Source: Acidovorax sp.
GTDB lineage: Bacteria > Pseudomonadota > Gammaproteobacteria > Burkholderiales > Burkholderiaceae_C
Reading direction: 5' to 3'
Assembly (NCBI RefSeq): GCF_047607405.1
Contig: NZ_JASGDA010000088.1
Coordinates: 2,341-66,340, forward strand
Length of the DNA: 64,000 bases
The notes under the pieces: model-generated
What the model was told of the DNA's origin: nothing
The model's database searches: none
Seen by the model: only the letters and a program-made list of their open reading frames with translations
Shown here: positions 1-64,000 of the stretch, in pieces
How the letters are laid out: each line of letters opens with the position of its first letter
Position numbering within the stretch: position 1 is the first letter of the stretch
Position numbers and translations under genes: made by a program

Positions 1-1625
1 CCGATCAGGCGGCTGACGGCGTGGCGCTCCATGTACTCGGACATGTCGAAGCGGATCAGCTCGATGCCCATGATGTACGCGAGCTGCTTGGCCGCCTCGG
101 TCTTGCCCACGCCCGTGGGGCCGCTGAACAGGAAGGAGCCGATGGGCTTGTCGCCCTTGCCCAGGCCCGAGCGCGCCATCTTGACGGCAGAGGCCAGCAC
201 TTCGAGCGCCTTGTCCTGGCCAAAGACCACGCTTTTCAGGTCGCGCTCCAGCGTCTGCAGCTTGCCGCGGTCGTCGTTGCTCACGTTCGCGGGCGGGATG
301 CGTGCGATCTTGGCGACGATTTCCTCGATCTCGGCCTTGCCGATGGTCTTCTTGCGCTTGCTGGCCACCAGGATGCGCTGCGCCGCGCCCGCCTCGTCGA
401 TCACGTCGATGGCCTTGTCGGGCAGGTGGCGGTCGTTGATGTACTTGGCCGACAGCTCGGCGGCGGCCTGCAGCGCGGCTGCAGCGTATTTGACGCTGTG
501 GTGCTCCTCGAAGCGGCTCTTGAGGCCCTTGAGGATCTCGATGGTCTCGGGCACCGTGGGCTCGACCACGTCCACCTTCTGGAAGCGGCGGGACAGGGCC
601 GCGTCTTTTTCAAAGATGCCGCGGTATTCGGTGAACGTGGTCGCGCCGATGCACTTGAGCTGGCCGCTGGAGAGCGCGGGCTTGAGCAGGTTGGACGCGT
701 CCAGCGTGCCGCCCGAGGCAGCGCCCGCGCCGATGAGGGTGTGGATCTCGTCGATGAACAGGATGGCGTTGGGCTTGTCCTTCAGGCTCTTGAGCACGCC
801 CTTCAGGCGCTGCTCGAAGTCGCCCCGGTACTTGGTGCCCGCCAGCAGCGCGCCCATGTCCAGCGAATACACCGTGGCTTCAGCCAGGATCTCGGGCACG
901 TCGTTCTGCGTGATGCGCCAGGCCAGGCCCTCGGCAATCGCCGTCTTACCCACGCCTGCCTCGCCCACCAGCAGCGGGTTGTTCTTGCGGCGGCGGCACA
1001 GGATCTGGATGGTGCGCTCGACCTCGTAGTGGCGGCCGATCAGCGGGTCGATGCGACCGTCCTTGGCGGCCTGGTTGAGGTTCTGGGTGAACTGCTCCAG
1101 GGGCGATGCCTTTTCGCTGCGCTCGCCGCCACCCGCGCCCTCTTCGCCCTCGGCCTGGTTCTCGGCCTTGGCGGGCTCGGGGGGCTCGCCCTTCTTGATG
1201 CCGTGGGCGATGAAGTTGACCACGTCCAGGCGCGTGACGCCCTGCTGGTGCAGGTAATAGACGGCGTGCGAATCCTTCTCGCCGAAGATGGCCACGAGCA
1301 CGTTGGCGCCCGTCACCTCTTTCTTGCCGTTGCCGGTGGACTGCACGTGCATGATGGCGCGCTGGATCACGCGCTGGAAGCCCAGCGTGGGCTGCGTGTC
1401 CACCTCGTCGGTACCGGCGACCTGGGGCGTGTTGTCCTTGATGAAGTTCGTCAGCGACGAGCGCAGGTCGTCGATGTTGGCCGAACATGCGCGCAGCACT
1501 TCCGCTGCGCTGGGGTTATCGAGCAATGCAAGCAACAGATGCTCCACGGTGATGAACTCGTGGCGCTGCTGACGGGCCTCGACGAAGGCCATGTGCAAGC
1601 TGACTTCCAGTTCCTGGGCAATCAT
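1..1625 (-). CDS. clpA: ATP-dependent Clp protease ATP-binding subunit ClpA (N-terminal ~540 codons; 3' end lies beyond the window edge)
   Basis: The minus-strand translation from the ATG at 1625 reads [22 protein letters not shown]. The second Walker A motif [10 protein letters not shown] is encoded near 100-130. It is absent from the ORF track because it runs off the window edge. The 21..1901 + ORF is its antisense shadow. Confidence 0.93.
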
Positions 1626-1684
1626 GTGAGAACTCCTTTGTGCTTGCGTGAAAAGAATGACTGTAGATCGGGGCCAAAGACCTG

Positions 1685-2053
1685 TTATTCAACAGGTTCA
1701 CTGACACATTGCAGCGGGTGGCCCGCCTTGGCGGCGGCATCGAGCACCTGTTCCACCTTGGTGGCGGCCACGTCGCGCGAATACACGCCGCAGACGCCTT
1801 TGCCGTCCAGGTGGATCTTGAGCATGATCTGCGTGGCCGTTTCGCGGTCTTTGGCGAAGAACTCCTGCAGCATGACGATAACGAACTCCATGGGGGTGTA
1901 GTCGTCGTTGAGCATGACCACCTGGTGCATTTTGGGCGGCTGGGTGCGCTGGGTGCGCCGCTCCAGCACGACCGAACCGCCGTCGTCCCGCGCAGGCCGG
2001 ACCACGGGCGGCGCGGTGGGGGTGGAAGGTGGTTTTGTTGCCATGAAATTCAT
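1685..2053 (-). CDS. clpS: ATP-dependent Clp protease adaptor ClpS
   Basis: The tail of ORF 1685..2368 reads [25 protein letters not shown]...[12 protein letters not shown], the ClpS core. It lies directly upstream of clpA. The start was chosen at MNFMATK; an alternative ATG is at 2044. Confidence 0.9.
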
Positions 2054-2084
2054 TCTAGCGGCCTCTGCCGTGGCCTGATTCCGG

Positions 2085-5000
2085 CTATTCGTAAACCACC
2101 GTGGCCGCAGCGGACTGCGCCGTCCAGGCGGCCAGGGCCGCGTCGGTGGGGTAGAAGCGGGCGCTGTCGCCCAATTGCAGTTCGGCCACCGCCGTGTCGC
2201 CTTCGCCCGCGCAGCGCACGCCCATGCGCACGCGCAAACCGTGGTGCAGCACGTCGCCCTCGGGCAGCTCCTCGCGGCGTGGGGGGAATTCGCGCACCAG
2301 GCGCTGCACGTCGGGGCCTTTGTCCTGCACGGCCACGTGCAGGTATTTGCCGAAGCGGCAGCGCGCACCCGCCAGGTCCCACAGCTGCTGCACCTTCACA
2401 CGCAAGCCGCCGCTGAAGTGGTCCTGCTGCAAGCGGCCCGCGATGACCACGAATTCGTCGTCCTTGAGCTGGTTGCGGTAGGTGTTGAGCTGCGCCTCGT
2501 CGGCGGACGCCTCGATCACGCCGGACTTGTCGTCCAGCCGGAACAGCGCCAGCTTGCCGCGCTGGCCGTTGATGACGCGCAGGTCGCTGATGATGCCGGC
2601 CAGCACCTGGGGCTCGCGGCTGTCCAGCAGTTCGTCGATGGGAGTGCGCACGAAACGCCGCACCTCGGTGGCGACCTCGTCGAACAGGTGGCCCGAGAGG
2701 TAGAAGCCGATGGCCGTTTTCTCTTGCGTGAGCCGCTCCTTGATGCCCCAGGGCAGCACGTCCACCAGCGCGGGCTCCTGCGTGCTGGAGCCATGGGCGT
2801 CGTCACCCATCATGTCGAACAGACCGCCCTGGTTCACATTCGCCAGCGTGGCGGCAGCGAATTCGAAGGCGCGGTCGATGGACGCGACCAGCCCGGCGCG
2901 GTTGAGGTGCAGCGAATCGAATGCGCCCGCCTTGATGAGCGCCTCCACCGTGCGCTTGTTGATGCGCTGGCGGTCCACCCGAACACAAAAGTCGAACAGG
3001 CTCTTGAACGGCCCGGTGGTCGATCCCTGCGGCCCCTCGCCCCGCCCTTCGCGGGCGGCGATGATGGCCTCGATGGCCTGCTGGCCCGTGCCCTTCACGG
3101 CGCCCAGACCGTAGCGGATGATCTTGTCGGTGACGGGCTCGAAACGGTACATGCCCCGGTTCACGTCCGGCGGCTCGAAGCTGATGCCGAAGTGCTTGAC
3201 CGCGTCTTCGTACAGCACCTTGAGCTTGTCGGTGTCGTCCATTTCCACGGTCATGTTCGCGCAGTAGAACTCGGCCGTGTAATGCACCTTGAGCCAGCCC
3301 GTGTGGTAGGCCAGCAGCGAGTAGGCAGCGGCGTGCGACTTGTTGAAGCCATAGCCCGCGAACTTCTCCATCAGGTCAAACACCTCGTCGGCCTTCTCCT
3401 GGCTGATGCCCTTTTCCGCCGCGCCCTTGCGGAAGATGGCGCGGTGCTCGGCCATCTCCTCGGCCTTCTTCTTGCCCATGGCCCGGCGCAGCATGTCGGC
3501 GCCGCCCAGGCTGTAGCCGCCCAGCACCTGGGCGGTCTGCATCACCTGCTCCTGATAGACCATGATGCCGTAGGTCTCGGCCAGCACGGGCTCCACGAGC
3601 GGGTGCGGGTACTCCACCGGTTCCTTGCCGTGCTTGCGGTTCACGAAGGTGGGGATCAGGTCCATGGGCCCCGGGCGGTAGAGCGCGTTCAGGGCGATCA
3701 GGTCTTCCAACCGGCTCGGACGCGCCTCCTTGAGCATGCCCTGCATGCCGCGCGATTCAAACTGGAACACGGCCTCGGTCTTGCCGTCGGAGAACAGCTT
3801 GTAGGTGGGGCCATCGTCCAGCGGGATGTGCTCGAACGCGAAGTTCTCCTGGCCCTTGTGGCGCCGGGTGATGAACTCGCGCGCGATCTCCAGGATGGTG
3901 AGCGTGGCCAACCCCAGAAAGTCGAACTTGACAAGGCCGATGGCCTCCACGTCGTCCTTGTCGTACTGGCTCACGGCCGATTCGCTGCCGGGCTGCTGGT
4001 AGAGCGGGCAGAAGTCGGTGAGCTTGCCCGGCGCGATCAGCACGCCGCCCGCATGCATGCCGATGTTGCGCGTCATGCCTTCGAGCTTCTGCGCCATCTC
4101 GATGATGGTGCGCACGTCCTCTTCCTTGCGCACGCGCTCGTAGAGCAGGGGCTCCAGCTCCAGCGCGTAGTTGTTCTTGTCGCCCTCCTTCTTGGGCTCG
4201 GGCGGATAGGCCAGCGTGTAGGTCTGGCCGGGCTTGCCGGGCACCAGCTTGGAGATGCCGTCGCAGAACGTGTAGCTCATGTCCATCACACGGCCCACGT
4301 CGCGGATGGCAGCCTTGGCGGCCATGGTGCCGAAGGTGGCGATCTGGCTGACGGCATCCTTGCCGTACTTCTCCTTCACGTAGTCGATCACGCGGTCGCG
4401 GTTGGACTGGCAGAAGTCGATGTCGAAGTCGGGCATCGACACCCGCTCCGGGTTCAGGAAGCGCTCGAACAGCAGGTTGTACTGCAGCGGGTCCAGGTCG
4501 GTGATCTTGAGCGCATAGGCCACGAGCGAGCCCGCGCCCGAGCCCCGGCCCGGCCCCACGGGGCAGCCGTTGTTCTTGGCCCACTGGATGAAGTCGCCCA
4601 CGATGAGGAAGTAGCCCGGAAAGCCCATCTTGAGGATGGTGCCGATCTCGAACTCCAACCGCTCCACGTAGCGGGGCCGCTGCCTGTCGCGCTCTGCGGT
4701 GTCGGGGTAGAGCAGCGCCAGGCGCTCCTCCAGGCCCTCGAACGACGCCTGGCGGAAGTAATCGTCCATCGACAACCCGCCAGGGATGGGGAAGTCCGGC
4801 AACTGCGGCTTGCCCAGCACCAGCGTGAGGTTGCAGCGCTGCGCGATCTCCACCGTGTTGGCGATGGCCGAGGGCACGTCGGCGAACAGCGCTTCCATCT
4901 CCGCAGACGACTTGAAATACTGGTCGCGCGTGAACTTGCGCACGCGGCGCGGGTTGGCAAGAATCTCGCCCTCCGCGATGCAGATGCGGGCCTCGTGCGC

Positions 5001-5627
5001 CTCGTAGTCGTCCGCCGTGGCGAACTGCACCGGGTGCGTGGCCACTACGGGCAGGTTCAGCCGCGCCGCCAACTGGACGGCGGCCACGACGTGGCTTTCG
5101 TCATCGGCACGGCCCGCGCGCTGCAGTTCGATGTAGAAGCGGTGCGGAAACAGCCCCGCCAGCCGCAATGCCAGGCTGGCGGCGCCAGGTTCATCACCCC
5201 GGAGCAGCGCCTGCCCCACCGGCCCTGCCTGCGCGCCCGCCAGCAGGATCAGCCCTTCCGACAGTTCCTCCAGCCAGGCCCAGGTACACAGCGGCTGGTT
5301 CTTGACCACGTTGCGCGTCCAGGCGCGGGCGAGCAGTTCCGACAAATGAAGGTATCCCTGGCGGCTCTGCACCAGCACGACGATGCGCGACGGCGCTGCG
5401 CCCGCATCGCCCTCCAGAAAAATCTCGGCCCCCAGGATGGGCTTGACGCCCTTGCCACGGGCTTCCTTGTAGAACTTGACCGCGCCAAACAGGTTGTTGA
5501 GATCGGTGATGGCCAGCGCGGGCTGGCCGTCGCGGGCGGCGGCCTTGGCCACCTCGTCGATGCGGTTGGTGCCGTCAACGACGGAAAATTCTGTGTGCAG
5601 GCGCAAGTGGACAAACATGGCGGCCAT
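2085..5627 (-). CDS. dnaE: DNA polymerase III subunit alpha
   Basis: The ORF 2085..6545 contains [16 protein letters not shown] (PHP domain) through the C-terminal OB region. The start was trimmed to MAAMFVH at 5627 (or 5618), giving about 1180 aa. Confidence 0.95.
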
Positions 5628-5684
5628 TGTAGAAAGGGCGCGCCGGTACAATTCCCGATCCTGTTTTGCTGAAAGCTGCTTTCG

Positions 5685-6482
5685 ATGCCGCGTTACTCCC
5701 TGCCACTCGTTTCCGCTCTGCTGGCCATCGGCCTGTTGGCGGGCTGCTCCAGTACCAGCGATGACAAAACGGCCAACTGGAGCCCCAACCGCATCCACTC
5801 GGAAGCCCAGGACGAACTCAACAGCGGCTCCTACGACAAGGCCATTCCGCTGTACGAGAAACTCGAAGGCCGCGCCGCAGGCACCCCGCTGGCCCAGCAG
5901 GCCCAGATCGACAAGGCTTACGCGCAGTACAAGTCGGGCGAGAAGGCCCAGGCCATCGCCACGCTCGACCGCTTCATGAAGCTGCACCCCGCCAGCCCCG
6001 CGCTCGACTACGCGCTCTACCTGAAAGGGCTGGTCAACTTCAACGACAACCTGGGCCTGTTCTCGTTCATCTCGCGCCAGGACCTGTCCGAGCGCGACCA
6101 GAAAGCAGCCAAGGACTCGTTCGAGTCCTTCAGCGAACTGGTCACGCGCTTTCCCGATTCGCGCTACACGCCGGACGCGCGCCAGCGCATGACCTACATC
6201 GTCAACTCGCTGGCGCAGTACGAGGTACACGTGGCACGCTACTACTTTCAGCGCGGTGCCTACGTAGCGGCCATCAACCGCGCGCAGGTGGCGCTGTCCG
6301 ACTACCAGGGCGTGCCCGCGCTCGAAGAAGCGCTGTACATCCTCATCCAGTCCTACGACGCCCTGGGCATGACCCAGTTGCGCGACGATGCGCGCCGGGT
6401 GATGGACGCCTCGTACCCGCAGAGCGCCTACCTGCGCAGCGGCTTCAAGGAGAAGTCGGATCCGTGGTGGAAGTTCTGGTGA
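5685..6482 (+). CDS. bamD: outer membrane protein assembly factor BamD (lipoprotein)
   Basis: It has a lipobox LLAGCSS and TPR-like BamD/YfiO sequence (YEKLEGRAAGTPLAQQAQIDKAYAQYK). It sits divergent to dnaE. Confidence 0.88.
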   Translation: MPRYSLPLVSALLAIGLLAGCSSTSDDKTANWSPNRIHSEAQDELNSGSYDKAIPLYEKLEGRAAGTPLAQQAQIDKAYAQYKSGEKAQAIATLDRFMKLHPASPALDYALYLKGLVNFNDNLGLFSFISRQDLSERDQKAAKDSFESFSELVTRFPDSRYTPDARQRMTYIVNSLAQYEVHVARYYFQRGAYVAAINRAQVALSDYQGVPALEEALYILIQSYDALGMTQLRDDARRVMDASYPQSAYLRSGFKEKSDPWWKFW

Positions 6483-6515
6483 GCGCGCTGGGTTAGCAAT
6501 GCGGTGCAATGCCGC

Positions 6516-6568
6516 AAAAATGATAGCTGCTAGCACCCGACCCATAAGCGCTAGAGGCCAATTTGACT
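6516..6568 (+). repeat. GATAGCTG-hairpin-AGGCCAATTTGA repeat, copy A
   Basis: Sequence AAAAATGATAGCTGCTAGCACCCGACCCATAAGCGCTAGAGGCCAATTTGACTC. It lies between convergent bamD and the MBL hydrolase gene, and its end abuts the TTA stop codon at 6570. Confidence 0.85.
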
Positions 6569-6569
6569 C

Positions 6570-7676
6570 TTATTTCTGCAGCCGCCACCAGCGGCTGCCC
6601 TCCTGCGGCGCGTTCATGTCCACGCGCTCGCCCATCAGGGGCGTGGCCACGCGCACGCCGCGCTCGGCGGCGTAGCGCAGCACCTGCTCGAACGGGTCGT
6701 CCCAGGCGTGCATCGCCAGGTCGAACGTGCCGTTGTGGATGGGCAGCAGCCAGCGCCCGCGCAGGTCCTGGTGCGCCTGCACGGTTTCGGGCGGGTGCAT
6801 GTGGACGTAGGGCCACTGCGCGTTGTAGGCGCCGGTTTCGATCAGCGTCAGGTCGAAAGGGCCGAAACGCTGGCCGATCTCGGCAAAGCCCTCGAAGTAG
6901 CCGCTGTCGCCGCTGAAGAACAGGCGAAAGGCGTCGTCCTGGATGACCCACGAGCCCCACAGCGTGCGGTTGCCGTCGGTGAGGCTGCGGCCCGAGAAGT
7001 GCTGCGTGGGCGTGAGGGTGAGTTTCAGGCCCTCCACCTCGGTGCCCTGCCACCAGTCGAACTGCGCAATCTTGCCCTGCGGCACGCCCCAGTCCACCAG
7101 CCGGTCGCCCACGCCCAGCGGGGCGAGGAACTGCTGCACCTTGCCCGCCAGCTGCCGGATGGCGGCGTGGTCGAGGTGGTCGTAGTGGTCGTAGTGGTCG
7201 TGCGACAGGATCACGGCGCGGATGGGCGGCAGTTCGTCGATGCCGATGGGCGGCGCATGGAAGCGCTTGGGGCCCATGAACTGCACGGGCGCGGCACGGT
7301 CGCTGAACACCGGGTCGGTCAGCCACCACTGGCCGCGCAGCTTCATCAGCAGCGTGGAGTGGCCCAGGCGGTACAGGCTGCGGTCGGGCGCGGCGTCCAG
7401 GTCGGCGCGGGTCAGGCGCTGGATGGGTATGGGCGACGGGGGCACGGTGCCTGCGGGCTTGTTGAACAAAAAGTCCCACCACACGCGCAGCGTGGATTCG
7501 GGCATGTCGCCGGGGCCGGGCGGGCGCGGGTTATGAAAGCGCCCTTCGTGCGACTGGGGGGATGCGGCGTAGTCGCCGATAGGGGGTTGCAGCATGGCGT
7601 AGGTGGCCCCGGCGATGAGTACAACGAGGGAAAGCCCGCCGACGAGGCGGGCAGCGGATGCAAAACGCACGTTCAA
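6570..7676 (-). CDS. MBL-fold metallo-hydrolase (NAPE-PLD-like)
   Basis: It has the SHDHYDH metal-binding motif, an N-terminal TM/signal segment, and a complete 368-aa ORF. Confidence 0.8.
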   Translation of the reverse strand: MNVRFASAARLVGGLSLVVLIAGATYAMLQPPIGDYAASPQSHEGRFHNPRPPGPGDMPESTLRVWWDFLFNKPAGTVPPSPIPIQRLTRADLDAAPDRSLYRLGHSTLLMKLRGQWWLTDPVFSDRAAPVQFMGPKRFHAPPIGIDELPPIRAVILSHDHYDHYDHLDHAAIRQLAGKVQQFLAPLGVGDRLVDWGVPQGKIAQFDWWQGTEVEGLKLTLTPTQHFSGRSLTDGNRTLWGSWVIQDDAFRLFFSGDSGYFEGFAEIGQRFGPFDLTLIETGAYNAQWPYVHMHPPETVQAHQDLRGRWLLPIHNGTFDLAMHAWDDPFEQVLRYAAERGVRVATPLMGERVDMNAPQEGSRWWRLQK

Positions 7677-7685
7677 CCGCGCGCC

Positions 7686-8603
7686 TTATGCGCCCAGGTG
7701 CTTCTTGTAGAACGGCGCAAGCTTTGCCACCGCCTTGTCGGTGGCCTCGGGCTGGTCGTACAGGTCGTAGTGGGTGGCGCCATCGACGACGTAGAGGTCT
7801 TTCTCGCCCTTCACGCGCTCGTACAACTCCCGCCCGTCCTTCATCGAGCCGAACGCGCCAGGCACGCTGCCGGTGATGATCTGGATGGGCTGCACCAGCA
7901 GCTCTTCGACCAGGTGGAAGGCATCGAAGGCCAGCACGCTCGCCAGGCTGGTGAAGCGCAGCTTGTTGGGCGCGCAGGCGTTCTGGCCGCGCGGGGTGCG
8001 GTAGTACTCCACGGCCTGGATGTGATCGACATCGTTCATGCCCGCCTGCTCGCGCTCCCGCGCGCTGTTGGGGATCCAGGGGGTGACCAGCGGCTCGGCC
8101 CCGCGCGCCTCGGCGGTGCGCTGCTTGCCCACGTTCTCCAGCATGGCGGCAGCGCCGTAGCTGCGGTACAGCTTGCCGATGTTGGCGCCGACCACGGAGC
8201 CGACGGCCTTGATGCGATGCTCGGTCATGGCAGCGTTCACCGCGTAGCCGCCGCCCGCGCACACGCCCAGCACGCCGATCTTTTCTTCGTCCACATAGGG
8301 GAGCGTCACCAGGTAGTCCACCGCGCAGCGCACGTCTTCCACGCGCGTCGCGGGGTCTTCGATGTAGCGCGGCTCGCCGCCGCTTTCGCCCTGGAACGAG
8401 GCGTCGAAGGCGATCGCCACGAAGCCCTGCGCGGCCAGCTTGCCCGCATACAGGCCCGCCGTCTGGCCCTTGCAGCTGCTGCCAGGGTGTACGCAGACGA
8501 TGGCGGGGTACTGCTTGACGGCGTCGAAGCCCGGGGGCAGGTACAACTCGGCGGCCACCTCCCAGGTGCGGTTCTTGAAAGTGACGGATTGCTTTTGGCT
8601 CAT
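7686..8603 (-). CDS. alpha/beta hydrolase (dienelactone-hydrolase-like)
   Basis: It has a GVCAGG nucleophile elbow and an alpha/beta-hydrolase-like sequence. The start was set at MSQKQSV, preceded by AAGGAAAG. Confidence 0.75.
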   Translation of the reverse strand: MSQKQSVTFKNRTWEVAAELYLPPGFDAVKQYPAIVCVHPGSSCKGQTAGLYAGKLAAQGFVAIAFDASFQGESGGEPRYIEDPATRVEDVRCAVDYLVTLPYVDEEKIGVLGVCAGGGYAVNAAMTEHRIKAVGSVVGANIGKLYRSYGAAAMLENVGKQRTAEARGAEPLVTPWIPNSAREREQAGMNDVDHIQAVEYYRTPRGQNACAPNKLRFTSLASVLAFDAFHLVEELLVQPIQIITGSVPGAFGSMKDGRELYERVKGEKDLYVVDGATHYDLYDQPEATDKAVAKLAPFYKKHLGA

Positions 8604-8716
8604 GCTGTCTTTCCTTGGCTCAATGAATGGGATGGACGCCACTTTAAATGGCCCAAGACGTATGATCCATACATTAGAGTACGCTATTTCATCGCCATCG
8701 TACGGATTTATCGCCC

Positions 8717-9634
8717 ATGGACCCGCTTTCCGACGTTCTCTCCCTGCTGCAGCCGCGCAGCCAGTACTACGCGGGCTTCGACGCGGCGGGCGACTGGTCT
8801 TTCGACTTTCCGCCGCATGAAGGCATCAAGTTCACCGCCGTGGTGCGCGGCACCTGCTGGGGCATGGCCGACGGGCTGACCGCGCCGGTGCGCTTCGAGG
8901 CCGGGGACTGCTACCTGCTCAACAGCGGGCGGCGCTTCGTGCTGTCGTCCGACCCGGCCCTGCCGCCGCAGGACCCGGCCCTGGTCCTGGACGCCGCCGC
9001 CCGCGAAGGCATCGCGGTACACAACGGCGGCGGCGAGGTGCTCCTCATCAGCGGGCGCTTCGACTTCTCGGGCCACCATGCCGCCGTGCTGTTCGACGCG
9101 CTGCCGCCCATGATCCACATCCCCAGCGCATCGGCCCAGGCCGGGGTGCTGCGCTGGGCGCTGGAGCAATTGACCAGCGAGCTGCGCCAGCAGCAACCGG
9201 GCGGCACGCTCATGTCCACGCACCTGGCGCACCTGATGCTGGTGCAGGCGCTGCGGCTGTTCCTGAGCGCGCACGGCGACGCGCCCCGGGGCTGGTTCCT
9301 GGCCCTGACCGACCGGCAGATCAGCCCCGCCATCGGCGCCATCCACGCCCAGCCCGACCGCGCCTGGACGCTGGAGCAACTGGCCCGCATCGCAGGCGTC
9401 TCGCGCACGGTGTTCGCGCAGCGCTTCAAAGCGCTGGTGGGTAGCACGGTGATGGACTACCTGACGCGCTGGCGCATGCTGCTGGCCGCCGACCGCCTGC
9501 GCCGGGGCGGGGAGAAGGTGTCGTCGATCGCGTTTTCGCTGGGGTACGAGTCGGAAAGCTCGTTCAGCGCGGCGTTCAAGCGGACGATGGCGTGTTCGCC
9601 CACGCAGTACCGCAGGCAGGTTGCCGGGGGTTAG
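8717..9634 (+). CDS. AraC family transcriptional regulator (cupin N-domain)
   Basis: The C-terminal AraC HTH reads SIAFSLGYESESSFSAAFKR. It is divergent from the hydrolase gene. Confidence 0.85.
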   Translation: MDPLSDVLSLLQPRSQYYAGFDAAGDWSFDFPPHEGIKFTAVVRGTCWGMADGLTAPVRFEAGDCYLLNSGRRFVLSSDPALPPQDPALVLDAAAREGIAVHNGGGEVLLISGRFDFSGHHAAVLFDALPPMIHIPSASAQAGVLRWALEQLTSELRQQQPGGTLMSTHLAHLMLVQALRLFLSAHGDAPRGWFLALTDRQISPAIGAIHAQPDRAWTLEQLARIAGVSRTVFAQRFKALVGSTVMDYLTRWRMLLAADRLRRGGEKVSSIAFSLGYESESSFSAAFKRTMACSPTQYRRQVAGG

Positions 9635-9638
9635 ACCT

Positions 9639-9887
9639 ATGGATCAGAAAATTCGCTTCCCGCTCGTGAGCGTTGGCGTCTTCCTCTGCGTTGCGGCGCT
9701 GAGCCTGCTGGTATGGCAGGTATCCGAATCGCACTGTGCTTTCGGATTTGGCGGGTTTCAATGCAATGGATGGGCCAGCGGGTGGAGCGGTTTCCTGTTC
9801 GCCTGGTCGCTTCTCGCCCTGGTGCTGGTTCCAGGCGCCCTTGGCGTTGCCGTCTGGCGCATGGTGCGCTGGTACCGCAGCGGGTGA
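9639..9887 (+). CDS. hypothetical small membrane protein (two predicted TM segments)
   Basis: It is an ORF starting MDQKIRFPLVSVGVFLCVAALSLLVW with a second hydrophobic stretch. I recognise no family. The local GC is lower than the surroundings. Confidence 0.4.
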   Translation: MDQKIRFPLVSVGVFLCVAALSLLVWQVSESHCAFGFGGFQCNGWASGWSGFLFAWSLLALVLVPGALGVAVWRMVRWYRSG

Positions 9888-9896
9888 GCCAGAGTT

Positions 9897-9953
9897 TCAA
9901 GCCTTTTTGCCCTCTGGCGCTTATCCATAAAGCACCAGGCGCTATGATTTTTG
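9897..9953 (-). repeat. GATAGC-hairpin repeat, copy B (variant)
   Basis: The minus strand reads AAAAATCATAGCGCCTGGTGCTTTATGGATAAGCGCCAGAGGGCAAAAAGGCTTGA. It lies between convergent genes. Confidence 0.75.
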
Positions 9954-9961
9954 ATGAAATC

Positions 9962-10216
9962 TCAGGGGCTTGGCAGCCGATCGTCGTCGGCCGGAGCTTG
10001 CCCGCCGTCGCGGCGCAGAAAGGCCAGTGCGGCGTCCAGGTCTCCCATGCGGCCGCGCTCCAGAAAATAATCCGCCGTTTTCATCGCGGCCAGCTTTTCG
10101 GCCACCGCACTGACGATGAATTGGTTGAGGGTGGAGCCATCTTCACGCGCCACCTGCTCGGCTCCAGCCTTCAGCGACAAAGGCAGACGCAAGGCGTAGT
10201 TGCTTTGGGTTCCCAT
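9962..10216 (-). CDS. ribbon-helix-helix (HicB/Arc-type) putative antitoxin
   Basis: MGTQSNYALRLPLSLKAGAEQVAREDGSTLNQFIVSAVAEKLAA is an RHH pattern. An AAGGAG RBS precedes it. It starts 2 nt after the PIN gene stop codon. Confidence 0.7.
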   Translation of the reverse strand: MGTQSNYALRLPLSLKAGAEQVAREDGSTLNQFIVSAVAEKLAAMKTADYFLERGRMGDLDAALAFLRRDGGQAPADDDRLPSP

Positions 10217-10218
10217 GA

Positions 10219-10647
10219 TCAAGCTCCTTGAAAGTATTGCGCTGGCCCGATGACCGGGATACCAAAGCGCGCTGCCTGCGGCAGAAAGTCGCGCTGGTTG
10301 AACGTCACCAGCGTGACGGGCTGCCCCTGCCCCAGACCGTTCACGGCCAGCTCCAGCACCATGTCGTCGTTGGGGTCGCGCAGTTGGGGCCGCCACAAGA
10401 ATTGGATGGATACGGGCACCAGCACTCGGGCCAAAACGTGAAGCGTGTTGCGCACATCCTCAGGCTGCGCACCGGCTGCCGCCAACTGCTCAGGGCGCAT
10501 CAGAACCGCCTCGTATTCCATGAACAAGGGCACGCTGCACAACACGGGCACCTGGCGCAAAAGCGCCCGGCGCAGCAACTCGGCAGAGGCCCCTGCCGGG
10601 CTGCGCACGGCTGCTACCAGTACATTCGTGTCCAGCACATAATTCAT
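10219..10647 (-). CDS. PIN-domain putative toxin (PIN_3-like)
   Basis: It starts MNYVLDTNVLVAAV and has acidic PIN residues (D6, E44, D93-D94 region). Confidence 0.75.
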   Translation of the reverse strand: MNYVLDTNVLVAAVRSPAGASAELLRRALLRQVPVLCSVPLFMEYEAVLMRPEQLAAAGAQPEDVRNTLHVLARVLVPVSIQFLWRPQLRDPNDDMVLELAVNGLGQGQPVTLVTFNQRDFLPQAARFGIPVIGPAQYFQGA

Positions 10648-10693
10648 ATTGCCAGCAATATATCACTGGCTTCTTGAATTTGCAGCTGGAGGG

Positions 10694-13318
<2,625 letters not shown>

Positions 13319-13604
13319 GGGAATGCTGTGCTGGTGGTGCCCGCTGCGGGCGCCCGAAAGGGAACCGGCGATTATAGATTTGCAGCCCCTCGCAGCCCCT
13401 TCCCAACCCCCCAGCAGCCCTGCCCCGCGCGGGCTTGCGCGCTGGGCCGTTCGGGACTATGTTTGCCAACAGGCGTGGCGGCTCCTTAATTTCTCCTGAT
13501 TTTTGTCGAAGCAGGATGAAACCGGGCAGGTTCTCAGTTGCCCGCCGGGGGCCGCAGCGTGCAGCGCCGGACGGCGAGTGAATTCAACGATACAAGGAGA
13601 CAAG

Positions 13605-14684
13605 ATGATTTTGAAACCATCCGCGCTGGGTGTTGCCGCTGTTGCATCGCTGGCCGCCATCCCCGCCGCTGCGGCAACGCAGTTCGGCGACTACGTGACG
13701 CTCAGCGGCTTCGGCACGGCGGGCGTCGTTGCCAGCGACAACGACAAGGTTGACTTCGTTCGAGACGGTGCCCCCAAGGGTGCGGGCGACAACGCCAGCT
13801 GGGCGGTGGACTCGAAGATCGGCCTGCAAGCCAACTTCAAGGCGAACGATTGGCTCAGCGCCACGGTGCAGGTGCTCGCCGAACAGCGCCACACACCGGG
13901 CGTGAAGGCCGAGTTCGAGTGGGCCTACGTGAACCTGAAGCCGCTGGACAACCTGTCGATCCGCGTGGGCCGCACGGCACCCGCCGTCTTCATGGTGTCC
14001 GACTCCCGCAACGTCGGGTACGCGAACACCATGGTGCGCATGCCCAACGACGTTTACGCGCTGAACTCGCTCAAGCGTCTCACCGGCGTGGACGCGACCT
14101 ACCGGCTGGACACCCCGCTGGGCGGCCTGAGCATCTCCGGCATGGCGGGCGAAGGACTTGCCGTCAGCGGCGGCACGACGAACGACGCCAAGAAGGTGCG
14201 CGGCATCAACGCGGTTTTCGACACGGCGGTGGGCTCCTTCAGGCTGGGCCAGGTCAGGACGGACGTACACGTGCAGATGTCCGGCGCCATCGTGCCCTAC
14301 ACGTTCTCAGGCGTCGGCTACCAGTTGGACGTGGACAATTTCGTCGTCATGGCCGAGTACGTGAAGCGGTCGATCAGCGGTCCGTACTCCATCTTTGGCG
14401 CCAAGGGCTGGTACGTCATGGGCGGCTACCGCATGGGGCAGTTCACGCCGTACCTCGCGGCGGCCCGGACCCGCGTTGACAACGTGTCGGCCAACGTACT
14501 GAACGGCCACGAAAACACCCTGACCGCTGGCGTGCGCTGGGACGTGGTGCCGGGCGCGGCGGTCAAGCTGCAGCTCGACCAGGTCGATCCCAAGGGCGGT
14601 CGCGGCATCAGCTTCCCGATGTTCTCGCCCGGCGTTGGCGACAAGACGCGGGTCCTGAGCCTGGCGGTCGATTTCGTGTTCTGA
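13605..14684 (+). CDS. outer-membrane beta-barrel (porin-like) protein
   Basis: It has an AAGGAGA RBS and a signal peptide MILKPSALGVAAVASLAAIPAAAA. The sequence has an alternating beta-strand pattern and ends in a C-terminal F. Confidence 0.7.
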   Translation: MILKPSALGVAAVASLAAIPAAAATQFGDYVTLSGFGTAGVVASDNDKVDFVRDGAPKGAGDNASWAVDSKIGLQANFKANDWLSATVQVLAEQRHTPGVKAEFEWAYVNLKPLDNLSIRVGRTAPAVFMVSDSRNVGYANTMVRMPNDVYALNSLKRLTGVDATYRLDTPLGGLSISGMAGEGLAVSGGTTNDAKKVRGINAVFDTAVGSFRLGQVRTDVHVQMSGAIVPYTFSGVGYQLDVDNFVVMAEYVKRSISGPYSIFGAKGWYVMGGYRMGQFTPYLAAARTRVDNVSANVLNGHENTLTAGVRWDVVPGAAVKLQLDQVDPKGGRGISFPMFSPGVGDKTRVLSLAVDFVF

Positions 14685-14697
14685 ACGGGGGCGAATC

Positions 14698-15099
14698 ATG
14701 ATGAAGAAACTGATTGCCCTGTTCGCTCTGAGTGCCGCCCTGCTGGGTGCTGCACATGCTGCCGACATCGTCGTCGTCGGCCACCCCAGCGCCGCCGCGC
14801 TCACCAAGGACCAGGTCGCCGACGTGTACACCGGCAAGAGCCAGAGCGCCTCGCCAGTGGACCAGCCCGAGTCGGCAGCGATACGCGCGGAGTTCTACAA
14901 GAAGGCCACCGGCAAGGACCCGGCGCAGATCAAGGCGCTGTGGTCGCGCCTGACCTTCTCGGGCAAGGGCCAGCCGCCCAAGGAAGTGGCTGACTCCGCA
15001 GCCGTCAAGAAGGCCGTCGCTGCCGATCCGAAGGCCATCGGCTACATCGAGAAGACGGCTGTCGATGCCAGTGTGAAAGTGCTGGTCGGCATCGACTGA
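14698..15099 (+). CDS. small periplasmic PstS/PBP-like domain protein (~133 aa)
   Basis: It has a signal peptide ending AHA. The mature part resembles the C-terminal half of phosphate-binding PBP domains ([20 protein letters not shown]). Confidence 0.6.
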
Positions 15100-15191
15100 C
15101 GCCGACGGCCAGCGCCAGCCCAGCGCAGCGGCGAGCCCAGCGCTCACCGCTGCCTTTGCCGCACAAGCGAATCCACGAACGGGAAATCGGC

Positions 15192-16742
15192 ATGAAATTC
15201 AAAACCAAGATCTGGATGCTGCCCGTCTGCGCCGCAGCCGTCTTCGTCGTGGGCTGCCTGATCAGCTACGCCGTGGGTACCAGCACCTCCGCGACCCTGG
15301 AGCGCCTGCGCCAGCAGGACTACCCGGCGCTGGAGGTCATCACCAAGATCGAGCGCAACGTCGAGAACTTTCGCCTCACGCTGCAGGCGGCCGCCGCCGA
15401 AGGCGACGAGGACAAGCTCAAGGACCTGCAGACCCTGGCCGCAGCGACCCTGGGCAGCGTGGACGCGCTGGCGAACATCGAAGGCCAGGGCGAACTGGCA
15501 GCGCAGCTGCGCCAGGGCGCCAACGCGTACCAGAACGCGGGCCTGGGCGCCATCGGCGCCATGCTGGGCAAGAAGGATGTCGGCGACCAGCTCACGCAGA
15601 TGCAAAAGCACATGGCCGCGCTGGACGGCCAGATCGCCGCGAGCAAGCAGCAGGCCGCCCAGACCGTCGAGAGCACGCAGGACGCGCTGGCCACCGGCGT
15701 GCGCCGCAGCCTGATGGTGGTGCTGGGTACCTGCCTGGCCGCGCTGCTGACGCTGGGCGTGGCCTCCAAGCTCATCGTGGCCTCGGTCTGGAAGGACCTG
15801 GGCGACGAGCCCACGCGCCTGAGCCAGGCCATGCGCAGCATCGCCGAAGGCGACCTGTCGCCCGGGGTGGCCAGCGCGGCAGCGGGCGCGCACGTCGGCT
15901 CGATGAGCGCGGCGCTGGGCGGCATGGTGGCGCAGCTGCGCCGAACCATCGGGCAGATCCGCCAGGCCGTCGAGTCGATCAACACCGCCTCCAGCGAAAT
16001 CGCCAGCGGCAACCAGGACTTGAGCGCGCGCACCGAGAGCACGGCATCCAACCTGCAGCAGACCGCCAGCGCCATGGAGCAGCTCACCAGCACCGTCGGG
16101 CAGACCGCCGAATCGGCGGTCCAGGCGCGCACGGTCGTCGGCACGGCGGCCCAGGCTGCCCAGCGCGGCGGCGACATCGTGACGCAGGTGGTGACCAACA
16201 TGACCGAGATCAACGCCGCCTCGCGCAAGATCACCGACATCATCGGCGTCATCGACGGCATTGCTTTCCAGACCAACATCCTGGCGCTCAACGCTGCGGT
16301 GGAGGCGGCACGGGCGGGCGAGCAGGGGCGCGGTTTCGCCGTGGTGGCCAGCGAGGTGCGCAGCCTGGCGCAGCGCAGCGCGCAGGCGGCCAAGGAGATC
16401 AAGACGCTGATCGGCGTGTCCAGCGAAAAGGTCGAGAGCGGAACGCAGCTGGTCAACGACGCGGGCGCGGCGATGCGGGAGATCGTGGCCGGAGTGCAGA
16501 ACGTCACCAGCATCATTGCCGAGATCAGCGACGCCGCCAGCGAGCAGTCCTTGGGCATCGGCAACGTCAACCAGGCGGTGGCGCAGCTGGACCAGATGAC
16601 GCAGCAGAACTCGGCCCTGGTCGAGCAGTCGGCGGCGGCCGCAGGCAGCCTGCGCGAACAGGCACAGCAGCTGGCCGATGCCGTCGCGGTATTCCGCGTA
16701 GGCGCCGCCTTCCACCAGGAGCTGAAGGCGATTTCACACTGA
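15192..16742 (+). CDS. methyl-accepting chemotaxis protein
   Basis: It has two TM segments, a HAMP domain, and the conserved signalling hairpin [37 protein letters not shown]. Confidence 0.92.
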
Positions 16743-16855
16743 AGGTGTGCCGCGCCGGGTTTCAGGGAGACCGGCAGTCTGCGGGCAGCATGTTTACAAC
16801 GTGCGCCATGCTGATATATTAGAAATATCTTTCTATGCTCCCGCACGCACCACCC

Positions 16856-17791
16856 ATGAAACGCATCCAGATCCTCGACTCCCACACCGGCGGCGAGCCC
16901 ACGCGGCTGGTGCTGGGCGGCTTCCCCGACCTGGGCACGGGCAGCATGGCCGAGCGCCGCGCCCTGCTGGCCGCGCAGCACGACGCCTGGCGCGCGGCCA
17001 CGGTGCTGGAGCCGCGCGGCAGCGACGTGGTCGTGGGCGCCCTGCTCTGCACGCCCGCCGACCCGGCGAACACGGCGGGCGTGATCTTCTTCAACAACAC
17101 CGGGTATCTGGGCATGTGCGGCCACGGCACCATCGGCCTGGTGGCGTCGCTGGCCTACCTGGGCCGCATCGCGCCGGGCGAGCACCGCATCGAGACGCCC
17201 GTGGGCACCGTCACCACCACGCTGCACGGGGACGGCTCGGTCAGCGTGCGCAACGTGCCCGCCTACCGGCTGCACCACCGGCTGGCGGTGCAGGTGCCAG
17301 GCCACGGCACGGTGGTGGGCGACGTGGCCTGGGGCGGCAACTGGTTCTTCCTGGTGTCGGATCACGGCCAGCGCGTGGCCAGCGACAACCTGGAAGCGCT
17401 CACGGCCTACACCTGCGCCTTGCAGCAGGCGCTGAAGGACCAGGGCATCCGGGGCGACGACGGCGGCGAGATCGACCACATCGAGCTGTTCGCCGACGAC
17501 AGCGAAGCCGACAGCCGCAACTTCGTGCTCTGCCCGGGCCGGGCCTACGACCGCTCGCCCTGCGGCACCGGCACCAGCGCCAAGGTGGCCTGCCTCGCGG
17601 CAGACGGCAAGCTGCAGCCCGGCCAGGTGTGGCGCCAGGCCAGCATCATCGGCAGCCAGTTCGAGGCCAGCTACGCGCTGCAAGGCGACGGCAAGATCAT
17701 CCCCACCCTGCGTGGCCGCGCCCACATGAGCGCCGAAGCCACGCTGCTCATCGAAGACGGCGACCCTTTCGGCTGGGGCATCCGGCTCTAA
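16856..17791 (+). CDS. 4-hydroxyproline epimerase (proline racemase family)
   Basis: It reads [17 protein letters not shown], with catalytic Cys contexts GMCGHGTIG and [11 protein letters not shown]. Confidence 0.88.
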
Positions 17792-17808
17792 AAAGAAGGG
17801 GCGAACCC

Positions 17809-18924
17809 ATGCAGCACGCGGACGTGATCGTCATCGGTGCAGGTATCGTCGGCGCCGCCTGCGCCCACGTGCTGGCGCGCCACGGCCTGCAGGTGCTGGT
17901 GCTGGACGCCCGCCTGGGCGGCGCCACGGCCGCAGGCATGGGCCACCTGGTGGTGATGGACGACAACCCCGCCGAGCTGGCCTTGAGCCAGGCATCGCTC
18001 GCGCTGTGGCGCGACTGGGCCCCGCGCATGATGGCCGACCAGCCCGGCTGCGCCTATACCCGCTGCGGCACCCTCTGGCTGGCCGCCAACGACGCCGAGA
18101 TGGCAGGCGCCGAAGAAAAAGCCCGCCGCCTGCAGCAGCACGGCCTGGCCTGCGAGCTGCTGGACGCCGCCGCCCTGCGCCGCCTGGAACCCGCGCTGCG
18201 CCCCGGCCTGCAGGGCGCGCTGAAGGTGAGCGGCGACAGCCTGGTCTATGCCCCCCTCGCCGCCCAGTGGCTGCTGCAGCACGCGCCACGGCCCATCCGC
18301 GCCGAGCAGGCAGAAGCCACCCGCATCGACGGCAATGGCCGGGTGCAGCTGGCCGACGGCTCCTGGCGCGCAGCCGGGGCCGTGGTGCTGGCCGCGGGCA
18401 TCCACGCCACGCGCTTCTGTCCCGAGCTGCCCATACGCCCCAAGAAGGGCCACCTGCTCATCACCGACCGCTACCCTGGCACCGTGCGGCACCAGTTGGT
18501 GGAGCTGGGCTACATCAGCAACGCGCACCGGACCGAGGGCACGTCCGTGGCCTTCAACCTGCAGCCGCGCCCCACGGGGCAGCTGCTGCTGGGCTCCTCG
18601 CGCCAGTTCGACACCACCGACCCCGCTGTGGATGACGACGTGCTGGCCCGCATGCTGCGCCGCGCGCTGGACTATGTGCCTGGCCTGGCGGAGCTGAACG
18701 CCATCCGCACCTGGACGGGCTTTCGCGCGGCCACGCCCGACAGCCTGCCCATCATCGGCCAGCACCCGCACCACGACCGGCTGTGGCTGGCCGTGGGCCA
18801 CGAGGGTCTGGGCGTAACCACCGCGCCCGCCACCGCCGAGCTGCTGGCCGCGCAGATGACCGGCGGCCTGGCGCCGCTGGACCCCGCGCCCTACGCGGCG
18901 CAACGCTTCCCGCTTGCGGCATGA
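17809..18924 (+). CDS. FAD-dependent oxidoreductase (D-hydroxyproline / D-amino-acid dehydrogenase-like, beta-type subunit)
   Basis: It has the dinucleotide fold motif DVIVIGAGIVGAACA. This is the 3' 371 codons of track ORF 16747..18924. Confidence 0.8.
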   Translation: MQHADVIVIGAGIVGAACAHVLARHGLQVLVLDARLGGATAAGMGHLVVMDDNPAELALSQASLALWRDWAPRMMADQPGCAYTRCGTLWLAANDAEMAGAEEKARRLQQHGLACELLDAAALRRLEPALRPGLQGALKVSGDSLVYAPLAAQWLLQHAPRPIRAEQAEATRIDGNGRVQLADGSWRAAGAVVLAAGIHATRFCPELPIRPKKGHLLITDRYPGTVRHQLVELGYISNAHRTEGTSVAFNLQPRPTGQLLLGSSRQFDTTDPAVDDDVLARMLRRALDYVPGLAELNAIRTWTGFRAATPDSLPIIGQHPHHDRLWLAVGHEGLGVTTAPATAELLAAQMTGGLAPLDPAPYAAQRFPLAA

Positions 18925-19187
18925 CGACACCCATGCAAGTCCTCATCGACGGCATGCCCGTCCAGATCGCCCCGGGGCACACCGTAGCGGCTGCGCTGGC
19001 CCTGCGCCCCCCGGGCTGCAGCCGCACATCGGTGTCGGGCGAGCGCCGCGCGCCCTTCTGCGGCATGGGCATCTGCCACGAATGCCGCGTGCTGGTGGAC
19101 GGGCGCCGCCGCCTGGCCTGCCAGACCCTGTGTGCCGACGGCATGGCCATCGACACCCGCACCCACCCCGCCGGAGACCCGCCATGA
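18921..19187 (+). CDS. (2Fe-2S)-binding protein (HcnA / opine-oxidase small-subunit-like)
   Basis: It reads MTTPMQVLIDGMPV...FCGMGICHECRV. There are ATGA start/stop overlaps on both sides. Confidence 0.75.
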   Translation: MTTPMQVLIDGMPVQIAPGHTVAAALALRPPGCSRTSVSGERRAPFCGMGICHECRVLVDGRRRLACQTLCADGMAIDTRTHPAGDPP

Positions 19188-20461
19188 ACGGCACCGCGCA
19201 GCACTGCGACCTGCTCATCGTGGGCGCAGGCCCCGCAGGCATGGCCGCCGCGCTGGCGGCAGCACCCCGGGGCCTTGCCATCACGCTGGTGGACGACAAC
19301 ATCCACCCCGGCGGCCAGATCTGGCGCGACGGCCCCGGCGTGGCCCTGCCGCCCCTGGCGCGCCAGCACCGCGACGCGCTGGCGCGCCACCCCAACATCC
19401 GCCTGCTGTGCGGCACCCGCGTGGTGGGCCTGGGCGGTCCCGCCGCGCCAGGCGATGCGCCCGCCCTGCTGCTGGAAGACGCCGAACGCGGCTGGACCCA
19501 GCACAGCCGCCGCCTGATCCTGTGCAACGGCGCGCGCGAACTGCTGCTGCCCTTCCCCGGCTGGACGCTGCCCGGCGTGACCGGCGCGGGCGGGCTGCAA
19601 GCTCTCGTCAAAGGCGGCGTGCCGGTGCGCGGCCAGCGCATCGTGGTGGCGGGCACCGGCCCGCTGCTGCTGGCGGCGGTCGACACCGCCCGCAAGGCCG
19701 GTGCGCAGGTGCTGCGCATCGCCGAGCAGGCCGCGTGGCAGGCGCTGGCCGCATTCGCCCTGCAGTTGCCGCGCTGGCCCGCCAAGGCCCTGCAGGCCGC
19801 CACCCTGTTCAACCCCCGCTGGCGCGCGTCCAGCCACGTGCTGCGGGCCGAGGGCGCGGGCGCGCTGGAGCGCGTGACGCTGCAGCGCGGCCCCCGCCCG
19901 GAAAACCAGGAAACCCTGGCCTGCGACCGGCTCGCCTGCGGCTTCGGCCTGGTACCCAACACGCAACTGGGGCAACTGCTGGGCTGCGGGCTGAACGCCC
20001 GCCAGGGCCTGCAGGTGGATGCGCTGATGGCAACCACGGTACACGGCGTCCACGCGGCGGGCGAATGCACCGGCTTTGGCGGCAGCGAACGCGCCCTGCT
20101 CCAAGGCGCCATCGCCGGTCACGCCGCCACTGGCGACACCGCCCGCGCCCAGGCCCTGTGGCCCGCACTGGCCCGCTGGGAAGGCTTTGCCGACCTGCTG
20201 CACAGGCAGTTCCAGTTGCGCGACGCCGTGCGCCACCTGGCCGCGCCCGACACGCTGGTGTGCCGCTGCGAGGACGTGCCGCACCAGGCGCTCGCGGGCC
20301 GCACGGGCTGGATCGACGCCAAGCTCCACACCCGCTGCGGCATGGGCGCCTGCCAGGGCCGCGTCTGCGGCGCAGCCGCCCAGGTGCTGTACGGCTGGAC
20401 GCCAGCCCCGCCGCGCCACCTGCTGGCGCCCGTGCGCATAGGCACCCTGGCCCGAGACTAA
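19184..20461 (+). CDS. FAD/NAD(P)-binding oxidoreductase (HcnB-like alpha-type subunit)
   Basis: It has DLLIVGAGPAGMAAA and the C-terminal Cys cluster VCRCEDV...CGMGACQGRVC. Confidence 0.78.
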   Translation: MNGTAQHCDLLIVGAGPAGMAAALAAAPRGLAITLVDDNIHPGGQIWRDGPGVALPPLARQHRDALARHPNIRLLCGTRVVGLGGPAAPGDAPALLLEDAERGWTQHSRRLILCNGARELLLPFPGWTLPGVTGAGGLQALVKGGVPVRGQRIVVAGTGPLLLAAVDTARKAGAQVLRIAEQAAWQALAAFALQLPRWPAKALQAATLFNPRWRASSHVLRAEGAGALERVTLQRGPRPENQETLACDRLACGFGLVPNTQLGQLLGCGLNARQGLQVDALMATTVHGVHAAGECTGFGGSERALLQGAIAGHAATGDTARAQALWPALARWEGFADLLHRQFQLRDAVRHLAAPDTLVCRCEDVPHQALAGRTGWIDAKLHTRCGMGACQGRVCGAAAQVLYGWTPAPPRHLLAPVRIGTLARD

Positions 20462-20470
20462 GATTCACCC

Positions 20471-21136
20471 ATGCCCGCGACACCCGCCCGAGACCCCGCC
20501 CCCAAGCGGCGCGCCGCCGACGTGGCCTACGACGCCATCGAGGCCATGATCTGCACCCTGCAACTGCAGCCCGGCTCGCCGGTGGTCGAGGCCGACATCG
20601 TGCAGCGCACCGGCCTGGGCCGCACCCCCGTGCGCGAGGCGCTGCTGCGCATGGTGTCCATCGGCCTCATCGCGCAGCAGCCCCGGCGCGGGCTGCTGGT
20701 GTCGCACATCGACCTGGCCGACCACCTGGACGTGATCCAGACCCGCCGCGTGCTGGAATGCCTGATCGCTTCCTGCGCCGCCCGCCGCGCCACCGCGCCG
20801 CAGCGCCAGGCCATCGTGCGGTGCGCCGAGCAGATGGTGGAGGCCGCAGAGCGCAGCCATCTGGACGACTACATGCTGGCCGACCACGCGCTGGACGTGG
20901 TCACGCACCAGGCTTGCCAGAACCACTCTGCCGTCAAGTGCGTGCAGCCGCTCATCGTGCAGTGCCGCCGCTTCTGGTACGCCTACCAGCACGAAGGCGA
21001 GGTGTCCGAGGGCGCGCGCGCCCACATGCACCTGGCCCAGGGCATCGCCACCGGCGACGAAGCCCGCGCCGTGGCCGGGGCCCACCAGCTCATGGACTAC
21101 CTGGAACGCTTCGCCCGGCGCATCATCGACCAGTGA
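20471..21136 (+). CDS. GntR family transcriptional regulator (FCD domain)
   Basis: The N-terminal winged helix reads AYDAIEAMICTLQLQPGSPVVEADIVQRTGLGRTPVREAL. Confidence 0.85.
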   Translation: MPATPARDPAPKRRAADVAYDAIEAMICTLQLQPGSPVVEADIVQRTGLGRTPVREALLRMVSIGLIAQQPRRGLLVSHIDLADHLDVIQTRRVLECLIASCAARRATAPQRQAIVRCAEQMVEAAERSHLDDYMLADHALDVVTHQACQNHSAVKCVQPLIVQCRRFWYAYQHEGEVSEGARAHMHLAQGIATGDEARAVAGAHQLMDYLERFARRIIDQ

Positions 21137-21154
21137 CTCCCGCCGTGATACTTC

Positions 21155-21207
21155 TTTTTTGATAGCTACTAGTGCTTGCTGCATAAGCGTTGGAAGCCAA
21201 TTTGGCT
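21155..21207 (+). repeat. GATAGCTG-hairpin repeat, copy D
   Basis: Sequence TTTTTTGATAGCTACTAGTGCTTGCTGCATAAGCGTTGGAAGCCAATTTGGCT. Confidence 0.8.
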
Positions 21208-21237
21208 TAAATTCTTTTCATTCTCGGAGGCAACATC

Positions 21238-22734
21238 ATGGACATGAAGACATCCCCCCTGGCGCAGCTCAACGACCCCAGCCTGCTCCAGACCGGCGGC
21301 CTCATCAACGGCCAGTGGGTGGCGGGCGCCAGCCGCTTCGACGTACACGACCCGGCCACCGGCGCCAAGCTGGCGGACGTGGCGAACCTCGGCCCGGCAG
21401 ACGCCGAGGCCGCCATCGCCGCCGCGAATGCCGCCTGGCCCGCCTGGCGCAGCAAGACCGCCAAGGAGCGCAGCACCATCCTGCGCAAGTGGTACGACCT
21501 GCTGATGGCGAACCAGGACGACCTGGGGCGCATCATGACCGCCGAGCAGGGCAAGCCCCTGCCCGAAGCCAAGGGCGAGGTGGCCTACGGCGCGAGCTTC
21601 GTCGAGTGGTTCGCCGAAGAGGCCAAGCGCGTGAACGGCGAGACGCTGCCACAGTTCGACAACAACCGGCGCCTGCTGGTGCTCAAGCAGCCCATCGGCG
21701 TGTGCGCGGCCATCACGCCGTGGAACTTTCCGCTCGCCATGATCACCCGCAAGGTCGCGCCCGCGCTGGCTGCGGGCTGCCCCGTGGTCATCAAGCCTGC
21801 CGAGCTGACGCCCCTCACCGCCCTGGCCGCCGCCGAGCTGGCGATCCGCGCGGGCATCCCCGCCGGGGTGCTGAACATCCTGACCGCCGACAGCGACAAC
21901 TCCATCGCCATCGGCAAGGTGCTGTGCGCGAGCGACGTGGTGCGCCACATCAGCTTCACCGGCAGCACCGAGGTGGGCCGCATCCTGATGGCGCAGTCGG
22001 CCCCCACGGTCAAGAAGATGTCGCTGGAGCTGGGCGGCAATGCGCCCTTCATCGTGTTCGACGACGCCGACATCGACAGCGCCGTGGAAGGCGCCTTCGC
22101 CAGCAAGTACCGCAACGCGGGCCAGACCTGCGTGTGTACCAACCGCTTCTACGTGCAGGAAGGCGTCTATGACGAGTTCGTGCGCAAGTTCGCCGCCAGG
22201 GTCAAGACCGCCAAGGTCGGCAACGGCTTCGAGGCGGGCGTGAACCAGGGCCCGCTGATCGAGGAAGCGGCCCTGGTCAAAGTGCAGCGCCACCTCGATG
22301 ACGCCATCGCCAAGGGCGGCACGGTGGTCACCGGCGGCCAGCGCCTGAAAACCCTGGGCAGCGGCCAGTTCTTCGAGCCCACCGTGGTCGCCAACGCCAC
22401 GCCCGACATGCTGTGCGCCCGCGAGGAGACCTTCGGCCCCTTCGCGCCCGTCTTCAAGTTCAAGACCGAGCAGGAGGCCATCGACGCCGCCAACCACACC
22501 GAGTTCGGCCTGGCGAGCTACTTCTACAGCCGCGACGTGGGCCGCATCTTCCGCGTGGGCGAGGCGCTCGAATACGGCATGGTGGGCATCAACGTGGGCA
22601 TCCTCGCCACCGAACACGTGCCCTTCGGCGGCGTCAAGCAGTCGGGCCTGGGCCGCGAAGGCTCTCACCACGGCATGGACGACTACCTGGAAATCAAATA
22701 CCTGTGCCTGGGCGACATCCAGGCCGCCAAATAA
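21238..22734 (+). CDS. NAD(P)-dependent aldehyde dehydrogenase (succinate-semialdehyde / 2-oxoglutarate-semialdehyde dehydrogenase type)
   Basis: It shows GabD-like sequence and the ALDH motifs ELGGNAP and the GQTCVC catalytic Cys. A GGAGG RBS precedes it. Confidence 0.88.
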   Translation: MDMKTSPLAQLNDPSLLQTGGLINGQWVAGASRFDVHDPATGAKLADVANLGPADAEAAIAAANAAWPAWRSKTAKERSTILRKWYDLLMANQDDLGRIMTAEQGKPLPEAKGEVAYGASFVEWFAEEAKRVNGETLPQFDNNRRLLVLKQPIGVCAAITPWNFPLAMITRKVAPALAAGCPVVIKPAELTPLTALAAAELAIRAGIPAGVLNILTADSDNSIAIGKVLCASDVVRHISFTGSTEVGRILMAQSAPTVKKMSLELGGNAPFIVFDDADIDSAVEGAFASKYRNAGQTCVCTNRFYVQEGVYDEFVRKFAARVKTAKVGNGFEAGVNQGPLIEEAALVKVQRHLDDAIAKGGTVVTGGQRLKTLGSGQFFEPTVVANATPDMLCAREETFGPFAPVFKFKTEQEAIDAANHTEFGLASYFYSRDVGRIFRVGEALEYGMVGINVGILATEHVPFGGVKQSGLGREGSHHGMDDYLEIKYLCLGDIQAAK

Positions 22735-22828
22735 AAGTGACGCCTGGCCGCAGTTGCTGCGGTAGCATCCCGTAACGTCCGGCCACACCTGCGGTCGGGT
22801 TTCAACGCACGCCGCCCGAAAGCACCGC

Positions 22829-25471
22829 TTGCTGCCACTTAGCCCACGCGCTTCCGTCATCCGCCAGTTGTCCCTGTCGATATGGGGGCTGTTTCTGGCC
22901 CTTCTGGTGCTGCTGTCGGTGCTGGGTTACACGGCGATGCGCATAGCGGCCAACCGCGTCGCCCCGGCCATCATCCAGCAGATCGTGCAGTTGCAGGCGC
23001 TGGCCAGCGAGGGGCTGTTCCTGCACGCAGAGCGCAGCGTGCAGCGCCTGAGGGAAGAACTGCTGCAGCGGCTGGACGGCGACAGCGACACGGCAGCCAC
23101 GCTGCGGCGCTTCGACACACTGTTCGAGCGCAGCGCCGACGGCCTGTGGCGCCTGCGCCCCGGCCTGGTGGACACCCAGCACGCACCCACGCTGTACCTG
23201 CACCACGGCCCCGCAGGCCCCGACGAGTCCACGCGCCGCCGCGCCGTCGCCAGCTTCGACCTGCTGCGCCAGCAGGGGCCTGCCATGGTGCCGCCGTTCT
23301 TTTCGGTGTACATGGACTTCGTCGAGGACGGGCTGATGGTCTATACCCGGGGCATCAATTGGGGCGCTGGCGCCGCAGGCGATGCCACCAATGCCAACTA
23401 CCCCACCATGCGCGGCGCCGACCCCAGGAACAACCCGCAGCGCACGGTGTTCTGGACGCCCGTGTATTACGACCAGCAGGCCAAGGCGTGGATGGTGTCG
23501 GTGATCCAGCCTTTCGACTGGCAGGGCCGCTGGGTCGGCACGCTGGGGCACGACCTGCCGGTCGATGCACTGATACGCATGGTGACCGAGACCGACCCGG
23601 ACGACGGCCTGCAGCTTATCCTGAGCGCGGACGGCGACCTCATCGCCCACCCCCACCTGCGCGAACGCATCGCGCAGACCGACGGGCAATTGCGCATCGC
23701 CACGCTGCAAGACCCCCTGCTCGACCAGATCCACGGCATGGTGACGCAGGCCCGCACCGACAGCGGCGCGGGCCTGAGCCCCGACGGCAGCCAGTGGGTG
23801 GCCTGGTCGCGCATCCACGGACCGGGCTGGTTCCGCGTGCAATTGCTGCCGCAATCGCGTGTGAACGGCTTTCTGATGTGCGGCCTGGCCGCGCTGTTCG
23901 CCATCGGCTTGCTCGGGCTGGTGCCCGTGCTGTGGCTGCTGCGCCGCCAAGTGGACACTTTGGTGCAGCACCCCCTGCAGCGCATCGCTCTGGCCGTGGA
24001 CGAACTGGGCGAGGGCCGCACCCCCACGCCGATCGGCGCGCACGGCGACGATGAACTGGGCCGCCTTGCCCGCGCATTCGACGGCATGGTGGCCGAACTG
24101 GACCAGCAGCGCACGCTGCAGGCCCACACCGCCGAACAACTGGCCTACCTGGCCGAGCGCGACGCGCTCACCGGTCTGTACAACCGCCGCCGCTTCGAGG
24201 ACGAACTGGCCCGCTTCTTCAAGGAGCGCGAACGCCGCCCGCGCGAAGGCGCCCTGCTGTTCCTCGACCTGGACGAATTCAAGTACATCAACGACACCTT
24301 CGGCCACCGCGCGGGCGACGCCATGCTGGTGCGCGTCACGGCCGAGGTGCGCGCCCTGGTGCGCGAGACCGAGGTGCTGGCGCGCCTGGGCGGCGACGAA
24401 TTCGCAGTGCTCATGCCCGACGCCACCGAGAGCGATGCGCGCAAGCTGGCCGAGCGCATCGTCCAGGCCATCGCGCAAATGCCGTTCAGCATCGGCGATC
24501 AGACCCTGCGGCTGACTGCCAGCCTGGGCATAGCCCACGTTCCCACGCACGCCGACAACGCCGAGGACCTGGTCGCGCACGCCGACGCCGCCATGTACCA
24601 GGCCAAGCACGCCGGCAAGAACCGCTGGTCCACCTACAGCCAGAACAGCGACGCCTCGTACGAAATGATCACCCGGCTGGCCTGGAACGACCGCATCGGC
24701 CACGCCCTCGACCATGGCCGGATGCGGCTGCACTACCAGGGGGTGTACCAGGCGGGCGGCAATGAACTGTCCCACCTGGAAGCGCTGATCCGCATGGTGG
24801 ACGATGCCGACACCGCCCGCCTGATCGCGCCCAGCGAGTTCATTGGCTACGCGGAAAAGAGCGGCAAGATCCTCGACATCGACCGCTGGGTCATCCGCCG
24901 CAGCATCGCGCAGTTGGCGCAATGCCCGCACCTGCCCGCCATCGCCATCAACATTTCGGGGCGCTCGTTCGACGACCCCGACCTGCCCCGCTACATCGCC
25001 GAACACCTGCAGTCGGCGAGCGTGGCCCCTTCGCGGCTGATCGTGGAGCTGACGGAAACCTCGGCCGTCTCCGACCTGCGCGACGCCGAGCGCTTCATCG
25101 ACGCGCTGCACCGCACGGGCTGCCACGTCTGCCTGGACGACTTCGGCACCGGCTTCGCCTCGTTCGCCTACCTCAAGCACCTGAAGGTGGACATCCTCAA
25201 GATCGACGGCCTGTTCATCCGCAACCTGCCGAGCGAGCGCGACAACCAGGTCTTCGTGCGCGCCATCATCGACGTGGCGCGCGGCCTGGGCAAGCGCACC
25301 GTGGCCGAGTTCGTCGAGAACCACGAGGTGCTGCTGATGCTGCAGGCGTTCGGCGTGGACATGGTGCAGGGCTACCACCTGGACAAGCCGCAGGAGAGGC
25401 ATCCGGCGCTCATGCAACCGCCTGGCGAGGAAGGCGGCTCGCATATACTCAGTGACTCCTTGCGGGTGTAG
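22829..25471 (+). CDS. membrane sensor protein with GGDEF diguanylate cyclase and EAL phosphodiesterase domains
   Basis: It has an N-terminal TM, a periplasmic region, a second TM, a HAMP-like segment, RLGGDEFAVLMPD, EALIRM and DDFGTGFASFAYL. The TTG start is uncertain. Confidence 0.88.
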   Translation: MLPLSPRASVIRQLSLSIWGLFLALLVLLSVLGYTAMRIAANRVAPAIIQQIVQLQALASEGLFLHAERSVQRLREELLQRLDGDSDTAATLRRFDTLFERSADGLWRLRPGLVDTQHAPTLYLHHGPAGPDESTRRRAVASFDLLRQQGPAMVPPFFSVYMDFVEDGLMVYTRGINWGAGAAGDATNANYPTMRGADPRNNPQRTVFWTPVYYDQQAKAWMVSVIQPFDWQGRWVGTLGHDLPVDALIRMVTETDPDDGLQLILSADGDLIAHPHLRERIAQTDGQLRIATLQDPLLDQIHGMVTQARTDSGAGLSPDGSQWVAWSRIHGPGWFRVQLLPQSRVNGFLMCGLAALFAIGLLGLVPVLWLLRRQVDTLVQHPLQRIALAVDELGEGRTPTPIGAHGDDELGRLARAFDGMVAELDQQRTLQAHTAEQLAYLAERDALTGLYNRRRFEDELARFFKERERRPREGALLFLDLDEFKYINDTFGHRAGDAMLVRVTAEVRALVRETEVLARLGGDEFAVLMPDATESDARKLAERIVQAIAQMPFSIGDQTLRLTASLGIAHVPTHADNAEDLVAHADAAMYQAKHAGKNRWSTYSQNSDASYEMITRLAWNDRIGHALDHGRMRLHYQGVYQAGGNELSHLEALIRMVDDADTARLIAPSEFIGYAEKSGKILDIDRWVIRRSIAQLAQCPHLPAIAINISGRSFDDPDLPRYIAEHLQSASVAPSRLIVELTETSAVSDLRDAERFIDALHRTGCHVCLDDFGTGFASFAYLKHLKVDILKIDGLFIRNLPSERDNQVFVRAIIDVARGLGKRTVAEFVENHEVLLMLQAFGVDMVQGYHLDKPQERHPALMQPPGEEGGSHILSDSLRV

Positions 25472-25535
25472 TTCAATGGTAGAACGGCAGCTTCCCAAGC
25501 TTCATACGAGGGTTCGATTCCCTTCACCCGCTCCA
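25462..25535 (+). tRNA. tRNA-Gly (anticodon CCC)
   Basis: It folds by hand as a cloverleaf: acceptor GCGGGTG/CACCCGC, anticodon loop TTCCCAA, TPsiC GGTTCGATTCC, and an encoded CCA. There is one C-U mismatch in the anticodon stem. Confidence 0.88.
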
Positions 25536-25567
25536 GATTAGCCTTTCACGGCATCCCACAACACGTC

Positions 25568-25603
25568 AAAACCCGCATGTTCCTAGGCATGCGGGTTTTT
25601 TCT
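25568..25603 (+). terminator. intrinsic terminator after tRNA-Gly
   Basis: The stem is CCCGCATG / CATGCGGG with an 8-nt loop, followed by TTTTTT. Confidence 0.8.
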
Positions 25604-25762
25604 TGTGTCACACCATGCCACTACCTGCCGCAACATACCGTCAATTTGTCGGTACTTTTGGCGGTATCTCGTACCATGGCGATACCAGATACTGTCAAAG
25701 GTATCCATCGCACATGCCCTTTCTCGGAGGCAAATGTGTCAACGCAGATCAGGACGGGGCAC

Positions 25763-25803
25763 GGAAAAGAAAAAGGACCTAGCCCCTTGCGAAGCTAAGT
25801 CCT
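25763..25803 (-). terminator. intrinsic terminator after tRNA-Pro
   Basis: The minus strand has AGGACTTAG ... CTAGGTCCT followed by TTTTCTTTTCC. Confidence 0.65.
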
Positions 25804-25812
25804 TGATATAAA

Positions 25813-25889
25813 TGGTCGGCGTGGCGGGATTCGAACTCGCGACCCCTTGCACCCCATGCAAGTGCGCTACCAGGCTGCGCTACACGCCG
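25813..25889 (-). tRNA. tRNA-Pro (anticodon GGG)
   Basis: The minus strand reads CGGCGTGTAGCGCAGCCTGGTAGCGCACTTGCATGGGGTGCAAGGGGTCGCGAGTTCGAATCCCGCCACGCCGACCA, with anticodon loop ATGGGGT. Confidence 0.9.
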
Positions 25890-25900
25890 ACAAGCCTTAG

Positions 25901-25906
25901 ATTATA
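25901..25906 (-). promoter_or_regulatory. putative -10 box (TATAAT) for tRNA-Pro
   Basis: The TATAAT ends 11 nt upstream of the mature 5' end. It sits inside a 20-nt block that is nearly identical to the one upstream of tRNA-Asn at 43730-43750. The -35 is unclear. Confidence 0.45.
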
Positions 25907-25919
25907 TGCGGGAAAAAGC

Positions 25920-26351
25920 TCAGTTCGGAGAAAGCAGAGCGCGAATTTCAAATAATTCCCTGCGCACCGCATTGGGGTCGAGCGCGAAGCCCAGTGCGTC
26001 GATCGACAGATCGCCGCGTGCGCTGTCCAGCAGGATGCTGGGCAGTTCGGTGGCTTGCGCCTCGGCCTCGACCGCCGCCTCGTCACGCGCGGGGTGCGCC
26101 AGTTCTTGCAGCCGGTTGCGCGCGCCGCTGATGGTGAAGCCCTGGTCGTACAGCAGGTCGCGGATGCGGCGGATCATCAGCACCTCGTGGTGCTGGTAGT
26201 AGCGCCGGTTGCCGCGCCGCTTCATGGGGCGCAGCTGCGTGAACTCCTGCTCCCAATAGCGCAGCACGTGGGGCTTGACGCCGCACAGCTCCGCCACCTC
26301 GCCGATGGTGAAATAGCGCTTGGCAGGGATGGATGGAAGGAGGGTGCCCAT
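25920..26351 (-). CDS. MerR family transcriptional regulator
   Basis: It reads YFTIGEVAELCGVKPHVLRYWEQEF. It lies downstream of ihfA, the usual arrangement in betaproteobacteria. Confidence 0.85.
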   Translation of the reverse strand: MGTLLPSIPAKRYFTIGEVAELCGVKPHVLRYWEQEFTQLRPMKRRGNRRYYQHHEVLMIRRIRDLLYDQGFTISGARNRLQELAHPARDEAAVEAEAQATELPSILLDSARGDLSIDALGFALDPNAVRRELFEIRALLSPN

Positions 26352-26456
26352 GAAATGCTGCAGGTTCAGGCCGGAAAACCATCAAGGGTACTGCGGACCC
26401 GCGAAGACCGCCAGCGGCGCAGTCACAAAATTTGCACAATTTCATGGTTGACTGCG

Positions 26457-26804
26457 TCAGCCAGCCGTGTTTTGGATTTGCTCCTTGAGCTTGCTCCTGG
26501 CGTGAAAGGTGACCACGCGCCGCGCCTTGATCGGGATGGCCTCGCCCGTGCGCGGGTTGCGCCCGGGGCGCGGGGCCTTGGTGCGGATCTGGAAGTTGCC
26601 GAAGCCAGAGAGCTTCACGTCCTTGCCTTCCACCAGGCTCTGCGAGATGAGGTCGAAGAAGGCGTCGATCATGTCCTTGGACTCGCGCTTGTTCAGCCCG
26701 ATCTGGTCGAACAGCAGGTCGGCCAGCTGCGCCTTGGTGAGTGCCGGGGATTCCAGGCTTTCGACGGCGAATTCGATCATGGCATCGGTTCCCTTCAGGT
26801 TCAT
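26457..26804 (-). CDS. ihfA: integration host factor subunit alpha
   Basis: It contains [29 protein letters not shown]...[12 protein letters not shown]. The start at 26804 overlaps the pheT stop (TGATG). An alternative ATG is at 26780. Confidence 0.9.
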
Positions 26805-29251
26805 CACATGCGCAGCCGCGCGCCGGTGCGCCGGGCCAGTTGCGCCACCACGGCCTGTACGGCGGCGTCGATCTCCGCCTCGGTCAGCGTGGCCTCGTCG
26901 CGCGCCAGGGTCAGGCGCACGGCCAGGCTTTTCTCGCCCTGCGCAAGGCTGCCCGCCGGGGCTTCTTCGCCCGCGCGCAGCGGCTTGGGACGGTACACGT
27001 CGAACAGCACGGCCGAGCGCAGCATGCCGCCGTGTACCGCTTGTTCGACGGCCGCCATGATGTCGGCATGCGTGACGCGCTCGGACACGACCACGGCGAT
27101 GTCGCGCTCCACGGCCTGGTGCTTGGCGACGGGTTTGAACTGCGGCACGGCGCGCTGCAGCACGGCGTCCAGCTCCAGCTCGAACATCACGGGGGCCTGG
27201 GGCAAGTCCCAGGACTGGCGCCACTGCGGGTGCAGTTCGCCCACGAAGCCGATGGCGCGCTCGCCCAGCAGCACGCGCGCGCAGCGGCCCGGATGCATGG
27301 CCGGGTGCATGGCGGGCTCGAATCTGGCTTGCAACGGAGCCAGCAATGCCTCCACGTCGCCCTTCACGTCGAAGAAGTCGATGGGCTGGTCCTTGCGGCC
27401 CCATTGCAGCGCATCGGTCGGGCCGCAGGCCAGGCCCGCCACGCGCATGGGCTGGTGGAAGCCCTCGACGGTGGTGTCGGTGTTTTGCACGCCCGCGTCG
27501 CGCAGGAACACACGGCCCAGCTCGAACACGCGCACGCGCTGGGCCTTGCGGTCCACGTTGAATTTCAAAACTTGTAGCAATGAACCCAGCAAGGACGAGC
27601 GCATGACGCTCATTTGGCTTGCAATCGGGTTGAGCAGCTTGATGGGCTGGGCGTTGGCGGCCAGTTCGTGCTCCCAGCGCTCCTCGACGAAGCTGAAGTT
27701 GATCGTCTCCTGGTAGCCCAGGCCCGCAAGCCGACGGCGCACGGCGAAGGGACTGCGCGTGGCCTCGGGTGCGAGTTTGGGCGTGATGGGCGCGAGCGGC
27801 GGCGTGGTGGGCAGGTGGTTGTAGCCCACCATGCGCGCGACTTCCTCGATCAAATCTTCTTCGATGGTGAGGTCGAAGCGGTACGCGGGCGGCGCGACGG
27901 TCACCGTGCCATCGCCCTCTTGCACCGGCAGGCCCAGGCCGCGCAGCGCGTTGGCGCACTGCGCCTGCGTGAGCGGCATGCCGATGACCTTGGCCGCGCG
28001 CGCCACGCGCAACGTGACGGGCTGGGGCGCGGGCAGGTTGACGACCTGGTCGTCCATGGGGCCGCAGGCCGTGTCGGGCGTGCCGCAGATGTCGATGACG
28101 AGTTGCGTGATGCGCTCGATGTGCTCCACCGTCAGGCTGGGATCGACGCCGCGCTCGAAGCGGTGGCCCGCGTCGGTGGAGAAGTTGTAGCGGCGCGAGC
28201 GCCCCGCGACGGCCTTGGGCCACCAGAAGGCGGCTTCGATGTAGATGTGCTTGGTGTCGTCAGAGACGGCGGTCGCGTCGCCGCCCATGATGCCTGCCAG
28301 CGATTCGACTTGGGCAGCGTCGGCGATCACGCCCACCTTTTCATCGACGGTGATGGTGTTGCCGTTGAGCAGCTTGAGCTGCTCACCTGCCCTGCCCCAG
28401 CGGACTTGCAGGCCGCCGTGGATCTTGTCCAGGTCGAAGATGTGCGACGGGCGCCCAAACTCGAACATCACGTAGTTGGAGATGTCCACCAGCGGCGACA
28501 CGCCCCGCTGGCCGCAGCGCGCAAGGCGGTCGAGCATCCATTGCGGCGTTTGGGCGCGCGTGTTCACGTTGCGCACGATGCGGCCCGAGAAGCGGCCGCA
28601 CAGGTCGGTGGCGCTGACCTTGACGGGCAGCACGTCGGCCAGCGTGGACTTCACTGCGGGGAACGTCGGCTGCTTCAAGGGCGCACCCGTCAGCGCAGAC
28701 ACTTCGCGGGCGATGCCATAGACGCTCAGGCAGTGCGCGAGGTTGGGCGTGAGCTTGAGGGTGAACAGCGTGTCGTCCAGGTTCAGGTGCGTGCGGATGT
28801 CCTGCCCCACGGGCGCCGAAGCATCCAGCTCCAGCAGGCCGCCGTGGTCTTCCGACAGCTTGAGTTCACGCGCCGAGCACAGCATGCCCTGGCTTTCCAC
28901 GCCGCGCAGCTTGCCAACCTTGATGCGAAAGGGCTTGCCGTCGTCGCCCGGCGGCAGCTCGGCCCCCACCAGCGCGCACGGCACCTTGATGCCAACGCGG
29001 GCATTGGGCGCGCCGCACACGATGTTGAGCAAGGCCCCCTGCCCCACGTCCACCTGGCACACGCGCAAGCGGTCGGCGTCGGGGTGCTGCACGGCTTCCT
29101 TGATTTCGCCCACGACGATGTGCGTGAACGGCGGGGCCACGGGGCGCAGCTCTTCGACTTCCAGGCCCGCCATGGTCAGGGTGTCGGCCAGTTCTTGGGT
29201 GCTCAGCGGCGGGTTGCAGAATTCGCGCAACCAGGACTCGGGGAATTGCAT
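26804..29251 (-). CDS. pheT: phenylalanine--tRNA ligase subunit beta
   Basis: It is an 815-aa ORF starting [14 protein letters not shown], with canonical PheT features. Confidence 0.96.
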
Positions 29252-29283
29252 AGTGTGTGGTGGATTCTTGACGGTTGCTCTTG

Positions 29284-29373
29284 AAAAGTGAGCAGATAGC
29301 GCCTGTCTATCCTTGGTTTCAATATGAAAACATGCTGAAAGCCAATGGAATCAGGCGCTGGCAGCTCACTTTT
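29284..29373. repeat. ~90-bp imperfect palindrome related to the GATAGC repeat family (copy E)
   Basis: The outer arms are AAAAGTGAGC / GCTCACTTTT and the inner arms GATAGCGCCTG / CAGGCGCTGGC. It fills the pheT-pheS spacer. Confidence 0.6.
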
Positions 29374-29378
29374 TTGAA

Positions 29379-30431
29379 TTACTGGAACTGCGACAGGAAG
29401 CGGATGTCGCCGTCGAAGAACAGGCGCAGGTCGTTCACGCCATAGCGCAACATGGTCAGCCGGTCGGGCCCCATGCCGAAGGCGAAGCCGATGTACTTTT
29501 CAGGGTCGAGCCCCATGTTGCGCACGACGTTGGGGTGGACTTGCCCACTGCCCGCCACCTCCAGCCAGCGGCCCGCCAGCGGCCCGGTCTGGAACTGGAT
29601 GTCGATCTCAGCGCTCGGCTCGGTGAAGGGGAAGAAGCTGGGGCGAAAGCGCAGCACCAGGTCGTCGCTTTCAAAGAACGTGCGGCAGAAGTCGGTGAAC
29701 ACGACCTTCAGGTCCTTGAAGCTCACGTTCTCGCCAATCCACAAACCCTCGCACTGGTGGAACATGGGCGAGTGCGTGGCGTCGCTGTCCACGCGGTAGG
29801 TGCGGCCCGGGGCGATGACGCGGATCTCGGGCATGGGCTGGCCGGCATCCAGCAGCGCGCGGTGCGTCTTGACGTGCTGCACCGCGTGGCGGATCTGCAT
29901 GGGGCTGGTGTGCGTGCGCAGCAGGTTGGGGGCGGTGGCGGTGCCGCCCTCCACGTAGAAGGTGTCGTGCATGGAACGCGCGGGGTGGTCCTCGGGCGTG
30001 TTCAGCGCGGTGAAGTTGAACCAGTCGGTCTCGATCTCGGGGCCCTCGGCCACGTCGAAACCCATGGAGCCGAAGATGCCCTGGATGCGCTCCAGCGTGA
30101 GCGACACGGGGTGCAGCCCGCCCTGCCCGCGCTGGCGGCCCGGCAGGCTCACGTCCAGCGCCTCGGCCTTCAACTGCGCTTGCAATTCAGCGTCGGCGAG
30201 CTGCTGGCGGCGCGCGGTCAGAGCGGCCTCGATGGCCTGTTTGGCCACGTTGATGGCGGCGCCACGGGACTTCTTCTCGTCCACCGACAGCTGGGCCATG
30301 CCCTTCATGAGTTCCGTCACGCGGCCCGACTTGCCCAGAAACTGCGCCTTGGCGTTTTCCAGCTCGGCGGGGGTGGCGCTTTGCGCGAACAGTTGCGCCG
30401 CGCTCTCGACCAGGGAATCCAACTCGTTCAT
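29379..30431 (-). CDS. pheS: phenylalanine--tRNA ligase subunit alpha
   Basis: It is a 350-aa ORF with the [11 protein letters not shown] and [14 protein letters not shown] motifs. Confidence 0.96.
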
Positions 30432-30452
30432 ACCGACTCTTTATCGACTCGT

Positions 30453-30494
30453 GAAAATAAACAAGGGCTAGCGCCTTTTCAAGCCCTAGCCCTT
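30453..30494 (-). terminator. terminator-like hairpin between rplT and pheS
   Basis: The minus strand has AAGGGCTAG, a 14-nt loop, CTAGCCCTT, then GTTTATTTTC. It ends 21 nt before the pheS ATG. Confidence 0.5.
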
Positions 30495-30524
30495 GCTGTT
30501 ATTGCGCAAGCAGCTATCAAAACG
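30463..30524 (-). repeat. GATAGCTG repeat, copy F (variant 3' half)
   Basis: The minus strand reads TTTTGATAGCTGCTTGCGCAATAACAGCAAGGGCTAGGGCTTGAAAAGGCGCTAGCCCTT. Confidence 0.65.
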
Positions 30525-30542
30525 ATAGCCGCTATCGTGAAC

Positions 30543-30905
30543 TCAAGCAGCAGCCAGCTTGGCCTTGACTTGTTCCACGATGCTGCCGAAGGCAGCCTTG
30601 TCGTGTACCGCGAGGTCGGCCAGCATCTTGCGGTCGATCTGGATGGACGCCTTCTTCAGGCCGTTGGTGAACTGGCTGTAGGTCAGGCCCAGTTCGCGCG
30701 AAGCGGCGTTGATACGGGCAATCCACAGTTGGCGGAACACGCGCTTCTTGGTGCGGCGGTCACGGTAGGCGTATTGCCCAGCCTTCATCACCGCCTGCTT
30801 GGCGATGCGGAAGACGTTACCGCGGCGACCACGGAAGCCCTTGGCAAGGGCGAGAACTTTCTTGTGACGGGCGCGGGCCGTTACACCACGTTTGACGCGA
30901 GGCAT
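30543..30905 (-). CDS. rplT: 50S ribosomal protein L20
   Basis: It starts [28 protein letters not shown]. Confidence 0.97.
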
Positions 30906-30930
30906 GTGTGTACTCCTTGTTCGTCGTTAA

Positions 30931-31134
30931 TTACAGGCCAGCACCGGGCAGCATCTGCGCCATGTGACCCATGTTGGTCTCATGCACAGCCACTGCGCCA
31001 CGCAGGTGACGCTTGTTCTTGGTGGTCTTCTTGGTCAAGATGTGACGCTTGAAGGCTTGACCGCGCTTGACGGCGCCACCGGGACGAACGCGGAAACGCT
31101 TTTTCGCGCTGCTCTTGGTCTTCATTTTGGGCAT
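30931..31134 (-). CDS. rpmI: 50S ribosomal protein L35
   Basis: It starts [20 protein letters not shown]. The start was trimmed from track ORF 30931..31212. Confidence 0.95.
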
Positions 31135-31271
31135 GTGAATGCTCCTTTGTTTGTGCTCGTGAGGCGTTTGCGCTGAATGCGCAACCTTGTTGGCCCCGAG
31201 ACACTTCTTCATCTGCCAGCGCCCCTTGCCAAAGCACGGGCCGCCAGCGGATTCCTTGCTATCTATCTCAC

Positions 31272-31895
31272 TCAGGCTGCCGGAGCAGCCGGAGCAGCCG
31301 GAGCAGCCGCAGCACCCGAACCAGCTTCCGCCGCTGGCTTGCCAGCGGGCTTCTTCTTGCCAGGCGCGATCATCATGATCATCTGGCGGCCTTCCAGCTT
31401 CGGGAACTGCTCGACGAGGATGGTGTCACCCAGGTCGTCGCGGATGCGGTTGAGCAGCGCCAAACCCAGCTCCTGGTGCGTGATCTCGCGGCCACGGAAG
31501 CGCAGCGTGATCTTGCACTTGTCGCCATCGGCCAAAAAGCGGCGGATGTTGCGCAGCTTGATGTTGTAGTCGCCATCGTCCGTGCCGGGGCGGAATTTGA
31601 CTTCCTTGATCTCGATGACCGTCTGCTTGGCCTTGGCCTCGGCGGCGCGCTTTTGCTCCTGGTACTTGAACTTTCCGTAGTCCATGAGACGGCATACGGG
31701 CGGGTTCGCCGTGGCGGCGATTTCGACCAGGTCCACATCCAGCTCGCCCGCCATGCGCAGGGCTTCCATGAGGCTGACGACGCCCAGGGGCTCGTTGTCA
31801 GGACCCGAGAGGCGAACCTCGGGGGCCATGATTTCACGGTTCAGGCGGTGCTTGCGCTCCTCGCGCTGGCGACGATCACGAAATTCAGTAGCGAT
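31272..31895 (-). CDS. infC: translation initiation factor IF-3 (non-AUG start)
   Basis: The in-frame extension upstream of the track ORF reads [37 protein letters not shown] lies 6 nt before an ATC at 31895, and an ATA is at 31901. Confidence 0.85.
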
Positions 31896-31983
31896 GGCTA
31901 TCTTCCTTCAATCAAAACACTACAAACTCTGTAGCAACAACCGCGCATCTGGCATGCGCCAAAGCATGTTTTCATGAAAAGAA

Positions 31984-33903
31984 TCAGGCTTTGGTGGCGA
32001 TGTCCTGGGCGATCAGCTCGGCGAACGCTTCGAGAGACATCACGCCGAGGTCACGATTGCCCCGGGCGCGCACTGCGACGGCTTCTGCGGCCTTTTCCTT
32101 GTCGCCCGCGACGAGGATGTACGGCAGCTTTTGCAACGAATGCTCACGTATTTTATACGTAATCTTCTCGTTTCGCAGGTCGGTCACCACCCTAAGGTCT
32201 TGATTCGGCAGTGCTTTTTGCAGTTTTGCGGCGATTTCGCGACAGTAGTCGCCCTGCCCGTCGGTGATGTTCAGCACGGCGACCTGCACCGGCGCCAGCC
32301 ACGTGGGCAGCGCGCCTGCGTGCTGCTCGATCAGGATGCCGATGAAGCGCTCCAGACTGCCCACGATGGCGCGGTGCAGCATGATGGGGCGGTGGCGCGC
32401 GCCGTCTTCGCCGACGAATTCGGCGTCCAGCCGCTCGGGCATGTTCGGATCGACCTGGATGGTGCCGCACTGCCATTCGCGGCCCAGCGCGTCCTTCAGC
32501 GTGTATTCGATCTTGGGGCCGTAGAAGGCGCCCTCGCCCGGCAAATACGTGAATTCGCAGCCCGAGGCGCGCAGGCCGTCGGCCAGCGCCGCCTCGGCCT
32601 TGTCCCAGCTCTCCTCGCTGCCGATGCGCTTTTCGGGGCGCGTGGACAGGCGATAGAGGATGTCGGTAAAGCCGAAGTCCTTATAGACCTTCTGCAGCAG
32701 CGTGGTGAAGGCCGCCACCTCACCCTGGATCATGTCCTCGGTACAGAAGATGTGGCCGTCGTCCTGCGTGAAGCCGCGCACGCGCATGATGCCGTGCAGG
32801 CCGCCCGAGGGCTCGTTGCGGTGGCAGTTGCCGAATTCGCCAAAGCGCAGCGGCAGGTCGCGGTAGCTCTTGATGCCCTGCTTGTAGATGAGGATGTGGC
32901 CGGGACAGTTCATCGGCTTGAGCGCGTAGTCGCGCTTCTCGCTCTCGGTGATGAACATGTTCTCGCGGTACTTGTCCCAGTGGCCCGTCTTCTCCCACAG
33001 GCTCTTGTCCAGGATCTGCGGGCCCTTGACTTCCAGGTAGCCGTTGTCGCGATAGACGCGGCGCATGTACTGCTCCACCTGCTGCCACACCGTCCAGCCC
33101 TTGGGGTGCCAGAACACCGTGCCAGGCGAGTGCTCGTCGATGTGGAACAGGTCCAGCTCGCGGCCCAGGCGGCGGTGGTCGCGCTTCTCGGCCTCCTCGA
33201 TGCGCTGGATGTAGGCTTCCAGGTCCTTCTTGTCGGCCCAGGCCGTGCCGTAGATGCGCTGGAGCTGCTCGTTCTTGGCGTCGCCGCGCCAGTAGGCGCC
33301 CGCGAGCTTGGTCAGCTTGAACACCTTCAGGAAGCGCGTGTTGGGTACGTGCGGGCCGCGGCACATGTCCACGTATTCCTGGTGGTAGTACAGGCCCATC
33401 GCCTTCTCGTCGGGCATGTCCTCCACCAGGCGCAGCTTGTAGTCCTCGCCGCGCGACTTGAACACGTCGATCACCTCGGCGCGCGGCGTCATCTTCTTGA
33501 CCACGTCGTAGTCCTGCGCGATGAGTTCCTTCATGCGCTGCTCGATGGCGGCCATGTCCTCGGGCGTGAAGGGGCGCTCGTAGGCGATGTCGTAGTAGAA
33601 GCCCTCGTCGATCACCGGCCCGATCACCATCTTGGCCGTGGGGTAGAGCTGCTTGACGGCGTGGCCCACTAGGTGGGCGCAGGAGTGGCGGATGATGTCC
33701 AGCCCGTCCTGGTCCTTGGGCGTGATGATCTGCAGCTTCGCATCGTGGTCGATGCGGTCGCAGGCATCGACGAGCCTGCCATCCACCTTGCCCGCCACGG
33801 TGTTCTTGGCAAGGCCGGGGCCGATGGACTGCGCCACCTCGGCCACTGTGACGGGGCCGGGGTACTCGCGCTGCGAACCGTCTGGGAGCGTGATGTAAAT
33901 CAT
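31984..33903 (-). CDS. thrS: threonine--tRNA ligase
   Basis: It is a 639-aa ORF with an [13 protein letters not shown] domain and a class II catalytic core. Confidence 0.97.
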
Positions 33904-33923
33904 GGTGTGGGAATCCTTGTCTT

Positions 33924-33958
33924 CAAAACAAAAAGCGCGGAACGATGTCCGCGCTTTT
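33924..33958 (-). terminator. intrinsic terminator / attenuator hairpin in the thrS leader
   Basis: The minus strand has AAAAGCGCGGA, loop CATCGT, TCCGCGCTTTTTGTTTTG. It ends about 20 nt upstream of the thrS ATG. Confidence 0.65.
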
Positions 33959-34008
33959 GTCGAGGGAGGCGAATGGCTTGAATCTCGTGCAGGCGCGAAC
34001 GGCCAGCC

Positions 34009-34050
34009 TCAGCGGCTGGTGAACTTCTCCGTCGTAGTTCGCGGTGTCAT
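34009..34050 (-). CDS. putative thrS leader peptide MTPRTTTEKFTSR
   Basis: ATG ACA CCG CGA ACT ACG ACG GAG AAG TTC ACC AGC CGC TGA. Five of 13 codons are Thr, including three in a row. GAGAAAGG lies upstream. Complementary segments flank it (see findings). Confidence 0.45.
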   Translation of the reverse strand: MTPRTTTEKFTSR

Positions 34051-34141
34051 AACCGACAGTGCCTTTCTCGCCCTTGTGCGTTGCAGAACCAGCATTCTAC
34101 CGGGCCCGCACCGGCGAGCACAGTAGCGGCCTGCATTGCCA

Positions 34142-37100
34142 TCACCCCACCCACCTGCGCGCATTGCGCCAGATGCGCATCCAGGGGCTGAGGGCGCTCT
34201 TGTCGCCGCTCGTCCAGCTCATCTGCACGTTGCGGAACACGCGCTCGGGGTGGGGCATGAGGGCGGTGAAGCGGCCGTCTGCCGTGGTCACGCTGGTGAG
34301 GCCGCCGGGGCTGCCGTTGGGGTTGAAGGGGTACTGCTCGGTGGCGGCGCCGTGGTGGTCCACGTAGCGCATGGCGGCGATGGCCTTGTCTGCGTTGCCA
34401 CGGTACTTGAAGTTGGCGTAGCCCTCGCCGTGGGCGACGGCGATGGGCAGGCGGCTGCCGGCCATGCCTGCGAAGAACAGGCTGGGGGAGTCGAGCACTT
34501 CGACCAGCGACAGGCGGGCCTCGAAGCGTTCGCTCTGGTTGGTGGTGAAGCGCGGCCAGTCCTCTGCGCCGGGGATGATGTCGGCCAGTTCGGCGAACAT
34601 CTGGCAGCCGTTGCACACACCCAGACCAAAGGTGTCGGTGCGGCCGAAGAAGCCCTGGAACTGGTCGGCCAACTGTGGGTTGAAGGTGATGGAACGCGCC
34701 CAGCCGATGCCCGCGCCCAGCGTGTCGCCATAGCTGAAGCCGCCACAGGCGACGACGCCCTTGAAGTCCTGCAACTGGACGCGACCCGTTTGCAGGTCGG
34801 TCATGTGGACGTCGAACGCCTCGAAGCCTGCTTCGGTGAAGGCGTAGGCCATTTCGACGTGCGAGTTGACGCCCTGCTCGCGCAGGATGGCGACCTTGGG
34901 CTTTGCCAGGTTGAGGAAGGGGGCGGCTACGTCTTCGGCGGGGTCGAAGGTCAGGTGCAGGTGCAAGCCGGGGTCGGCGGGCTCGCCCGCTGCGGCGTGC
35001 TCGGCATCGGCGCAGGCGGGGTTGTCGCGCTGCTGGCAGATCTTCCAGCTCACAGCGTCCCAGACTTGGTGCAGGTCGCTCAAAGATGCGCTGAACACGG
35101 CCTTGGCGTCGCGCCAGATTTGCAGTTCGCCTTTGCCTGCGTCGATGGTGGATGAGGCCGGGCGGGTTTTGCCGATGAAGTGGCTCCACTTGGACAGGCC
35201 GTGCTCGCGCAAGGTCTGCATGACTTCGTTGCGCTCTGCGGTGCGCACTTGCAGCACGATGCCGAGTTCTTCGTTGAACAGGGCCTTGAGCGTGAGTTCT
35301 TCGCGGCGGGCGCTGACTTGTTGCGCCCAGTTCTTGGCGTCGCCCGTTTCCATGCGGCTGTCGCTGATGCCGTCGCCTTCGGTGACGAGCATGTCCACGT
35401 TGAGCGCCACGCCCACGTGGCCTGCGAAGGCCATTTCGGCCACCGCCGCGAGCAGGCCGCCGTCGCTGCGGTCGTGGTAGGCCAGGATGTGCCCTTTAGC
35501 GCGCAGGGCGTTGACGGCGTTGACGGTGTGGATGAGGTCTTGCGCGTCGTTGAGGTCGGGCACGCCATCCTTCTCAGGACTGCCGCTTTGCTCCAGCGTC
35601 TGGCCGAGGATGCTGCCGCCCATGCGGCATTGGCCTTTGCCCAAGTCAATGAGGACGAGGGTCGTATCCTCTTCCGTCGCGTCGAGTTGCGGCGTGAGCG
35701 TGCCGCGCACGTCGGAGAGCGTCGCGAAGGCGCTCACGATCAGGCTGACGGGGGATGTGACCTTTTTCTTCTCCGCGCCTTCGCTCCACTGCGTGCGCAT
35801 CGACAACGAGTCCTTGCCCACGGGGATGCTGATGCCTAGAGCGGGACACAGCTCCATGCCCACGGCCTTGACGGTGGCGTACAGGTCGGCGTCCTCGCCC
35901 GGCTCGCCGCAGGCGGCCATCCAGTTGGCGGAGAGTTTGACGCGCGGCAGTTCAATGGGCGCGGCCAGCAGGTTGGTAATGGCCTCGGCCACGGCCATGC
36001 GGCCCGAGGCGGGCGCGTTGAGGGCGGCCAGCGGCGTGCGCTCGCCCATGCTCATGGCCTCGCCCGCGAAGCCCTTGTAATCGGCCAGCGTGACGGCGCA
36101 GTCGGCCACGGGCACCTGCCAGGGGCCGACCATCTGGTCGCGGTGGGATAGCCCCCCCACCGTGCGGTCGCCGATGGTGATGAGGAAGCGCTTGGACGCC
36201 ACGGTGGGGTGCGCCAGCACGTCGATGACGGCTTTTTGCAGCGGCACGCCGGTCAGATCCATGGGCGCGAAGGTGCGCTGCACGGTCGTCACGTCGCGGT
36301 GCATCTTGGGCGGCTTGCCCAGCAGCACGTCCATGGGCATATCGACCGGGTACTTCTGGTCGCCTGCTGCCACGGCAGTGTCTGCCAGCACCAACTGGCG
36401 CTGCTCGGTGGCCGTGCCGATGACGGCGAAGGGGCAGCGCTCGCGCTCGCAGAACGCCTGGAACAAAGGCAGCGATTCGGGCGCGATGGCGAGCACGTAG
36501 CGCTCCTGGCTTTCGTTGCTCCAGATTTCCTTGGGGGCCATGCCCGATTCTTCGAGCGGCACGGCGCGCAGGTCGAACCGCGCACCGCGCCCGGCATCGT
36601 TGGTCAATTCAGGGAAGGCGTTGGACAGCCCGCCCGCGCCCACGTCGTGGATCGCCAGGATGGGGTTTTGCGCGCCCTGCGCCCAGCAGTGGTTGATGAC
36701 CTCTTGCGCGCGGCGCTCGATCTCGGGGTTGCCGCGCTGCACCGAGTCGAAGTCCAGCTCCGCCGCGTTGGTGCCCGTCGCCATGGAACTGGCCGCGCTG
36801 CCGCCCATGCCGATCCGCATGCCGGGGCCGCCCAGCTGGATGAGCAGCGAGCCTGCGGGGAATTCAATCTTCTTGGTCAACTCTGCGTCGATCACGCCGA
36901 CGCCGCCCGCGATCATGATGGGCTTGTGGTAGCCGCGCTGGATGCCGCCCACGTTCTGCTCGTATTCGCGAAAGTACCCCGCGAGGTTGGGCCTGCCGAA
37001 TTCGTTGTTGAACGCCGCGCCGCCCAGCGGCCCCTCGACCATGATCTGCAAGGGGCTGGCGATGTGCTCGGGCTTGCCCACGGTGCTGCCCCAGAGCTTG

Positions 37101-38161
37101 GAGACGGTGAACCCCGTCAGCCCCGCCTTGGGCTTGGAGCCGCGCCCCGTCGCGCCCTCGTCGCGGATCTCGCCGCCCGCGCCGGTGGACGCACCCGGGA
37201 AGGGCGAGATGGCCGTGGGGTGGTTGTGCGTTTCCACCTTCATCAGCACATGGTGGGTTGCACTACTCTTTTGATAGCTGCTTGCGCCCGTCCCATCTGC
37301 GCTAGAGGCCATTTTGGCTATGAATCTCTCCACCGTATGGCCTTCCATGATGGAGGCGTTGTCCGAATACGCCACCACCGTGTGCTGCGGCGCGAGTTGG
37401 TGCGTGTTGCGGATCATGCCGAACAGCGATTTGTCCTGCGCCACGCCGTCGATGGTGAACTGGGCGTTGAAGATCTTGTGGCGGCAGTGCTCGCTGTTGG
37501 CCTGGGCGAACATCATCAGCTCCACGTCCGTGGGGTTGCGCGCCAGGGCGGTGAAGGCGTTGACCAGGTAGTCGATTTCGTCGTCGGCCAGCGCCAGGCC
37601 GAAGCGGGCGTTGGCGGCTTCCAAAGCCGTGCGGCCACCACCGAGAACGTTGACGTGCTCCATGGGCGCGGGTTGCAGCTCGGTGAACAGCGCAGCGGCG
37701 GCGGCGCGCTCCATCACCACGGATTCGGTCATGCGGTCGTGCAGCAGCGCGGCGACCTGGGCCTTTTGCCCGTCGTCCAGTTCAGGCGTCTTGCCCAGCA
37801 GGCCGGATTTGAGAGCGACGCGGTATTCGGTAATGCGCTCCACACGGCGGATGGCGATGCCGCAGTTGCGCGCAATATCGGTGGCCTTGCTGGCCCAGGG
37901 CGACAGCGTGCCCAGGCGTGGCGTGACGATGATGGCCGCGCCATCCGCCGGGCCTGTGTAGGGTTCGCCATAGGCCAGCAGCGCGGACAGCCGCTCCTGC
38001 TGGGCGGGCGTGGGGGCCGCGTCCGTCACCACCAGATGCACGAAGCGCGCCGCGATGCCCTCGATCTTGGGGTGGATGGCTGCCAGGGCGGGTTGAAGCT
38101 GCTGGGCGCGGAAGGCGCTGAGGGCATTGCCGCCCTCGAAGGTGCTGATGTGGTGGGTCAC
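34142..38161 (-). CDS. purL: phosphoribosylformylglycinamidine synthase (large single-chain form)
   Basis: It is a 1339-aa ORF with [36 protein letters not shown] and a C-terminal glutaminase domain GVCNGCQM. Confidence 0.97.
37266..37322 (+). repeat. GATAGCTG-hairpin repeat, copy G, inside the purL CDS (antisense to purL)
   Basis: Sequence CTTTTGATAGCTGCTTGCGCCCGTCCCATCTGCGCTAGAGGCCATTTTGGCTATGA. It is read by purL as [19 protein letters not shown]. Confidence 0.85.
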
Positions 38162-38288
38162 GGGAGTGGCCTTTGGAAAGAGGGCGGGATTTTACCTGGG
38201 GGCTTCCTGTGGCGATCTCGTGGTTCATTCACACGAAAAATATCCCGTGTTCTAAAATCGCGTGCCAAAAACACACAGAGGATCTGCC

Positions 38289-38516
38289 ATGGCCCGCAAC
38301 ATCACCTTCACCGCCGACGAGGCCCTGATCGAAGCCGCCCGCGAAGCCGCCCGTGCCGATAACACCACGCTCAACGAGCAGTTCCGCCTGTGGCTGGAGA
38401 GCTATGCGCGCAAGCGGCAGGCGGACAGGGCGATGGAGACGCTGGCGCGCATCCGCAGCTACGCCAGTTCCGGCGGCCTGAAGATGACCCGCGAGGAAAT
38501 GAATGAGCGCCGCTGA
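38289..38516 (+). CDS. RHH-type antitoxin (VapB-like)
   Basis: It starts MARNITFTADEALIEAAREAARADNTTLNEQFRLWLESYA. It overlaps the downstream PIN gene by 14 nt. Confidence 0.7.
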   Translation: MARNITFTADEALIEAAREAARADNTTLNEQFRLWLESYARKRQADRAMETLARIRSYASSGGLKMTREEMNERR

Positions 38517-38937
38517 TTTCCTCGACAGCAATGTCGTGGTCTATGCCTTTGACGCGGCGGGCGGCGAGAAAAGCAGCATCGCCAGCGGCATCATCAACAC
38601 CGCCTTGCGCCAGGGCAACGCCATCATCAGCTTTCAGGTCGTGCAGGAAACGCTGAACGTCATAGGCCGCAAATTCAGCCGCGTCGCCACCCCCAAGGAT
38701 CGCAAGGTCGCGCTGGAACAAGTCCTCGTGCCGCTCTGGCGCATCCACCCCAGCCCCGCGCTGTACGCACGCGGGCTGGGCATCCAGGAGCGCTACGGCT
38801 TCAGCTTCTACGACAGCCTGATCGTCGCCGCCGCGCTGGAAGGCGGCTGCACGCGGCTGCTCAGCGAAGACATGCAGCACGGGCAGCAGATCGAGGGGCT
38901 GCGGGTGGAGAACCCGTTTCTCGGCACCCGCGCCTGA
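38503..38937 (+). CDS. vapC: PIN-domain toxin (VapC-like)
   Basis: It has FLDSNVVVYAFD and SFYDSLIVAAA, which carry PIN acidic residues. Confidence 0.8.
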   Translation: MSAADFLDSNVVVYAFDAAGGEKSSIASGIINTALRQGNAIISFQVVQETLNVIGRKFSRVATPKDRKVALEQVLVPLWRIHPSPALYARGLGIQERYGFSFYDSLIVAAALEGGCTRLLSEDMQHGQQIEGLRVENPFLGTRA

Positions 38938-38965
38938 AAAGCCCTGAATGGGATAATCCCGCCCC

Positions 38966-39781
38966 ATGAGCATCACCATCAAAAGCGCCGAAGACATCGA
39001 GGGCATGCGCGTCGCGTGCCGCCTCGCATCCGAGGTGCTGGACTACATCGCCCCCCACATCAAGCCCGGCATCACCACCAAGGACATCGACCGCCTGGGC
39101 GCCGAGTGCATGGCGCAGCAGGGCACCGTGTCGGCCACCGTGGGCTACCAGCCGCCCGGCTACCCGCCCTACCCCGCATCGCTGTGTACCTCGGTCAACC
39201 ACGTGGTGTGCCACGGCATTCCCAACGACAAGCCGCTGAAGAAGGGCGACATCGTGAACGTGGACGTGACCGTCATCACCAAGGACGGCTGGTACGGCGA
39301 CAACAGCCGCATGTACATCATTGGCGAAGGGTCCATCGCCGCCAGGCGCCTGTGCGCACTGACCTTCGAGGCCATGTGGCACGGCATCGTGCAGGTCAAG
39401 CCTGGCGCGCACCTGGGCGACGTGGGGCATGCCATCCAGAAGTTTGCGGAAGGGCATGGCTTTTCCGTCGTGCGCGAGTTCTGCGGCCACGGCATCGGCA
39501 AGAGGTTCCATGAGGAGCCCCAGGTGCTGCACTACGGCCGCCCCGGAACGCTCGAAGAACTGGTGCCCGGCATGGTGTTCACCATCGAGCCCATGATCAA
39601 CGCAGGCCGCCGCGAGGTGAAGGAGTTCGGCAACGACGGCTGGACCATCGTCACCAAGGACCACAGCCTGTCGGCACAATGGGAGCACACGGTGCTGGTG
39701 ACCGAGACCGGGTACGAGGTGATGACCCTGTCGGCAGGCTCGCCGCCGCTGCCATCCTTCGTGACCTCTACCAAGACCTGA
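38966..39781 (+). CDS. map: type I methionine aminopeptidase
   Basis: It has [22 protein letters not shown] and FCGHGIG motifs. Confidence 0.96.
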
Positions 39782-39827
39782 CCTTCCCAGCGTGCATTCC
39801 GCGCGCTTTTTGCCTGCCGCGCCGACC

Positions 39828-42419
39828 ATGACCGAAATCCATGCCCTGCGCGATGCCTACCGCGCCGACAAGGCCGCCATCCTGGCGGCGATGCAGTCCA
39901 CGGGCGCATCCACGCGCGGCATCCATGGCGTGCTCAAGCGCCTGTCCGCGCTGGCCGACCGCCTGCTGTGTACCTTATGGCAGCGCGCCGGGCTGCCCGC
40001 CGACCTGGCCCTGGTCGCAGTGGGCGGCTTTGGGCGGGCGCAACTTTTCCCCTACTCCGATGTCGATGTGCTGCTGCTGCTGCCAGGCGACGCCGCGCCC
40101 GAGACAGGCAGCGCGCTGCGCACGCAGCTCGAAGGCTTCATCGGCAGCTGCTGGGACGCGGGGCTGGAGATCGGCTCCAGCGTGCGCACCGTGGCGGAGT
40201 GCCTGGCCGAGAGCGCGGCCGACGTGACGGTGCAGACCTCGCTGCTCGAAGCGCGCCAGGTGTGCGGCAGCGCCGCGCTGTTTGCCGAATTCCAGCACCG
40301 CTACCGCGCGCAGATGGACCCGCAGGCTTTCCTGGTGGCCAAGACGCTGGAGATGCGCCAGCGCCACAACAAGTACGAGAACACGCCCTACGCGCTGGAG
40401 CCCAACTGCAAGGAATCCCCCGGCGGCCTGCGCGACCTGCAGACCATCCTGTGGGTGGCGCGCGCAGCGGGCCTGGGCCGCGACTGGAAGGAACTGGCTG
40501 CCAGCGGCATGGCGACGGCCTTCGAGGTGCGCCAGATAGAGCGCAACGAGGCCCTGCTGTTCCTCATCCGCGCCCGCCTGCACGCGGCGGCGGGGCGGCA
40601 TGAAGACCGACTGGTGTTCGATTTGCAAACGGCAGTGGCCGAAACCTTCGGCTACCGCTCGCTCTCGCCCGACGGCAAGCGCCTGCCCATGCGCGCCAGC
40701 GAAAGCCTGATGCGCCGCTACTACTGGGCGGCCAAGGCCGTGTCGCAGCTCGCGCAAATCCTGCTGCTCAACATCGAAGAGCGGCTGAATCCTTCGACAC
40801 ACGAGCCGCGCCCCATCAACGAGCGCTTCTTCGAGAAAGCGGGCCTCATCGAGGTCGCCAGCGACGACCTGTACCGGCACGACCCGCACGCCATCCTGGA
40901 AACCTTTCTGCTCTACCAGACCACGGTGGGCCTCAAGGACCTGTCCGCCCGCACCCTGCGCGCCCTGTACAACGCGCGCGGCGTGATGGACGCCGCCTTC
41001 CGCCGCGACCCGGTGAACCGCGCCAACTTCATGCGCATCCTGCAGCAGCCCGCGGGCATCACGCACGCCATGCGGCTGATGAACCAGACCTCGGTGCTGG
41101 GACGCTACCTGTGGCCCTTCCGCCGCATCGTGGGGCAGATGCAGCACGACCTGTTCCACGTCTATACGGTGGACCAGCACACCCTGATGGTGCTGCGCAA
41201 CGTGCGCCGCTTCTTCATGGCCGAGCACGCGCACGAATACCCATTCTGCTCGCAGCTCGCGGGCGGGTGGGACAAGCCTTACATCCTGTACGTGGCCGCG
41301 CTGTTCCACGACATCGGCAAGGGGCGCGGCGGCGACCACTCCGTCATCGGCGCCGACGAAGTGCGGCGCTTTTGCCGCCAGCACGGCGTGCCGCGCGAGG
41401 ACGCGCAGCTCATCGAGTTCCTGGTGCGCGAGCACCTCATCATGAGCACCGTGGCGCAAAAGCAGGACCTGACCGACCCCGAGGTGATCGGCAACTTTGC
41501 CCGGCGCGTGGGCAACGAGCGCTACCTGACCGCGCTGTACCTGCTCACCGTGGCCGACATCCGCGGCACCAGCCCCAAGGTGTGGAACGCCTGGAAGGGC
41601 AAGCTGCTCGAAGACCTGTACCGCGCCACGCTGCGCACCCTGGGCGGGCGGGCGCCCGACGCCGCCGCCGAGATCGAGGCGCGCAAGCGCGAGGCGCAGG
41701 TGCAGCTCGCCCTGTCCGCGCAGCCGCACGAGTCGCACAAGGCGCTGTGGGACACGCTGGACGTGAGCTACTTCATGCGCCACGAGGCGGCAGACATCGC
41801 CTGGCACACGCGCCACCTCTCGCGCCACGTCGGCACGCCCAAGCCCGTGGTGCGCGCGCGCCAGTCGCTGGCAGGCGACGGGCTGCAAGTCATGGTCTAT
41901 GCGGCCGACCAGCCCGACCTGTTCGCCCGCATCTGCGGCTACTTCGACCGGGCGGGCTTTTCCATCCTGGACGCGCGCGTACACACCGCCAACAACGGCT
42001 ACGCGCTCGACACCTTCCAGGTCGTGGCGCCGTCGCAACCCGGCCATTACCGCGAACTCACGCACATGGTCGAGAGCGACCTGGTGCAGACCATCGAGGC
42101 CGGCGGCCCGCTGCCCGAGCCAGCGCGCAAGCGCCTGTCGCGCCGGGTCAAGAGCTTTCCCGTCGCGCCGCGCGTCACGCTGCGGCCCGACGAAAAGGCC
42201 CAGCGCTGGCTGCTCGCCATCTCCGCCAGCGACCGGGCGGGCCTGCTCTACCTGGTGGCGCGCATCCTGGCGCGGCACCGGCTGAACGTGCAGCTCGCCA
42301 AGGTCAGCACCCTGGGCGAGCGGGTGGAAGACACCTTCCTGGTGCAAGGGCCGGAGCTGCAGAACAACGCCCGGCAGATCCAGATCGAGACCGAGCTGCT
42401 GCGGGAGCTTTCAGCCTGA
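39828..42419 (+). CDS. glnD: [protein-PII] uridylyltransferase / uridylyl-removing enzyme
   Basis: It has a nucleotidyltransferase domain ([23 protein letters not shown]), an HD domain ([14 protein letters not shown]) and two ACT domains. An alternative GTG start is at 39792. Confidence 0.93.
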
Positions 42420-42426
42420 ATACTCC

Positions 42427-42479
42427 TGTTTTGATAGCTGTTAGTGCTTTCTGGATAAGCGCTAGAGGCTGATTTGACC
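42427..42479 (+). repeat. GATAGCTG-hairpin repeat, copy H
   Basis: Sequence TTTTGATAGCTGTTAGTGCTTTCTGGATAAGCGCTAGAGGCTGATTTGACCA. It starts 8 nt after the glnD stop and ends at the def stop codon (TTA at 42481). Confidence 0.88.
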
Positions 42480-42480
42480 A

Positions 42481-43020
42481 TTAATCGTCTTCGGCGGCGC
42501 TGATGCCCGGGAACAGCACCTCGGTAAACCCGAACTGCGTGAAGTCGCGCACCCGCATCGGGTACAGCTTGCCGATGAGGTGGTCGCACTCGTGCTGCAC
42601 CACGCGGGCGTGAAAGCCGTCCACCGTGCGGTCGATGGCATCGCCATACGGGTCGAACCCGGTGTAGCGGATGCGCGACCAGCGCGGCACCTTGCCGCGC
42701 AGGCCGGGCACCGAGAGGCAGCCTTCCCAGTCCTCTTCTTCCTCATCGCCCAGCGGCGTGATGACGGGGTTGCACAGCACCGTGGGCGGCACCAGGGGCC
42801 GGTCGGGGTAGCGCGGGTTGCGGTCGCCGGAGCCGAAGATCACCAGCTGCAAGTCCACGCCAATCTGCGGCGCCGCCAGGCCCGCGCCGTTGACGGCCCG
42901 CATGGTCTCGAACATGTCGCGCACCAGCAGGTGCAGCGCGTCGGTATCGAACGCGGTCACGGGCTGGGCCACGCGCAGCAGGCGCGGGTCGCCCATCTTC
43001 AGGATGGTGTGGACGGTCAT
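42481..43020 (-). CDS. def: peptide deformylase
   Basis: It has [16 protein letters not shown] and HECDHL motifs. The start was trimmed to [12 protein letters not shown]. Confidence 0.95.
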
Positions 43021-43066
43021 GGGGCGGTTCAGTAAAAGCCAATCAGCATAGCGCCACAATAGCCCC

Positions 43067-43474
43067 ATGACCCCGCCCAGCGACGACGAAAGCCCTGCGC
43101 CGCGCCCCCTGCCATGGCCGCTGCGCTGGCTGCTGCTGGCCTTTGCCATGCTGAGCCTGGCGCTGGGCATCATCGGCATCGTCGTGCCGGGCATGCCCAC
43201 CACGGTCTTCATCCTCATGGCGGCCTGGGCGGCGGCGCGCAGCTCGCCGCGCCTGTACCGCTGGCTCTGGAACCACCGCCTGTTCGGCCCCCCGCTGCGC
43301 AACTGGTCGCAAGGCGGCAAGGTCAGCCGCCGCGCCAAGTGGAGCGCCACCATCGTCATGGCGATCAGCACCGCCATCCTGCTGATGTTCGGCCCCCGCA
43401 ACTGGGCGCTGGGCGCGGCGCTCGCCTGCATGGCCTGCGTGCTGGCCTGGCTGTGGCGCAGGCCCGAGCCCTGA
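43067..43474 (+). CDS. YbaN family inner-membrane protein (DUF454)
   Basis: It contains [35 protein letters not shown]. Confidence 0.8.
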
Positions 43475-43512
43475 AGAAAAACAAAACCCGCCATGCGCGA
43501 ACACATGGCGGG
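43473..43512 (-). terminator. intrinsic terminator after tRNA-Asn copy 1 (the hairpin also faces ybaN)
   Basis: The minus strand has CCCGCCATG, an 8-nt loop, CATGGCGGG, then TTTTGTTTTTCTTC. Confidence 0.7.
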
Positions 43513-43520
43513 TTGGTGAG

Positions 43521-43596
43521 TGGCTCCTCAACCTGGGCTCGAACCAGGGACCTACGGATTAACAGTCCGGCGCTCTACCGACTGAGCTATTGAGGA
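43521..43596 (-). tRNA. tRNA-Asn (anticodon GUU), copy 1
   Basis: The minus strand reads TCCTCAATAGCTCAGTCGGTAGAGCGCCGGACTGTTAATCCGTAGGTCCCTGGTTCGAGCCCAGGTTGAGGAGCCA. Confidence 0.92.
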
Positions 43597-43611
43597 ATGA
43601 TCGGCACTTGG

Positions 43612-43645
43612 ATGAAAAAGGCCCCGCGTACACATGCAGGGCCTT
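43612..43645 (-). terminator. hairpin between the two tRNA-Asn copies
   Basis: The minus strand has AAGGCCC, a 14-nt loop, GGGCCTT, then TTTCATCC. Confidence 0.5.
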
Positions 43646-43653
43646 CGGATTTT

Positions 43654-43729
43654 TGGCTCCTCAACCTGGGCTCGAACCAGGGACCTACGGATTAACAGTC
43701 CGGCGCTCTACCGACTGAGCTATTGAGGA
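43654..43729 (-). tRNA. tRNA-Asn (anticodon GUU), copy 2
   Basis: Its 76 nt are identical to copy 1. Confidence 0.92.
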
Positions 43730-43740
43730 ACAAGACTTAG

Positions 43741-43746
43741 ATTATA
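43741..43746 (-). promoter_or_regulatory. putative -10 box (TATAAT) for the tRNA-Asn pair
   Basis: It has the same ATATAATCTAAGNCTTGT block and spacing as upstream of tRNA-Pro. Confidence 0.45.
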
Positions 43747-43782
43747 TACACAAAACCGTTGCTTTCTGGACAATAACGCCCC

Positions 43783-44523
43783 ATGTCTTCGCAACTGCCC
43801 TGGCTGGCGCCGGGTGACCCACTGCCCCAGCCTAATGACGCCTGGGGGGCCGACGACCCCGCGCCCGGCCTGCTGGCCGCGGGCGGCACGCTGGACGTGG
43901 CGAACCTGTGCGCCGCCTACGCGCAAGCCACCTTCCCGTGGTACGGCCCCGGCCAGCCCATTCTGTGGTGGTCGCCCGACCCGCGCATGGTGCTGCCCGT
44001 GGCGCAGTTCCGCCTGCACCGCTCGCTGCGCAAGACGCTGCAAGCGTTTCGCGCCCGGCCCGGCTGCGAGATCCGCGTGGACGGCGCCTTCAAGGCCGTC
44101 ATCACCGCCTGCGCCGCCAAGGAACGCGAAGGCCAGACTGGCACCTGGATCGTGCCCGACATGGTGCGCGCCTATACGGCCCTGCACGCAGCGGGCCACG
44201 CCCACAGCGTGGAGACCTGGGTGGACGGCGAGTTGCGCGGCGGCCTGTACTGCGTAGCGCTGGGCCGTGCAGTCTTCGGCGAATCCATGTTCGCCCACGC
44301 CACCGATGCCTCCAAGATCGCGCTCGCGGCGCTGGTATGCCTGTGCCGCGTGCATGGCGTGGAACTGATCGACTGCCAGCAGAACACCCGCCACCTTGCC
44401 TCGCTGGGCGCACACGAGATTCCACGCGATCGCTTCCTGGCCCACGTGGAGCAGGCACGCCACCAGCCGGGGCCGCCATGGCAGTTCGACCCCCTATACT
44501 GGAACGCACTGCTTTCCAGATGA
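43783..44523 (+). CDS. aat: leucyl/phenylalanyl-tRNA--protein transferase
   Basis: It contains GIFPW-like [21 protein letters not shown] and ESMF. Confidence 0.9.
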
Positions 44524-45257
44524 CGCAACTCAACGACCTTCCGCTGCAAACCTTGCAGTTCTACGCGACGGCGCCCTACCCGTGCAGCTACCTGCCGGGC
44601 AGGCAGGCCCGGTCGCAGGTCGCCACGCCCAGCCACCTGATCCAGAGCGACGTGTATTCCGACCTCGTCGCCAAGGGCTTTCGCCGCAGCGGCATGTTCA
44701 CCTACCGACCGTATTGCGACGGCTGCCAGGCATGTATGCCGCTGCGCGTGCTGGTGAACGAGTTCCAGCCCGACCGCAGCCAGCGCCGCGCCGCCGCGCG
44801 GCACGACAACTTGCAAGCCCGGGTGCTGCGCCTGTGCTTCGTGCCGGAGCACTACCAGCTCTACCTGCGCTACCAGAACGACCGCCATGCGGGCGGCGGC
44901 ATGGACCATGACAGCATCGACCAGTACACGCAGTTCCTGCTGCAAAGCCGGGTCAACTCGCGGCTGGTGGAGTTCCGCACGCCCGAGGCTGAAGGCGCGG
45001 TGCTCAAGATGGTGTCCATCCTCGACGTGCTGGACGACGGCCTTTCCGCCGTCTATACCTTCTACGAGCCCGAGGCGCACGCAAGCTACGGCACCTACAA
45101 CGTGGTGTGGCAGATCGGCCAAGCGCGCTCGCTGGGCCTGCCGCACGTCTATCTGGGCTACTGGATCGAGGCCAGTTCCAAGATGAATTACAAGGCGCGC
45201 TTTCACCCCCACGAGGTGCGCACCGATGGCGTCTGGCAGCGTGCCACGGCGGGTTGA
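44520..45257 (+). CDS. bpt: arginyl-tRNA--protein transferase / bacterial Bpt-type aminoacyl transferase
   Basis: It reads [23 protein letters not shown]...[18 protein letters not shown]. An ATGA overlap links it to aat. Confidence 0.88.
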
Positions 45258-45302
45258 TATTTCACAAGATAAAATTCTGCGGCCCTCATTCCATCGCCGC
45301 CC

Positions 45303-46112
45303 ATGAAAAAGATCGACCCCAGCGTCCCTGCCAAACCCAGCGTCCAGGTGCTCGAACGCATGTTCACGCTGATCGACGTGCTGGCCTCGCGCGAGGAGGC
45401 CATCTCCCTCAAGGAGATCAGCGAGAAGACGGGGCTGCACCCTTCCACCACGCACCGCATCCTGAACGACCTGACCATTGGCCGCTTCGTGGACCGGCCC
45501 GAATCCGGCAGCTACCGCCTGGGCATGCGCCTGCTGGAGCTGGGCAATCTCGTCAAGGCGCGCCTGAGCGTGCGCGACGCAGCGCTCATACCCATGCGCA
45601 ACCTGCACAAGCTGATCCAGCAGCCTGTCAACCTGAGCATGCGGCAGGGTGACGAGATCGTCTATGTGGAGCGCGCCTACAGCGAGCGCTCGGGCATGCA
45701 GGTCGTGCGCGCCATCGGCGGGCGGGCGCCCCTGCACCTGACCTCTACCGGCAAGCTCTTTTTAGCGCTGGACGACCCACAGCGCGTGCGCGCCTACGCC
45801 ACGCGCACGGGGCTGGCGGGGCACACGCGCAACAGCATTACGCAACTGCCGGTGCTGGAGCGCGAACTCGCCAAGGCGCGCCAGTACGGCATGGCGCGCG
45901 ACAACGAGGAACTGGAGCTGGGTGTGCGCTGCATGGCCGCCGGTGTGTACGACGACCAGGGCAAACTGGTGGCGGGCCTGTCGATCTCTGCCCCCGCCGA
46001 CCGGCTGGACGAGGGCTGGCTGCCCAAGCTGCAAGGCACGGCGCATGAGATATCGCTGGCCCTGGGCTACACACCCGGCACCGAACCCTGCGGAGAAGCC
46101 AGGGCGCGCTGA
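45303..46112 (+). CDS. IclR family transcriptional regulator
   Basis: It has an N-terminal HTH (LKEISEKTGLHPSTTHRILNDL) and an IclR effector domain. Confidence 0.85.
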   Translation: MKKIDPSVPAKPSVQVLERMFTLIDVLASREEAISLKEISEKTGLHPSTTHRILNDLTIGRFVDRPESGSYRLGMRLLELGNLVKARLSVRDAALIPMRNLHKLIQQPVNLSMRQGDEIVYVERAYSERSGMQVVRAIGGRAPLHLTSTGKLFLALDDPQRVRAYATRTGLAGHTRNSITQLPVLERELAKARQYGMARDNEELELGVRCMAAGVYDDQGKLVAGLSISAPADRLDEGWLPKLQGTAHEISLALGYTPGTEPCGEARAR

Positions 46113-46136
46113 CCTGGCCAAAGACAAAAGGCGGCT

Positions 46137-47201
46137 CTAGCCGTTGCCGCCCGCAGCCGTGTGGCGCGATTCCATCCAGTGGCGCACCCGCTCCGCGTCG
46201 CCGATGCGGCTGAACTTGCCTGCCGAATCCAGGAACACCATGATGAGCTTGCGCCCGGCGATCTGCGCCTGCATCACCAGGCAGCGACCGGCCTCGGAGA
46301 TATAGCCGGTCTTCTGCAGGCCGATGTCCCAGGTGGGGTTCTTCACCAGCCCGTTGGTGTTGTTGTACTGCAGGGTTCTACGCCCCACTTCGACCTCGTA
46401 GCCCGGGGAAGTGGACAGCTCGCGCAGCAGCGGATCGCCGTGCGCCACGTTCACCAGGGTGGCCAGGTCGCGGGCGCTGGACTGGTTGCGGCTGGACAGG
46501 CCCGTGGGCTCCACGTAGCGCGTGTCGGTCATGCCCAGCAGACGGGCCTTGGCGTTCATCTGCGCCACGAAGGCGTCCAGACCGCCCGGGTAGGTGCGTC
46601 CCAGCGCATGCGCGGCGCGGTTCTCGCTGGACATCAGGGCCAGGTGCAGCATTTCGCCGCGCGTCAGCGTGGTGCCCACGACGAGGCGCGAGCGGCTGCC
46701 CTTTTCGGTGTCCACGTCGTCCTGGGTGATGGTGATGGCCTCGTCCATCGGCAGCTTGGCCTGCGAGATGATCATGCCCGTCATGAGCTTGGTCAGCGAC
46801 GCGATGGGCAGCACGGCATGGTCGTTCTTGCTGAGCAGCACCTCGTGCGTGTCCTGGTCGATGACGAGGGCCACGCTGGACTTCAGGTCCAGCGGGTCGT
46901 TCACCTCATGCAGACCGGCCAGTTGCCCGAAGGACGGCTTGGCGGGCACATAGGCCACGCGGGTAGCGGCCTTGGATGTCCTGGCCGACACGCGCACGGC
47001 CTTGCCGTTGCTGGCGGCCACCTTGCGGGGAGAAACGGCGCGCTGCTTGGCGGCGGATGCGCTGACCAGCTGCTTCTTGAACGACGCGCTCTTGCGCTCT
47101 GCTGCGTGCGCGCCGGGCGCGATCAGCGCGGCGCTCACGACGGCAAGGCCCAGGAATTGGGTGAAACGGCTCACTGCGGCGCGATGACGATGGTGCATCA
47201 A
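46137..47201 (-). CDS. pbpG: D-alanyl-D-alanine endopeptidase / carboxypeptidase (PBP7-like, peptidase S11)
   Basis: It has a signal peptide and the SLTK, SEN and KTGY motifs. Confidence 0.85.
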   Translation of the reverse strand: MMHHRHRAAVSRFTQFLGLAVVSAALIAPGAHAAERKSASFKKQLVSASAAKQRAVSPRKVAASNGKAVRVSARTSKAATRVAYVPAKPSFGQLAGLHEVNDPLDLKSSVALVIDQDTHEVLLSKNDHAVLPIASLTKLMTGMIISQAKLPMDEAITITQDDVDTEKGSRSRLVVGTTLTRGEMLHLALMSSENRAAHALGRTYPGGLDAFVAQMNAKARLLGMTDTRYVEPTGLSSRNQSSARDLATLVNVAHGDPLLRELSTSPGYEVEVGRRTLQYNNTNGLVKNPTWDIGLQKTGYISEAGRCLVMQAQIAGRKLIMVFLDSAGKFSRIGDAERVRHWMESRHTAAGGNG

Positions 47202-47242
47202 TGTGCTCCAAACGGTAAATGGTGTTGTGCAGTGTACAGAAT

Positions 47243-47277
47243 GGAAAAAAGTCGCGCAAGATCAAGACCTTGCACGG
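47243..47277 (-). terminator. intrinsic terminator after leuA
   Basis: The minus strand has CGUGCAAG, an 8-nt loop, CUUGCGCG, then ACTTTTTTCC. Confidence 0.6.
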
Positions 47278-47314
47278 CTTTCCAAGAAAGTGAGTGAAAT
47301 TATAAGTCGGCGAC

Positions 47315-48856
47315 TCAGCCTTGTGCCGCCACCCTGTCGGCTTTACTTTGTAACTTGTTCAACGCGCTCAGGTAGGCCTTTGCGGATGCGACCACGATGT
47401 CCGGGTCGGCCCCCACGCCGTTCACCACGCGACCGCTGTTTTGCAGCCGCACCGTCACTTCGCCTTGGCTCTCGGTGGAGCCGCTGGTGATGGCGTTGAC
47501 CGAGTACAGCAGCAGTTCGGCGCCGCTCTTGACGTGCGATTCGATGGCCTTGAGCGATGCGTCCACCGGCCCGTTGCCGTCGGACGCGCCCTTGAACTCC
47601 TTGCCGTCGATGGTGAACACCACCTCGGCCTGCGGGCGCTCGCCGGTTTCGCTGTGTTGCGACAGCGAGACGAAGCCATACTGCTCCTTCTCCGCCGTCA
47701 CGCTCTCGTCGCTGACCAGGGCCAGGATGTCCTCGTCGAAGATGTCGCTCTTGCGGTCGGCCAGTTCCTTGAACTTGGCGAAGGCGGTGTTGATCTCGCT
47801 CTCGCTTTCCATCTGCACGCCCAGTTCCTGCAGGCGCTGCTTGAAGGCGTTGCGGCCACTGAGTTTGCCCAGCACGATCTTGTTGGCCGTCCAGCCCACG
47901 TCCTCGGCGCGCATGATCTCGTAGGTGTCGCGGGCCTTGAGCACGCCGTCCTGGTGGATGCCGCTGGCGTGCGCGAAGGCGTTGGCGCCCACCACGGCCT
48001 TGTTGGGCTGCACGACGAAGCCCGTGGTCTGGCTGACCATGCGGCTGGCGGCCACGATGTGCTGCGCGTCGATGCCCACATCGAGGCCGAAGTAGTCGCG
48101 CCGCGTCTTGATGGCCATGACCACTTCTTCCAGCGAGCAGTTGCCCGCGCGCTCGCCCAGGCCGTTGATGGTGCATTCCACCTGCCGCGCGCCGCCGATC
48201 TGCACGCCTGCGAGCGAGTTCGCCACGGCCATGCCCAGGTCGTTGTGGCAGTGAACGCTCCACACGGCCTTGTCGCTGTTGGGCACCTTCTCGCGCAGCG
48301 TCTTGATGAAGTTGCCGTACAGCTCGGGGATGGCGTAGCCCACCGTGTCGGGGATGTTGATGGTGGTGGCGCCTTCCTTGATGACGGCCTCGCACACGCG
48401 GGCCAGGAAGTCGATCTCGCTGCGGTAGCCGTCTTCGGCGCTGTACTCGATGTCGCCCGCCAGGTTGCGCGCGAAGCGCACGGCCTGGATGGACTGCTCC
48501 AGCACCTGCTCGGGCGTCATGCGCAGCTTCTTTTCCATGTGCAGCGGGCTGGTGGCGATGAAGGTGTGGATGCGCCCGCTGTTCGCGCCCTTCAGCGCCT
48601 CGGCGGCGCGGCTGATGTCGCGGTCGTTGGCGCGGGCCAGCGAGCAGACGGTGGAGTCCTTGATGGCATTGGCGATGGCCTGTATGCACTCGAAGTCGCC
48701 GTTGGAGCTGGCGGCAAAGCCGGCCTCGATCACGTCCACCTTCAGGCGCTCCAGTTGGCGCGCGATGCGCAGCTTCTCGTCGCGGGTCATGCTGGCGCCG
48801 GGCGACTGCTCGCCGTCGCGCAAGGTGGTGTCGAAAATGATCAGCTTGTCGGTCAT
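47315..48856 (-). CDS. leuA: 2-isopropylmalate synthase
   Basis: It reads [18 protein letters not shown] and [16 protein letters not shown] over 513 aa. Confidence 0.96.
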
Positions 48857-48886
48857 CGTGTGCTCCTTGGGTCTGGTATGGGATTC

Positions 48887-49720
48887 TTACTTGTGCAGGC
48901 CGCGCTCGTCCGGCTCGTCGGTGGACGTGCTGATGACGCTGGTGTGCAGCCCCTTGGCCTTGCGCCAGGCATAGACGCCGTAGCCCGAAAGGCCGTAGCC
49001 CACGAACACGGCGAACAGCACCGTGGGCGGGTGGATGTTGATGACGGCGATGCCCAGTGCAATGAGCACGATGGCGGCGAAGGGCACGCTCTTTTTCATC
49101 TGCACGTCCTTGAAGCTGTAGAACGGCACGTTCGTCACCATGGTCAGGCCCGCGTAGAGCGTGAAGGCGAACATGATCCAGGTGATCTGCGTCCAGGTCA
49201 GCCACCCATCCTCGCCGGGGCGCACGCCCAGTTCGGTCATCAGCCAGATGAAGCCCGCGACCAGCGCGGCAGCGGCGGGCGACGGCAGGCCCTGGAAGTA
49301 GCGCTTGTCCACCACGCCCGTGTTCACGTTGAAGCGCGCCAGCCGCAGCGCCGCGCACGAGCAATAGACAAAGGCCGCTATCCAGCCCCAGCGGCCCAGG
49401 CCGTGCAGCGACCAGATGTACGCGATGAGCGCGGGCGCGGCGCCAAAGGACACCATGTCGGACAGCGAATCCATCTGCTCGCCGAAGGCGCTTTGCGTGT
49501 TGGTCATGCGCGCCACGCGCCCGTCCAGGCTGTCGAGCACCATGGCGCAGAACACGCCCACGGCGGCGGAGTCGAAGCGCCCGTTCATCGCCATCACGAT
49601 GGCGTAGAAGCCGCCGAACAGCGCCGCCAGCGTGAACAGGTTGGGCAGTATGTAGATGCCCTTGCGGCGCTTGCGCACCACCACGCCGGGGTTCTCGGCG
49701 GGATCGTCTCCGTCATGCAT
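48887..49720 (-). CDS. pssA: CDP-diacylglycerol--serine O-phosphatidyltransferase
   Basis: It has the CDP-alcohol phosphatidyltransferase motif DSLDGRVAR...D..SD. The ATG at 49720 is preferred over the TTG at 49723. Confidence 0.9.
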   Translation of the reverse strand: MHDGDDPAENPGVVVRKRRKGIYILPNLFTLAALFGGFYAIVMAMNGRFDSAAVGVFCAMVLDSLDGRVARMTNTQSAFGEQMDSLSDMVSFGAAPALIAYIWSLHGLGRWGWIAAFVYCSCAALRLARFNVNTGVVDKRYFQGLPSPAAAALVAGFIWLMTELGVRPGEDGWLTWTQITWIMFAFTLYAGLTMVTNVPFYSFKDVQMKKSVPFAAIVLIALGIAVINIHPPTVLFAVFVGYGLSGYGVYAWRKAKGLHTSVISTSTDEPDERGLHK

Positions 49721-49770
49721 CAAATCGGCCTCCAGCGCTTATCTGGCAAGCGCAAGCAGCTATCAAATTC
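49721..49770 (-). repeat. GATAGCTG-hairpin repeat, copy I (abuts the pssA start)
   Basis: The minus strand reads AATTTGATAGCTGCTTGCGCTTGCCAGATAAGCGCTGGAGGCCGATTTG, then ATG. Confidence 0.88.
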
Positions 49771-49818
49771 ATAGTTTCTGGCGGCCCCGGCGCTGCGCGG
49801 GGCAAAGGGCCAATTTTA
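49771..49818 (+). repeat. diverged repeat copy, head-to-head with copy I
   Basis: Sequence ATAGTTTCTGGCGGCCCCGGCGCTGCGCGGGGCAAAGGGCCAATTTTA. It retains the ATAG head and the GGGCCAATTT tail. Confidence 0.45.
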
Positions 49819-49825
49819 GCCGCCC

Positions 49826-49858
49826 CCAGAAAAGGAAAAGGCCACCGGAGTGGCCTTT
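49826..49858 (-). terminator. intrinsic terminator after ilvC
   Basis: The minus strand has AAAGGCCAC, loop TCCG, GTGGCCTTT, then TCCTTTTCTGG. Confidence 0.78.
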
Positions 49859-49879
49859 CGCTCGATACGCCCGGGGCGA

Positions 49880-51583
<1,704 letters not shown>

Positions 51584-53377
51584 TTACAGGTCTTCCGACC
51601 CCAGCAGCATTTCGGTGATGCCCTTGCCCGCCTGCACCATCGGGAACACGTTCTCGGTGGGGTCGGTGCGGAAGTCGAGGAACACGCTCTTGCGTTCTTC
51701 GCGCGCGATGCGGCGCGCCTCGCGCAGCGCACCCTCCACGTCCTCGGGCTTCTCGATCAGCATGCCCACGTGGCCGAAGGCCTCGGCCAGCTTCACGAAG
51801 TCGGGCAGCGAATCCATGTAGCTGTGGCTGTAGCGGCCGGAGTATTCGATCTCCTGCCACTGGCGCACCATGCCCAGGTAGCGGTTGTTGAGGGCGCAGA
51901 TGATGATCGGCGTCTCATACTGGCGGCAGGTGGCCAGCTCCTGGATGCACATCTGCACCGAGCCTTCGCCGGTGATGCAGAACACTTCCGCATCGGGCTT
52001 GGCCAGCTTGATGCCCATGGCGTAGGGAATGCCCACGCCCATGGTGCCCAGGCCGCCGGAGTTGATCCAGCGGCGCGGCTCGTCGAAGCGGTAGTACTGC
52101 GCGGCCCACATCTGGTGCTGGCCCACGTCGGACGTGATGTAGGTGTCGGCGTCCTTCGTCATGTTCCACAGCGTCTCGACCACGTACTGCGGCTTGATGA
52201 CCTCCTGGTTGCCCCGGTCGTACTTCAGGCAGTCGCGCTTGCGCCAGCCCTCGATGGTGTCCCACCACGCGGCGAGCGCGCCCGCGTCGGGGCGGGCACT
52301 GCTCTCGCGCACCATGGAGATCAGCTCGGCCAGCACGTCCTTCACGTCGCCGACGATGGGCACGTCCACCTTCACGCGCTTGGAGATGCTCGACGGGTCG
52401 ATGTCGATGTGGATGATCTTGCGGTCGTTCTGCGCAAAGTGCTTGGGGTTGCCGATCACGCGGTCGTCGAAGCGCGCGCCCACGGCCAGCAGCACGTCGC
52501 AGTTCTGCATGGCGTTGTTGGCCTCGATGGTGCCGTGCATGCCCAGCATGCCCAGGAACTTGCGGTCAGATGCCGGGTACGCGCCCAGGCCCATCAGCGT
52601 GTTCGTGACCGGGTAGCCCAGCATGTCCACCAGCGTGCGCAGCTCGTTGGTGGCGTTGCCCAGCAGCACGCCGCCGCCCGTGTAGATGTAGGGGCGCTTG
52701 GCCGTCAGCAGCAGTTGCAGCGCCTTGCGGATCTGGCCGCCGTGGCCCTTGCGCACGGGGTTGTACGAGCGCATTTCCACCGTCGCGGGGTAGCCGCTGT
52801 AGGCCACCTTCTTGAAGGACACGTCCTTGGGGATGTCCACCACCACGGGGCCGGGGCGGCCCGTGCGGGCGATGTGGAACGCCTTCTTCATCGTCGCGGC
52901 GAGGTCGCGCGCGTCTTTCACGAGGAAGTTGTGCTTGACGATGGGGCGCGTGATGCCCACGGTGTCGCACTCCTGGAAGGCGTCCAGCCCGATCGCGGGC
53001 GTGGGCACCTGGCCGGAGATGATGACCATGGGAATCGAGTCCATGTACGCCGTGGCGATGCCGGTGACGGCGTTCGTCAGGCCCGGGCCGGACGTGACCA
53101 GCGCCACGCCCACTTCGCCCGTGGCGCGGGCGTAGCCGTCTGCCGCATGAACTGCCGCCTGCTCGTGGCGCACCAGCACGTGCTGGATGGTGTCCTGCTT
53201 GTACAGCGCGTCGTAGATGTACAGCACCGCGCCGCCGGGGTAGCCCCAGATGTACTGGACGTTCTCGGCCTGCAGGGATTTGATGAGGATTTCGGCGCCC
53301 ATGAGGTCCTGGGAGCCTGTGGCGTTGCCCTGCATGGCAGCGGCAGCCGATGTGAGTTCAGCCTTGGAGATTTCCAT
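51584..53377 (-). CDS. ilvI: acetolactate synthase large (catalytic) subunit
   Basis: It is a 597-aa ThDP enzyme with GYPGGAVLYIYDAL and GLGTMGVGIPYAMG. Confidence 0.96.
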   Translation of the reverse strand: MEISKAELTSAAAAMQGNATGSQDLMGAEILIKSLQAENVQYIWGYPGGAVLYIYDALYKQDTIQHVLVRHEQAAVHAADGYARATGEVGVALVTSGPGLTNAVTGIATAYMDSIPMVIISGQVPTPAIGLDAFQECDTVGITRPIVKHNFLVKDARDLAATMKKAFHIARTGRPGPVVVDIPKDVSFKKVAYSGYPATVEMRSYNPVRKGHGGQIRKALQLLLTAKRPYIYTGGGVLLGNATNELRTLVDMLGYPVTNTLMGLGAYPASDRKFLGMLGMHGTIEANNAMQNCDVLLAVGARFDDRVIGNPKHFAQNDRKIIHIDIDPSSISKRVKVDVPIVGDVKDVLAELISMVRESSARPDAGALAAWWDTIEGWRKRDCLKYDRGNQEVIKPQYVVETLWNMTKDADTYITSDVGQHQMWAAQYYRFDEPRRWINSGGLGTMGVGIPYAMGIKLAKPDAEVFCITGEGSVQMCIQELATCRQYETPIIICALNNRYLGMVRQWQEIEYSGRYSHSYMDSLPDFVKLAEAFGHVGMLIEKPEDVEGALREARRIAREERKSVFLDFRTDPTENVFPMVQAGKGITEMLLGSEDL

Positions 53378-53527
53378 GATCGATCAACCTTTGTGAATTT
53401 CTCTGACGAAAAACCTTGGGTGCCCCTTGCGCGCGCCCTTGTGAAGCTGGCTTGGGACTTGAGGCCAAGGACATGGGCGGGATGATTGCCGCGCCGGACC
53501 GTGACCCGTTTGCCTTTTGAATTGCAA

Positions 53528-53602
53528 CCGCGATTATCGCACTGCAACACGCCCAAAACGCGGGCAGCGCCGAAAAAAGACGCACCAATGCGATAATCGC
53601 GG
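53528..53602. promoter_or_regulatory. pair of 11-bp palindromes GCGAT(T/A)ATCGC forming a 14-bp perfect inverted repeat
   Basis: CCGCGATTATCGCA (53528-53541) and TGCGATAATCGCGG (53589-53602) lie 47 bp apart in the divergent ilvI / sigma-factor region. Confidence 0.5.
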
Positions 53603-53634
53603 ACTCTGCGGCGCTCTCCTTTGCACGGCACCAC

Positions 53635-54198
53635 TTGGCAACCGAACAAGAACTCTCCGATTTCCTCAAAGGCGTTGAAAAGCGCGCGTTCAAGCGCTCG
53701 CTCTACCACGTGCGCAACGAGGAAGCGGCGCTGGACATCGTGCAGGACAGCATGCTCAAGCTCGCCGAGCACTACGGCGACAAGCCCGCCGCCGAATTGC
53801 CCATGCTCTACCAGCGCATCCTGTCCAACTGCACGCTGGACTGGTTCAGGCGCCAAAAGACGCGCAATGCACTGTTTTCGAGCATGAGCGACTTCGAGGG
53901 CCCGGGCGACGATGGCATGGATTTTGATCTGCTCGAAGCCTACGAAAGCGACGACCACCAGGCCGAGAGCGCCGAAGACCTGACCCGCAGAAAGCAGATC
54001 TTCCACGAGATCGAGGCCGAGATCGCCGAGCTGCCGCCGCGTCAACGCGAAGCCTTCCTGATGCGTTACTGGGAAGAAATGGACGTGGCGGAAACGGCGG
54101 TCGCCATGGGCTGCTCCGAAGGCAGCGTCAAAACGCACTGTTTTCGTGCCATACAGACCCTCAGCAAAGCGCTGAAGGCCAAAGGAATCGAACCATGA
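53635..54198 (+). CDS. ECF-type RNA polymerase sigma-70 family factor
   Basis: It has region 2 (ALDIVQDSMLKLAEHY, TLDWFRRQ) and region 4 (REAFLMRYWEEMDVAETAVAMGCSEGSVKTHCFRA). The start codon is TTG. Confidence 0.88.
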   Translation: MATEQELSDFLKGVEKRAFKRSLYHVRNEEAALDIVQDSMLKLAEHYGDKPAAELPMLYQRILSNCTLDWFRRQKTRNALFSSMSDFEGPGDDGMDFDLLEAYESDDHQAESAEDLTRRKQIFHEIEAEIAELPPRQREAFLMRYWEEMDVAETAVAMGCSEGSVKTHCFRAIQTLSKALKAKGIEP

Positions 54199-54668
54199 AC
54201 ACGATCACCACTGCACAGACCCCATCGCCCCAGGCAGAGGCTGCGGCGGAGCGCTTTGCGCAGCGCGTCACGGCCCGGCTGTCCGGCGGCACCCAGGATC
54301 TGCCCTACGACATCGCCGAGCGCCTGCGCGCCTCGCGCGAGCAGGCGCTTGCCAAACGCAAGCGCGCCGCCGCACCGGTGCGCATGGCCGCACCCGCCGT
54401 CGTGCATGCGGGCGGCGGCAGCGCCGCCCTGGGCCGTGGCGGCAGCGAGGGCGGCGGCTGGTGGAACGCGCTGGTCTCGGCCGTTCCGCTGCTGGCCCTG
54501 GTGGTCGGGCTGGTGATGATCAACACCGCCCAGGACGAGAGCAGCGCGCACGACGTGGCCGAGGTGGATGCCGCCCTGCTGACCGACGACCTGCCGCCCG
54601 CCGCCTACGCCGACCCAGGCTTCGTACAATTTCTCCAGACATCATCCGCCAGGGCGGCGTCGAACTGA
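54195..54668 (+). CDS. DUF3619-like membrane protein (possible anti-sigma partner)
   Basis: It has an ATGA overlap with the sigma gene and a single TM segment (WWNALVSAVPLLALVVGLVMI). The family assignment is from memory. Confidence 0.6.
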   Translation: MNTITTAQTPSPQAEAAAERFAQRVTARLSGGTQDLPYDIAERLRASREQALAKRKRAAAPVRMAAPAVVHAGGGSAALGRGGSEGGGWWNALVSAVPLLALVVGLVMINTAQDESSAHDVAEVDAALLTDDLPPAAYADPGFVQFLQTSSARAASN

Positions 54669-54682
54669 CCTGCCCCCACTGC

Positions 54683-55555
54683 ATGCACCCACGCCCCACC
54701 GACGCCTCCCCCGCCCTGCCAGCCACCGTGCTGGCTTTGGTGCTCTTGGGCGTGCTGGCGGCGGTCGGCGGCCAGGTGGTGGGGCAGATGCGCATGGCCC
54801 CCAGCACCGTGCTGCAGGCGGGCGCAGAGGCCGCCGTGGCCAGCCCCAACAACGCGCGCACACCGGCGGCTCCGGGCGCATCGGCGGCACCGTCGGCAGA
54901 AACCGGCCCCGGCTGGGCAACCCTGACCACGCCCCAGAAGCTGGCCCTGTACCCCCTGGCCGAGCGCTGGGCCTTCATCAGCGAGGCGCAAAAACGCCGC
55001 TGGCTGGCCCTGGCGGCCACCTTCCCCGCCCTGCCGCCAGAGGAGCAGGCCAAGTTCCACGAACGCATGACGGACTGGGCGAGCCTCAGCGCGCAGCAGC
55101 GCAACCAGGCCCGGCTGAACTACGCCGTCACCAACCGCCTGGCGCCGGACGACAAGCGCGCCCAGTGGGAAGCCTACCTGGCGCTGTCCGAGGAAGAAAA
55201 GCGCGCCCTGGCGGCCCGCGCCGCGCCCAAGCCCAAGGGCGCCGCCGTCGCCCTGCGGCCCGTGCCGCAGCGCAAGCTCGCCCAGGTGCCCGCCGCCACG
55301 CAGGCCATGCCCGGCAGCCCCAACGTGCCCAAGATCATCCCGGCGGACCACGGCGCCCGCGTGGCCGCGCCGGTCCACATCAACCCGGCGTCGGCGCCCG
55401 CTCCCGCCCATGCCCCCGCGTCTGCCGGGGCAGAGAGCATGCCCGTGGCCGTACCGACGGCCGTGCCCGCCGCGCTGCCGCCGCTGGGCGCGGGCCCTGC
55501 TGCGGAAAGCGCCCCGCCGGTCACGCCCGACAACTCGGGCCTGTACCCCCAATAA
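54683..55555 (+). CDS. DUF3106-like secreted/periplasmic protein, Ala/Pro-rich
   Basis: It has the repeated motif W..L...QK..L.PL...W and ...RF..W..LS..E. The start is uncertain. Confidence 0.55.
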   Translation: MHPRPTDASPALPATVLALVLLGVLAAVGGQVVGQMRMAPSTVLQAGAEAAVASPNNARTPAAPGASAAPSAETGPGWATLTTPQKLALYPLAERWAFISEAQKRRWLALAATFPALPPEEQAKFHERMTDWASLSAQQRNQARLNYAVTNRLAPDDKRAQWEAYLALSEEEKRALAARAAPKPKGAAVALRPVPQRKLAQVPAATQAMPGSPNVPKIIPADHGARVAAPVHINPASAPAPAHAPASAGAESMPVAVPTAVPAALPPLGAGPAAESAPPVTPDNSGLYPQ

Positions 55556-55562
55556 CACTGGA

Positions 55563-56075
55563 ATGACCGTCACTTCCGCGCCCCCCCGTCCCGGCGCGGC
55601 GCCCCACCTGTGGCGCCGCATGGCCTGCTGGCTCTACGAAGGCATGCTGATGTTCGGCGTGGTCTTCATCGCGGGCTACCTGTTCGGCACCCTGAGCCAG
55701 ACGCGCAACGCCATGGACAACCGCCACGCGCTGCAAGCCTTCCTGTTCGTGGTGTTCGGCATCTACTTCACCTGGTTCTGGGCCAAGGGCCAGACGCTGG
55801 CGCAAAAGACCTGGCACATCCGCGTGGTGGACGCCGCAGGCCGCCCCATTACCCAGGCGCGGGCGCTGCTGCGCTACGTGCTCAGTTGGCTGTGGTTCCT
55901 TCCGCCGCTGGCCGCGTATGCCTTCGGCGTGCCCGCCGTGGAAGTGCTGGTGCTGCTGGGCGGCTGGGTCGCCCTCTGGGCCATTCTGAGCCGCTTCCAC
56001 CCCGGGCGGCAGTTCTGGCACGACGCGCTGGCCGGAACGCGCCTGGTGCATTGCGACCCGCTCAAGAAACCATGA
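55563..56075 (+). CDS. RDD family membrane protein
   Basis: It has three hydrophobic segments and a WHDALAGTRLV tail typical of the RDD domain. Confidence 0.7.
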   Translation: MTVTSAPPRPGAAPHLWRRMACWLYEGMLMFGVVFIAGYLFGTLSQTRNAMDNRHALQAFLFVVFGIYFTWFWAKGQTLAQKTWHIRVVDAAGRPITQARALLRYVLSWLWFLPPLAAYAFGVPAVEVLVLLGGWVALWAILSRFHPGRQFWHDALAGTRLVHCDPLKKP

Positions 56076-56665
56076 CCCGCCCCGCTTTCTCCGTTTGCGT
56101 CTATTGCGGCTCGCGCCCCGGCGAGGACCCAGCGTTCGCCGACGCCGCCCGGGCCGTGGGCCGATGGATTGGCGTACACGGCGGGCAACTGGTCTATGGC
56201 GGCGGCCGCAGCGGCCTCATGGGCCTGGTGGCCGAGGCCACGCGCGAGGCCGGGGGCCGCGTGGTGGGCGTGATCCCGCAGGCGCTGGTGGACAGGGAAC
56301 TGGCCAACCGCCAGTGCGATGAACTGCACATCGTGCAGACCATGCACGAGCGCAAGGCGCTGATGGCCGAGCGCAGCGACGCCTTCCTGGCGCTGCCGGG
56401 CGGCATCGGCACCTTCGAGGAACTGTTCGAGGTCTGGACGTGGCGCCAGCTCGGCTACCACGACAAGCCGCTGGGCCTGCTCAACGTGGCGGGCTATTAC
56501 GACGGCCTGCTGTCCTTTCTGCAAGGCAGCGTGGCCAGCGGCTTTCTGGGCGAATGGCAGATGGAACTGCTGCGCGCGGGCAGCGACGCAGCCGCCCTGC
56601 TCACGGCCCTGGTGCAGGACGCGGGCGCGAATGCCGAAACATCCGCGCTGCGGAAAGTGATTTAG
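56072..56665 (+). CDS. LOG family protein (TIGR00730-type nucleotide phosphoribohydrolase)
   Basis: It has VCVYCGS, GGGRSGLMG and PGGIGTFEELFEV motifs. Confidence 0.88.
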   Translation: MTRPAFSVCVYCGSRPGEDPAFADAARAVGRWIGVHGGQLVYGGGRSGLMGLVAEATREAGGRVVGVIPQALVDRELANRQCDELHIVQTMHERKALMAERSDAFLALPGGIGTFEELFEVWTWRQLGYHDKPLGLLNVAGYYDGLLSFLQGSVASGFLGEWQMELLRAGSDAAALLTALVQDAGANAETSALRKVI

Positions 56666-56673
56666 ATCGCTCT

Positions 56674-56725
56674 ATTTTTGATAGCTGACAGCGCACGCCG
56701 GATAAGCGCCAGCGGCCAAAAACAC
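56674..56725 (+). repeat. GATAGCTG-hairpin repeat, copy K
   Basis: Sequence TTTTTGATAGCTGACAGCGCACGCCGGATAAGCGCCAGCGGCCAAAAACAC. It ends at the glnB stop codon (TCA at 56726). Confidence 0.8.
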
Positions 56726-58755
<2,030 letters not shown>

Positions 58756-58787
58756 ACGGGAGCGGGGATGGGGAAAGTTCGCGTGAA

Positions 58788-59183
58788 TTATGCGGGCGAT
58801 GGTCGCGCGTCCCACGGATCCAGCAGTTGGACTCCGCACGCGGCGAAATCACCGCCGTTGCGTGTCATCAGCACCCGACCGTGGGCCAGCGCCGAGGCCG
58901 CGATGATGGCGTCCGGCAGCTTGATGCGGTGCTGCTCGCGCAACTGGATGGTTTGCACGATCACCGCTTCCGCGAGTGGGATTTCCTGCATGTGCGACAG
59001 CAGGTTCTGGGTGAGTTGCCGCGAAGCGGGCGTGTGGCCCGCCCAGCCCATGACTTCAATGCGGGTGATGGACGAATAGCTGGCCCCGGCGACGACCGCG
59101 TTTTCAAAGCAAGCCCTGGCAGCGGGCGGCAACTGCCCGTTGATGTAGTAGATGAGGATGTTGCTGTCAACCAGCACGCTCAT
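58788..59183 (-). CDS. vapC: PIN-domain toxin (VapC-like)
   Basis: It reads MSVLVDSNILIYYING...LPDAIIAASALAHG. Confidence 0.8.
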   Translation of the reverse strand: MSVLVDSNILIYYINGQLPPAARACFENAVVAGASYSSITRIEVMGWAGHTPASRQLTQNLLSHMQEIPLAEAVIVQTIQLREQHRIKLPDAIIAASALAHGRVLMTRNGGDFAACGVQLLDPWDARPSPA

Positions 59184-59434
59184 GGCCGCCCGACCCATTC
59201 GCCGCGCAGGGCCGCCAGATCGGCGTCGATGGCCTGCACGGAATGCACGGGTTCCACACAACTCCAGGCGTTGGACAAGGCTTGCCTGCGCGCATCGCCC
59301 GCTGCGGTGCGCACAGGCGCATCTTCCTGCGCCAGCGGCAGGATGATGACTTCGCCACGCTGGCGGCGCAAATGCTCAGGCACCTGCACGGCGTCGGGCA
59401 GGTGGTCGTAGATTTCACGCAGTATGGTTGTCAT
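59180..59434 (-). CDS. putative antitoxin (AbrB/VapB-like)
   Basis: It starts MTTILREIYDHLPDAVQVPEHLRRQRGEVIILPL. A 4-nt ATGA overlap links it to the PIN gene. Confidence 0.6.
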   Translation of the reverse strand: MTTILREIYDHLPDAVQVPEHLRRQRGEVIILPLAQEDAPVRTAAGDARRQALSNAWSCVEPVHSVQAIDADLAALRGEWVGRP

Positions 59435-59496
59435 CCGTTCGCTCCATTCGTGGCGACTGTGGTTCGATTGTGCGGCAAAGCGCTGCCTGTGGCACG

Positions 59497-60795
59497 ATGG
59501 CCCGCCCCGCACTCCGGCCCCGACACACCTTGCCCGCCTACGAACTGCGCATCGCGGATGCCCCCGCCTCCATCGACGCCGCCGCCTGGAACGCCCTGCT
59601 CGCGCGGCAAAGCCAGCCCACGCCCTTCATGCGGCACGAGTACCTGGCCGCCCTGCACGAGAGCGGCAGCGCCACGCCGCGCACCGGCTGGGTGCCGTGC
59701 TTCATGACGCTGTGGCAGGGCAGCGAGTTGATCGCCGCCTGCCCGCTGTACCTCAAGAGCCATTCCTACGGCGAATACGTGTTCGACTGGGCCTGGGCCA
59801 GCGCCCACGAGCAGCACGGCGTGCCCTACTACCCCAAGGCCGTGGTGGCCGTGCCCTTCACGCCCGTGCCGGGCACGCGGCTCATGGCGCGCGACGGCCA
59901 GGCGCGGGCGCTGCTGGTGCAGGCACTGCGGCAATGGTGCGGGCAAGAGGGCGTGTCGTCCGCCCACGTGCTCTTTGCCAGCGACGATGATGTGCAGACC
60001 TGCTCCGACCAGCAGCTCATGCTGCGCCACACCGTGCAATTCCACTGGCAGAACATGGCCCCCACGCTCCCCGCTGCGCGTGGTTCGCTGCCCCCCGAGG
60101 GGGCGCTCGCTGCCTTGGGGCGGCCCGGCGGCATCTCGGGCTACCGCGACTTCGAGCACTTCCTCGCCAGCCAGTCGCAGGACAAGCGCAAGAAGATCCG
60201 CCAGGAGCGCCGCCGCGTGGCGGACGCGGGCGTCGGCTTCCGCTGGGCGCGGGGTGCGGACATCCGCGCGGCGGACTGGGACTTCTTCTACCGCTGCTAC
60301 GAGCGCACCTACCTGGAGCACGGCAACCCGCCCTACCTCACGCGGGACTTCTTCGCGCGCATGGCGGCGCACCTGCCCGAGGCGTGGCTGCTGTTCATCG
60401 CCGAGCGCGGCGGACGGCCGATTGCTAGCAGTTTGATAGCTGTCAGCACCCTTCCATCAAGCGCTGAAGGCCAAAAAGACCATGAAACGCTGGTGGCCTA
60501 TGGCCGCTACTGGGGGGCGCTGGAGCGGGTGGACTGCCTGCACTTCGAGGCGTGCTACTACCAGCCTTTGCAGTGGTGCATCACCCACGGCGCGCAGCGC
60601 TTCGAGGGCGGCGCGCAGGGTGAGCACAAGATGGCCCGCGCCCTGCTGCCCGTGCAGGCCGCCAGCGCGCACTGGCTGGCGCACCCGGCGTTCGCCGACG
60701 CGGTGCAGCGCTTCCTGGCGCGCGAGGGCGAGGGCGTGCAGGACTACCTGCAGGCGCTGCGGTCGCGCAGCCCGTTCAAGCCGCCTGTGGCCTGA
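59497..60795 (+). CDS. FemAB-like GNAT family protein (DUF482 / PF04339-type)
   Basis: It has PFMRHEYLAALHESG, KSHSYGEYVFDWAWA, YGRYWG, LHFEACYY and GAQGEHKMARA motifs. Confidence 0.8.
   Translation: MARPALRPRHTLPAYELRIADAPASIDAAAWNALLARQSQPTPFMRHEYLAALHESGSATPRTGWVPCFMTLWQGSELIAACPLYLKSHSYGEYVFDWAWASAHEQHGVPYYPKAVVAVPFTPVPGTRLMARDGQARALLVQALRQWCGQEGVSSAHVLFASDDDVQTCSDQQLMLRHTVQFHWQNMAPTLPAARGSLPPEGALAALGRPGGISGYRDFEHFLASQSQDKRKKIRQERRRVADAGVGFRWARGADIRAADWDFFYRCYERTYLEHGNPPYLTRDFFARMAAHLPEAWLLFIAERGGRPIASSLIAVSTLPSSAEGQKDHETLVAYGRYWGALERVDCLHFEACYYQPLQWCITHGAQRFEGGAQGEHKMARALLPVQAASAHWLAHPAFADAVQRFLAREGEGVQDYLQALRSRSPFKPPVA
60430..60482 (+). repeat. GATAGCTG-hairpin repeat, copy M, inside the FemAB-like CDS (sense)
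   Basis: Sequence GTTTGATAGCTGTCAGCACCCTTCCATCAAGCGCTGAAGGCCAAAAAGACCATGA. It is read as SLIAVSTLPSSAEGQKDH. Confidence 0.85.
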
Positions 60796-60804
60796 GTTTG
60801 CTTT

Positions 60805-60858
60805 GTTTTTGATAGCTGCCAGCGCTTGCCCATCAAGCGCTGGAGGCCGATTGGACCA
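60805..60858 (+). repeat. GATAGCTG-hairpin repeat, copy N
   Basis: Sequence TTTTTGATAGCTGCCAGCGCTTGCCCATCAAGCGCTGGAGGCCGATTGGACCA. It has a perfect 10-bp stem CCAGCGCTTG/CAAGCGCTGG and ends at the ppa stop codon (TTA at 60859). Confidence 0.9.
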
Positions 60859-61389
60859 TTATTTCTTCTGGTAGCTGGCGATACCGTCGGTGATTTCCTT
60901 CTTGGCGGCTTCGACGCCTTCCCAGCCCAGCACCTTGACCCACTTGCCCTTCTCCAGGTCCTTGTAGTGCTCGAAGAAGTGGGCGATGGCGTTGCGGCGC
61001 ATGGCGTTCACGTCGTCGATGCTCTTCCAGTGGTCGTACATGGGCAGGATCTTGCTGGTGGGCACGGCGATGACCTTGCCATCGACACCGGCCTCGTCCT
61101 CCATCATCAGGATGCCCAGGGGGCGGCAGGGCACGACCACGCCGGGGTGCAGCGCGTAGGGGGTGATGACGAGCACGTCCACCGGGTCGCCGTCGCCCGA
61201 CAGCGTCTGCGGCACGTAGCCGTAGTTGGTGGGGTAGTGCATCGCCGTGGTCATGAAGCGGTCCACGAAGATGGCGCCCGACTCCTTGTCCACCTCGTAC
61301 TTGATGGGGTCGGAGTTCATCGGGATCTCGATGACGACGTTGAAGGTCTCGGGGGCGTTCTTGCCGGGGGTGACGTTATTGAGGGACAT
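60859..61389 (-). CDS. ppa: inorganic pyrophosphatase (soluble, family I)
   Basis: It has [22 protein letters not shown] and DGDPVDVLV motifs. Confidence 0.96.
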
Positions 61390-61621
61390 GGTTGGTAATG
61401 TGCTGATGCAGGACAGGAATCCGCGCTGGGATTAACCCTGATTTTAGGCACACGGCCGTTTCTGCACGCTTGCGCCCTGCGGTTTGGCGGTAAATTGCGC
61501 CCGTTGGCCAATCGACTCCCGCTAGCGGAGCACGAGGAAGCAACGCAGCGGAAGCACCACCGGACTGCGTTGTGATGTTTCCTTCCGTGCAACTACCGAA
61601 TTGTTTTTCAAGGAGCGACGC

Positions 61622-63688
<2,067 letters not shown>

Positions 63689-63754
63689 GGCGGTATAAGG
63701 GGTTTTGGCCCCTTTCGCCCTTTACGATCGCGGGCTCTGGCATTCCCTCGCACC

Positions 63755-64000
63755 ATGGCCTCGCAACACACCGCCCCGCCGCCCGCAGTGCTCCAGCACA
63801 TCGTCCACGACGTGCTGGCGAGCGCAAGCCCCCTGATGGACCGCGTCATCGAGGCTGCGCGCCTGCAACTGCAGACGCGCGAGAGCCAGGCCCGCACGCC
63901 GGGCGAACACCAGGCGATGCTCGACGCGCGCCAGCAGATCGCGCGCCTTGCCAACGTGATGAGCGAGCGCTACCCCGAGGCGCTGCGCAAGGCGCTGGAC
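63755..64000 (+). CDS. hypothetical protein (5' part only; continues beyond the window)
   Basis: The frame is open from the ATG at 63755 to the window end (MASQHTAPPPAVLQHIVHDVLASASPLMDRVIEAARLQLQ). Codon bias matches the genome. I cannot assign a family with confidence. Confidence 0.5.
   Translation, partial: MASQHTAPPPAVLQHIVHDVLASASPLMDRVIEAARLQLQTRESQARTPGEHQAMLDARQQIARLANVMSERYPEALRKALD

Follow-up and report, generated by a model that had tools for sequence, protein, structure and literature searches.

A family of palindromic interspersed DNA in Comamonadaceae with REP-like and RPE-like behavior

REP/BIME elements of Enterobacteria and Pseudomonas, including the REPIN-RAYT system, are short imperfect palindromes whose 5' foot carries a conserved box. 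They occur in hundreds of copies per genome, are extragenic with enrichment after genes and between convergent genes, lack target duplication and have likely effects at mRNA 3' ends. Rickettsia palindromic elements (RPE) are palindromic repeats that occupy intergenic sites as well as in-frame sites within conserved protein-coding genes, where they add a surface peptide; old copies are kept at orthologous sites and no transposase is known. MITEs (Correia/NEMIS of Neisseria, ERIC/IRU) are small non-autonomous repeats at gene ends that can be co-transcribed and can act as a source of terminators, stop codons or Shine-Dalgarno-like sequences. IS200/IS605-family derivatives (palindrome-associated transposable elements) have a sub-terminal hairpin and lack target-site duplications (TSD) and terminal inverted repeats (TIR).

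These traits recur in a repeat that we analyzed in a 64-kb stretch of DNA (the window) and that, extrapolating from its density there, probably has hundreds of copies per genome. Unlike REP/BIME, the element has neither a GTAG nor a CGTC tag, its copies are single rather than inverted doublets, it is asymmetric because its two conserved unpaired boxes differ, no RAYT turned up, it also lies in frame within genes, and its one consensus is common to a whole bacterial family, not a species group. RPE are unrelated in sequence, belong to a different host clade, and at 100-150 bp add 30-50 residues, whereas the element of ~68 bp adds 3-11. It differs from MITEs in having no TIR or TSD and an internal, not terminal, palindrome, and from IS200/IS605 derivatives in having one hairpin instead of separate left- and right-end hairpins; the 1.6 Mb of DNA sampled showed neither TnpA nor TnpB. 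Nonetheless, TTGAT is conserved directly 5' of the unit and ATTTGA is repeated directly at both ends, a pattern explicable by a single guide-type recognition. ISDra2 inserts 3' of TTGAT, a parallel that serves as a lead only. We favor, with a probability of roughly 0.6, a short, non-autonomous palindromic interspersed family specific to Comamonadaceae, with REP elements and RPE as its closest behavioral analogues.

A sequence-only reading had proposed an abundant REP/MITE-like repeat of no named family with constant spacing between its boxes. Family and spacing were both borne out by a pattern scan of the window, where GATAGCTG-N25-AGGCC with at most two mismatches gave 9 matches versus 1.76 expected; none of 100 shuffles reached 9. 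A covariance model built from the copies, a check suggested by that reading, was run unfiltered over the 64 kb and returned 10 full copies (63.7-79.2 bits), a single degenerate one and a doubtful half-copy. These are listed with model scores and, in brackets, other evidence; gene contexts are from our own codon-model gene calls.

6507..6576, plus strand: full copy, 74.6 bits (fold, Pfam), between convergent bamD (5685-6482, plus) and an MBL-fold hydrolase gene (6570-7676, minus); left flank an A-run, left arm the variant GCACCC, which pairs solely as G-U, on the minus strand.
9892..9961, minus strand: full copy with variant boxes (CATAGCGC ... AGGGC), 63.7 bits (Pfam), between a convergent AraC-type regulator gene and VapBC-like pair.
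21146..21215, plus strand: full copy, 75.1 bits (Pfam), sense, between co-directional GntR regulator and aldehyde dehydrogenase genes.
30464..30533, minus strand: doubtful half-copy (TTTTGATAGCTGCTTGCGCAA only), 14.7 bits, E = 0.88, in the rplT-pheS leader; matches in the 5' half only, then an unrelated canonical terminator-like hairpin.
37258..37327, plus strand: full copy inside purL, 71.7 bits (Pfam FGAR-AT domains, alignments, ortholog).
42418..42487, plus strand: full copy, 79.2 bits (gene calls, comparison with L031), taking up the whole 61-nt gap between convergent glnD and a deformylase-like gene; its terminal positions contain the stop codons of both.
49710..49779, minus strand: full copy, 72.2 bits (Pfam), sense, between co-directional ilvC and a CDP-alcohol phosphatidyltransferase gene; its GGAGG and ATG fall at the start of the gene downstream, and a canonical terminator lies upstream of the copy at 49836-49859.
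51509..51578, plus strand: full copy, 72.5 bits (adjoining Rfam ilvH, Pfam), antisense to transcription, between an acetolactate synthase large-subunit gene and the ilvH leader RNA.
56665..56734, plus strand: full copy, 64.5 bits, filling the 60-nt gap between a convergent LOG-family gene and glnB.
57973..58041, plus strand: degenerate copy inside nadE, 28.2 bits, E = 9e-4 (Pfam, PDB 4f4h alignment).
60420..60489, plus strand: full copy inside a FemAB_like (PF04339) gene, 65.6 bits (Pfam).
60796..60865, plus strand: full copy, 78.3 bits (Pfam), spanning all of the 63 nt that separate ppa from the convergent FemAB_like gene.

The word GATAGCTG occurs nine times in the window, eight times in model-detected copies and once, at 30511, in the doubtful half-copy. 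The latter had been called a clear copy (30463, minus strand), a status at odds with its score and one-sided match. Among the partial copies proposed earlier, that at 57981 stands (28.2 bits, orthologs in L065 and L130) and four do not: 51462 is the ilvH RNA motif (RF02993, 94.6 bits), 11861 is native alaS coding sequence, and 29284 and 49771 are below detection. No Rfam family matches the element, nor was its sequence found in the literature searched. The palindromic interspersed repeat family is real and apparently undescribed.

Each unit is composed of TTTGATAGCTG, a 9-bp stem with a 7-nt loop, and AGAGGCCAATTTGA after the second stem arm; the consensus order is (T/A-run)TTTGATAGCTG, arm CTAGCGCTT, loop, arm AAGCGCTAG and AGAGGCC-AATTTGA-C..AAA, and A/T tracts on the right side are spaced by roughly one turn of the helix. 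At 43% GC versus 66% in the flanks, copies are AT-rich for the host genome. Pattern scanning located at least 113 further loci, and the named genera all belong to Comamonadaceae. Acidovorax, Giesbergeria and Ottowia share one consensus, including positions left free by the search pattern. Copies are related by common descent from one sequence, not by convergence. Because the window copies all differ from one another, with no identical pair, recent mobility of the element is unproven, and the family may be a fossil by now.

Placement follows a real rule concerning the right end of the element: in 79 of 109 copies (p = 3e-6), this end faces the 3' end of a gene and abuts its stop codon. Of the 106 intergenic copies, 37 are flanked by convergent genes and 8 by divergent ones. 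Within the window, the element occupies 5 of 7 convergent junctions versus 3 of 33 co-directional ones (p = 0.0015), in agreement with the earlier observation that copies fill convergent gaps. Orientation is biased 2:1 in co-directional contexts (41 versus 20, p = 0.01). The polarity of the upstream gene, earlier thought to be shared by most copies, is not the rule, with 63 of 114 copies conforming (p = 0.3) when strand bias was recorded as that reading had advised.

The description of copies as intergenic was incomplete, as those at 37266, 60430 and 57981 lie in frame within purL, the FemAB-like gene and nadE, respectively, according to Pfam and PDB alignments; even essential genes thus carry the element. 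In purL (34142-38161, minus strand), the copy is read as 18 residues, and alignment with Salmonella PurL and relatives showed the relatives to be 8 aa shorter. The nadE copy lies in the linker that joins the CN-hydrolase domain to the NAD-synthase domain, with a 19-residue reading, and the FemAB_like copy is read as IASSLIAVSTLPSSAEGQKD at a site where the homologues of L132 and L140 are 11 aa shorter. Net gain from genic copies is just 3-11 residues because the element ends overlay ancestral codons. Overall, ORFs span 27 of 180 copies in four frames, an upper bound of 15% translated. A bona fide copy (52.9-60 bits) also resides in the gcuF (orfF) cassette of class 1 integrons, which encodes DUF1010 (PF06231); translated in minus-strand frame 2, the element matches positions 1-21 of the DUF1010 profile. 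The cassette is larger than the element, with a ~75 nt spacer and then an attC site, and the C-terminal half of DUF1010 is attC translation that is missing from genomic copies. Comamonadaceae genomes contain several DUF1010 ORF copies each, in Alicycliphilus within a chromosomal integron array. The gcuF cassette is widespread.

Individual sites have seen addition, loss or rearrangement of copies during Comamonadaceae evolution. Orthologous sites in different genera retain copies; the purL copy has an ortholog in Acidovorax MAG locus L031 and the degenerate nadE copy in L065, L130 and L126. The element is absent from L051 and L065 at sites filled in relatives or the window, and L017 and L096 have it in opposite orientations at one orthologous site. 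The glnB-LOG junction of L190 is occupied by a symmetric variant that contains a nested hairpin; in L179, L122 and L130, canonical terminator hairpins replace the element there. Only 11 matches, nearly all in the closest relatives, were found in 642 kb around nadE of relatives. Orthologous copies (L020, L097, L112, L055) have near-identical boxes and diverged loops, a comparison that overestimates the strength of purifying selection since most pairs were found via a box-fixing pattern. Near-identical boxes beside diverged loops are also expected of a host-protein binding site.

Selection on an RNA or single-strand structure with a set polarity had been argued from a covarying stem and G-U wobble. 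An element of this kind, kept by selection on pairing, might be a terminator or 3'-end stabilizer needed after many genes. It would account for location straight after stop codons, the co-directional orientation bias, replacement of relatives' canonical terminators, and consensus folds of -19.7 kcal/mol on the plus strand (z = -2.3) and -17.7 on the minus strand (z = -3.1). Furthermore, left A-runs, which become a U-run after the hairpin on an incoming transcript, flank 18 of 79 copies where a transcript can use them and 0 of 38 elsewhere (p = 6e-4). Pairing itself, however, does not appear to be selected. The inner 6 bp of the stem, with its GCGCTT/AAGCGC core, are essentially invariant, and change in the outer three pairs is mostly confined to the left side. 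The covariation statistics called for earlier were marginal: 89.4% of cells are paired versus 88.1% after shuffling, and the 41 double-change cells (26 expected) fall nearly all at one pair. Wobble occurs on both strands, with similar totals of G-U (76) and A-C (56), and the copy at 6516 pairs on the minus strand only whereas that at 42427 pairs on the plus strand only. Both loop orientations occur (GATGGAT, 11; ATCCATC, 8) irrespective of gene context, and conservation is highest in the unpaired boxes. Single window copies are no more stable than shuffles (z -1.7 to +0.7), most copies form a hairpin without a U-tract, and a terminator scan detected none. With up to 15% of copies translated in four frames and 8 between divergent genes, an RNA element is unlikely. 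Constraint acts at the DNA level, on sequence that includes unpaired boxes and a flipping loop, and is not RNA covariation.

Conservation of sequence rather than pairing is also what a dispersed duplex or cruciform binding site for a conserved nucleoid-associated, topological or regulatory host protein would predict, with purifying selection at each locus and mobility secondary. The single consensus across all genera, drift of loops and flanks around retained boxes and arms, and helically phased A/T tracts fit this possibility, which we nevertheless hold to be as improbable as the RNA element. No candidate protein is known, the IHF consensus WATCAANNNNTTR does not fit as read from the sequence, and ascertainment by the search pattern inflates box conservation. 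Site function does not readily explain copies in an integron cassette or in the coding loops of purL, nadE and FemAB, density differs strongly between lineages, and close relatives have empty, inverted or replaced sites without obvious consequence. Somewhat less probable still is a bona fide REP/REPIN population mobilized by a single-copy RAYT (REP-associated tyrosine transposase) elsewhere in the genome. The single imperfect palindrome, a conserved 5' box ATAG one base off GTAG, enrichment in extragenic convergent junctions and lack of TSD, as predicted for Y1 enzymes, resemble REP. However, of 134 copies only 5 have GTAG and 23 CTAC near the hairpin foot, copies are singletons without REPIN-like inverted doublets or clusters of identical sequences, and many are genic and in frame. 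An E. coli RayT query, the transposase search raised earlier, gave no significant tblastn match in 900 kb. As claimed before, the window lacks a transposase or RAYT-like gene among genes assignable by Pfam, which covered nearly all called genes and left a few small ORFs without a match.

Returning to a non-autonomous interspersed family, neither a TSD nor TIR at element ends was found, and the element would have spread without duplicating its target or requiring terminal inverted repeats. Candidate mechanisms are a trans-acting single-strand (HUH/Y1-type) enzyme recognizing the hairpin and TTGATAGCTG box, and microhomology-guided copying, by template switch or gene conversion, off existing copies. 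The copying route is favored by the "replacement-type" junctions of the copies within purL, nadE and the FemAB-like gene. For the host, the usual effect would be a stable stem-loop ending the upstream mRNA, with termination possible in the minority of copies that acquired a U-run, allowing the element to stand where relatives have canonical terminators. We regard the element as palindromic selfish DNA of a new, REP/RPE-like family. Its copies survive where harm is small, just after stop codons, chiefly in convergent gaps, and in frame in tolerant protein loops, and some have probably been co-opted as mRNA 3'-end hairpins.

The repeat is a new family of a known kind, palindromic and REP/RPE-like, and it is both real and widespread. 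Its existence, first claimed in a sequence-only reading, was confirmed in the window by nine matches to GATAGCTG-N25-AGGCC with at most two mismatches, against 1.76 expected. A covariance model (A5, R1) built from ten copies and searched without filters likewise returned ten full copies at 63.7–79.2 bits, along with one that is degenerate (57973, 28.2 bits) and a half-copy at 30464(-) that is doubtful (14.7 bits, E = 0.88). Other sites first listed as partial copies were lost: 51462 is an ilvH RNA motif (RF02993, 94.6 bits), 11861 is native alaS coding sequence, and 29284 and 49771 both fall under detection by the model. The ilvH motif (51450-51517, minus strand) lies upstream of the acetolactate synthase small-subunit gene and adjoins repeat copy 51509-51578. 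The window is a core-genome stretch of about 66% GC carrying clpS, dnaE, bamD, alaS, pheST, thrS, purL, glnD, ilvIHC, glnB, nadE and ppa. It also holds three VapBC-like toxin-antitoxin pairs in 64 kb (9962-10647, minus; 38289-38937, plus; 58788-59434, minus), each a small ORF with a PIN-domain protein; the third lies within a segment of about 700 bp, between nadE and a FemAB-like gene, that is missing in the closest relative, L190.

When 180 copies were aligned in register on an invariant ATAGC, the consensus, about 68 bp long, read caatTgCTactaATTTGATAGCTG-CTAGCGCTT-gttggAt-AAGCGCTAG-AGGCCAATTTGaCTtaAAAT, with 43% GC in the element versus 66% in the flanks. Information peaks in three segments: the 5' box (ATAGC, unpaired, 2 bits per position), the GCGCTT/AAGCGC inner stem and the 3' box (AGGCC, also unpaired). 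One consensus holds across all genera, even at positions outside the search pattern. Because rare symmetric variants exist (ATAGCTG-arm-loop-arm-CAGCTAT, in the sampled loci L080, L062 and L190), the sequences suggest a longer perfect palindrome as the ancestor of the common asymmetric form. The left end supplies stop codons in two frames (TGA, TAG), and in five copies the upstream gene ends on the TGA of TTTGATAGC. The right box holds a GGAGG or AGAGG that resembles a Shine-Dalgarno sequence, with TTG or ATG after it, and in copy 49710 both coincide with the start of the downstream gene. Between that copy (49710-49779) and the canonical ilvC terminator (49836-49859), a plus-strand fragment at 49790-49835 resembles the right box (GGGCCAATTTTAGCC) and may be the remnant of a second copy, below model detection.

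RNA covariation and strand polarity, the chief ground for interest in the sequence-only reading, failed on testing. The consensus fold is stable on both strands (-19.7 and -17.7 kcal/mol), and single window copies are no more stable than shuffles. Across 147 model matches, 89.4% of cells were paired versus 88.1% in shuffles, and the inner six pairs are practically invariant. At the outermost pair G is fixed on the right and all four bases occur on the left; real double changes occur at one pair only (UA 62, UG 30, CG 24, other 30). G-U pairs, from which a polarity had been argued, total 76 and A-C pairs 56; the copy at 6516 (copy 6507; arm GCACCC) pairs on the minus strand only and that at 42427 (copy 42418) on the plus strand only. 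The two commonest loops, GATGGAT (11 copies) and ATCCATC (8), are exact reverse complements used independently of gene context, and this flip-flop is the product expected of recombination or template switching inside a DNA palindrome. Tested as a structured RNA family, the repeat shows marginal covariation and no Rfam match at any copy. What is constrained is the DNA sequence and its palindromy, rather than an RNA helix with a set polarity. A CsrA-type GGA loop was rejected, GGA occurring on either strand regardless of which is transcribed.

Several known classes of mobile or repeated DNA were weighed against these features. The repeat resembles REP elements in placement and in the absence of a target-site duplication, and differs from them in tag and doublets. 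Its 5' foot bears GATAGCTG in place of the REP tetranucleotide, the GTAG/CGTC foot tag is not found (GTAG near the left foot in 5 of 134 copies, CTAC in 23 of 134), and there are no inverted doublets of REPIN or BIME type, distinct neighbours lying at least 300 nt apart with one exception; apparent overlapping copies are one palindrome matched on both strands. No transposase was found by Pfam among the window genes it could assign, as had been noted earlier, nor was a RAYT; tblastn with E. coli RayT gave no significant match in 900 kb, and candidates in loci L059 and L003 were spurious, one being the antisense strand of an ABC-F gene. A mobilising single-copy enzyme may lie distant in the genome. 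MITE-like terminal inverted repeats are absent, the element ends not being complementary, and no target-site duplication was convincing; a direct-repeat signal at offset 65 is weak (z = 4.5, identity about 6% in excess) and can be explained by flanking stop codons. A half-element search of 1.6 Mb for a split, large composite or autonomous form gave only a 48-nt hairpin nested in the L190 variant, and a plasmid search for a transposase partner matched five records, uninformative apart from the integron cassette described below. The element also lacks attC organisation (R''/L''-L'/R', RYYYAAC ... GTTRRRY). The other near likeness is to the Rickettsia palindromic elements, which share in-frame genic copies, here in purL, nadE and the FemAB-like gene, and the lack of a known enzyme. 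The resemblance is behavioural only and the repeat is not one of them, because it has no sequence homology to them and occurs in a different clade. In sum, it fails the defining tests of REP/REPIN-RAYT (tag and doublets), MITE, attC, intrinsic terminator and any Rfam family.

Placement was assessed on the calls of a codon-model gene finder that had been trained on the data under study. The 106 intergenic copies comprise 41 co-directional antisense, 20 co-directional sense, 37 convergent and 8 divergent cases. The robust placement rule concerns the right end (AGGCC-AATTTGA): in 79 of 109 copies (p = 3e-6) it faces an opposite-strand gene at its stop codon, and that stop is usually 41–70 nt from the A of ATAGC. 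The earlier rule of the same polarity as the upstream gene is true for just 63 of 114 copies. The association with convergent genes was upheld in the window, where the repeat occupies 5 of 7 convergent junctions against 3 of 33 co-directional ones (p = 0.0015) and none of the 8 divergent. At three junctions the element is the whole 60–63-nt spacer, with both stop codons within its terminal positions. Orientation tied to replication was rejected, copies dividing 62 against 62 with respect to local GC skew; the plus-strand bias in the window (8:2) is not significant (p = 0.11).

Such placement bears on whether the repeat acts at mRNA 3' ends. None of 12 terminator-like sites in 41–61 kb is an element, the hairpin tails are AGGCCAAUUUGA and CAGCUAUCAAA where an intrinsic terminator would have its U-tract, and in most copies the T-run is on the wrong side of the hairpin. 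An A-run in the left flank becomes a U-run 4–8 nt past the hairpin in transcripts that enter at the right end; it is present in 18 of 79 copies with such a transcript (about 23%) and in 0 of 38 others (p = 6e-4), and the element can occupy sites where relatives carry terminators. From these sequence features we take the 3'-end hairpin to be a tolerated side effect and not the family's reason to exist. It appears sometimes co-opted, because the A-run is restricted to suitably placed copies and the element stands at relatives' terminator sites; a co-opted terminator or stabiliser role would apply especially to the strand reading TCAAATTGGCC...CAGCTATC. In the rplT-pheS leader (30440-30540, minus strand), the repeat's 5' half (TTTTGATAGCTGCTTGCGCAA) is fused to a canonical terminator-like hairpin, GGGCTAG ... 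CTAGCCC, with a T-run; this half-copy may be a decayed repeat absorbed into the pheST attenuator. Elsewhere in the window, tandem tRNA-Asn(GTT) genes (43521-43596 and 43654-43729, minus strand) with identical cmscan matches (73 nt) are followed by a strong canonical terminator at 43485-43514.

Roles for the conserved box itself were also considered. A DNA uptake sequence (DUS/USS) was rejected since GATAGCTG is not over-represented outside element copies: all 9 window occurrences lie within copies, the doubtful half-copy at 30511 included. AAGCGCYRG occurs 11 times versus 5 expected, 8 of the 11 within copies. A sigma-70 promoter, TTGATA-N17-GATAAG, was rejected because the putative -10, which would need A2 and T6, always has G as its sixth base, and a scan of 41–61 kb gave no promoter-like sites. 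An IHF site was rejected on sequence, its consensus being absent.

Copies inside genes reveal how the element sits in its target. ORFs run across 27 of the 180 copies from all loci and use four of the six reading frames, some of these gene calls being weak. Copy 37258 is translated as 18 residues of purL (FGAR-AT domains by Pfam), and relatives without it are 8 residues shorter; copy 60420 lies in the FemAB_like protein, which is 11 residues shorter there in L132 and L140; and the degenerate copy 57973 adds 3 residues to the inter-domain linker of nadE relative to PDB 4f4h. The protein always gains less than the element's full length, since the element's terminal ~20 nt lie over ancestral codons. 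For the FemAB-like gene, ATC GCC TGC AGC CTG ATC GGC in the empty allele corresponds to ATT GCT AGC AGT TTG ATA GCT in the filled one; these encode almost identical residues, yet the filled version uses AT-rich codons that fit the consensus, against third positions of about 90% GC in the genome. Ancestral YQK and FVAK of purL likewise coincide with element ends. We cannot account for this overlay by simple insertion, and the junctions suggest microhomology-guided copy-in or a long target preference.

Many copies occupy orthologous positions across genera, with flanks 74–90% identical, and are inherited vertically, because they share private variants. In orthologous sets such as L020, L097, L112 and L055, boxes and arms are identical and loops differ, most pairs having been ascertained by a pattern that fixes the boxes. 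Relatives also differ at single sites: L051 lacks a copy common to L048 and L002, L065 lacks the window's copy 56665, and at the L031 ortholog of copy 42418 the spacer is longer by about 125 bases. At one orthologous intergenic site the element lies in opposite orientations (L017:209-259 versus L096:5397-5447), which implies independent insertion or in-situ inversion of the whole unit. The glnB-LOG junction has the usual form in the window (copy 56665). In L190 (7040-7150, metagenome contig Ga0222427_100217; flanks 91% identical) it has the symmetric ATAGCTG ... CAGCTAT with a 48-nt hairpin (GGCAGTTTCAGGTGCAAAAGTGCCTGAAACTC) nested in the loop, a piece with no second copy in 1.6 Mb of sampled DNA. 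In L179, L122 and L130 the element is absent and a canonical hairpin with T-run stands instead. Clean empty sites could be defined for none of the intergenic copies, orthologous spacers being too diverged to place junctions. A bolder reading goes beyond decaying selfish DNA to a domesticated, family-wide palindromic module: it would spread without a transposase, existing copies serving as the source for homology-guided copy-in (template switching or gene conversion at microhomologies), be kept identical across genera by a conserved host factor, and have replaced canonical intrinsic terminators as the default convergent 3'-end module in Acidovorax-like genomes. We consider this unlikely, at roughly 15%.

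A plasmid search with the consensus matched a 'DUF1010' ORF between dfrA12 and aadA2 in a class 1 integron. The covariance model scores 60 bits on it, and 52.9 bits on the common variant of this gcuF/orfF cassette.

Repeat copies and DUF1010 ORFs in integrons and cassette-like arrays
L118:2986-3055, gcuF cassette repeat copy, class 1 integron of an E. coli plasmid
L202:1339-1408, gcuF cassette repeat copy, class 1 integron of an E. coli plasmid
L120:6001-6291, Alicycliphilus chromosomal integron, DUF1010 ORF with translated attC
L121:2400-9200, Acidovorax sp. YS12, second cassette-like one-directional array of small genes (AcrVA2-like, HNH, DUF488, UDG, DUF1010)

The gcuF/orfF cassette, whose repeat copy is bona fide, is present in 1827 PLSDB plasmids, mostly of clinical Enterobacterales. 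Positions 1-21 of Pfam PF06231 match the minus-strand frame-2 translation of the element. Homologues of the 96-aa ORF occur several per genome in Acidovorax, Alicycliphilus, Simplicispira, Diaphorobacter, Melaminivora, Ottowia, Giesbergeria and Polaromonas; those of Alicycliphilus lie in a chromosomal integron array adjoining the integrase, and the C-terminal half of the ORF is a translated attC site. The attC sites of that array (TCTAAC ... GTTAG) are a separate repeat adjoining the element. By sequence, the DUF1010 profile looks like a translated repeat (positions 1-21) followed by a translated attC (C-terminal part), which argues that DUF1010 is repeat plus attC in translation and not a protein. 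The match also points to a Comamonadaceae origin of the gcuF/orfF cassette, for which the repeat copy is a concrete sequence marker. In the searchable literature, DUF1010 and gcuF appear as annotation labels only. The YS12 array has six repeat copies in 12 kb, all antisense to the ORFs, about three times the window density.

The pattern TGATAGCTR-N16-AAGCGY-N3-RGGCC, scanned over 185,579 species genomes, matched at least 113 stretches, and among the matches listed every named genus belongs to Comamonadaceae.

Named genera with the repeat, among the matches listed
Acidovorax, Paracidovorax, Paenacidovorax, Simplicispira, Ottowia, Giesbergeria
Comamonas, Hydrogenophaga, Diaphorobacter, Curvibacter, Albidiferax/Rhodoferax, Polaromonas

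The nearest sequences to the window are Acidovorax-like, L031 and L190 sharing about 89–91% identity with it. With nhmmer, the window and 113 loci (900 kb) gave 229 matches, about 35 of them the same palindrome on the other strand. Repeat density varies by lineage: one per 5–6 kb in the window, and just 11 matches in the 642 kb that surround nadE in 80 metagenomic relatives, almost every one of them from the closest relatives. Extrapolated from window density, a Comamonadaceae genome probably holds hundreds of copies. No paper with the repeat's sequence or describing such a Comamonadaceae repeat was found in the searchable literature, which is not proof of absence.

Two features lift the repeat above the routine: its replacement-type genic copies and its copy in the gcuF cassette. 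The repeat needs masking or annotation in Comamonadaceae genomes, its translation having already yielded spurious or misleading ORF calls and part of Pfam family DUF1010. Replacement-type junctions, together with the lack of target-site duplication, terminal inverted repeats and transposase, make it a usable system for how palindromes spread. Beyond Rickettsia, the purL and nadE copies give a second clear case of essential genes that carry a palindromic repeat in frame, and such copies bear on how proteins gain loop insertions.

Follow-up and report, generated by a model that had tools for sequence, protein, structure and literature searches.

A putative leader-peptide attenuator in front of thrS in Acidovorax and related Burkholderiales

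The spacer between purL and thrS of an Acidovorax sp. carries an element that is likely a ribosome-mediated (leader-peptide) transcription attenuator, which would tune thrS to the supply of charged tRNA-Thr. In silico, the element combines conserved parts, complementary segments, a frame-specific selection of Thr codons, and a stop codon whose position is coupled to segment 2.

Results

Organization of the purL-thrS spacer

The spacer is 238 nt long and extends on the minus strand from the purL stop codon (34144-34142) to the thrS ATG (33903) of the window, i.e., the whole stretch of 64,000 nt that was analyzed. infC, rpmI, rplT, pheS, and pheT are located 3' of thrS, and the identities of purL, thrS, infC, rplT, pheS, and pheT are given by NCBIfam. 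The earlier note had described an attenuator in this spacer, and all its coordinates, from the 238-nt spacer to the terminator, were confirmed on the minus-strand sequence (Table 1).

Table 1. Features of the thrS leader region, with positions in the window and the basis or a remark for each.
Feature	Position	Strand	Basis or remark
-10-like box TAGAAT	34094..34099	-	sequence; positional peak in relatives
Conserved 5' block CACAAGGGCGAGAAAGGCA, SD-like box inside	34060..34078	-	near-invariant in 32 aligned leaders
SD-like GAGAAAGG	34069-34062	-	11 nt 5' of leader ATG
Leader ORF, 13 codons + TGA, encodes MTPRTTTEKFTSR	34009..34050	-	sequence and relatives
Thr codons	ACA 34047-34045; ACT 34038-34036; ACG 34035-33; ACG 34032-30; ACC 34020-18	-	
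Segment 1, CGCGAAC, codons 3-5	34037..34043	-	pairs with segment 2 in minimum-free-energy fold
Stop-codon hairpin CCAGCC-GCUGA-GGCUGG, nested in helix 1:2	34003..34019	-	single-sequence fold, RNAalifold consensus
Segment 2, GUUCGCGC (GTTCGCG(C))	33993..34000	-	alternative partners: segment 1 or segment 3 (antiterminator)
Predicted terminator hairpin AAAAGCGCGGA-CAUCGU-UCCGCGCUUUU (segments 3 and 4)	33931..33958	-	terminator scan
U-tract continuation (UGUUUUG)	33924..33930	-	ends 20 nt 5' of thrS ATG
thrS (threonine--tRNA ligase), putative regulated gene	31984..33903	-	TIGR00418, E = 1.2e-214; ORF list

Taken alone, the window sequence makes no case beyond chance, since the spacer folds no better than its shuffles (z = -1.25), a promoter scan of the spacer found no full -35/-10 match, and the duplex of helix 1:2 by itself has a shuffle p of 0.16. 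The beyond-chance support comes from relatives, which were compared by profile HMMs and direct pair counts. A cmscan of positions 26000-39000 against Rfam 15 (E <= 10) returned nothing at the locus and two chance-level matches, both elsewhere. The leave-one-out profile has its sole match in the window at 34087-33925(-), with an E-value of 1.7e-34, and no second copy of the element was found within the window.

Distribution among relatives

A profile of the 5' block matches 5' of thrS in 39 of 80 genome loci, and every match is Burkholderiales-type; among the same 80 loci, those of Pseudomonas, Lysobacter, and Psychrobacter gave no match. The exact 18-mer GGTTATGACACCGCGAAC occurs at 120 metagenome loci, of which 104 have thrS downstream and 14 are too short for assessment; the remaining two are a degenerate orphan copy (L192) and a chance match inside a coding sequence (L195). 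Among the assessable metagenome loci, thrS lies 3' of the element in 104 of 106. Comamonadaceae-type and Rubrivivax/Roseateles-type Burkholderiales share the start of the ORF, the SD-like box, Thr at codons 2 and 5-6(-7), each of segments 1-4, and the U-tract, and Ralstonia keeps the leader parts in an altered form. Conservation of the mini-ORF, the Thr codons, and the three complementary segments, which the earlier note had set beforehand as a test, was thus borne out in genome as well as metagenome loci. A distant subgroup (group E) is presumably of Burkholderiaceae-like origin, judging only from its upstream tRNA-Val gene, as in Ralstonia. About 11 related loci share the hairpin and the -10-like box and have no leader ORF, which counts against an attenuator.

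The gene preceding the element varies: it is aceA-like in 20 relatives, tRNA-Val in Ralstonia, and others elsewhere. Many relatives also showed a conserved string MSHQQEVG...EEEQFH 5' of thrS, which was rejected as a candidate peptide; it is the C-terminus of an isocitrate-lyase-like gene and appeared because the ORF finder takes any start codon.

This variation bears on an alternative reading: the hairpin would be nothing but the terminator of purL, as the earlier note had considered, and the mini-ORF and the complementary segments would have arisen by chance in a GC-rich spacer. It draws on the unremarkable folding energy of the whole spacer, and from purL to the hairpin the window shows no further terminator. 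Against it, the arrangement stands 5' of thrS in more than 140 distinct sequences regardless of the upstream gene, and purL is that gene in the window only and in none of the related loci. In addition, the upstream gene of several relatives has a terminator of its own, after which come the -10 box and the leader, and the -10-like box keeps a fixed distance to the leader. We consider this explanation extremely improbable.

The promoter-like box and the conserved 5' block

Hexamers with at least four of six matches to TATAAT (e.g., TAAAAT, TAGAAT, TACAAT) peak between -52 and -45 from the leader AUG, with 90 occurrences in 147 distinct upstream regions against a background of about four per 4-nt bin outside this peak. 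No -35 match was found. Judging from the position of the box, transcription probably starts near 34087, about 37 nt 5' of the mini-ORF.

The SD-like box is embedded in the near-invariant 5' block, and AGAAAGG is complementary to CCUUUCU, the 3' end of many bacterial 16S rRNAs. In group E, only GAAAGG remains from the 5' block and is located 3-4 nt nearer to the AUG. GGUUAUGACACCGCGAAC and the upstream CAAGAGCGAG are more invariant in their nucleotides than coding and 1:2 pairing would require, which counts against the attenuator reading. The window fold, some Acidovorax-type leaders, and Ralstonia show a long-range pairing of GGGCGAG(AAAGG) in the 5' block with a pyrimidine-rich stretch ahead of the terminator; it was dropped as a family feature because the Rhodoferax-type group has no such pairing.

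The leader ORF, its Thr codons, and its stop codon

The ORF of the window reads ATG ACA CCG CGA ACT ACG ACG GAG AAG TTC ACC AGC CGC TGA, with five Thr among its 13 codons (positions 2, 5, 6, 7, and 11). Of 146 distinct leaders, 100 (68%) have Thr at codon 6 (ACA 34, ACG 31, ACC 23, ACT 12) and 61 (42%) at codon 7; codons 8-11 are Thr at 14-21%, and the median is four Thr per leader in about 13 residues. Between codon 6 and the ORF end, ACN triplets account for 21.7% in frame versus 1.8% and 3.9% in the other frames. The run of three Thr codons described in the earlier note is not universal. In 46 of the 146, the run from codon 5 consists of a single codon, which counts against the attenuator; about one third of the leaders have no consecutive Thr run, and only Thr codons 2 and 5 are fixed. 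Group E encodes Arg (CGY) at codon 6, and its Thr specificity consequently rests on codons 2 and 5.

Leader codons 2, 4, and 5 rank with the rarest codons of the six neighboring genes, where ACA and ACT represent 1.7 and 0.6% of Thr codons and CGA represents 0.4% of Arg codons. Alternatively, the element might sense general translation speed or ribosome availability instead of threonine specifically: any slowing within the first seven codons, with their rare CGA, ACA, and ACU, would mask segment 1 and increase the expression of thrS-infC-rpmI-rplT, a cluster of translation genes. The CGA at codon 4 is present in 145 of 146 leaders, some leaders have a rare AGG or AGA at codon 6, and group E follows the pattern MTPRTRxExx; the leaders that lack a consecutive Thr run and the translation factors encoded downstream would likewise suit such a sensor. 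It accounts less well for Thr being the most enriched residue after codon 5 (21.7%), well ahead of the next, Ser (10.8%), for a frame-specific enrichment to which each of the four Thr codons contributes, even the common ACC and ACG, and for an element that is found only in front of thrS. We regard general sensing as unlikely.

The leader ATG is conserved in relatives except for one locus, L048, which has ATA and counts against the attenuator. The ORFs are 10-27 codons long, and their stop codon ends a median of 2 nt 5' of segment 2 (IQR -1 to 7), with 87.5% of the distances within +/-12 nt. The stop codon thus tracks segment 2 despite the variable length of the ORF (Spearman rho 0.54, p = 1e-9). 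In the window, the gap from the stop codon to segment 2 is 8 nt, and a ribosome at UGA would touch only the first bases of segment 2, which again counts against an attenuator.

Alternative hairpins

A ribosome that waits at Thr codon 2, or at codons 5-7, would have segment 1 within its footprint. Helix 1:2 is formed in 73.5% of alignment cells, helix 2:3 in 87.9%, and the predicted terminator in 94.7%. In the window, segments 2 and 3 (GUUCGCGC / GCGCGGAC) form 8 bp including one G-U, and the arms of the terminator (AAAAGCGCGGA / TCCGCGCTTTT) form 11 pairs, six of them G-C by the terminator scan, with a T-run that extends to 33924. The duplex energies are -15.2 kcal/mol for 2:3, -16.4 kcal/mol for the terminator, and -11.7 kcal/mol for 1:2. 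The 27 nt from the hairpin to the thrS AUG are unstructured.

When the window leader was folded under constraints, the free leader gave helix 1:2 and the terminator; a ribosome on codon 6, in a transcript ending after segment 3, gave the 2:3 antiterminator; and a ribosome at the stop codon gave the terminator. Among the relatives, segment 2 is the best partner of both segments 1 and 3 in 32 of 36 genome loci and 66 of 81 metagenome loci, and this dual role has a joint shuffle p of at most 0.05 in 64 of the 81. The duplex energies of single helices only modestly beat shuffles (median p 0.1-0.22), which counts against the attenuator. The relatives fall into four or five subgroups that differ in segment 2 (GUUCGCGC, GGUAGnCCGCGC, CGUAGUCCGCGCG, GGCCGCGG, GUUCGCAC) and follow the same pairing logic.

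The compensatory changes that the earlier note had proposed to look for were found at a position of segment 3 that covaries with both partners. Column 178 (C or U) pairs with column 198 of segment 4 (CG63, UA14, UG2) and with column 116 of segment 2 (GC59, AU9, GU4). The innermost pair of the terminator covaries as well (AU14, UA6, CG4), as does the stop-codon hairpin in the RNAalifold consensus (columns 81-83 with 106-108; GC15, AU6, GU3). The terminator stem is invariant as GCGCGG/CCGCGC in groups A-D and is GUGCGG/CCGCAC in group E. There is little covariation, since the CGCG core shared by all four segments is almost constant, and the change in group E is essentially one evolutionary event; this counts against the attenuator. 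With complementarity, constraint folds, and this limited covariation, the 1:2 / 2:3 / 3:4 logic put forward earlier is supported in silico.

The same hairpins could serve a structured RNA that works independently of translation, in which a trans-acting factor picks between them and the ORF is incidental. Its binding sites would be the GGUUAUGACACC hairpin together with the 5' block and the terminator stem, both invariant, and the factor could be ThrRS, on the model of E. coli autoregulation, or else another protein or a tRNA. Such a factor would suit an 18-mer that is conserved in nucleotides even where ThrS identity drops to ~55-65%, the retention of the hairpin in leaderless lineages, the frequent NGU triplets in terminator loops of the Acidovorax-type group, and the missing ATG of L048. 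An incidental ORF, however, would explain neither the frame-specific enrichment of ACN, with the wobble position free to vary, nor the way in which the stop codon tracks segment 2. Nor does it fit the SD-like box being retained while the rest of the 5' UTR changes, or Ralstonia, which has a shifted start codon (MIQAPRTTTASERQ) and preserves the frame across the Thr run. The terminator loops are 3-8 nt long and variable in sequence, with no anticodon-loop consensus, and no T-box or other Rfam match was obtained at the locus. We judge this possibility very unlikely. A ThrRS anticodon-arm mimic in the terminator loop or near CUGGUUA was rejected as a candidate, given the variable loops and the absent flanking stem, and is kept as a low-probability rival only.

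It is also conceivable, although rather unlikely, that the element is more than a classical attenuator and includes a site for a trans-acting factor (ThrRS or another protein), with combined control of thrS in Burkholderiales by ribosome and protein converging on one terminator. Under this reading, sensing could already take place at the initiation-proximal codon 2, via the minor tRNA-Thr(UGU). This reading arises from three features that the attenuator model leaves partly unexplained, i.e., an invariant GCGCGG/CCGCGC hairpin beside the promoter-like box, even in lineages that have lost the leader ORF, the invariant GGUUAUGACA, and the CAAGAGCGAG block.

Discussion

Proposed mechanism

The sequence hallmarks of a leader-peptide attenuator are present at this locus: a short leader ORF with a start codon and SD-like box; cognate (Thr) codons enriched in frame, more weakly in the 46 leaders with a single-codon run; a predicted intrinsic terminator between the leader ORF and thrS; mutually exclusive pairings 1:2, 2:3, and 3:4, with segment 1 under the stalled ribosome, as judged from complementarity and limited covariation; and a stop codon placed such that a terminating ribosome would abut segment 2. 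From these patterns we infer that the ORF is translated, that the hairpin terminates transcription, and that termination responds to Thr-tRNA charging.

In the proposed model, transcription would begin at the putative start 5' of the mini-ORF, and a ribosome would load at the SD-like GAGAAAGG and translate MTPRTTT... When Thr-tRNA is plentiful, the ribosome would reach UGA and then stay near segment 2 or depart. Segment 1 (CGCGAAC) would pair with segment 2 (GUUCGCG), leaving segment 3 free for segment 4, so that the 3:4 terminator could form and RNA polymerase would halt at the U-tract, 20 nt before thrS. When Thr-tRNA is scarce, e.g., at low ThrRS activity, the ribosome would wait at ACA (codon 2) or at ACU-ACG-ACG (codons 5-7) and in each case cover segment 1. 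Segment 2 would then pair with segment 3 once the latter is made (8 bp), the terminator would be blocked, and transcription would run into thrS and possibly infC-rpmI-rplT-pheST. The outcome would be a homeostatic feedback on ThrRS.

Novelty and significance

The thrS element is a new instance of a known mechanism, the concept being familiar from pheM-pheST and from the trpS, leuS, and thrS leaders of Streptomyces. The literature searched contained neither a description of an attenuator 5' of thrS in Betaproteobacteria nor the peptide string MTPRTT. The work of Lopatovskaya, Seliverstov and Lyubetsky 2010 (Mol Biol 44:128, PMID 20198868) reportedly deals with attenuation of aminoacyl-tRNA biosynthesis operons and may contain a prior in silico prediction of this element.

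Textbook control of thrS comprises tRNA-mimic translational autorepression (E. coli), T-boxes (Firmicutes), and, tentatively, leader peptides (Streptomyces). If the attenuator reading is true, a well-conserved, order-wide leader-peptide attenuator in Burkholderiales, an order that includes plant and opportunistic pathogens as well as many environmental genera, is added to these modes. It would also represent a small natural sensor of Thr-tRNA charging whose sensing codons lie right on segment 1, and one more example of one gene in front of which different sensing systems have been exchanged. The 18-mer core and the terminator provide a ready family definition for Rfam, which could fix the annotation of the intergenic region. 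There is no conceptual change, since the mechanism is classical.

Comparison with known systems

The translational operator of E. coli thrS, where ThrRS binds mimics of the tRNA-Thr anticodon arm adjoining the SD, resembles the present element in providing autoregulatory feedback on thrS through its 5' leader. There, however, a protein-RNA interaction represses translation, whereas here a hairpin is followed by a U-tract. An operator hairpin of the E. coli type (U-NGU-A loop) was not recognized among the terminator loops, about half of which contain GU, and the check for an E. coli-type operator in the window revealed no structure between the U-tract and the thrS AUG.

The thrS T-boxes of Firmicutes also sense tRNA-Thr charging and decide between terminator and antiterminator 5' of thrS, but they need no ribosome and read the uncharged tRNA directly, by means of a specifier codon and the T-box sequence. 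The Rfam scan gave no T-box match, and the present leader is ~160 nt long and occupied by the ORF.

In the enterobacterial thrL-thrABC leader (Thr_leader, RF00506), Thr codons of a leader peptide likewise steer terminator and antiterminator; thrL contains eight Thr and four Ile codons. The target there is threonine biosynthesis and here the synthetase, and in the present element the sensing codons (2 and 5-7) lie directly atop segment 1. The two are not homologous, since RF00506 gave no match even at E <= 10.

The earlier note knew of no leader-peptide attenuator described for thrS, but leader-peptide attenuation with the peptide MKRVRPFLETTPGFVPAR was proposed earlier for Streptomyces lividans thrL-thrS (PMC8079986). 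The target gene and the proposed principle are the same, but S. lividans belongs to a different phylum, its peptide is unrelated, and there is no conservation with the present element; the S. lividans leader contains two Thr codons, its transcript is leaderless, and its authors report no clear U-rich terminator (PMC8079986). Streptomyces trpS and leuS are classical attenuators of aminoacyl-tRNA synthetase genes, and the pheST attenuator is the cited precedent for attenuation of such genes (PMC1262725).

The rplT-pheS spacer of the window contains a hairpin, a Phe-rich ORF was not found in it, and Rfam Phe_leader has no match in 26000-39000. Compared with E. coli pheM-pheST, the present element differs in amino acid, target gene, and position, and shares no sequence similarity. 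It is like pheM-pheST in being a putative leader-peptide attenuator of an aminoacyl-tRNA synthetase gene within the same thrS-infC-rpmI-rplT-pheST cluster, with an ORF of ~13-14 codons rich in the cognate codon that is followed by alternative hairpins and a terminator.

Organization of the purL-thrS spacer

The putative leader of thrS is located in the purL-thrS spacer and is read on the minus strand. Its ORF carries segment 1, which can pair with segment 2 and thereby free the terminator (3:4), while pairing of segments 2 and 3 would form the antiterminator. An earlier note had listed the -10-like box, the SD-like motif, the ORF, the segments and the hairpins, all of which we recovered at the positions in the table. 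No full sigma-70 consensus was found in the window spacer. The window sequence by itself is statistically unremarkable (folding of the spacer against shuffles, z = -1.25; shuffle p = 0.16 for its 1:2 duplex), and the case was therefore built on relatives.

Features of the purL-thrS region in the window
Feature	Position	Strand	Remark
purL	34142-38161	minus	NCBIfam
purL-thrS spacer		minus	238 nt
-10-like box	34099-34094	minus	TAGAAT
SD-like motif	34069-34062	minus	GAGAAAGG
Leader ORF	34050-34009	minus	13 codons, MTPRTTTEKFTSR
Segment 1	34043-34037	minus	CGCGAAC
Hairpin enclosing the leader stop codon	34019-34003	minus	
Segment 2	34000-33993	minus	GUUCGCG(C)
Predicted terminator	33958-33931	minus	U-tract on to 33924
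thrS	31984-33903	minus	NCBIfam

On the same strand, thrS is followed by infC, rpmI, rplT, pheS and pheT (identities from NCBIfam). The IF3 frame of infC runs upstream past its first ATG (31829), over about 31829-31900(-), and reads ...AUA GCC AUC GCU ACU GAA UUU CGU..., which suggests a non-ATG start (AUA, AUC or AUU-type). Such a start is known from infC autoregulation in other bacteria. In the rplT-pheS spacer, 30432-30542(-), a strong hairpin, CAAGGGCUAG...CUAGCCCUUG, precedes UUUAUUUU. This spacer yielded no Rfam match and no Phe-rich mini-ORF, and the latter means that a pheM leader of the E. coli type seems to be missing in front of pheST in this organism.

Distribution among relatives

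A ThrS-based scan with one genome per species gave 80 loci, whose ThrS is 69-87% identical to that of the window (closest, Paracidovorax avenae). They come from Comamonadaceae-type genera, the Rubrivivax/Roseateles/Methylibium/Aquincola group and Ralstonia, with Pseudomonas, Lysobacter, Luteimonas and Psychrobacter as outgroups. About 36 of the 80 have a mini-ORF starting with MTPRT 123-176 nt upstream of thrS; the Ralstonia peptide has MIQAPRTTTASERQ in place of this start. A profile of the 5' block detected 39 of the 80 loci and none of the outgroup loci, and a leave-one-out profile, for which 31 relatives were used, had a single match in the 64-kb window, at 34087-33925(-) (E = 1.7e-34).

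At least 120 metagenome contigs contain a perfect copy of the 18-mer GGTTATGACACCGCGAAC. With thrS following within 1.2 kb in 104 of the 120, the element is thrS-specific; another 14 stop too early for judging this, one (L195) is a chance match within coding sequence and one (L192) is a degenerate orphan copy, which keeps the 5' block, ORF and segment 2 but lacks a terminator and thrS in the next 600 nt. The leader is homologous within Burkholderiales: the mini-ORF, its Thr codons and the complementary segments, which the earlier note had proposed to follow in related genomes, are conserved upstream of thrS.

Independence from purL

PurL lies 5' of thrS in none of the 80 related loci. The window alone has this arrangement, a sign that the region was rearranged locally in this genome. 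The usual neighbour is an isocitrate-lyase-like gene with the ending ...GSTEEEQFH, found upstream in 20 leader-bearing loci; in Ralstonia, tRNA-Val(GAC) directly precedes the leader, and the remaining loci have other genes. In several relatives the upstream gene has its own terminator, followed by a -10 box and then the leader. Hexamers resembling a -10 box (TAAAAT, TAGAAT, TACAAT) cluster at -52..-45 from the leader AUG, with 90 in 147 distinct upstream regions compared to about four per 4-nt bin elsewhere. As a fallback, the earlier note had considered the hairpin to be simply the purL terminator. This is contradicted by the specificity for thrS (104 of the 120 contigs), the box at a conserved position and the differing upstream genes, purL being none of them in relatives, and we give it almost no credence.

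Coding signatures of the leader ORF

Codons 1-5 are near-fixed as ATG ACA CCG CGA AC(T/G) in 146 distinct leaders, a fixity that is partly imposed by the search pattern in the metagenome set but not in the genome set chosen by ThrS. Codon 6 encodes Thr in 100 of the 146, although nucleotides are free from this codon on, and all four synonyms are used (ACA 34, ACG 31, ACC 23, ACT 12). Thr is also found at codon 7 (61/146) and at codons 8-11 (14-21%), with a median of four per roughly 13 residues. Counted from codon 6 to the ORF end, ACN accounts for 21.7% of in-frame triplets, whereas the two out-of-frame readings have 1.8% and 3.9%; a count that begins at codon 8 gives 11.9% in frame versus 2.1% and 3.4%. 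The rest of the peptide is unconserved and the ORF varies between 10 and 27 codons. The median gap between its stop codon and segment 2 is 2 nt (IQR -1 to 7), and the position at which the ORF ends correlates with that at which segment 2 begins (rho = 0.54, p = 1e-9). In Ralstonia the start codon is shifted upstream, yet the PRTTT frame is preserved. GAAAGG, presumably complementary to CCUUUC at the 16S rRNA 3' end, is the sole survivor of the sequence 5' of the AUG in the most divergent leaders (group E, see below).

The fixed codons 2, 4 and 5 are very rare, since the codon-family shares of ACA, ACT and CGA in six neighbouring genes are 1.7%, 0.6% and 0.4%. Very rare codons are a hallmark of regulatory leader peptides. 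Their invariance, together with leaders having a single Thr at codon 5 (the Thr run is one codon in a third of leaders), would fit a general sensor of translation speed; we regard this as unlikely, however, because the Thr enrichment is strong and frame-specific.

The predicted RNA switch

Five leader subgroups can be told apart by segment 2, namely GUUCGCGC in group A (Acidovorax, Comamonas), GGUAGnCCGCGC in group B (Variovorax), CGUAGUCCGCGCG in group C (Rhodoferax, Polaromonas), GGCCGCGG in group D (Roseateles, Rubrivivax) and GUUCGCAC in group E (metagenomic, tRNA-Val upstream). In all of them segment 2 is complementary to both segment 1 in the ORF and the terminator 5' arm. Its partner in group C is the ORF stretch CGCGAACUAC, and helix 1:2 therefore covers Thr codons 5-6. 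When partners were searched in the spacer without giving the position of segment 2, the best duplex partners of segments 1 and 3 overlapped in 32 of the 36 loci from genomes and in 66 of the 81 from metagenomes (joint shuffle p <= 0.05 in 64 of these 81). A MAFFT alignment of 32 leaders has 73.5% (1:2), 87.9% (2:3) and 94.7% (3:4) paired cells, falling to 23-57% when partner columns are slid.

Most relatives share an unchanged terminator stem, GCGCGG/CCGCGC, together with the A- and U-tracts, and the innermost pair of the stem covaries (AU14, UA6, CG4). In an alignment of 79 sequences, group E among them, a single position of segment 3 (C or U) covaries with segment 4 (CG63, UA14, UG2) and with segment 2 (GC59, AU9, GU4), G-U intermediates being present. 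No other single observation supports the predicted 2:3 helix as well as this three-way compensation, which represents essentially one evolutionary event; the segments are otherwise frozen because all four depend mutually on one CGCG core.

The free window leader is predicted to fold as 1:2, stop hairpin and terminator (-57.6 kcal/mol). Masking the footprint of a ribosome whose A site holds codon 6, on a transcript ended after segment 3, gives an 8-bp 2:3 helix, while a ribosome at UGA gives the terminator; these modelled folds match the requirements of attenuation. The terminator (-16.4) has a small advantage in stability over the 2:3 helix (-15.2), and control must therefore be kinetic, a predicted property shared with classical attenuators.

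Variant and leaderless loci

Group E (L102, L103, L126, L127, L134, L136, L143, L155, L157-L159, L161, L177, L179, L184, L199 and L200) has ThrS about 55-65% identical to that of the window and an upstream tRNA 3' end resembling Ralstonia tRNA-Val. Its ORF has 10 codons (mostly MTPRTRxExx), with codon 6 usually Arg (CGY), which lengthens helix 1:2, and its terminator stem is GUGCGG/CCGCAC. The block CAAGAGCGAG 5' of the SD-like GAAAGG, within 34060-34078(-), is near-invariant in Comamonadaceae- and Rubrivivax-type leaders; group E lacks it, and its GAAAGG is 3-4 nt nearer to the start codon. No variation was seen in codon 2 (ACA) or in the GGUU that precedes the AUG. The only structure predicted here is a 3-4 bp hairpin (GGU/ACC) presenting the AUG in its loop, for which the alignment contains no covariation.

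About 11 Burkholderiales loci (L004, L011, L016, L024, L031, L040, L043, L051, L067, L071, L073) have neither leader ORF nor 5' block and yet keep the same hairpin, AAGCGCGG-loop-CCGCGCTTTT, 15-55 nt upstream of thrS and about 15-40 nt past a GTAAAAT-type -10-like box. It may be what remains after a recent loss of the leader, or serve as a stabiliser of the 5' end or as a leaky terminator. This retained hairpin and a nucleotide invariance beyond that explained by coding and 1:2 pairing speak for a factor-binding RNA that works without translation, which is nevertheless rather improbable given the coding signatures of the ORF.

In the three Ralstonia loci (L021-L023, about 2048-2503) a further 155 nt separate the terminator from thrS. 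This stretch holds additional predicted hairpins and a promoter-like sequence, TTGACT-17 nt-GAATAA, so that a second, unattenuated thrS promoter may exist. In L027 (about 2444-2503) a deletion fuses segment 1 to the terminator 3' arm, ATGACACCGCGAACGGTCCCGCGCTGTTTTTG, and in L048 the leader ATG is replaced by ATA; both, like L192, are decayed or odd copies.

Proposed mechanism and known systems

Classical ribosome-mediated attenuation of thrS by Thr-tRNA charging, as the earlier note had read the spacer, is the probable function; relatives, coding signatures, segment pairings and constraint folds support it in silico. The site where transcription begins, translation of the ORF, termination at the hairpin and the response of the cell are all inferred. 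With charged Thr-tRNA scarce, a ribosome would be held at codon 2 or codons 5-7, covering segment 1, so that segment 2 traps segment 3 and RNA polymerase enters thrS. With ample Thr-tRNA, it would reach the stop codon beside segment 2, or depart with 1:2 forming, and the terminator would result. Since the thrS product charges tRNA-Thr, this amounts to a proposed homeostatic synthetase feedback, as for pheM-pheST, the known attenuator of this kind in E. coli.

No family of Rfam 15, including Thr_leader, Phe_leader and T-box, matched. The full-text papers searched yielded neither the leader peptide string nor a Betaproteobacterial description of a thrS leader attenuator; a 2010 comparative study reportedly treats attenuation of aminoacyl-tRNA biosynthesis operons and may hold a prior prediction. 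Classical attenuators have been predicted for trpS and leuS in Streptomyces (PMC1262725), and a thrL-thrS leader peptide has been proposed in S. lividans (PMC8079986). The Burkholderiales thrS leader is probably an attenuator of orthodox mechanism, a clean case that is conserved widely and apparently not yet catalogued, to which both pheM and thrL are analogous but not homologous.

Follow-up and report, generated by a model that had tools for sequence, protein, structure and literature searches.

The purL gene of the 64-kb window analysed here (64,000 nucleotides of an Acidovorax sp. contig) raises the question of how a short AT-rich repeat comes to be read in frame inside a large conserved enzyme. 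The gene (34142..38161, minus strand) is an intact ORF with GC3 of 0.88 and encodes a large single-chain FGAM synthetase of 1339 aa. The protein matches the Salmonella PurL structures with E 5e-119 and is 93% identical to the Acidovorax temperans PurL over 340 aa.

A first-pass annotation had placed a full copy of an intergenic repeat at 37266-37322 in this gene. The 56-nt string behind the claim has a single exact occurrence in the 64-kb window, on the plus strand at 37268-37323, so the copy stands while its coordinates move by one or two bases; dinucleotide-preserving shuffles gave no match to the string. We built a covariance model, R1, on 10 other window copies with the purL copy left out. 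The model places the purL copy at 37265..37328 of the plus strand with 48.3 bits and E 1.7e-8, compared with 52-74 bits for its training copies, one of which, at 60427-60490, was a coding copy included unknowingly. The purL patch is a statistically secure member of the repeat family of the window.

The patch has its GATAGCT-first orientation on the plus strand and hence is antisense to purL. The translation of the purL ORF crosses the 56-nt string without a stop, and the 1339-aa frame runs on through the whole patch, just as the first-pass annotation had read it. In the element frame A1 the copy gives 21 residues, PurL ~279-299, which cover an Ala/Ser/Gly-rich stretch at ~281-298. The reading frame is preserved because A1 is one of the three stop-free frames of the element. 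The patch was also described as AT-rich, which holds in relative terms: GC in 60-nt windows is 0.48-0.57 here and 0.63-0.85 in most of the surrounding purL. We consider it very probable that the patch comes from a family of short REP-like palindromes (64-70 nt), one copy of which has become part of the purL coding sequence.

Architecture of the repeat family and its relation to known repeats

The window carries about 12 copies of the family, a density of about one per 6 kb: nine intergenic copies found with R1, and coding copies in purL, in a FemAB_like gene and probably in nadE. The element consists of a conserved head TTTGATAGCT, which contains the invariant core ATAGC, followed by a 9-12 bp hairpin and a tail of GGCC plus an A/T run. 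Its GC content is 38-52%. All copies are single, the closest two lying in direct orientation 376 nt apart. Standard pairs fill 83% of the hairpin cells in the training copies, versus 27-48% when the 3' partners are slid. Beyond the 64-nt model, information is present in ~5 nt on the 5' side only, and the flank scores of the purL copy are not significant. Most copies have no stop in their core in the element frames S0, A1 and A2, and TGATAG closes frame S1 in every copy. The near-identical peptides that had been quoted from the same antisense frame of intergenic copies, namely KLASSAYGSGASSYHF, KSASSAYPESTNSYQN and a 16-residue peptide, are correct.

Most copies are located just past stop codons, between convergent genes or inside operons. 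Six of the intergenic copies have the plus orientation. The copy at 6514..6577 (71.3 bits) lies between the ends of two convergent genes, and that at 21153..21216 (68 bits) begins 17 nt past the stop codon of a GntR-family gene, before an aldehyde dehydrogenase gene (Pfam). The copy at 42425..42488 (73.9 bits) forms a canonical 9+5 bp hairpin of -17.1 kcal/mol and fills the 61-nt gap between convergent glnD and def; both names come from synteny with related loci, that of glnD (875 aa) being tentative, and def was in addition identified. Between two minus-strand ORFs, the copy at 51516..51579 (67.7 bits) abuts an ilvH RNA motif (51450-51517, Rfam). The one at 56672..56735 (62.8 bits) follows by 7 nt the stop codon of a LOG-family gene (Pfam) convergent with nadE. 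The highest-scoring copy, at 60803..60866 (74.4 bits), occupies all the space from the FemAB-like gene to a convergent ORF, and its hairpin has -23.3 kcal/mol (z -2.65). The minus-oriented copies are at 9891..9954 (62.2 bits), in a convergent region upstream of the alaS stop codon, at 30463..30526 (52.1 bits), upstream of ORF 29379-30431 in the gene string downstream of infC, and at 49709..49772 (68.5 bits), just upstream of a CDP-alcohol phosphatidyltransferase gene (Pfam).

The closest behavioural parallel is with the Rickettsia palindromic elements (RPE; Ogata et al. 2000). RPEs are short palindromic repeats of ~105-150 nt found both between genes and in frame in unrelated housekeeping genes, where the insert is presumed to be accommodated at permissive protein positions (PMC10969869, PMC3184786). 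The parallel had been drawn in the first-pass annotation and is a good one, since the same repeat is here both intergenic and in coding sequences with the reading frame kept. Our element differs in being only 64-70 nt long, in using three frames and both orientations, and in a small net length change that looks replacement-like. Its host, a high-GC betaproteobacterium, is free-living, whereas that of the RPEs is an obligate intracellular alphaproteobacterium. Length and host set it apart from RPE-1 to RPE-10, and membership in any of these by sequence is implausible.

A second comparison is with the Beta-proteobacterial repeat element BRE, known from Bordetella and from Comamonadaceae including Polaromonas, Delftia, Acidovorax and Rhodoferax (Hot et al. 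2011, PMC3110155). BREs are ~90 bp long, often form tandem arrays and lie in some cases wholly inside coding sequences; the copies in List S1 of that paper have ~69% GC and read ...CCCCCTCGGGGGGCAGCAAGC...GCGCAGCGTGCGGGG (PMC3110155). Our element resembles BRE as a small repeat of Comamonadaceae with coding copies included. It is not BRE: the sequences are unrelated, and the window element has 38-52% GC, the head TTTGATAGCT with a hairpin, and only single copies.

REP elements are extragenic by definition, carry a GTAG head, form inverted doublets or clusters (REPINs, BIMEs) and are mobilised by RAYT transposases. The window element is REP-like as a dense, short imperfect palindrome, mostly 3' of genes, with a short conserved head beside the stem and no target-site duplication; the best flanking direct repeats average 3.4 nt, compared with 3.9 nt in shuffled flanks. 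Unlike REPs, it has the head GATAGCT and all its copies are single. No RAYT or other transposase gene was found in the ten window ORFs scanned. ERIC, BOX, Correia and the Coxiella QMITE1 are MITEs with ORFs, non-autonomous elements capable of in-frame fusion to host ORFs (PMC10969869). Our element, in contrast, is much shorter and lacks terminal inverted repeats. A MITE is reported from the genome of Polaromonas JS666. A DNA uptake sequence (USS/DUS) was also considered: TGATAGCT occurs in the window only within full elements, with no isolated cores. Rfam gave no match to the element at gathering thresholds across the whole window, nor at E <= 1 in 60380-60900, and literature searches with the literal element sequence returned no match. 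The element appears to behave like an RPE and to belong to a separate repeat family, undescribed as far as the literature searched shows.

The purL patch in relatives and in the PurL protein

Many Comamonadaceae genera, Acidovorax, Polaromonas and Ottowia among them, have this in-frame copy in purL with its codon position unchanged. The non-Comamonadaceae Burkholderiales outgroups do not have it, nor do interspersed relatives. At this site R1 gives 63 bits in locus L001, 42 in L002, 40 in L020 and 38 in L005, and 20-31 bits in L003, L023, L024, L021, L025, L019, L034 and L043. Among the close relatives, Acidovorax temperans and an Acidovorax MAG carry the copy, and the same peptide is found in dozens of PurL fragments named Acidovorax, Giesbergeria, Comamonas, Rhodoferax, Polaromonas and others.

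The first-pass annotation had predicted a clean indel of 13-18 aa against close relatives. This prediction failed: no such indel was found among 80 genome loci and 120 protein hits, and relatives either have the same copy or are only 0-8 aa shorter at the site, a net gain of ~5 aa. The PurL of Paracidovorax has equal length here with unrelated sequence. The two ends of the element overlie ancestral conserved residues (ERF..., ...Y). The small net gain and the ends that encode the ancestral ERF...Y point to a patch replacement, or to insertion plus deletion, and not to a simple insertion. No pair of filled and empty sites with a clean junction was seen among close relatives. With the speed filters of R1 off, 14 loci gave no remnant at the site in copy-less loops, so that loss by decay is not demonstrated.

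Eight contigs of 11-21 kb, together ~150 kb around purL (four with and four without the patch), contain no intergenic copies, a count that is uninformative on any link to retention. In the hairpin region the window purL copy has an identity of 0.63 to the window intergenic copies and 0.61 to the purL copies of other genera, values that do not separate orthology from concerted evolution.

The length of the PurL loop at this site varies among orthologues. Salmonella PurL (PDB 1T3T) aligns through the site with a gap of seven residues, in keeping with the earlier placement of the patch in a variable segment just N-terminal of a conserved motif. We predicted the structure of PurL residues 1-600 with AlphaFold and an alignment of 98 sequences, which gave a model of modest overall quality (mean pLDDT 63). 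The model has two adjacent long strands, residues 269-287 and 290-310, joined by a two-residue turn at 288-289, with local pLDDT of 66-78. In this prediction the patch residues make up the distal part of a beta-hairpin, and the conserved 10-residue strand comes directly after them. The patch peptide would be translated and also tolerated, because it would only extend, at its tip, a two-stranded beta-hairpin that exists already; this hairpin is a length-variable part of PurL and runs into the catalytic 10-residue strand. Most likely it is a passenger and not a new function.

Coding copies in other genes, codon signature and hairpin state

Besides purL, the family is in frame in at least one other gene. 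The window has a second in-frame copy at 60427..60490 (plus strand) in a FemAB_like (PF04339) GNAT gene at 59428-60795 (Pfam E 9e-132). It scores 60.8 bits with R1, in whose training set it was, and is read in sense, frame S0, as SSLIAVSTLPSSAEGQKDHET. At least 16 homologues have the copy in this position, with 21-50 bits; shorter forms do not have it, nor do the homologues of Ralstonia, Pseudomonas, Halomonas and Sinorhizobium.

The nadE gene (57097-58839, minus strand, GC3 0.90) probably contains a degenerate in-frame family member at 57980..58043 (plus strand), antisense in frame A2 and encoding 18 residues. R1 gives 17.5 bits with E 0.28; the stretch is listed in repeat family D1 and has a run of A/T-ending codons. 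The length of the encoded protein differs by +3 or -1 aa from the solved NadE structures. One clade has another copy at a second purL site, also in frame A2, whose higher score suggests that it is probably younger. The coding copies are confined to the frames S0 (FemAB_like), A1 (purL) and A2 (nadE and the second purL site). Selection would remove integrations in stop-bearing frames or in constrained parts of proteins, which could be why only stop-free copies in loops are seen. An AT-rich stretch of the AlaRS gene, 11857-11920, encodes a 20-residue peptide that recalls the S0 frame; it has no R1 match at E <= 10 and its residues are ordinary conserved AlaRS, and we do not count it as a copy.

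The rare codons of the element are kept across genera. GC3 is 0.48 for the element codons in purL and 0.82 for the flanks. The Tyr codon in the purL element is TAT in all 11 clade representatives, versus 3-4 of 11 for an invariant flank Tyr, and the Lys codon is AAA in nine of 11, versus 0-2 of 11 in the flanks. Of 17 FemAB_like genes with the copy, 16 retain the rare Ile codon ATA, which makes up 6% of the Ile codons in the flanks. The ends of the element encode conserved protein residues, so selection at the protein level explains part of this codon signal. The hairpin is eroded in the purL copies: over 16 of them 63.5% of the cells pair, which is not above shuffles, and neither its conservation nor covariation exceeds the controls. 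The mRNA strand of the window purL copy is no more stably folded than shuffles of it (z +0.85).

Origin and maintenance of the coding copies

The integration would have replaced part of the old loop, more than merely adding to it. Short similarity between the element ends and the target may have guided the event, or the deletion may have come after the insertion. Something would also have to hold the AT-rich nucleotides across genera, and the candidates are gene conversion from other copies, integration over and over again, recombination that spreads the patch horizontally, or selection that acts on the DNA itself.

One possible history, to which we give somewhat less than an even chance, is a single integration in an early Comamonadaceae ancestor followed by vertical descent, the patch-less lineages having lost it through deletion and GC drift. 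All purL copies are identical in codon position, orientation and frame. They have purL-specific features that the intergenic consensus does not have, e.g. GAT/GAC (Asp) where the family has TAT, and the Acidovorax, L003 and L005 copies have AAA ATG GCC in common. The patch is also stable throughout the Acidovorax/Giesbergeria group, and to the eye the loops of L015 and L008 resemble shorter, GC-shifted forms of it. However, the PurL neighbour-joining tree requires at least eight independent losses, and the patch-less loops keep the outgroup F-to-Y spacing of 12 residues and have no R1 signal with the filters off. Old neutral copies would further be expected to lose their AT-rich third positions, which the purL copies have not done.

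The patch could instead have arisen repeatedly at the same permissive site, one that resembles the element head, or patch alleles could have moved between genera by homologous recombination; this too we hold to be credible, if a little short of evens. Bearing and non-bearing lineages occur as sister taxa in a patchy pattern, and in no lineage have the codons been ameliorated. There are two or more junction types, most lineages having a 10-residue end and Polaromonas ...SYQSYSASEDVLTH with an extra ancestral Tyr. The head TTGATAGCT overlies similar ancestral sequence both in purL (GCT TAY CAA, antisense) and in FemAB_like (AGC CTG ATC GC). The second, probably younger copy at another purL site in one clade fits as well. 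Against this, the shared purL-specific substitutions point to a common origin of many copies, the element has no known mobility enzyme, no intergenic copies occur in ~150 kb around purL of eight other genomes, and the two or three sites available are too few to judge target preference.

It seems unlikely that the DNA or RNA sequence itself functions in purL, in protein binding, RNA processing or pausing, or as an uptake or recombination signal, with the peptide as a by-product. Such a role would account for the rare AT-ending codons at the element ends, conserved across genera in two genes beyond what codon usage predicts, but these ends also encode conserved residues, and the hairpin, the main structural feature of the family, is not maintained in the purL copies. 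The head motif is never found alone outside full elements in the window, the element has no Rfam match even at E <= 1, and by a consensus scan for terminators it is not terminator-like. Chance or compositional resemblance, or an assembly artefact, has only the shortness of the patch in its favour and is already refuted by the E value of 1.7e-8 from a model built without the purL copy and by the same in-frame copy in many independent assemblies of isolate genomes and MAGs.

Returning to the patch as a tolerated family member, we speculate, tentatively and with the odds rather against the full proposal, that across the free-living Comamonadaceae the family colonised loops of conserved housekeeping proteins, namely NadE, a FemAB-like acetyltransferase and, in two places, PurL. 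The nucleotide sequence of these copies would be actively maintained through gene conversion, re-integration guided by head and target, or recombination between genera. They would then be living selfish members and not decaying fossils, and the family would time and again supply proteins with small beta-hairpin modules.

Rickettsia is the best-known case in which palindromic repeats have colonised essential genes in frame, a trait often attributed to reductive evolution in an intracellular host. Here the same phenomenon involves a presumably unrelated repeat of Comamonadaceae, which are free-living and rich in GC; at least two conserved genes are affected, and their copies are common to several genera. 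Acidovorax is culturable and offers a tractable system for the entry of elements into coding DNA, for the persistence of AT-rich codons against GC pressure and for the neutrality of hairpins. The patch is a family-specific signature in PurL and FemAB-like proteins, and it can mislead alignment, codon-usage and horizontal-transfer analyses.

The repeat family and its copy in purL

A repeat finding and a motif scan revealed about a dozen copies of a palindromic element in the 64 kb. Ten of these copies, with those in purL and nadE excluded, were aligned without gaps over 64 columns. The element has a head with an invariant ATAGC inside TTTGATAGCT, a stem of 9+3 pairs with a 7-nt loop between, a GGCC box and an A/T run. 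In the ten copies standard pairs fill 83% of the stem cells, versus 27-48% in controls with slid 3' partners, and three stem pairs vary on both sides. The intergenic copies mostly lie directly 3' of stop codons, several of them filling short gaps between convergent genes (e.g. 42425-42488, 56672-56735 and 60803-60866), and others are found between genes within an operon. The copy at 6514-6577 is intergenic and not an extension of dnaE, because the longest dnaE ORF (2085-6545, minus strand, 1486 aa) overshoots, with its PHP domain beginning at residue 313, and an overlapping plus-strand ORF with GC3 of 0.89 occupies 5685-6482.

The first-pass annotation had reported a full copy of this repeat lying antisense and in frame in the essential purL gene. 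The finding is real and was correctly interpreted, and it is broader than was noted, covering several genes and many genera. The 56-nt string it quoted has a single exact occurrence in the window, on the plus strand as given, at 37268-37323, i.e. starting two bases further right than was first assigned. The string falls within the minus-strand ORF 34142..38161, whose 1339-residue translation is uninterrupted and which encodes a large PurL (FGAM synthetase). The ORF has a GC3 of 0.88 and the codon signature typical of a genuine gene in the host genome, and its product aligns to the solved structures of Salmonella PurL with E 5e-119; a comparison with 185,579 species representatives gave Acidovorax temperans DSM 7270 as the nearest genomic relative, with 93% identity over 340 aa. 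Hence the source of the window is a Comamonadaceae bacterium resembling Acidovorax. The patch, i.e. the repeat copy within purL (37265..37328), is indeed AT-rich, with a GC content of 0.48-0.57 versus 0.63-0.85 across most of the surrounding gene. A covariance model of the ten aligned copies (R1), which recovered its own training copies at 52-74 bits with the filters off, gives the purL copy, on which it was not trained, 48.3 bits (E 1.7e-8).

The element spans about codons 279-299 of PurL, which in the alignment is 7 residues longer there than Salmonella PurL. We predicted the structure of residues 1-600 by AlphaFold with a 98-sequence alignment; the model is mediocre (mean pLDDT 63), since it lacks the partner subdomains. 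It places two adjacent long strands at 269-287 and 290-310 with a two-residue turn at Ala288-Asp289 (pLDDT 66-78). With these strands and this turn, the element would encode the far half of a beta-hairpin, its second strand leading into the catalytic motif, and lengthening the tip of such a hairpin might be structurally cheap.

Other coding copies and their reading frames

Three more coding sites were found besides the first site in purL. The FemAB_like (PF04339) GNAT gene (59428-60795, plus strand, 455 aa) has an in-frame copy at 60427-60490 (plus strand), which is in sense orientation, reads SSLIAVSTLPSSAEGQKDHET and scores 60.8 bits as an R1 training copy. At least 16 of 80 metagenomic homologues have an in-frame copy at the same site (R1, 21-50 bits), while it is absent from short forms such as IASSLIGLDPGRGVAYGRYWG and from the distant homologues of Ralstonia, Pseudomonas, Halomonas and Sinorhizobium; the net length difference is 11-13 aa. 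As in purL, the head of the element overlies conserved ancestral residues, IASSLI(A/G), and the bearers use AT-shifted synonymous codons for IASSLI, reading ATT GCT AGC AGT TTG ATA GCT where the empty genes read ATC GCC AGC AGC CTG ATC GSC. The rare Ile codon ATA, accounting for 6% of the Ile codons in the flanks, is retained in 16 of 17 bearers with a flank protein identity of only 63-99%, and the GC3 of the loop is 0.35-0.68 versus 0.70-0.93 in the flanks.

The second purL site was observed in one Comamonadaceae clade, where an in-frame copy in the linker that precedes the glutaminase domain reads HVYMPNKALALVERAQAAMETV. The four copies (fetched loci L019 5834-5897, L023 5876-5939, L081 13129-13192 and L082 13202-13265) score 22-45 bits, in three of the four loci exceeding the score of that gene's first-site copy. 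In loci L025, L030, L033, L024, L026 and L069 the same linker, between RDNP and REQGVN, is replaced by other lineage-specific stretches that are 9-18 aa longer, e.g. ...DLQQNMALAQQNIAGAAINN..., whose source may be other repeat families. The last site is a weaker look-alike in nadE (57097-58839, minus strand) at 57980-58043, with an R1 score of 17.5 bits (E 0.28). It is an AT-rich run of A/T-ending codons in a third frame, and the length of NadE is nearly unchanged compared with the solved structures 4F4H and 5KHA.

We also considered 11857-11920 in alaS (10694-13318, minus strand), a run of rare A/T-ending codons containing CATAGCT (AAA ATC ATA GCT ATC TAT GTA GAT GGG ACA AGC GCT GCA GCC CTA AAA), whose peptide recalls that of the first sense frame. 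It was rejected as a repeat copy, having no R1 match and encoding normal AlaRS sequence.

We translated the ten training copies, plus those in purL and nadE, in six frames (S0-S2 sense, A0-A2 antisense). The core is free of stops in most copies in S0, A1 and A2; S1 is closed by TGATAG in every copy, and stops are usual in S2 and A0 too. The coding copies use S0 (FemAB_like), A1 (first purL site) and A2 (nadE and second purL site) and no other frames, as expected under selection against truncated proteins.

Relatives, junctions and origin of the purL copy

Eighty purL loci of relatives were fetched for comparison. Many Comamonadaceae purL genes carry the same DNA patch in identical orientation, frame and codon position, with R1 matches of 63 bits in an Acidovorax MAG (L001), 42 bits in A. 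temperans (L002), 28-40 bits in Polaromonas (L020, L021 and L024), 38 bits in Curvibacter sp. AEP1-3 (L005) and 20-31 bits in L003, L023, L025 (Ottowia), L019, L034 and L043. A protein search added dozens of PurL fragments with the patch, labelled Acidovorax, Giesbergeria, Comamonas, Rhodoferax, Polaromonas and others, all containing AK[MST]A......[SA].SY[QE]K. Therefore the patch is neither recent in the window genome nor an artefact, and this presence together with the R1 E-value excludes chance or misassembly as its source. The patch is absent from PurL sequences of the Rubrivivax, Roseateles, Herbaspirillum, Ralstonia, Paraburkholderia and Cupriavidus types and from interspersed Comamonadaceae, e.g. 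Paracidovorax, Limnohabitans, Hydrogenophaga, Ramlibacter and Variovorax. Two MAG genes are unusual: the copy tail in a Variovorax MAG (L043 3430-3594) has a 12-nt tandem duplication, GCC AAA TTT GAA GCC AAA TCG (AKFEAKS), and in L046 (protein P0110) about 45 PurL residues are missing, the entire loop among them (...CSPQH|MKVETHNHP), through either a genuine deletion or a misassembly.

A clean indel of 13-18 aa had been expected from the sequence alone, but the distance between the ERF Phe and the conserved Tyr is 17 residues in bearers and 12 in most non-bearers. It is 12 also in outgroups such as Rubrivivax and Herbaspirillum, with an overall range of 9-20, and the Paracidovorax loop equals that of the bearers in length with an unrelated sequence. 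The Tyr codon of the element (AGC TAT CAA) coincides with a Tyr whose conservation extends from Salmonella to Burkholderiales, and the opposite end overlies ERF-x-A-[KR]. No R1 signal was detected in the patch-free purL loops with the filters off. Since the change in spacing is small and both ends overlie conserved residues, the integration appears to have replaced part of the old PurL loop, either through an insertion plus a deletion or through a patch guided by short homology.

Across 16 bearing purL genes, the 21 codons of the element have a GC3 of 0.48 versus 0.82 in the flanks; the matching columns in non-bearing genes have 0.78 versus 0.85. We compared eleven representatives, each of a different clade. 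The Tyr codon of the element is TAT in all eleven, while four invariant flank Tyr positions are TAT in only 3-4 and the TAT usage in the flanks is 21%. Similarly, the element Lys is AAA in 9/11 (0-2/11 in the flanks) and the preceding Phe is TTT in 10/11 (1-6/11). The probability of TAT in 11/11 is ~3e-8, assuming that the lineages are independent draws from their own codon usage. Therefore either the copies are younger than the genera carrying them or their nucleotides are maintained. Such persistence of AT-rich element nucleotides in conserved genes across genera deserves attention. The hairpin itself has not been preserved, as only 63.5% of the cells pair in the purL copies, not above shuffles. 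Shuffled sequence folds at least as well as the mRNA strand of the window copy (z +0.85), although the L001 copy still has an 8-bp stem.

The best-supported explanation is that purL acquired a REP-like palindromic repeat in a stop-free frame, at a variable beta-hairpin tip, and that the repeat would be translated as a passenger peptide, this copy being one among several coding copies of the family in Comamonadaceae. Family membership, frame, site, distribution, codon anomalies and generality were observed directly, and translation, structural tolerance and the mechanism of integration are inferred. Its history has two readings of roughly equal weight. Integration may have happened more than once or spread horizontally, as suggested by the patchy distribution, with bearers and non-bearers intermingled in a neighbour-joining PurL tree built with the loop removed, by the un-ameliorated codons, by empty sites resembling the element head and by two junction types, the second being that of Polaromonas (...SYQ|SYSASEDVLTH), where the ancestral Tyr is kept beside that of the element. 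A single ancient integration followed by many erasures is favoured by the purL-specific substitutions common to the copies. It is also possible that the copy is kept for a function at the DNA or RNA level, the one observation in favour being the codon conservation.

Comparison with known systems

The element behaves like the Rickettsia palindromic elements (reviewed in PMC10969869 and PMC3184786), but it is half their size, its host is free-living with a high GC content, and its coding copies use more than one frame. BRE, a repeat of Bordetella and Comamonadaceae, also has some copies within CDSs (PMC3110155), but its published sequences are unrelated to ours. Anatomy and placement are like those of REP sequences, except that the GTAG head of the classical REPs is missing, the window copies form no inverted doublets and the part of the window that was scanned for it gave no RAYT gene. 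No target-site duplication above chance flanks the copies, and a MITE identity was rejected on this ground; nor does the element behave like an uptake signal, as the core never occurs alone in the window. No T run of terminator type is present in the element, and no transposase was found among ten neighbouring ORFs scanned. Our literature search by topic and literal sequence, with the MITE of Polaromonas JS666 outside the comparison, gave no description of the family. In-frame coding repeats are a known kind of phenomenon, of which this family would be a new instance. No Rfam family matches the element, either at gathering thresholds across the window or at E <= 1 within 60380-60900. The Rfam ilvH RNA motif RF02993 (51450-51517, minus strand, 94.6 bits) adjoins the copy at 51516-51579. 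Two identical 77-nt segments, at 43521-43597 and 43654-43730 and 133 nt apart, each contain one minus-strand tRNA gene (Rfam, 68.7 bits each).
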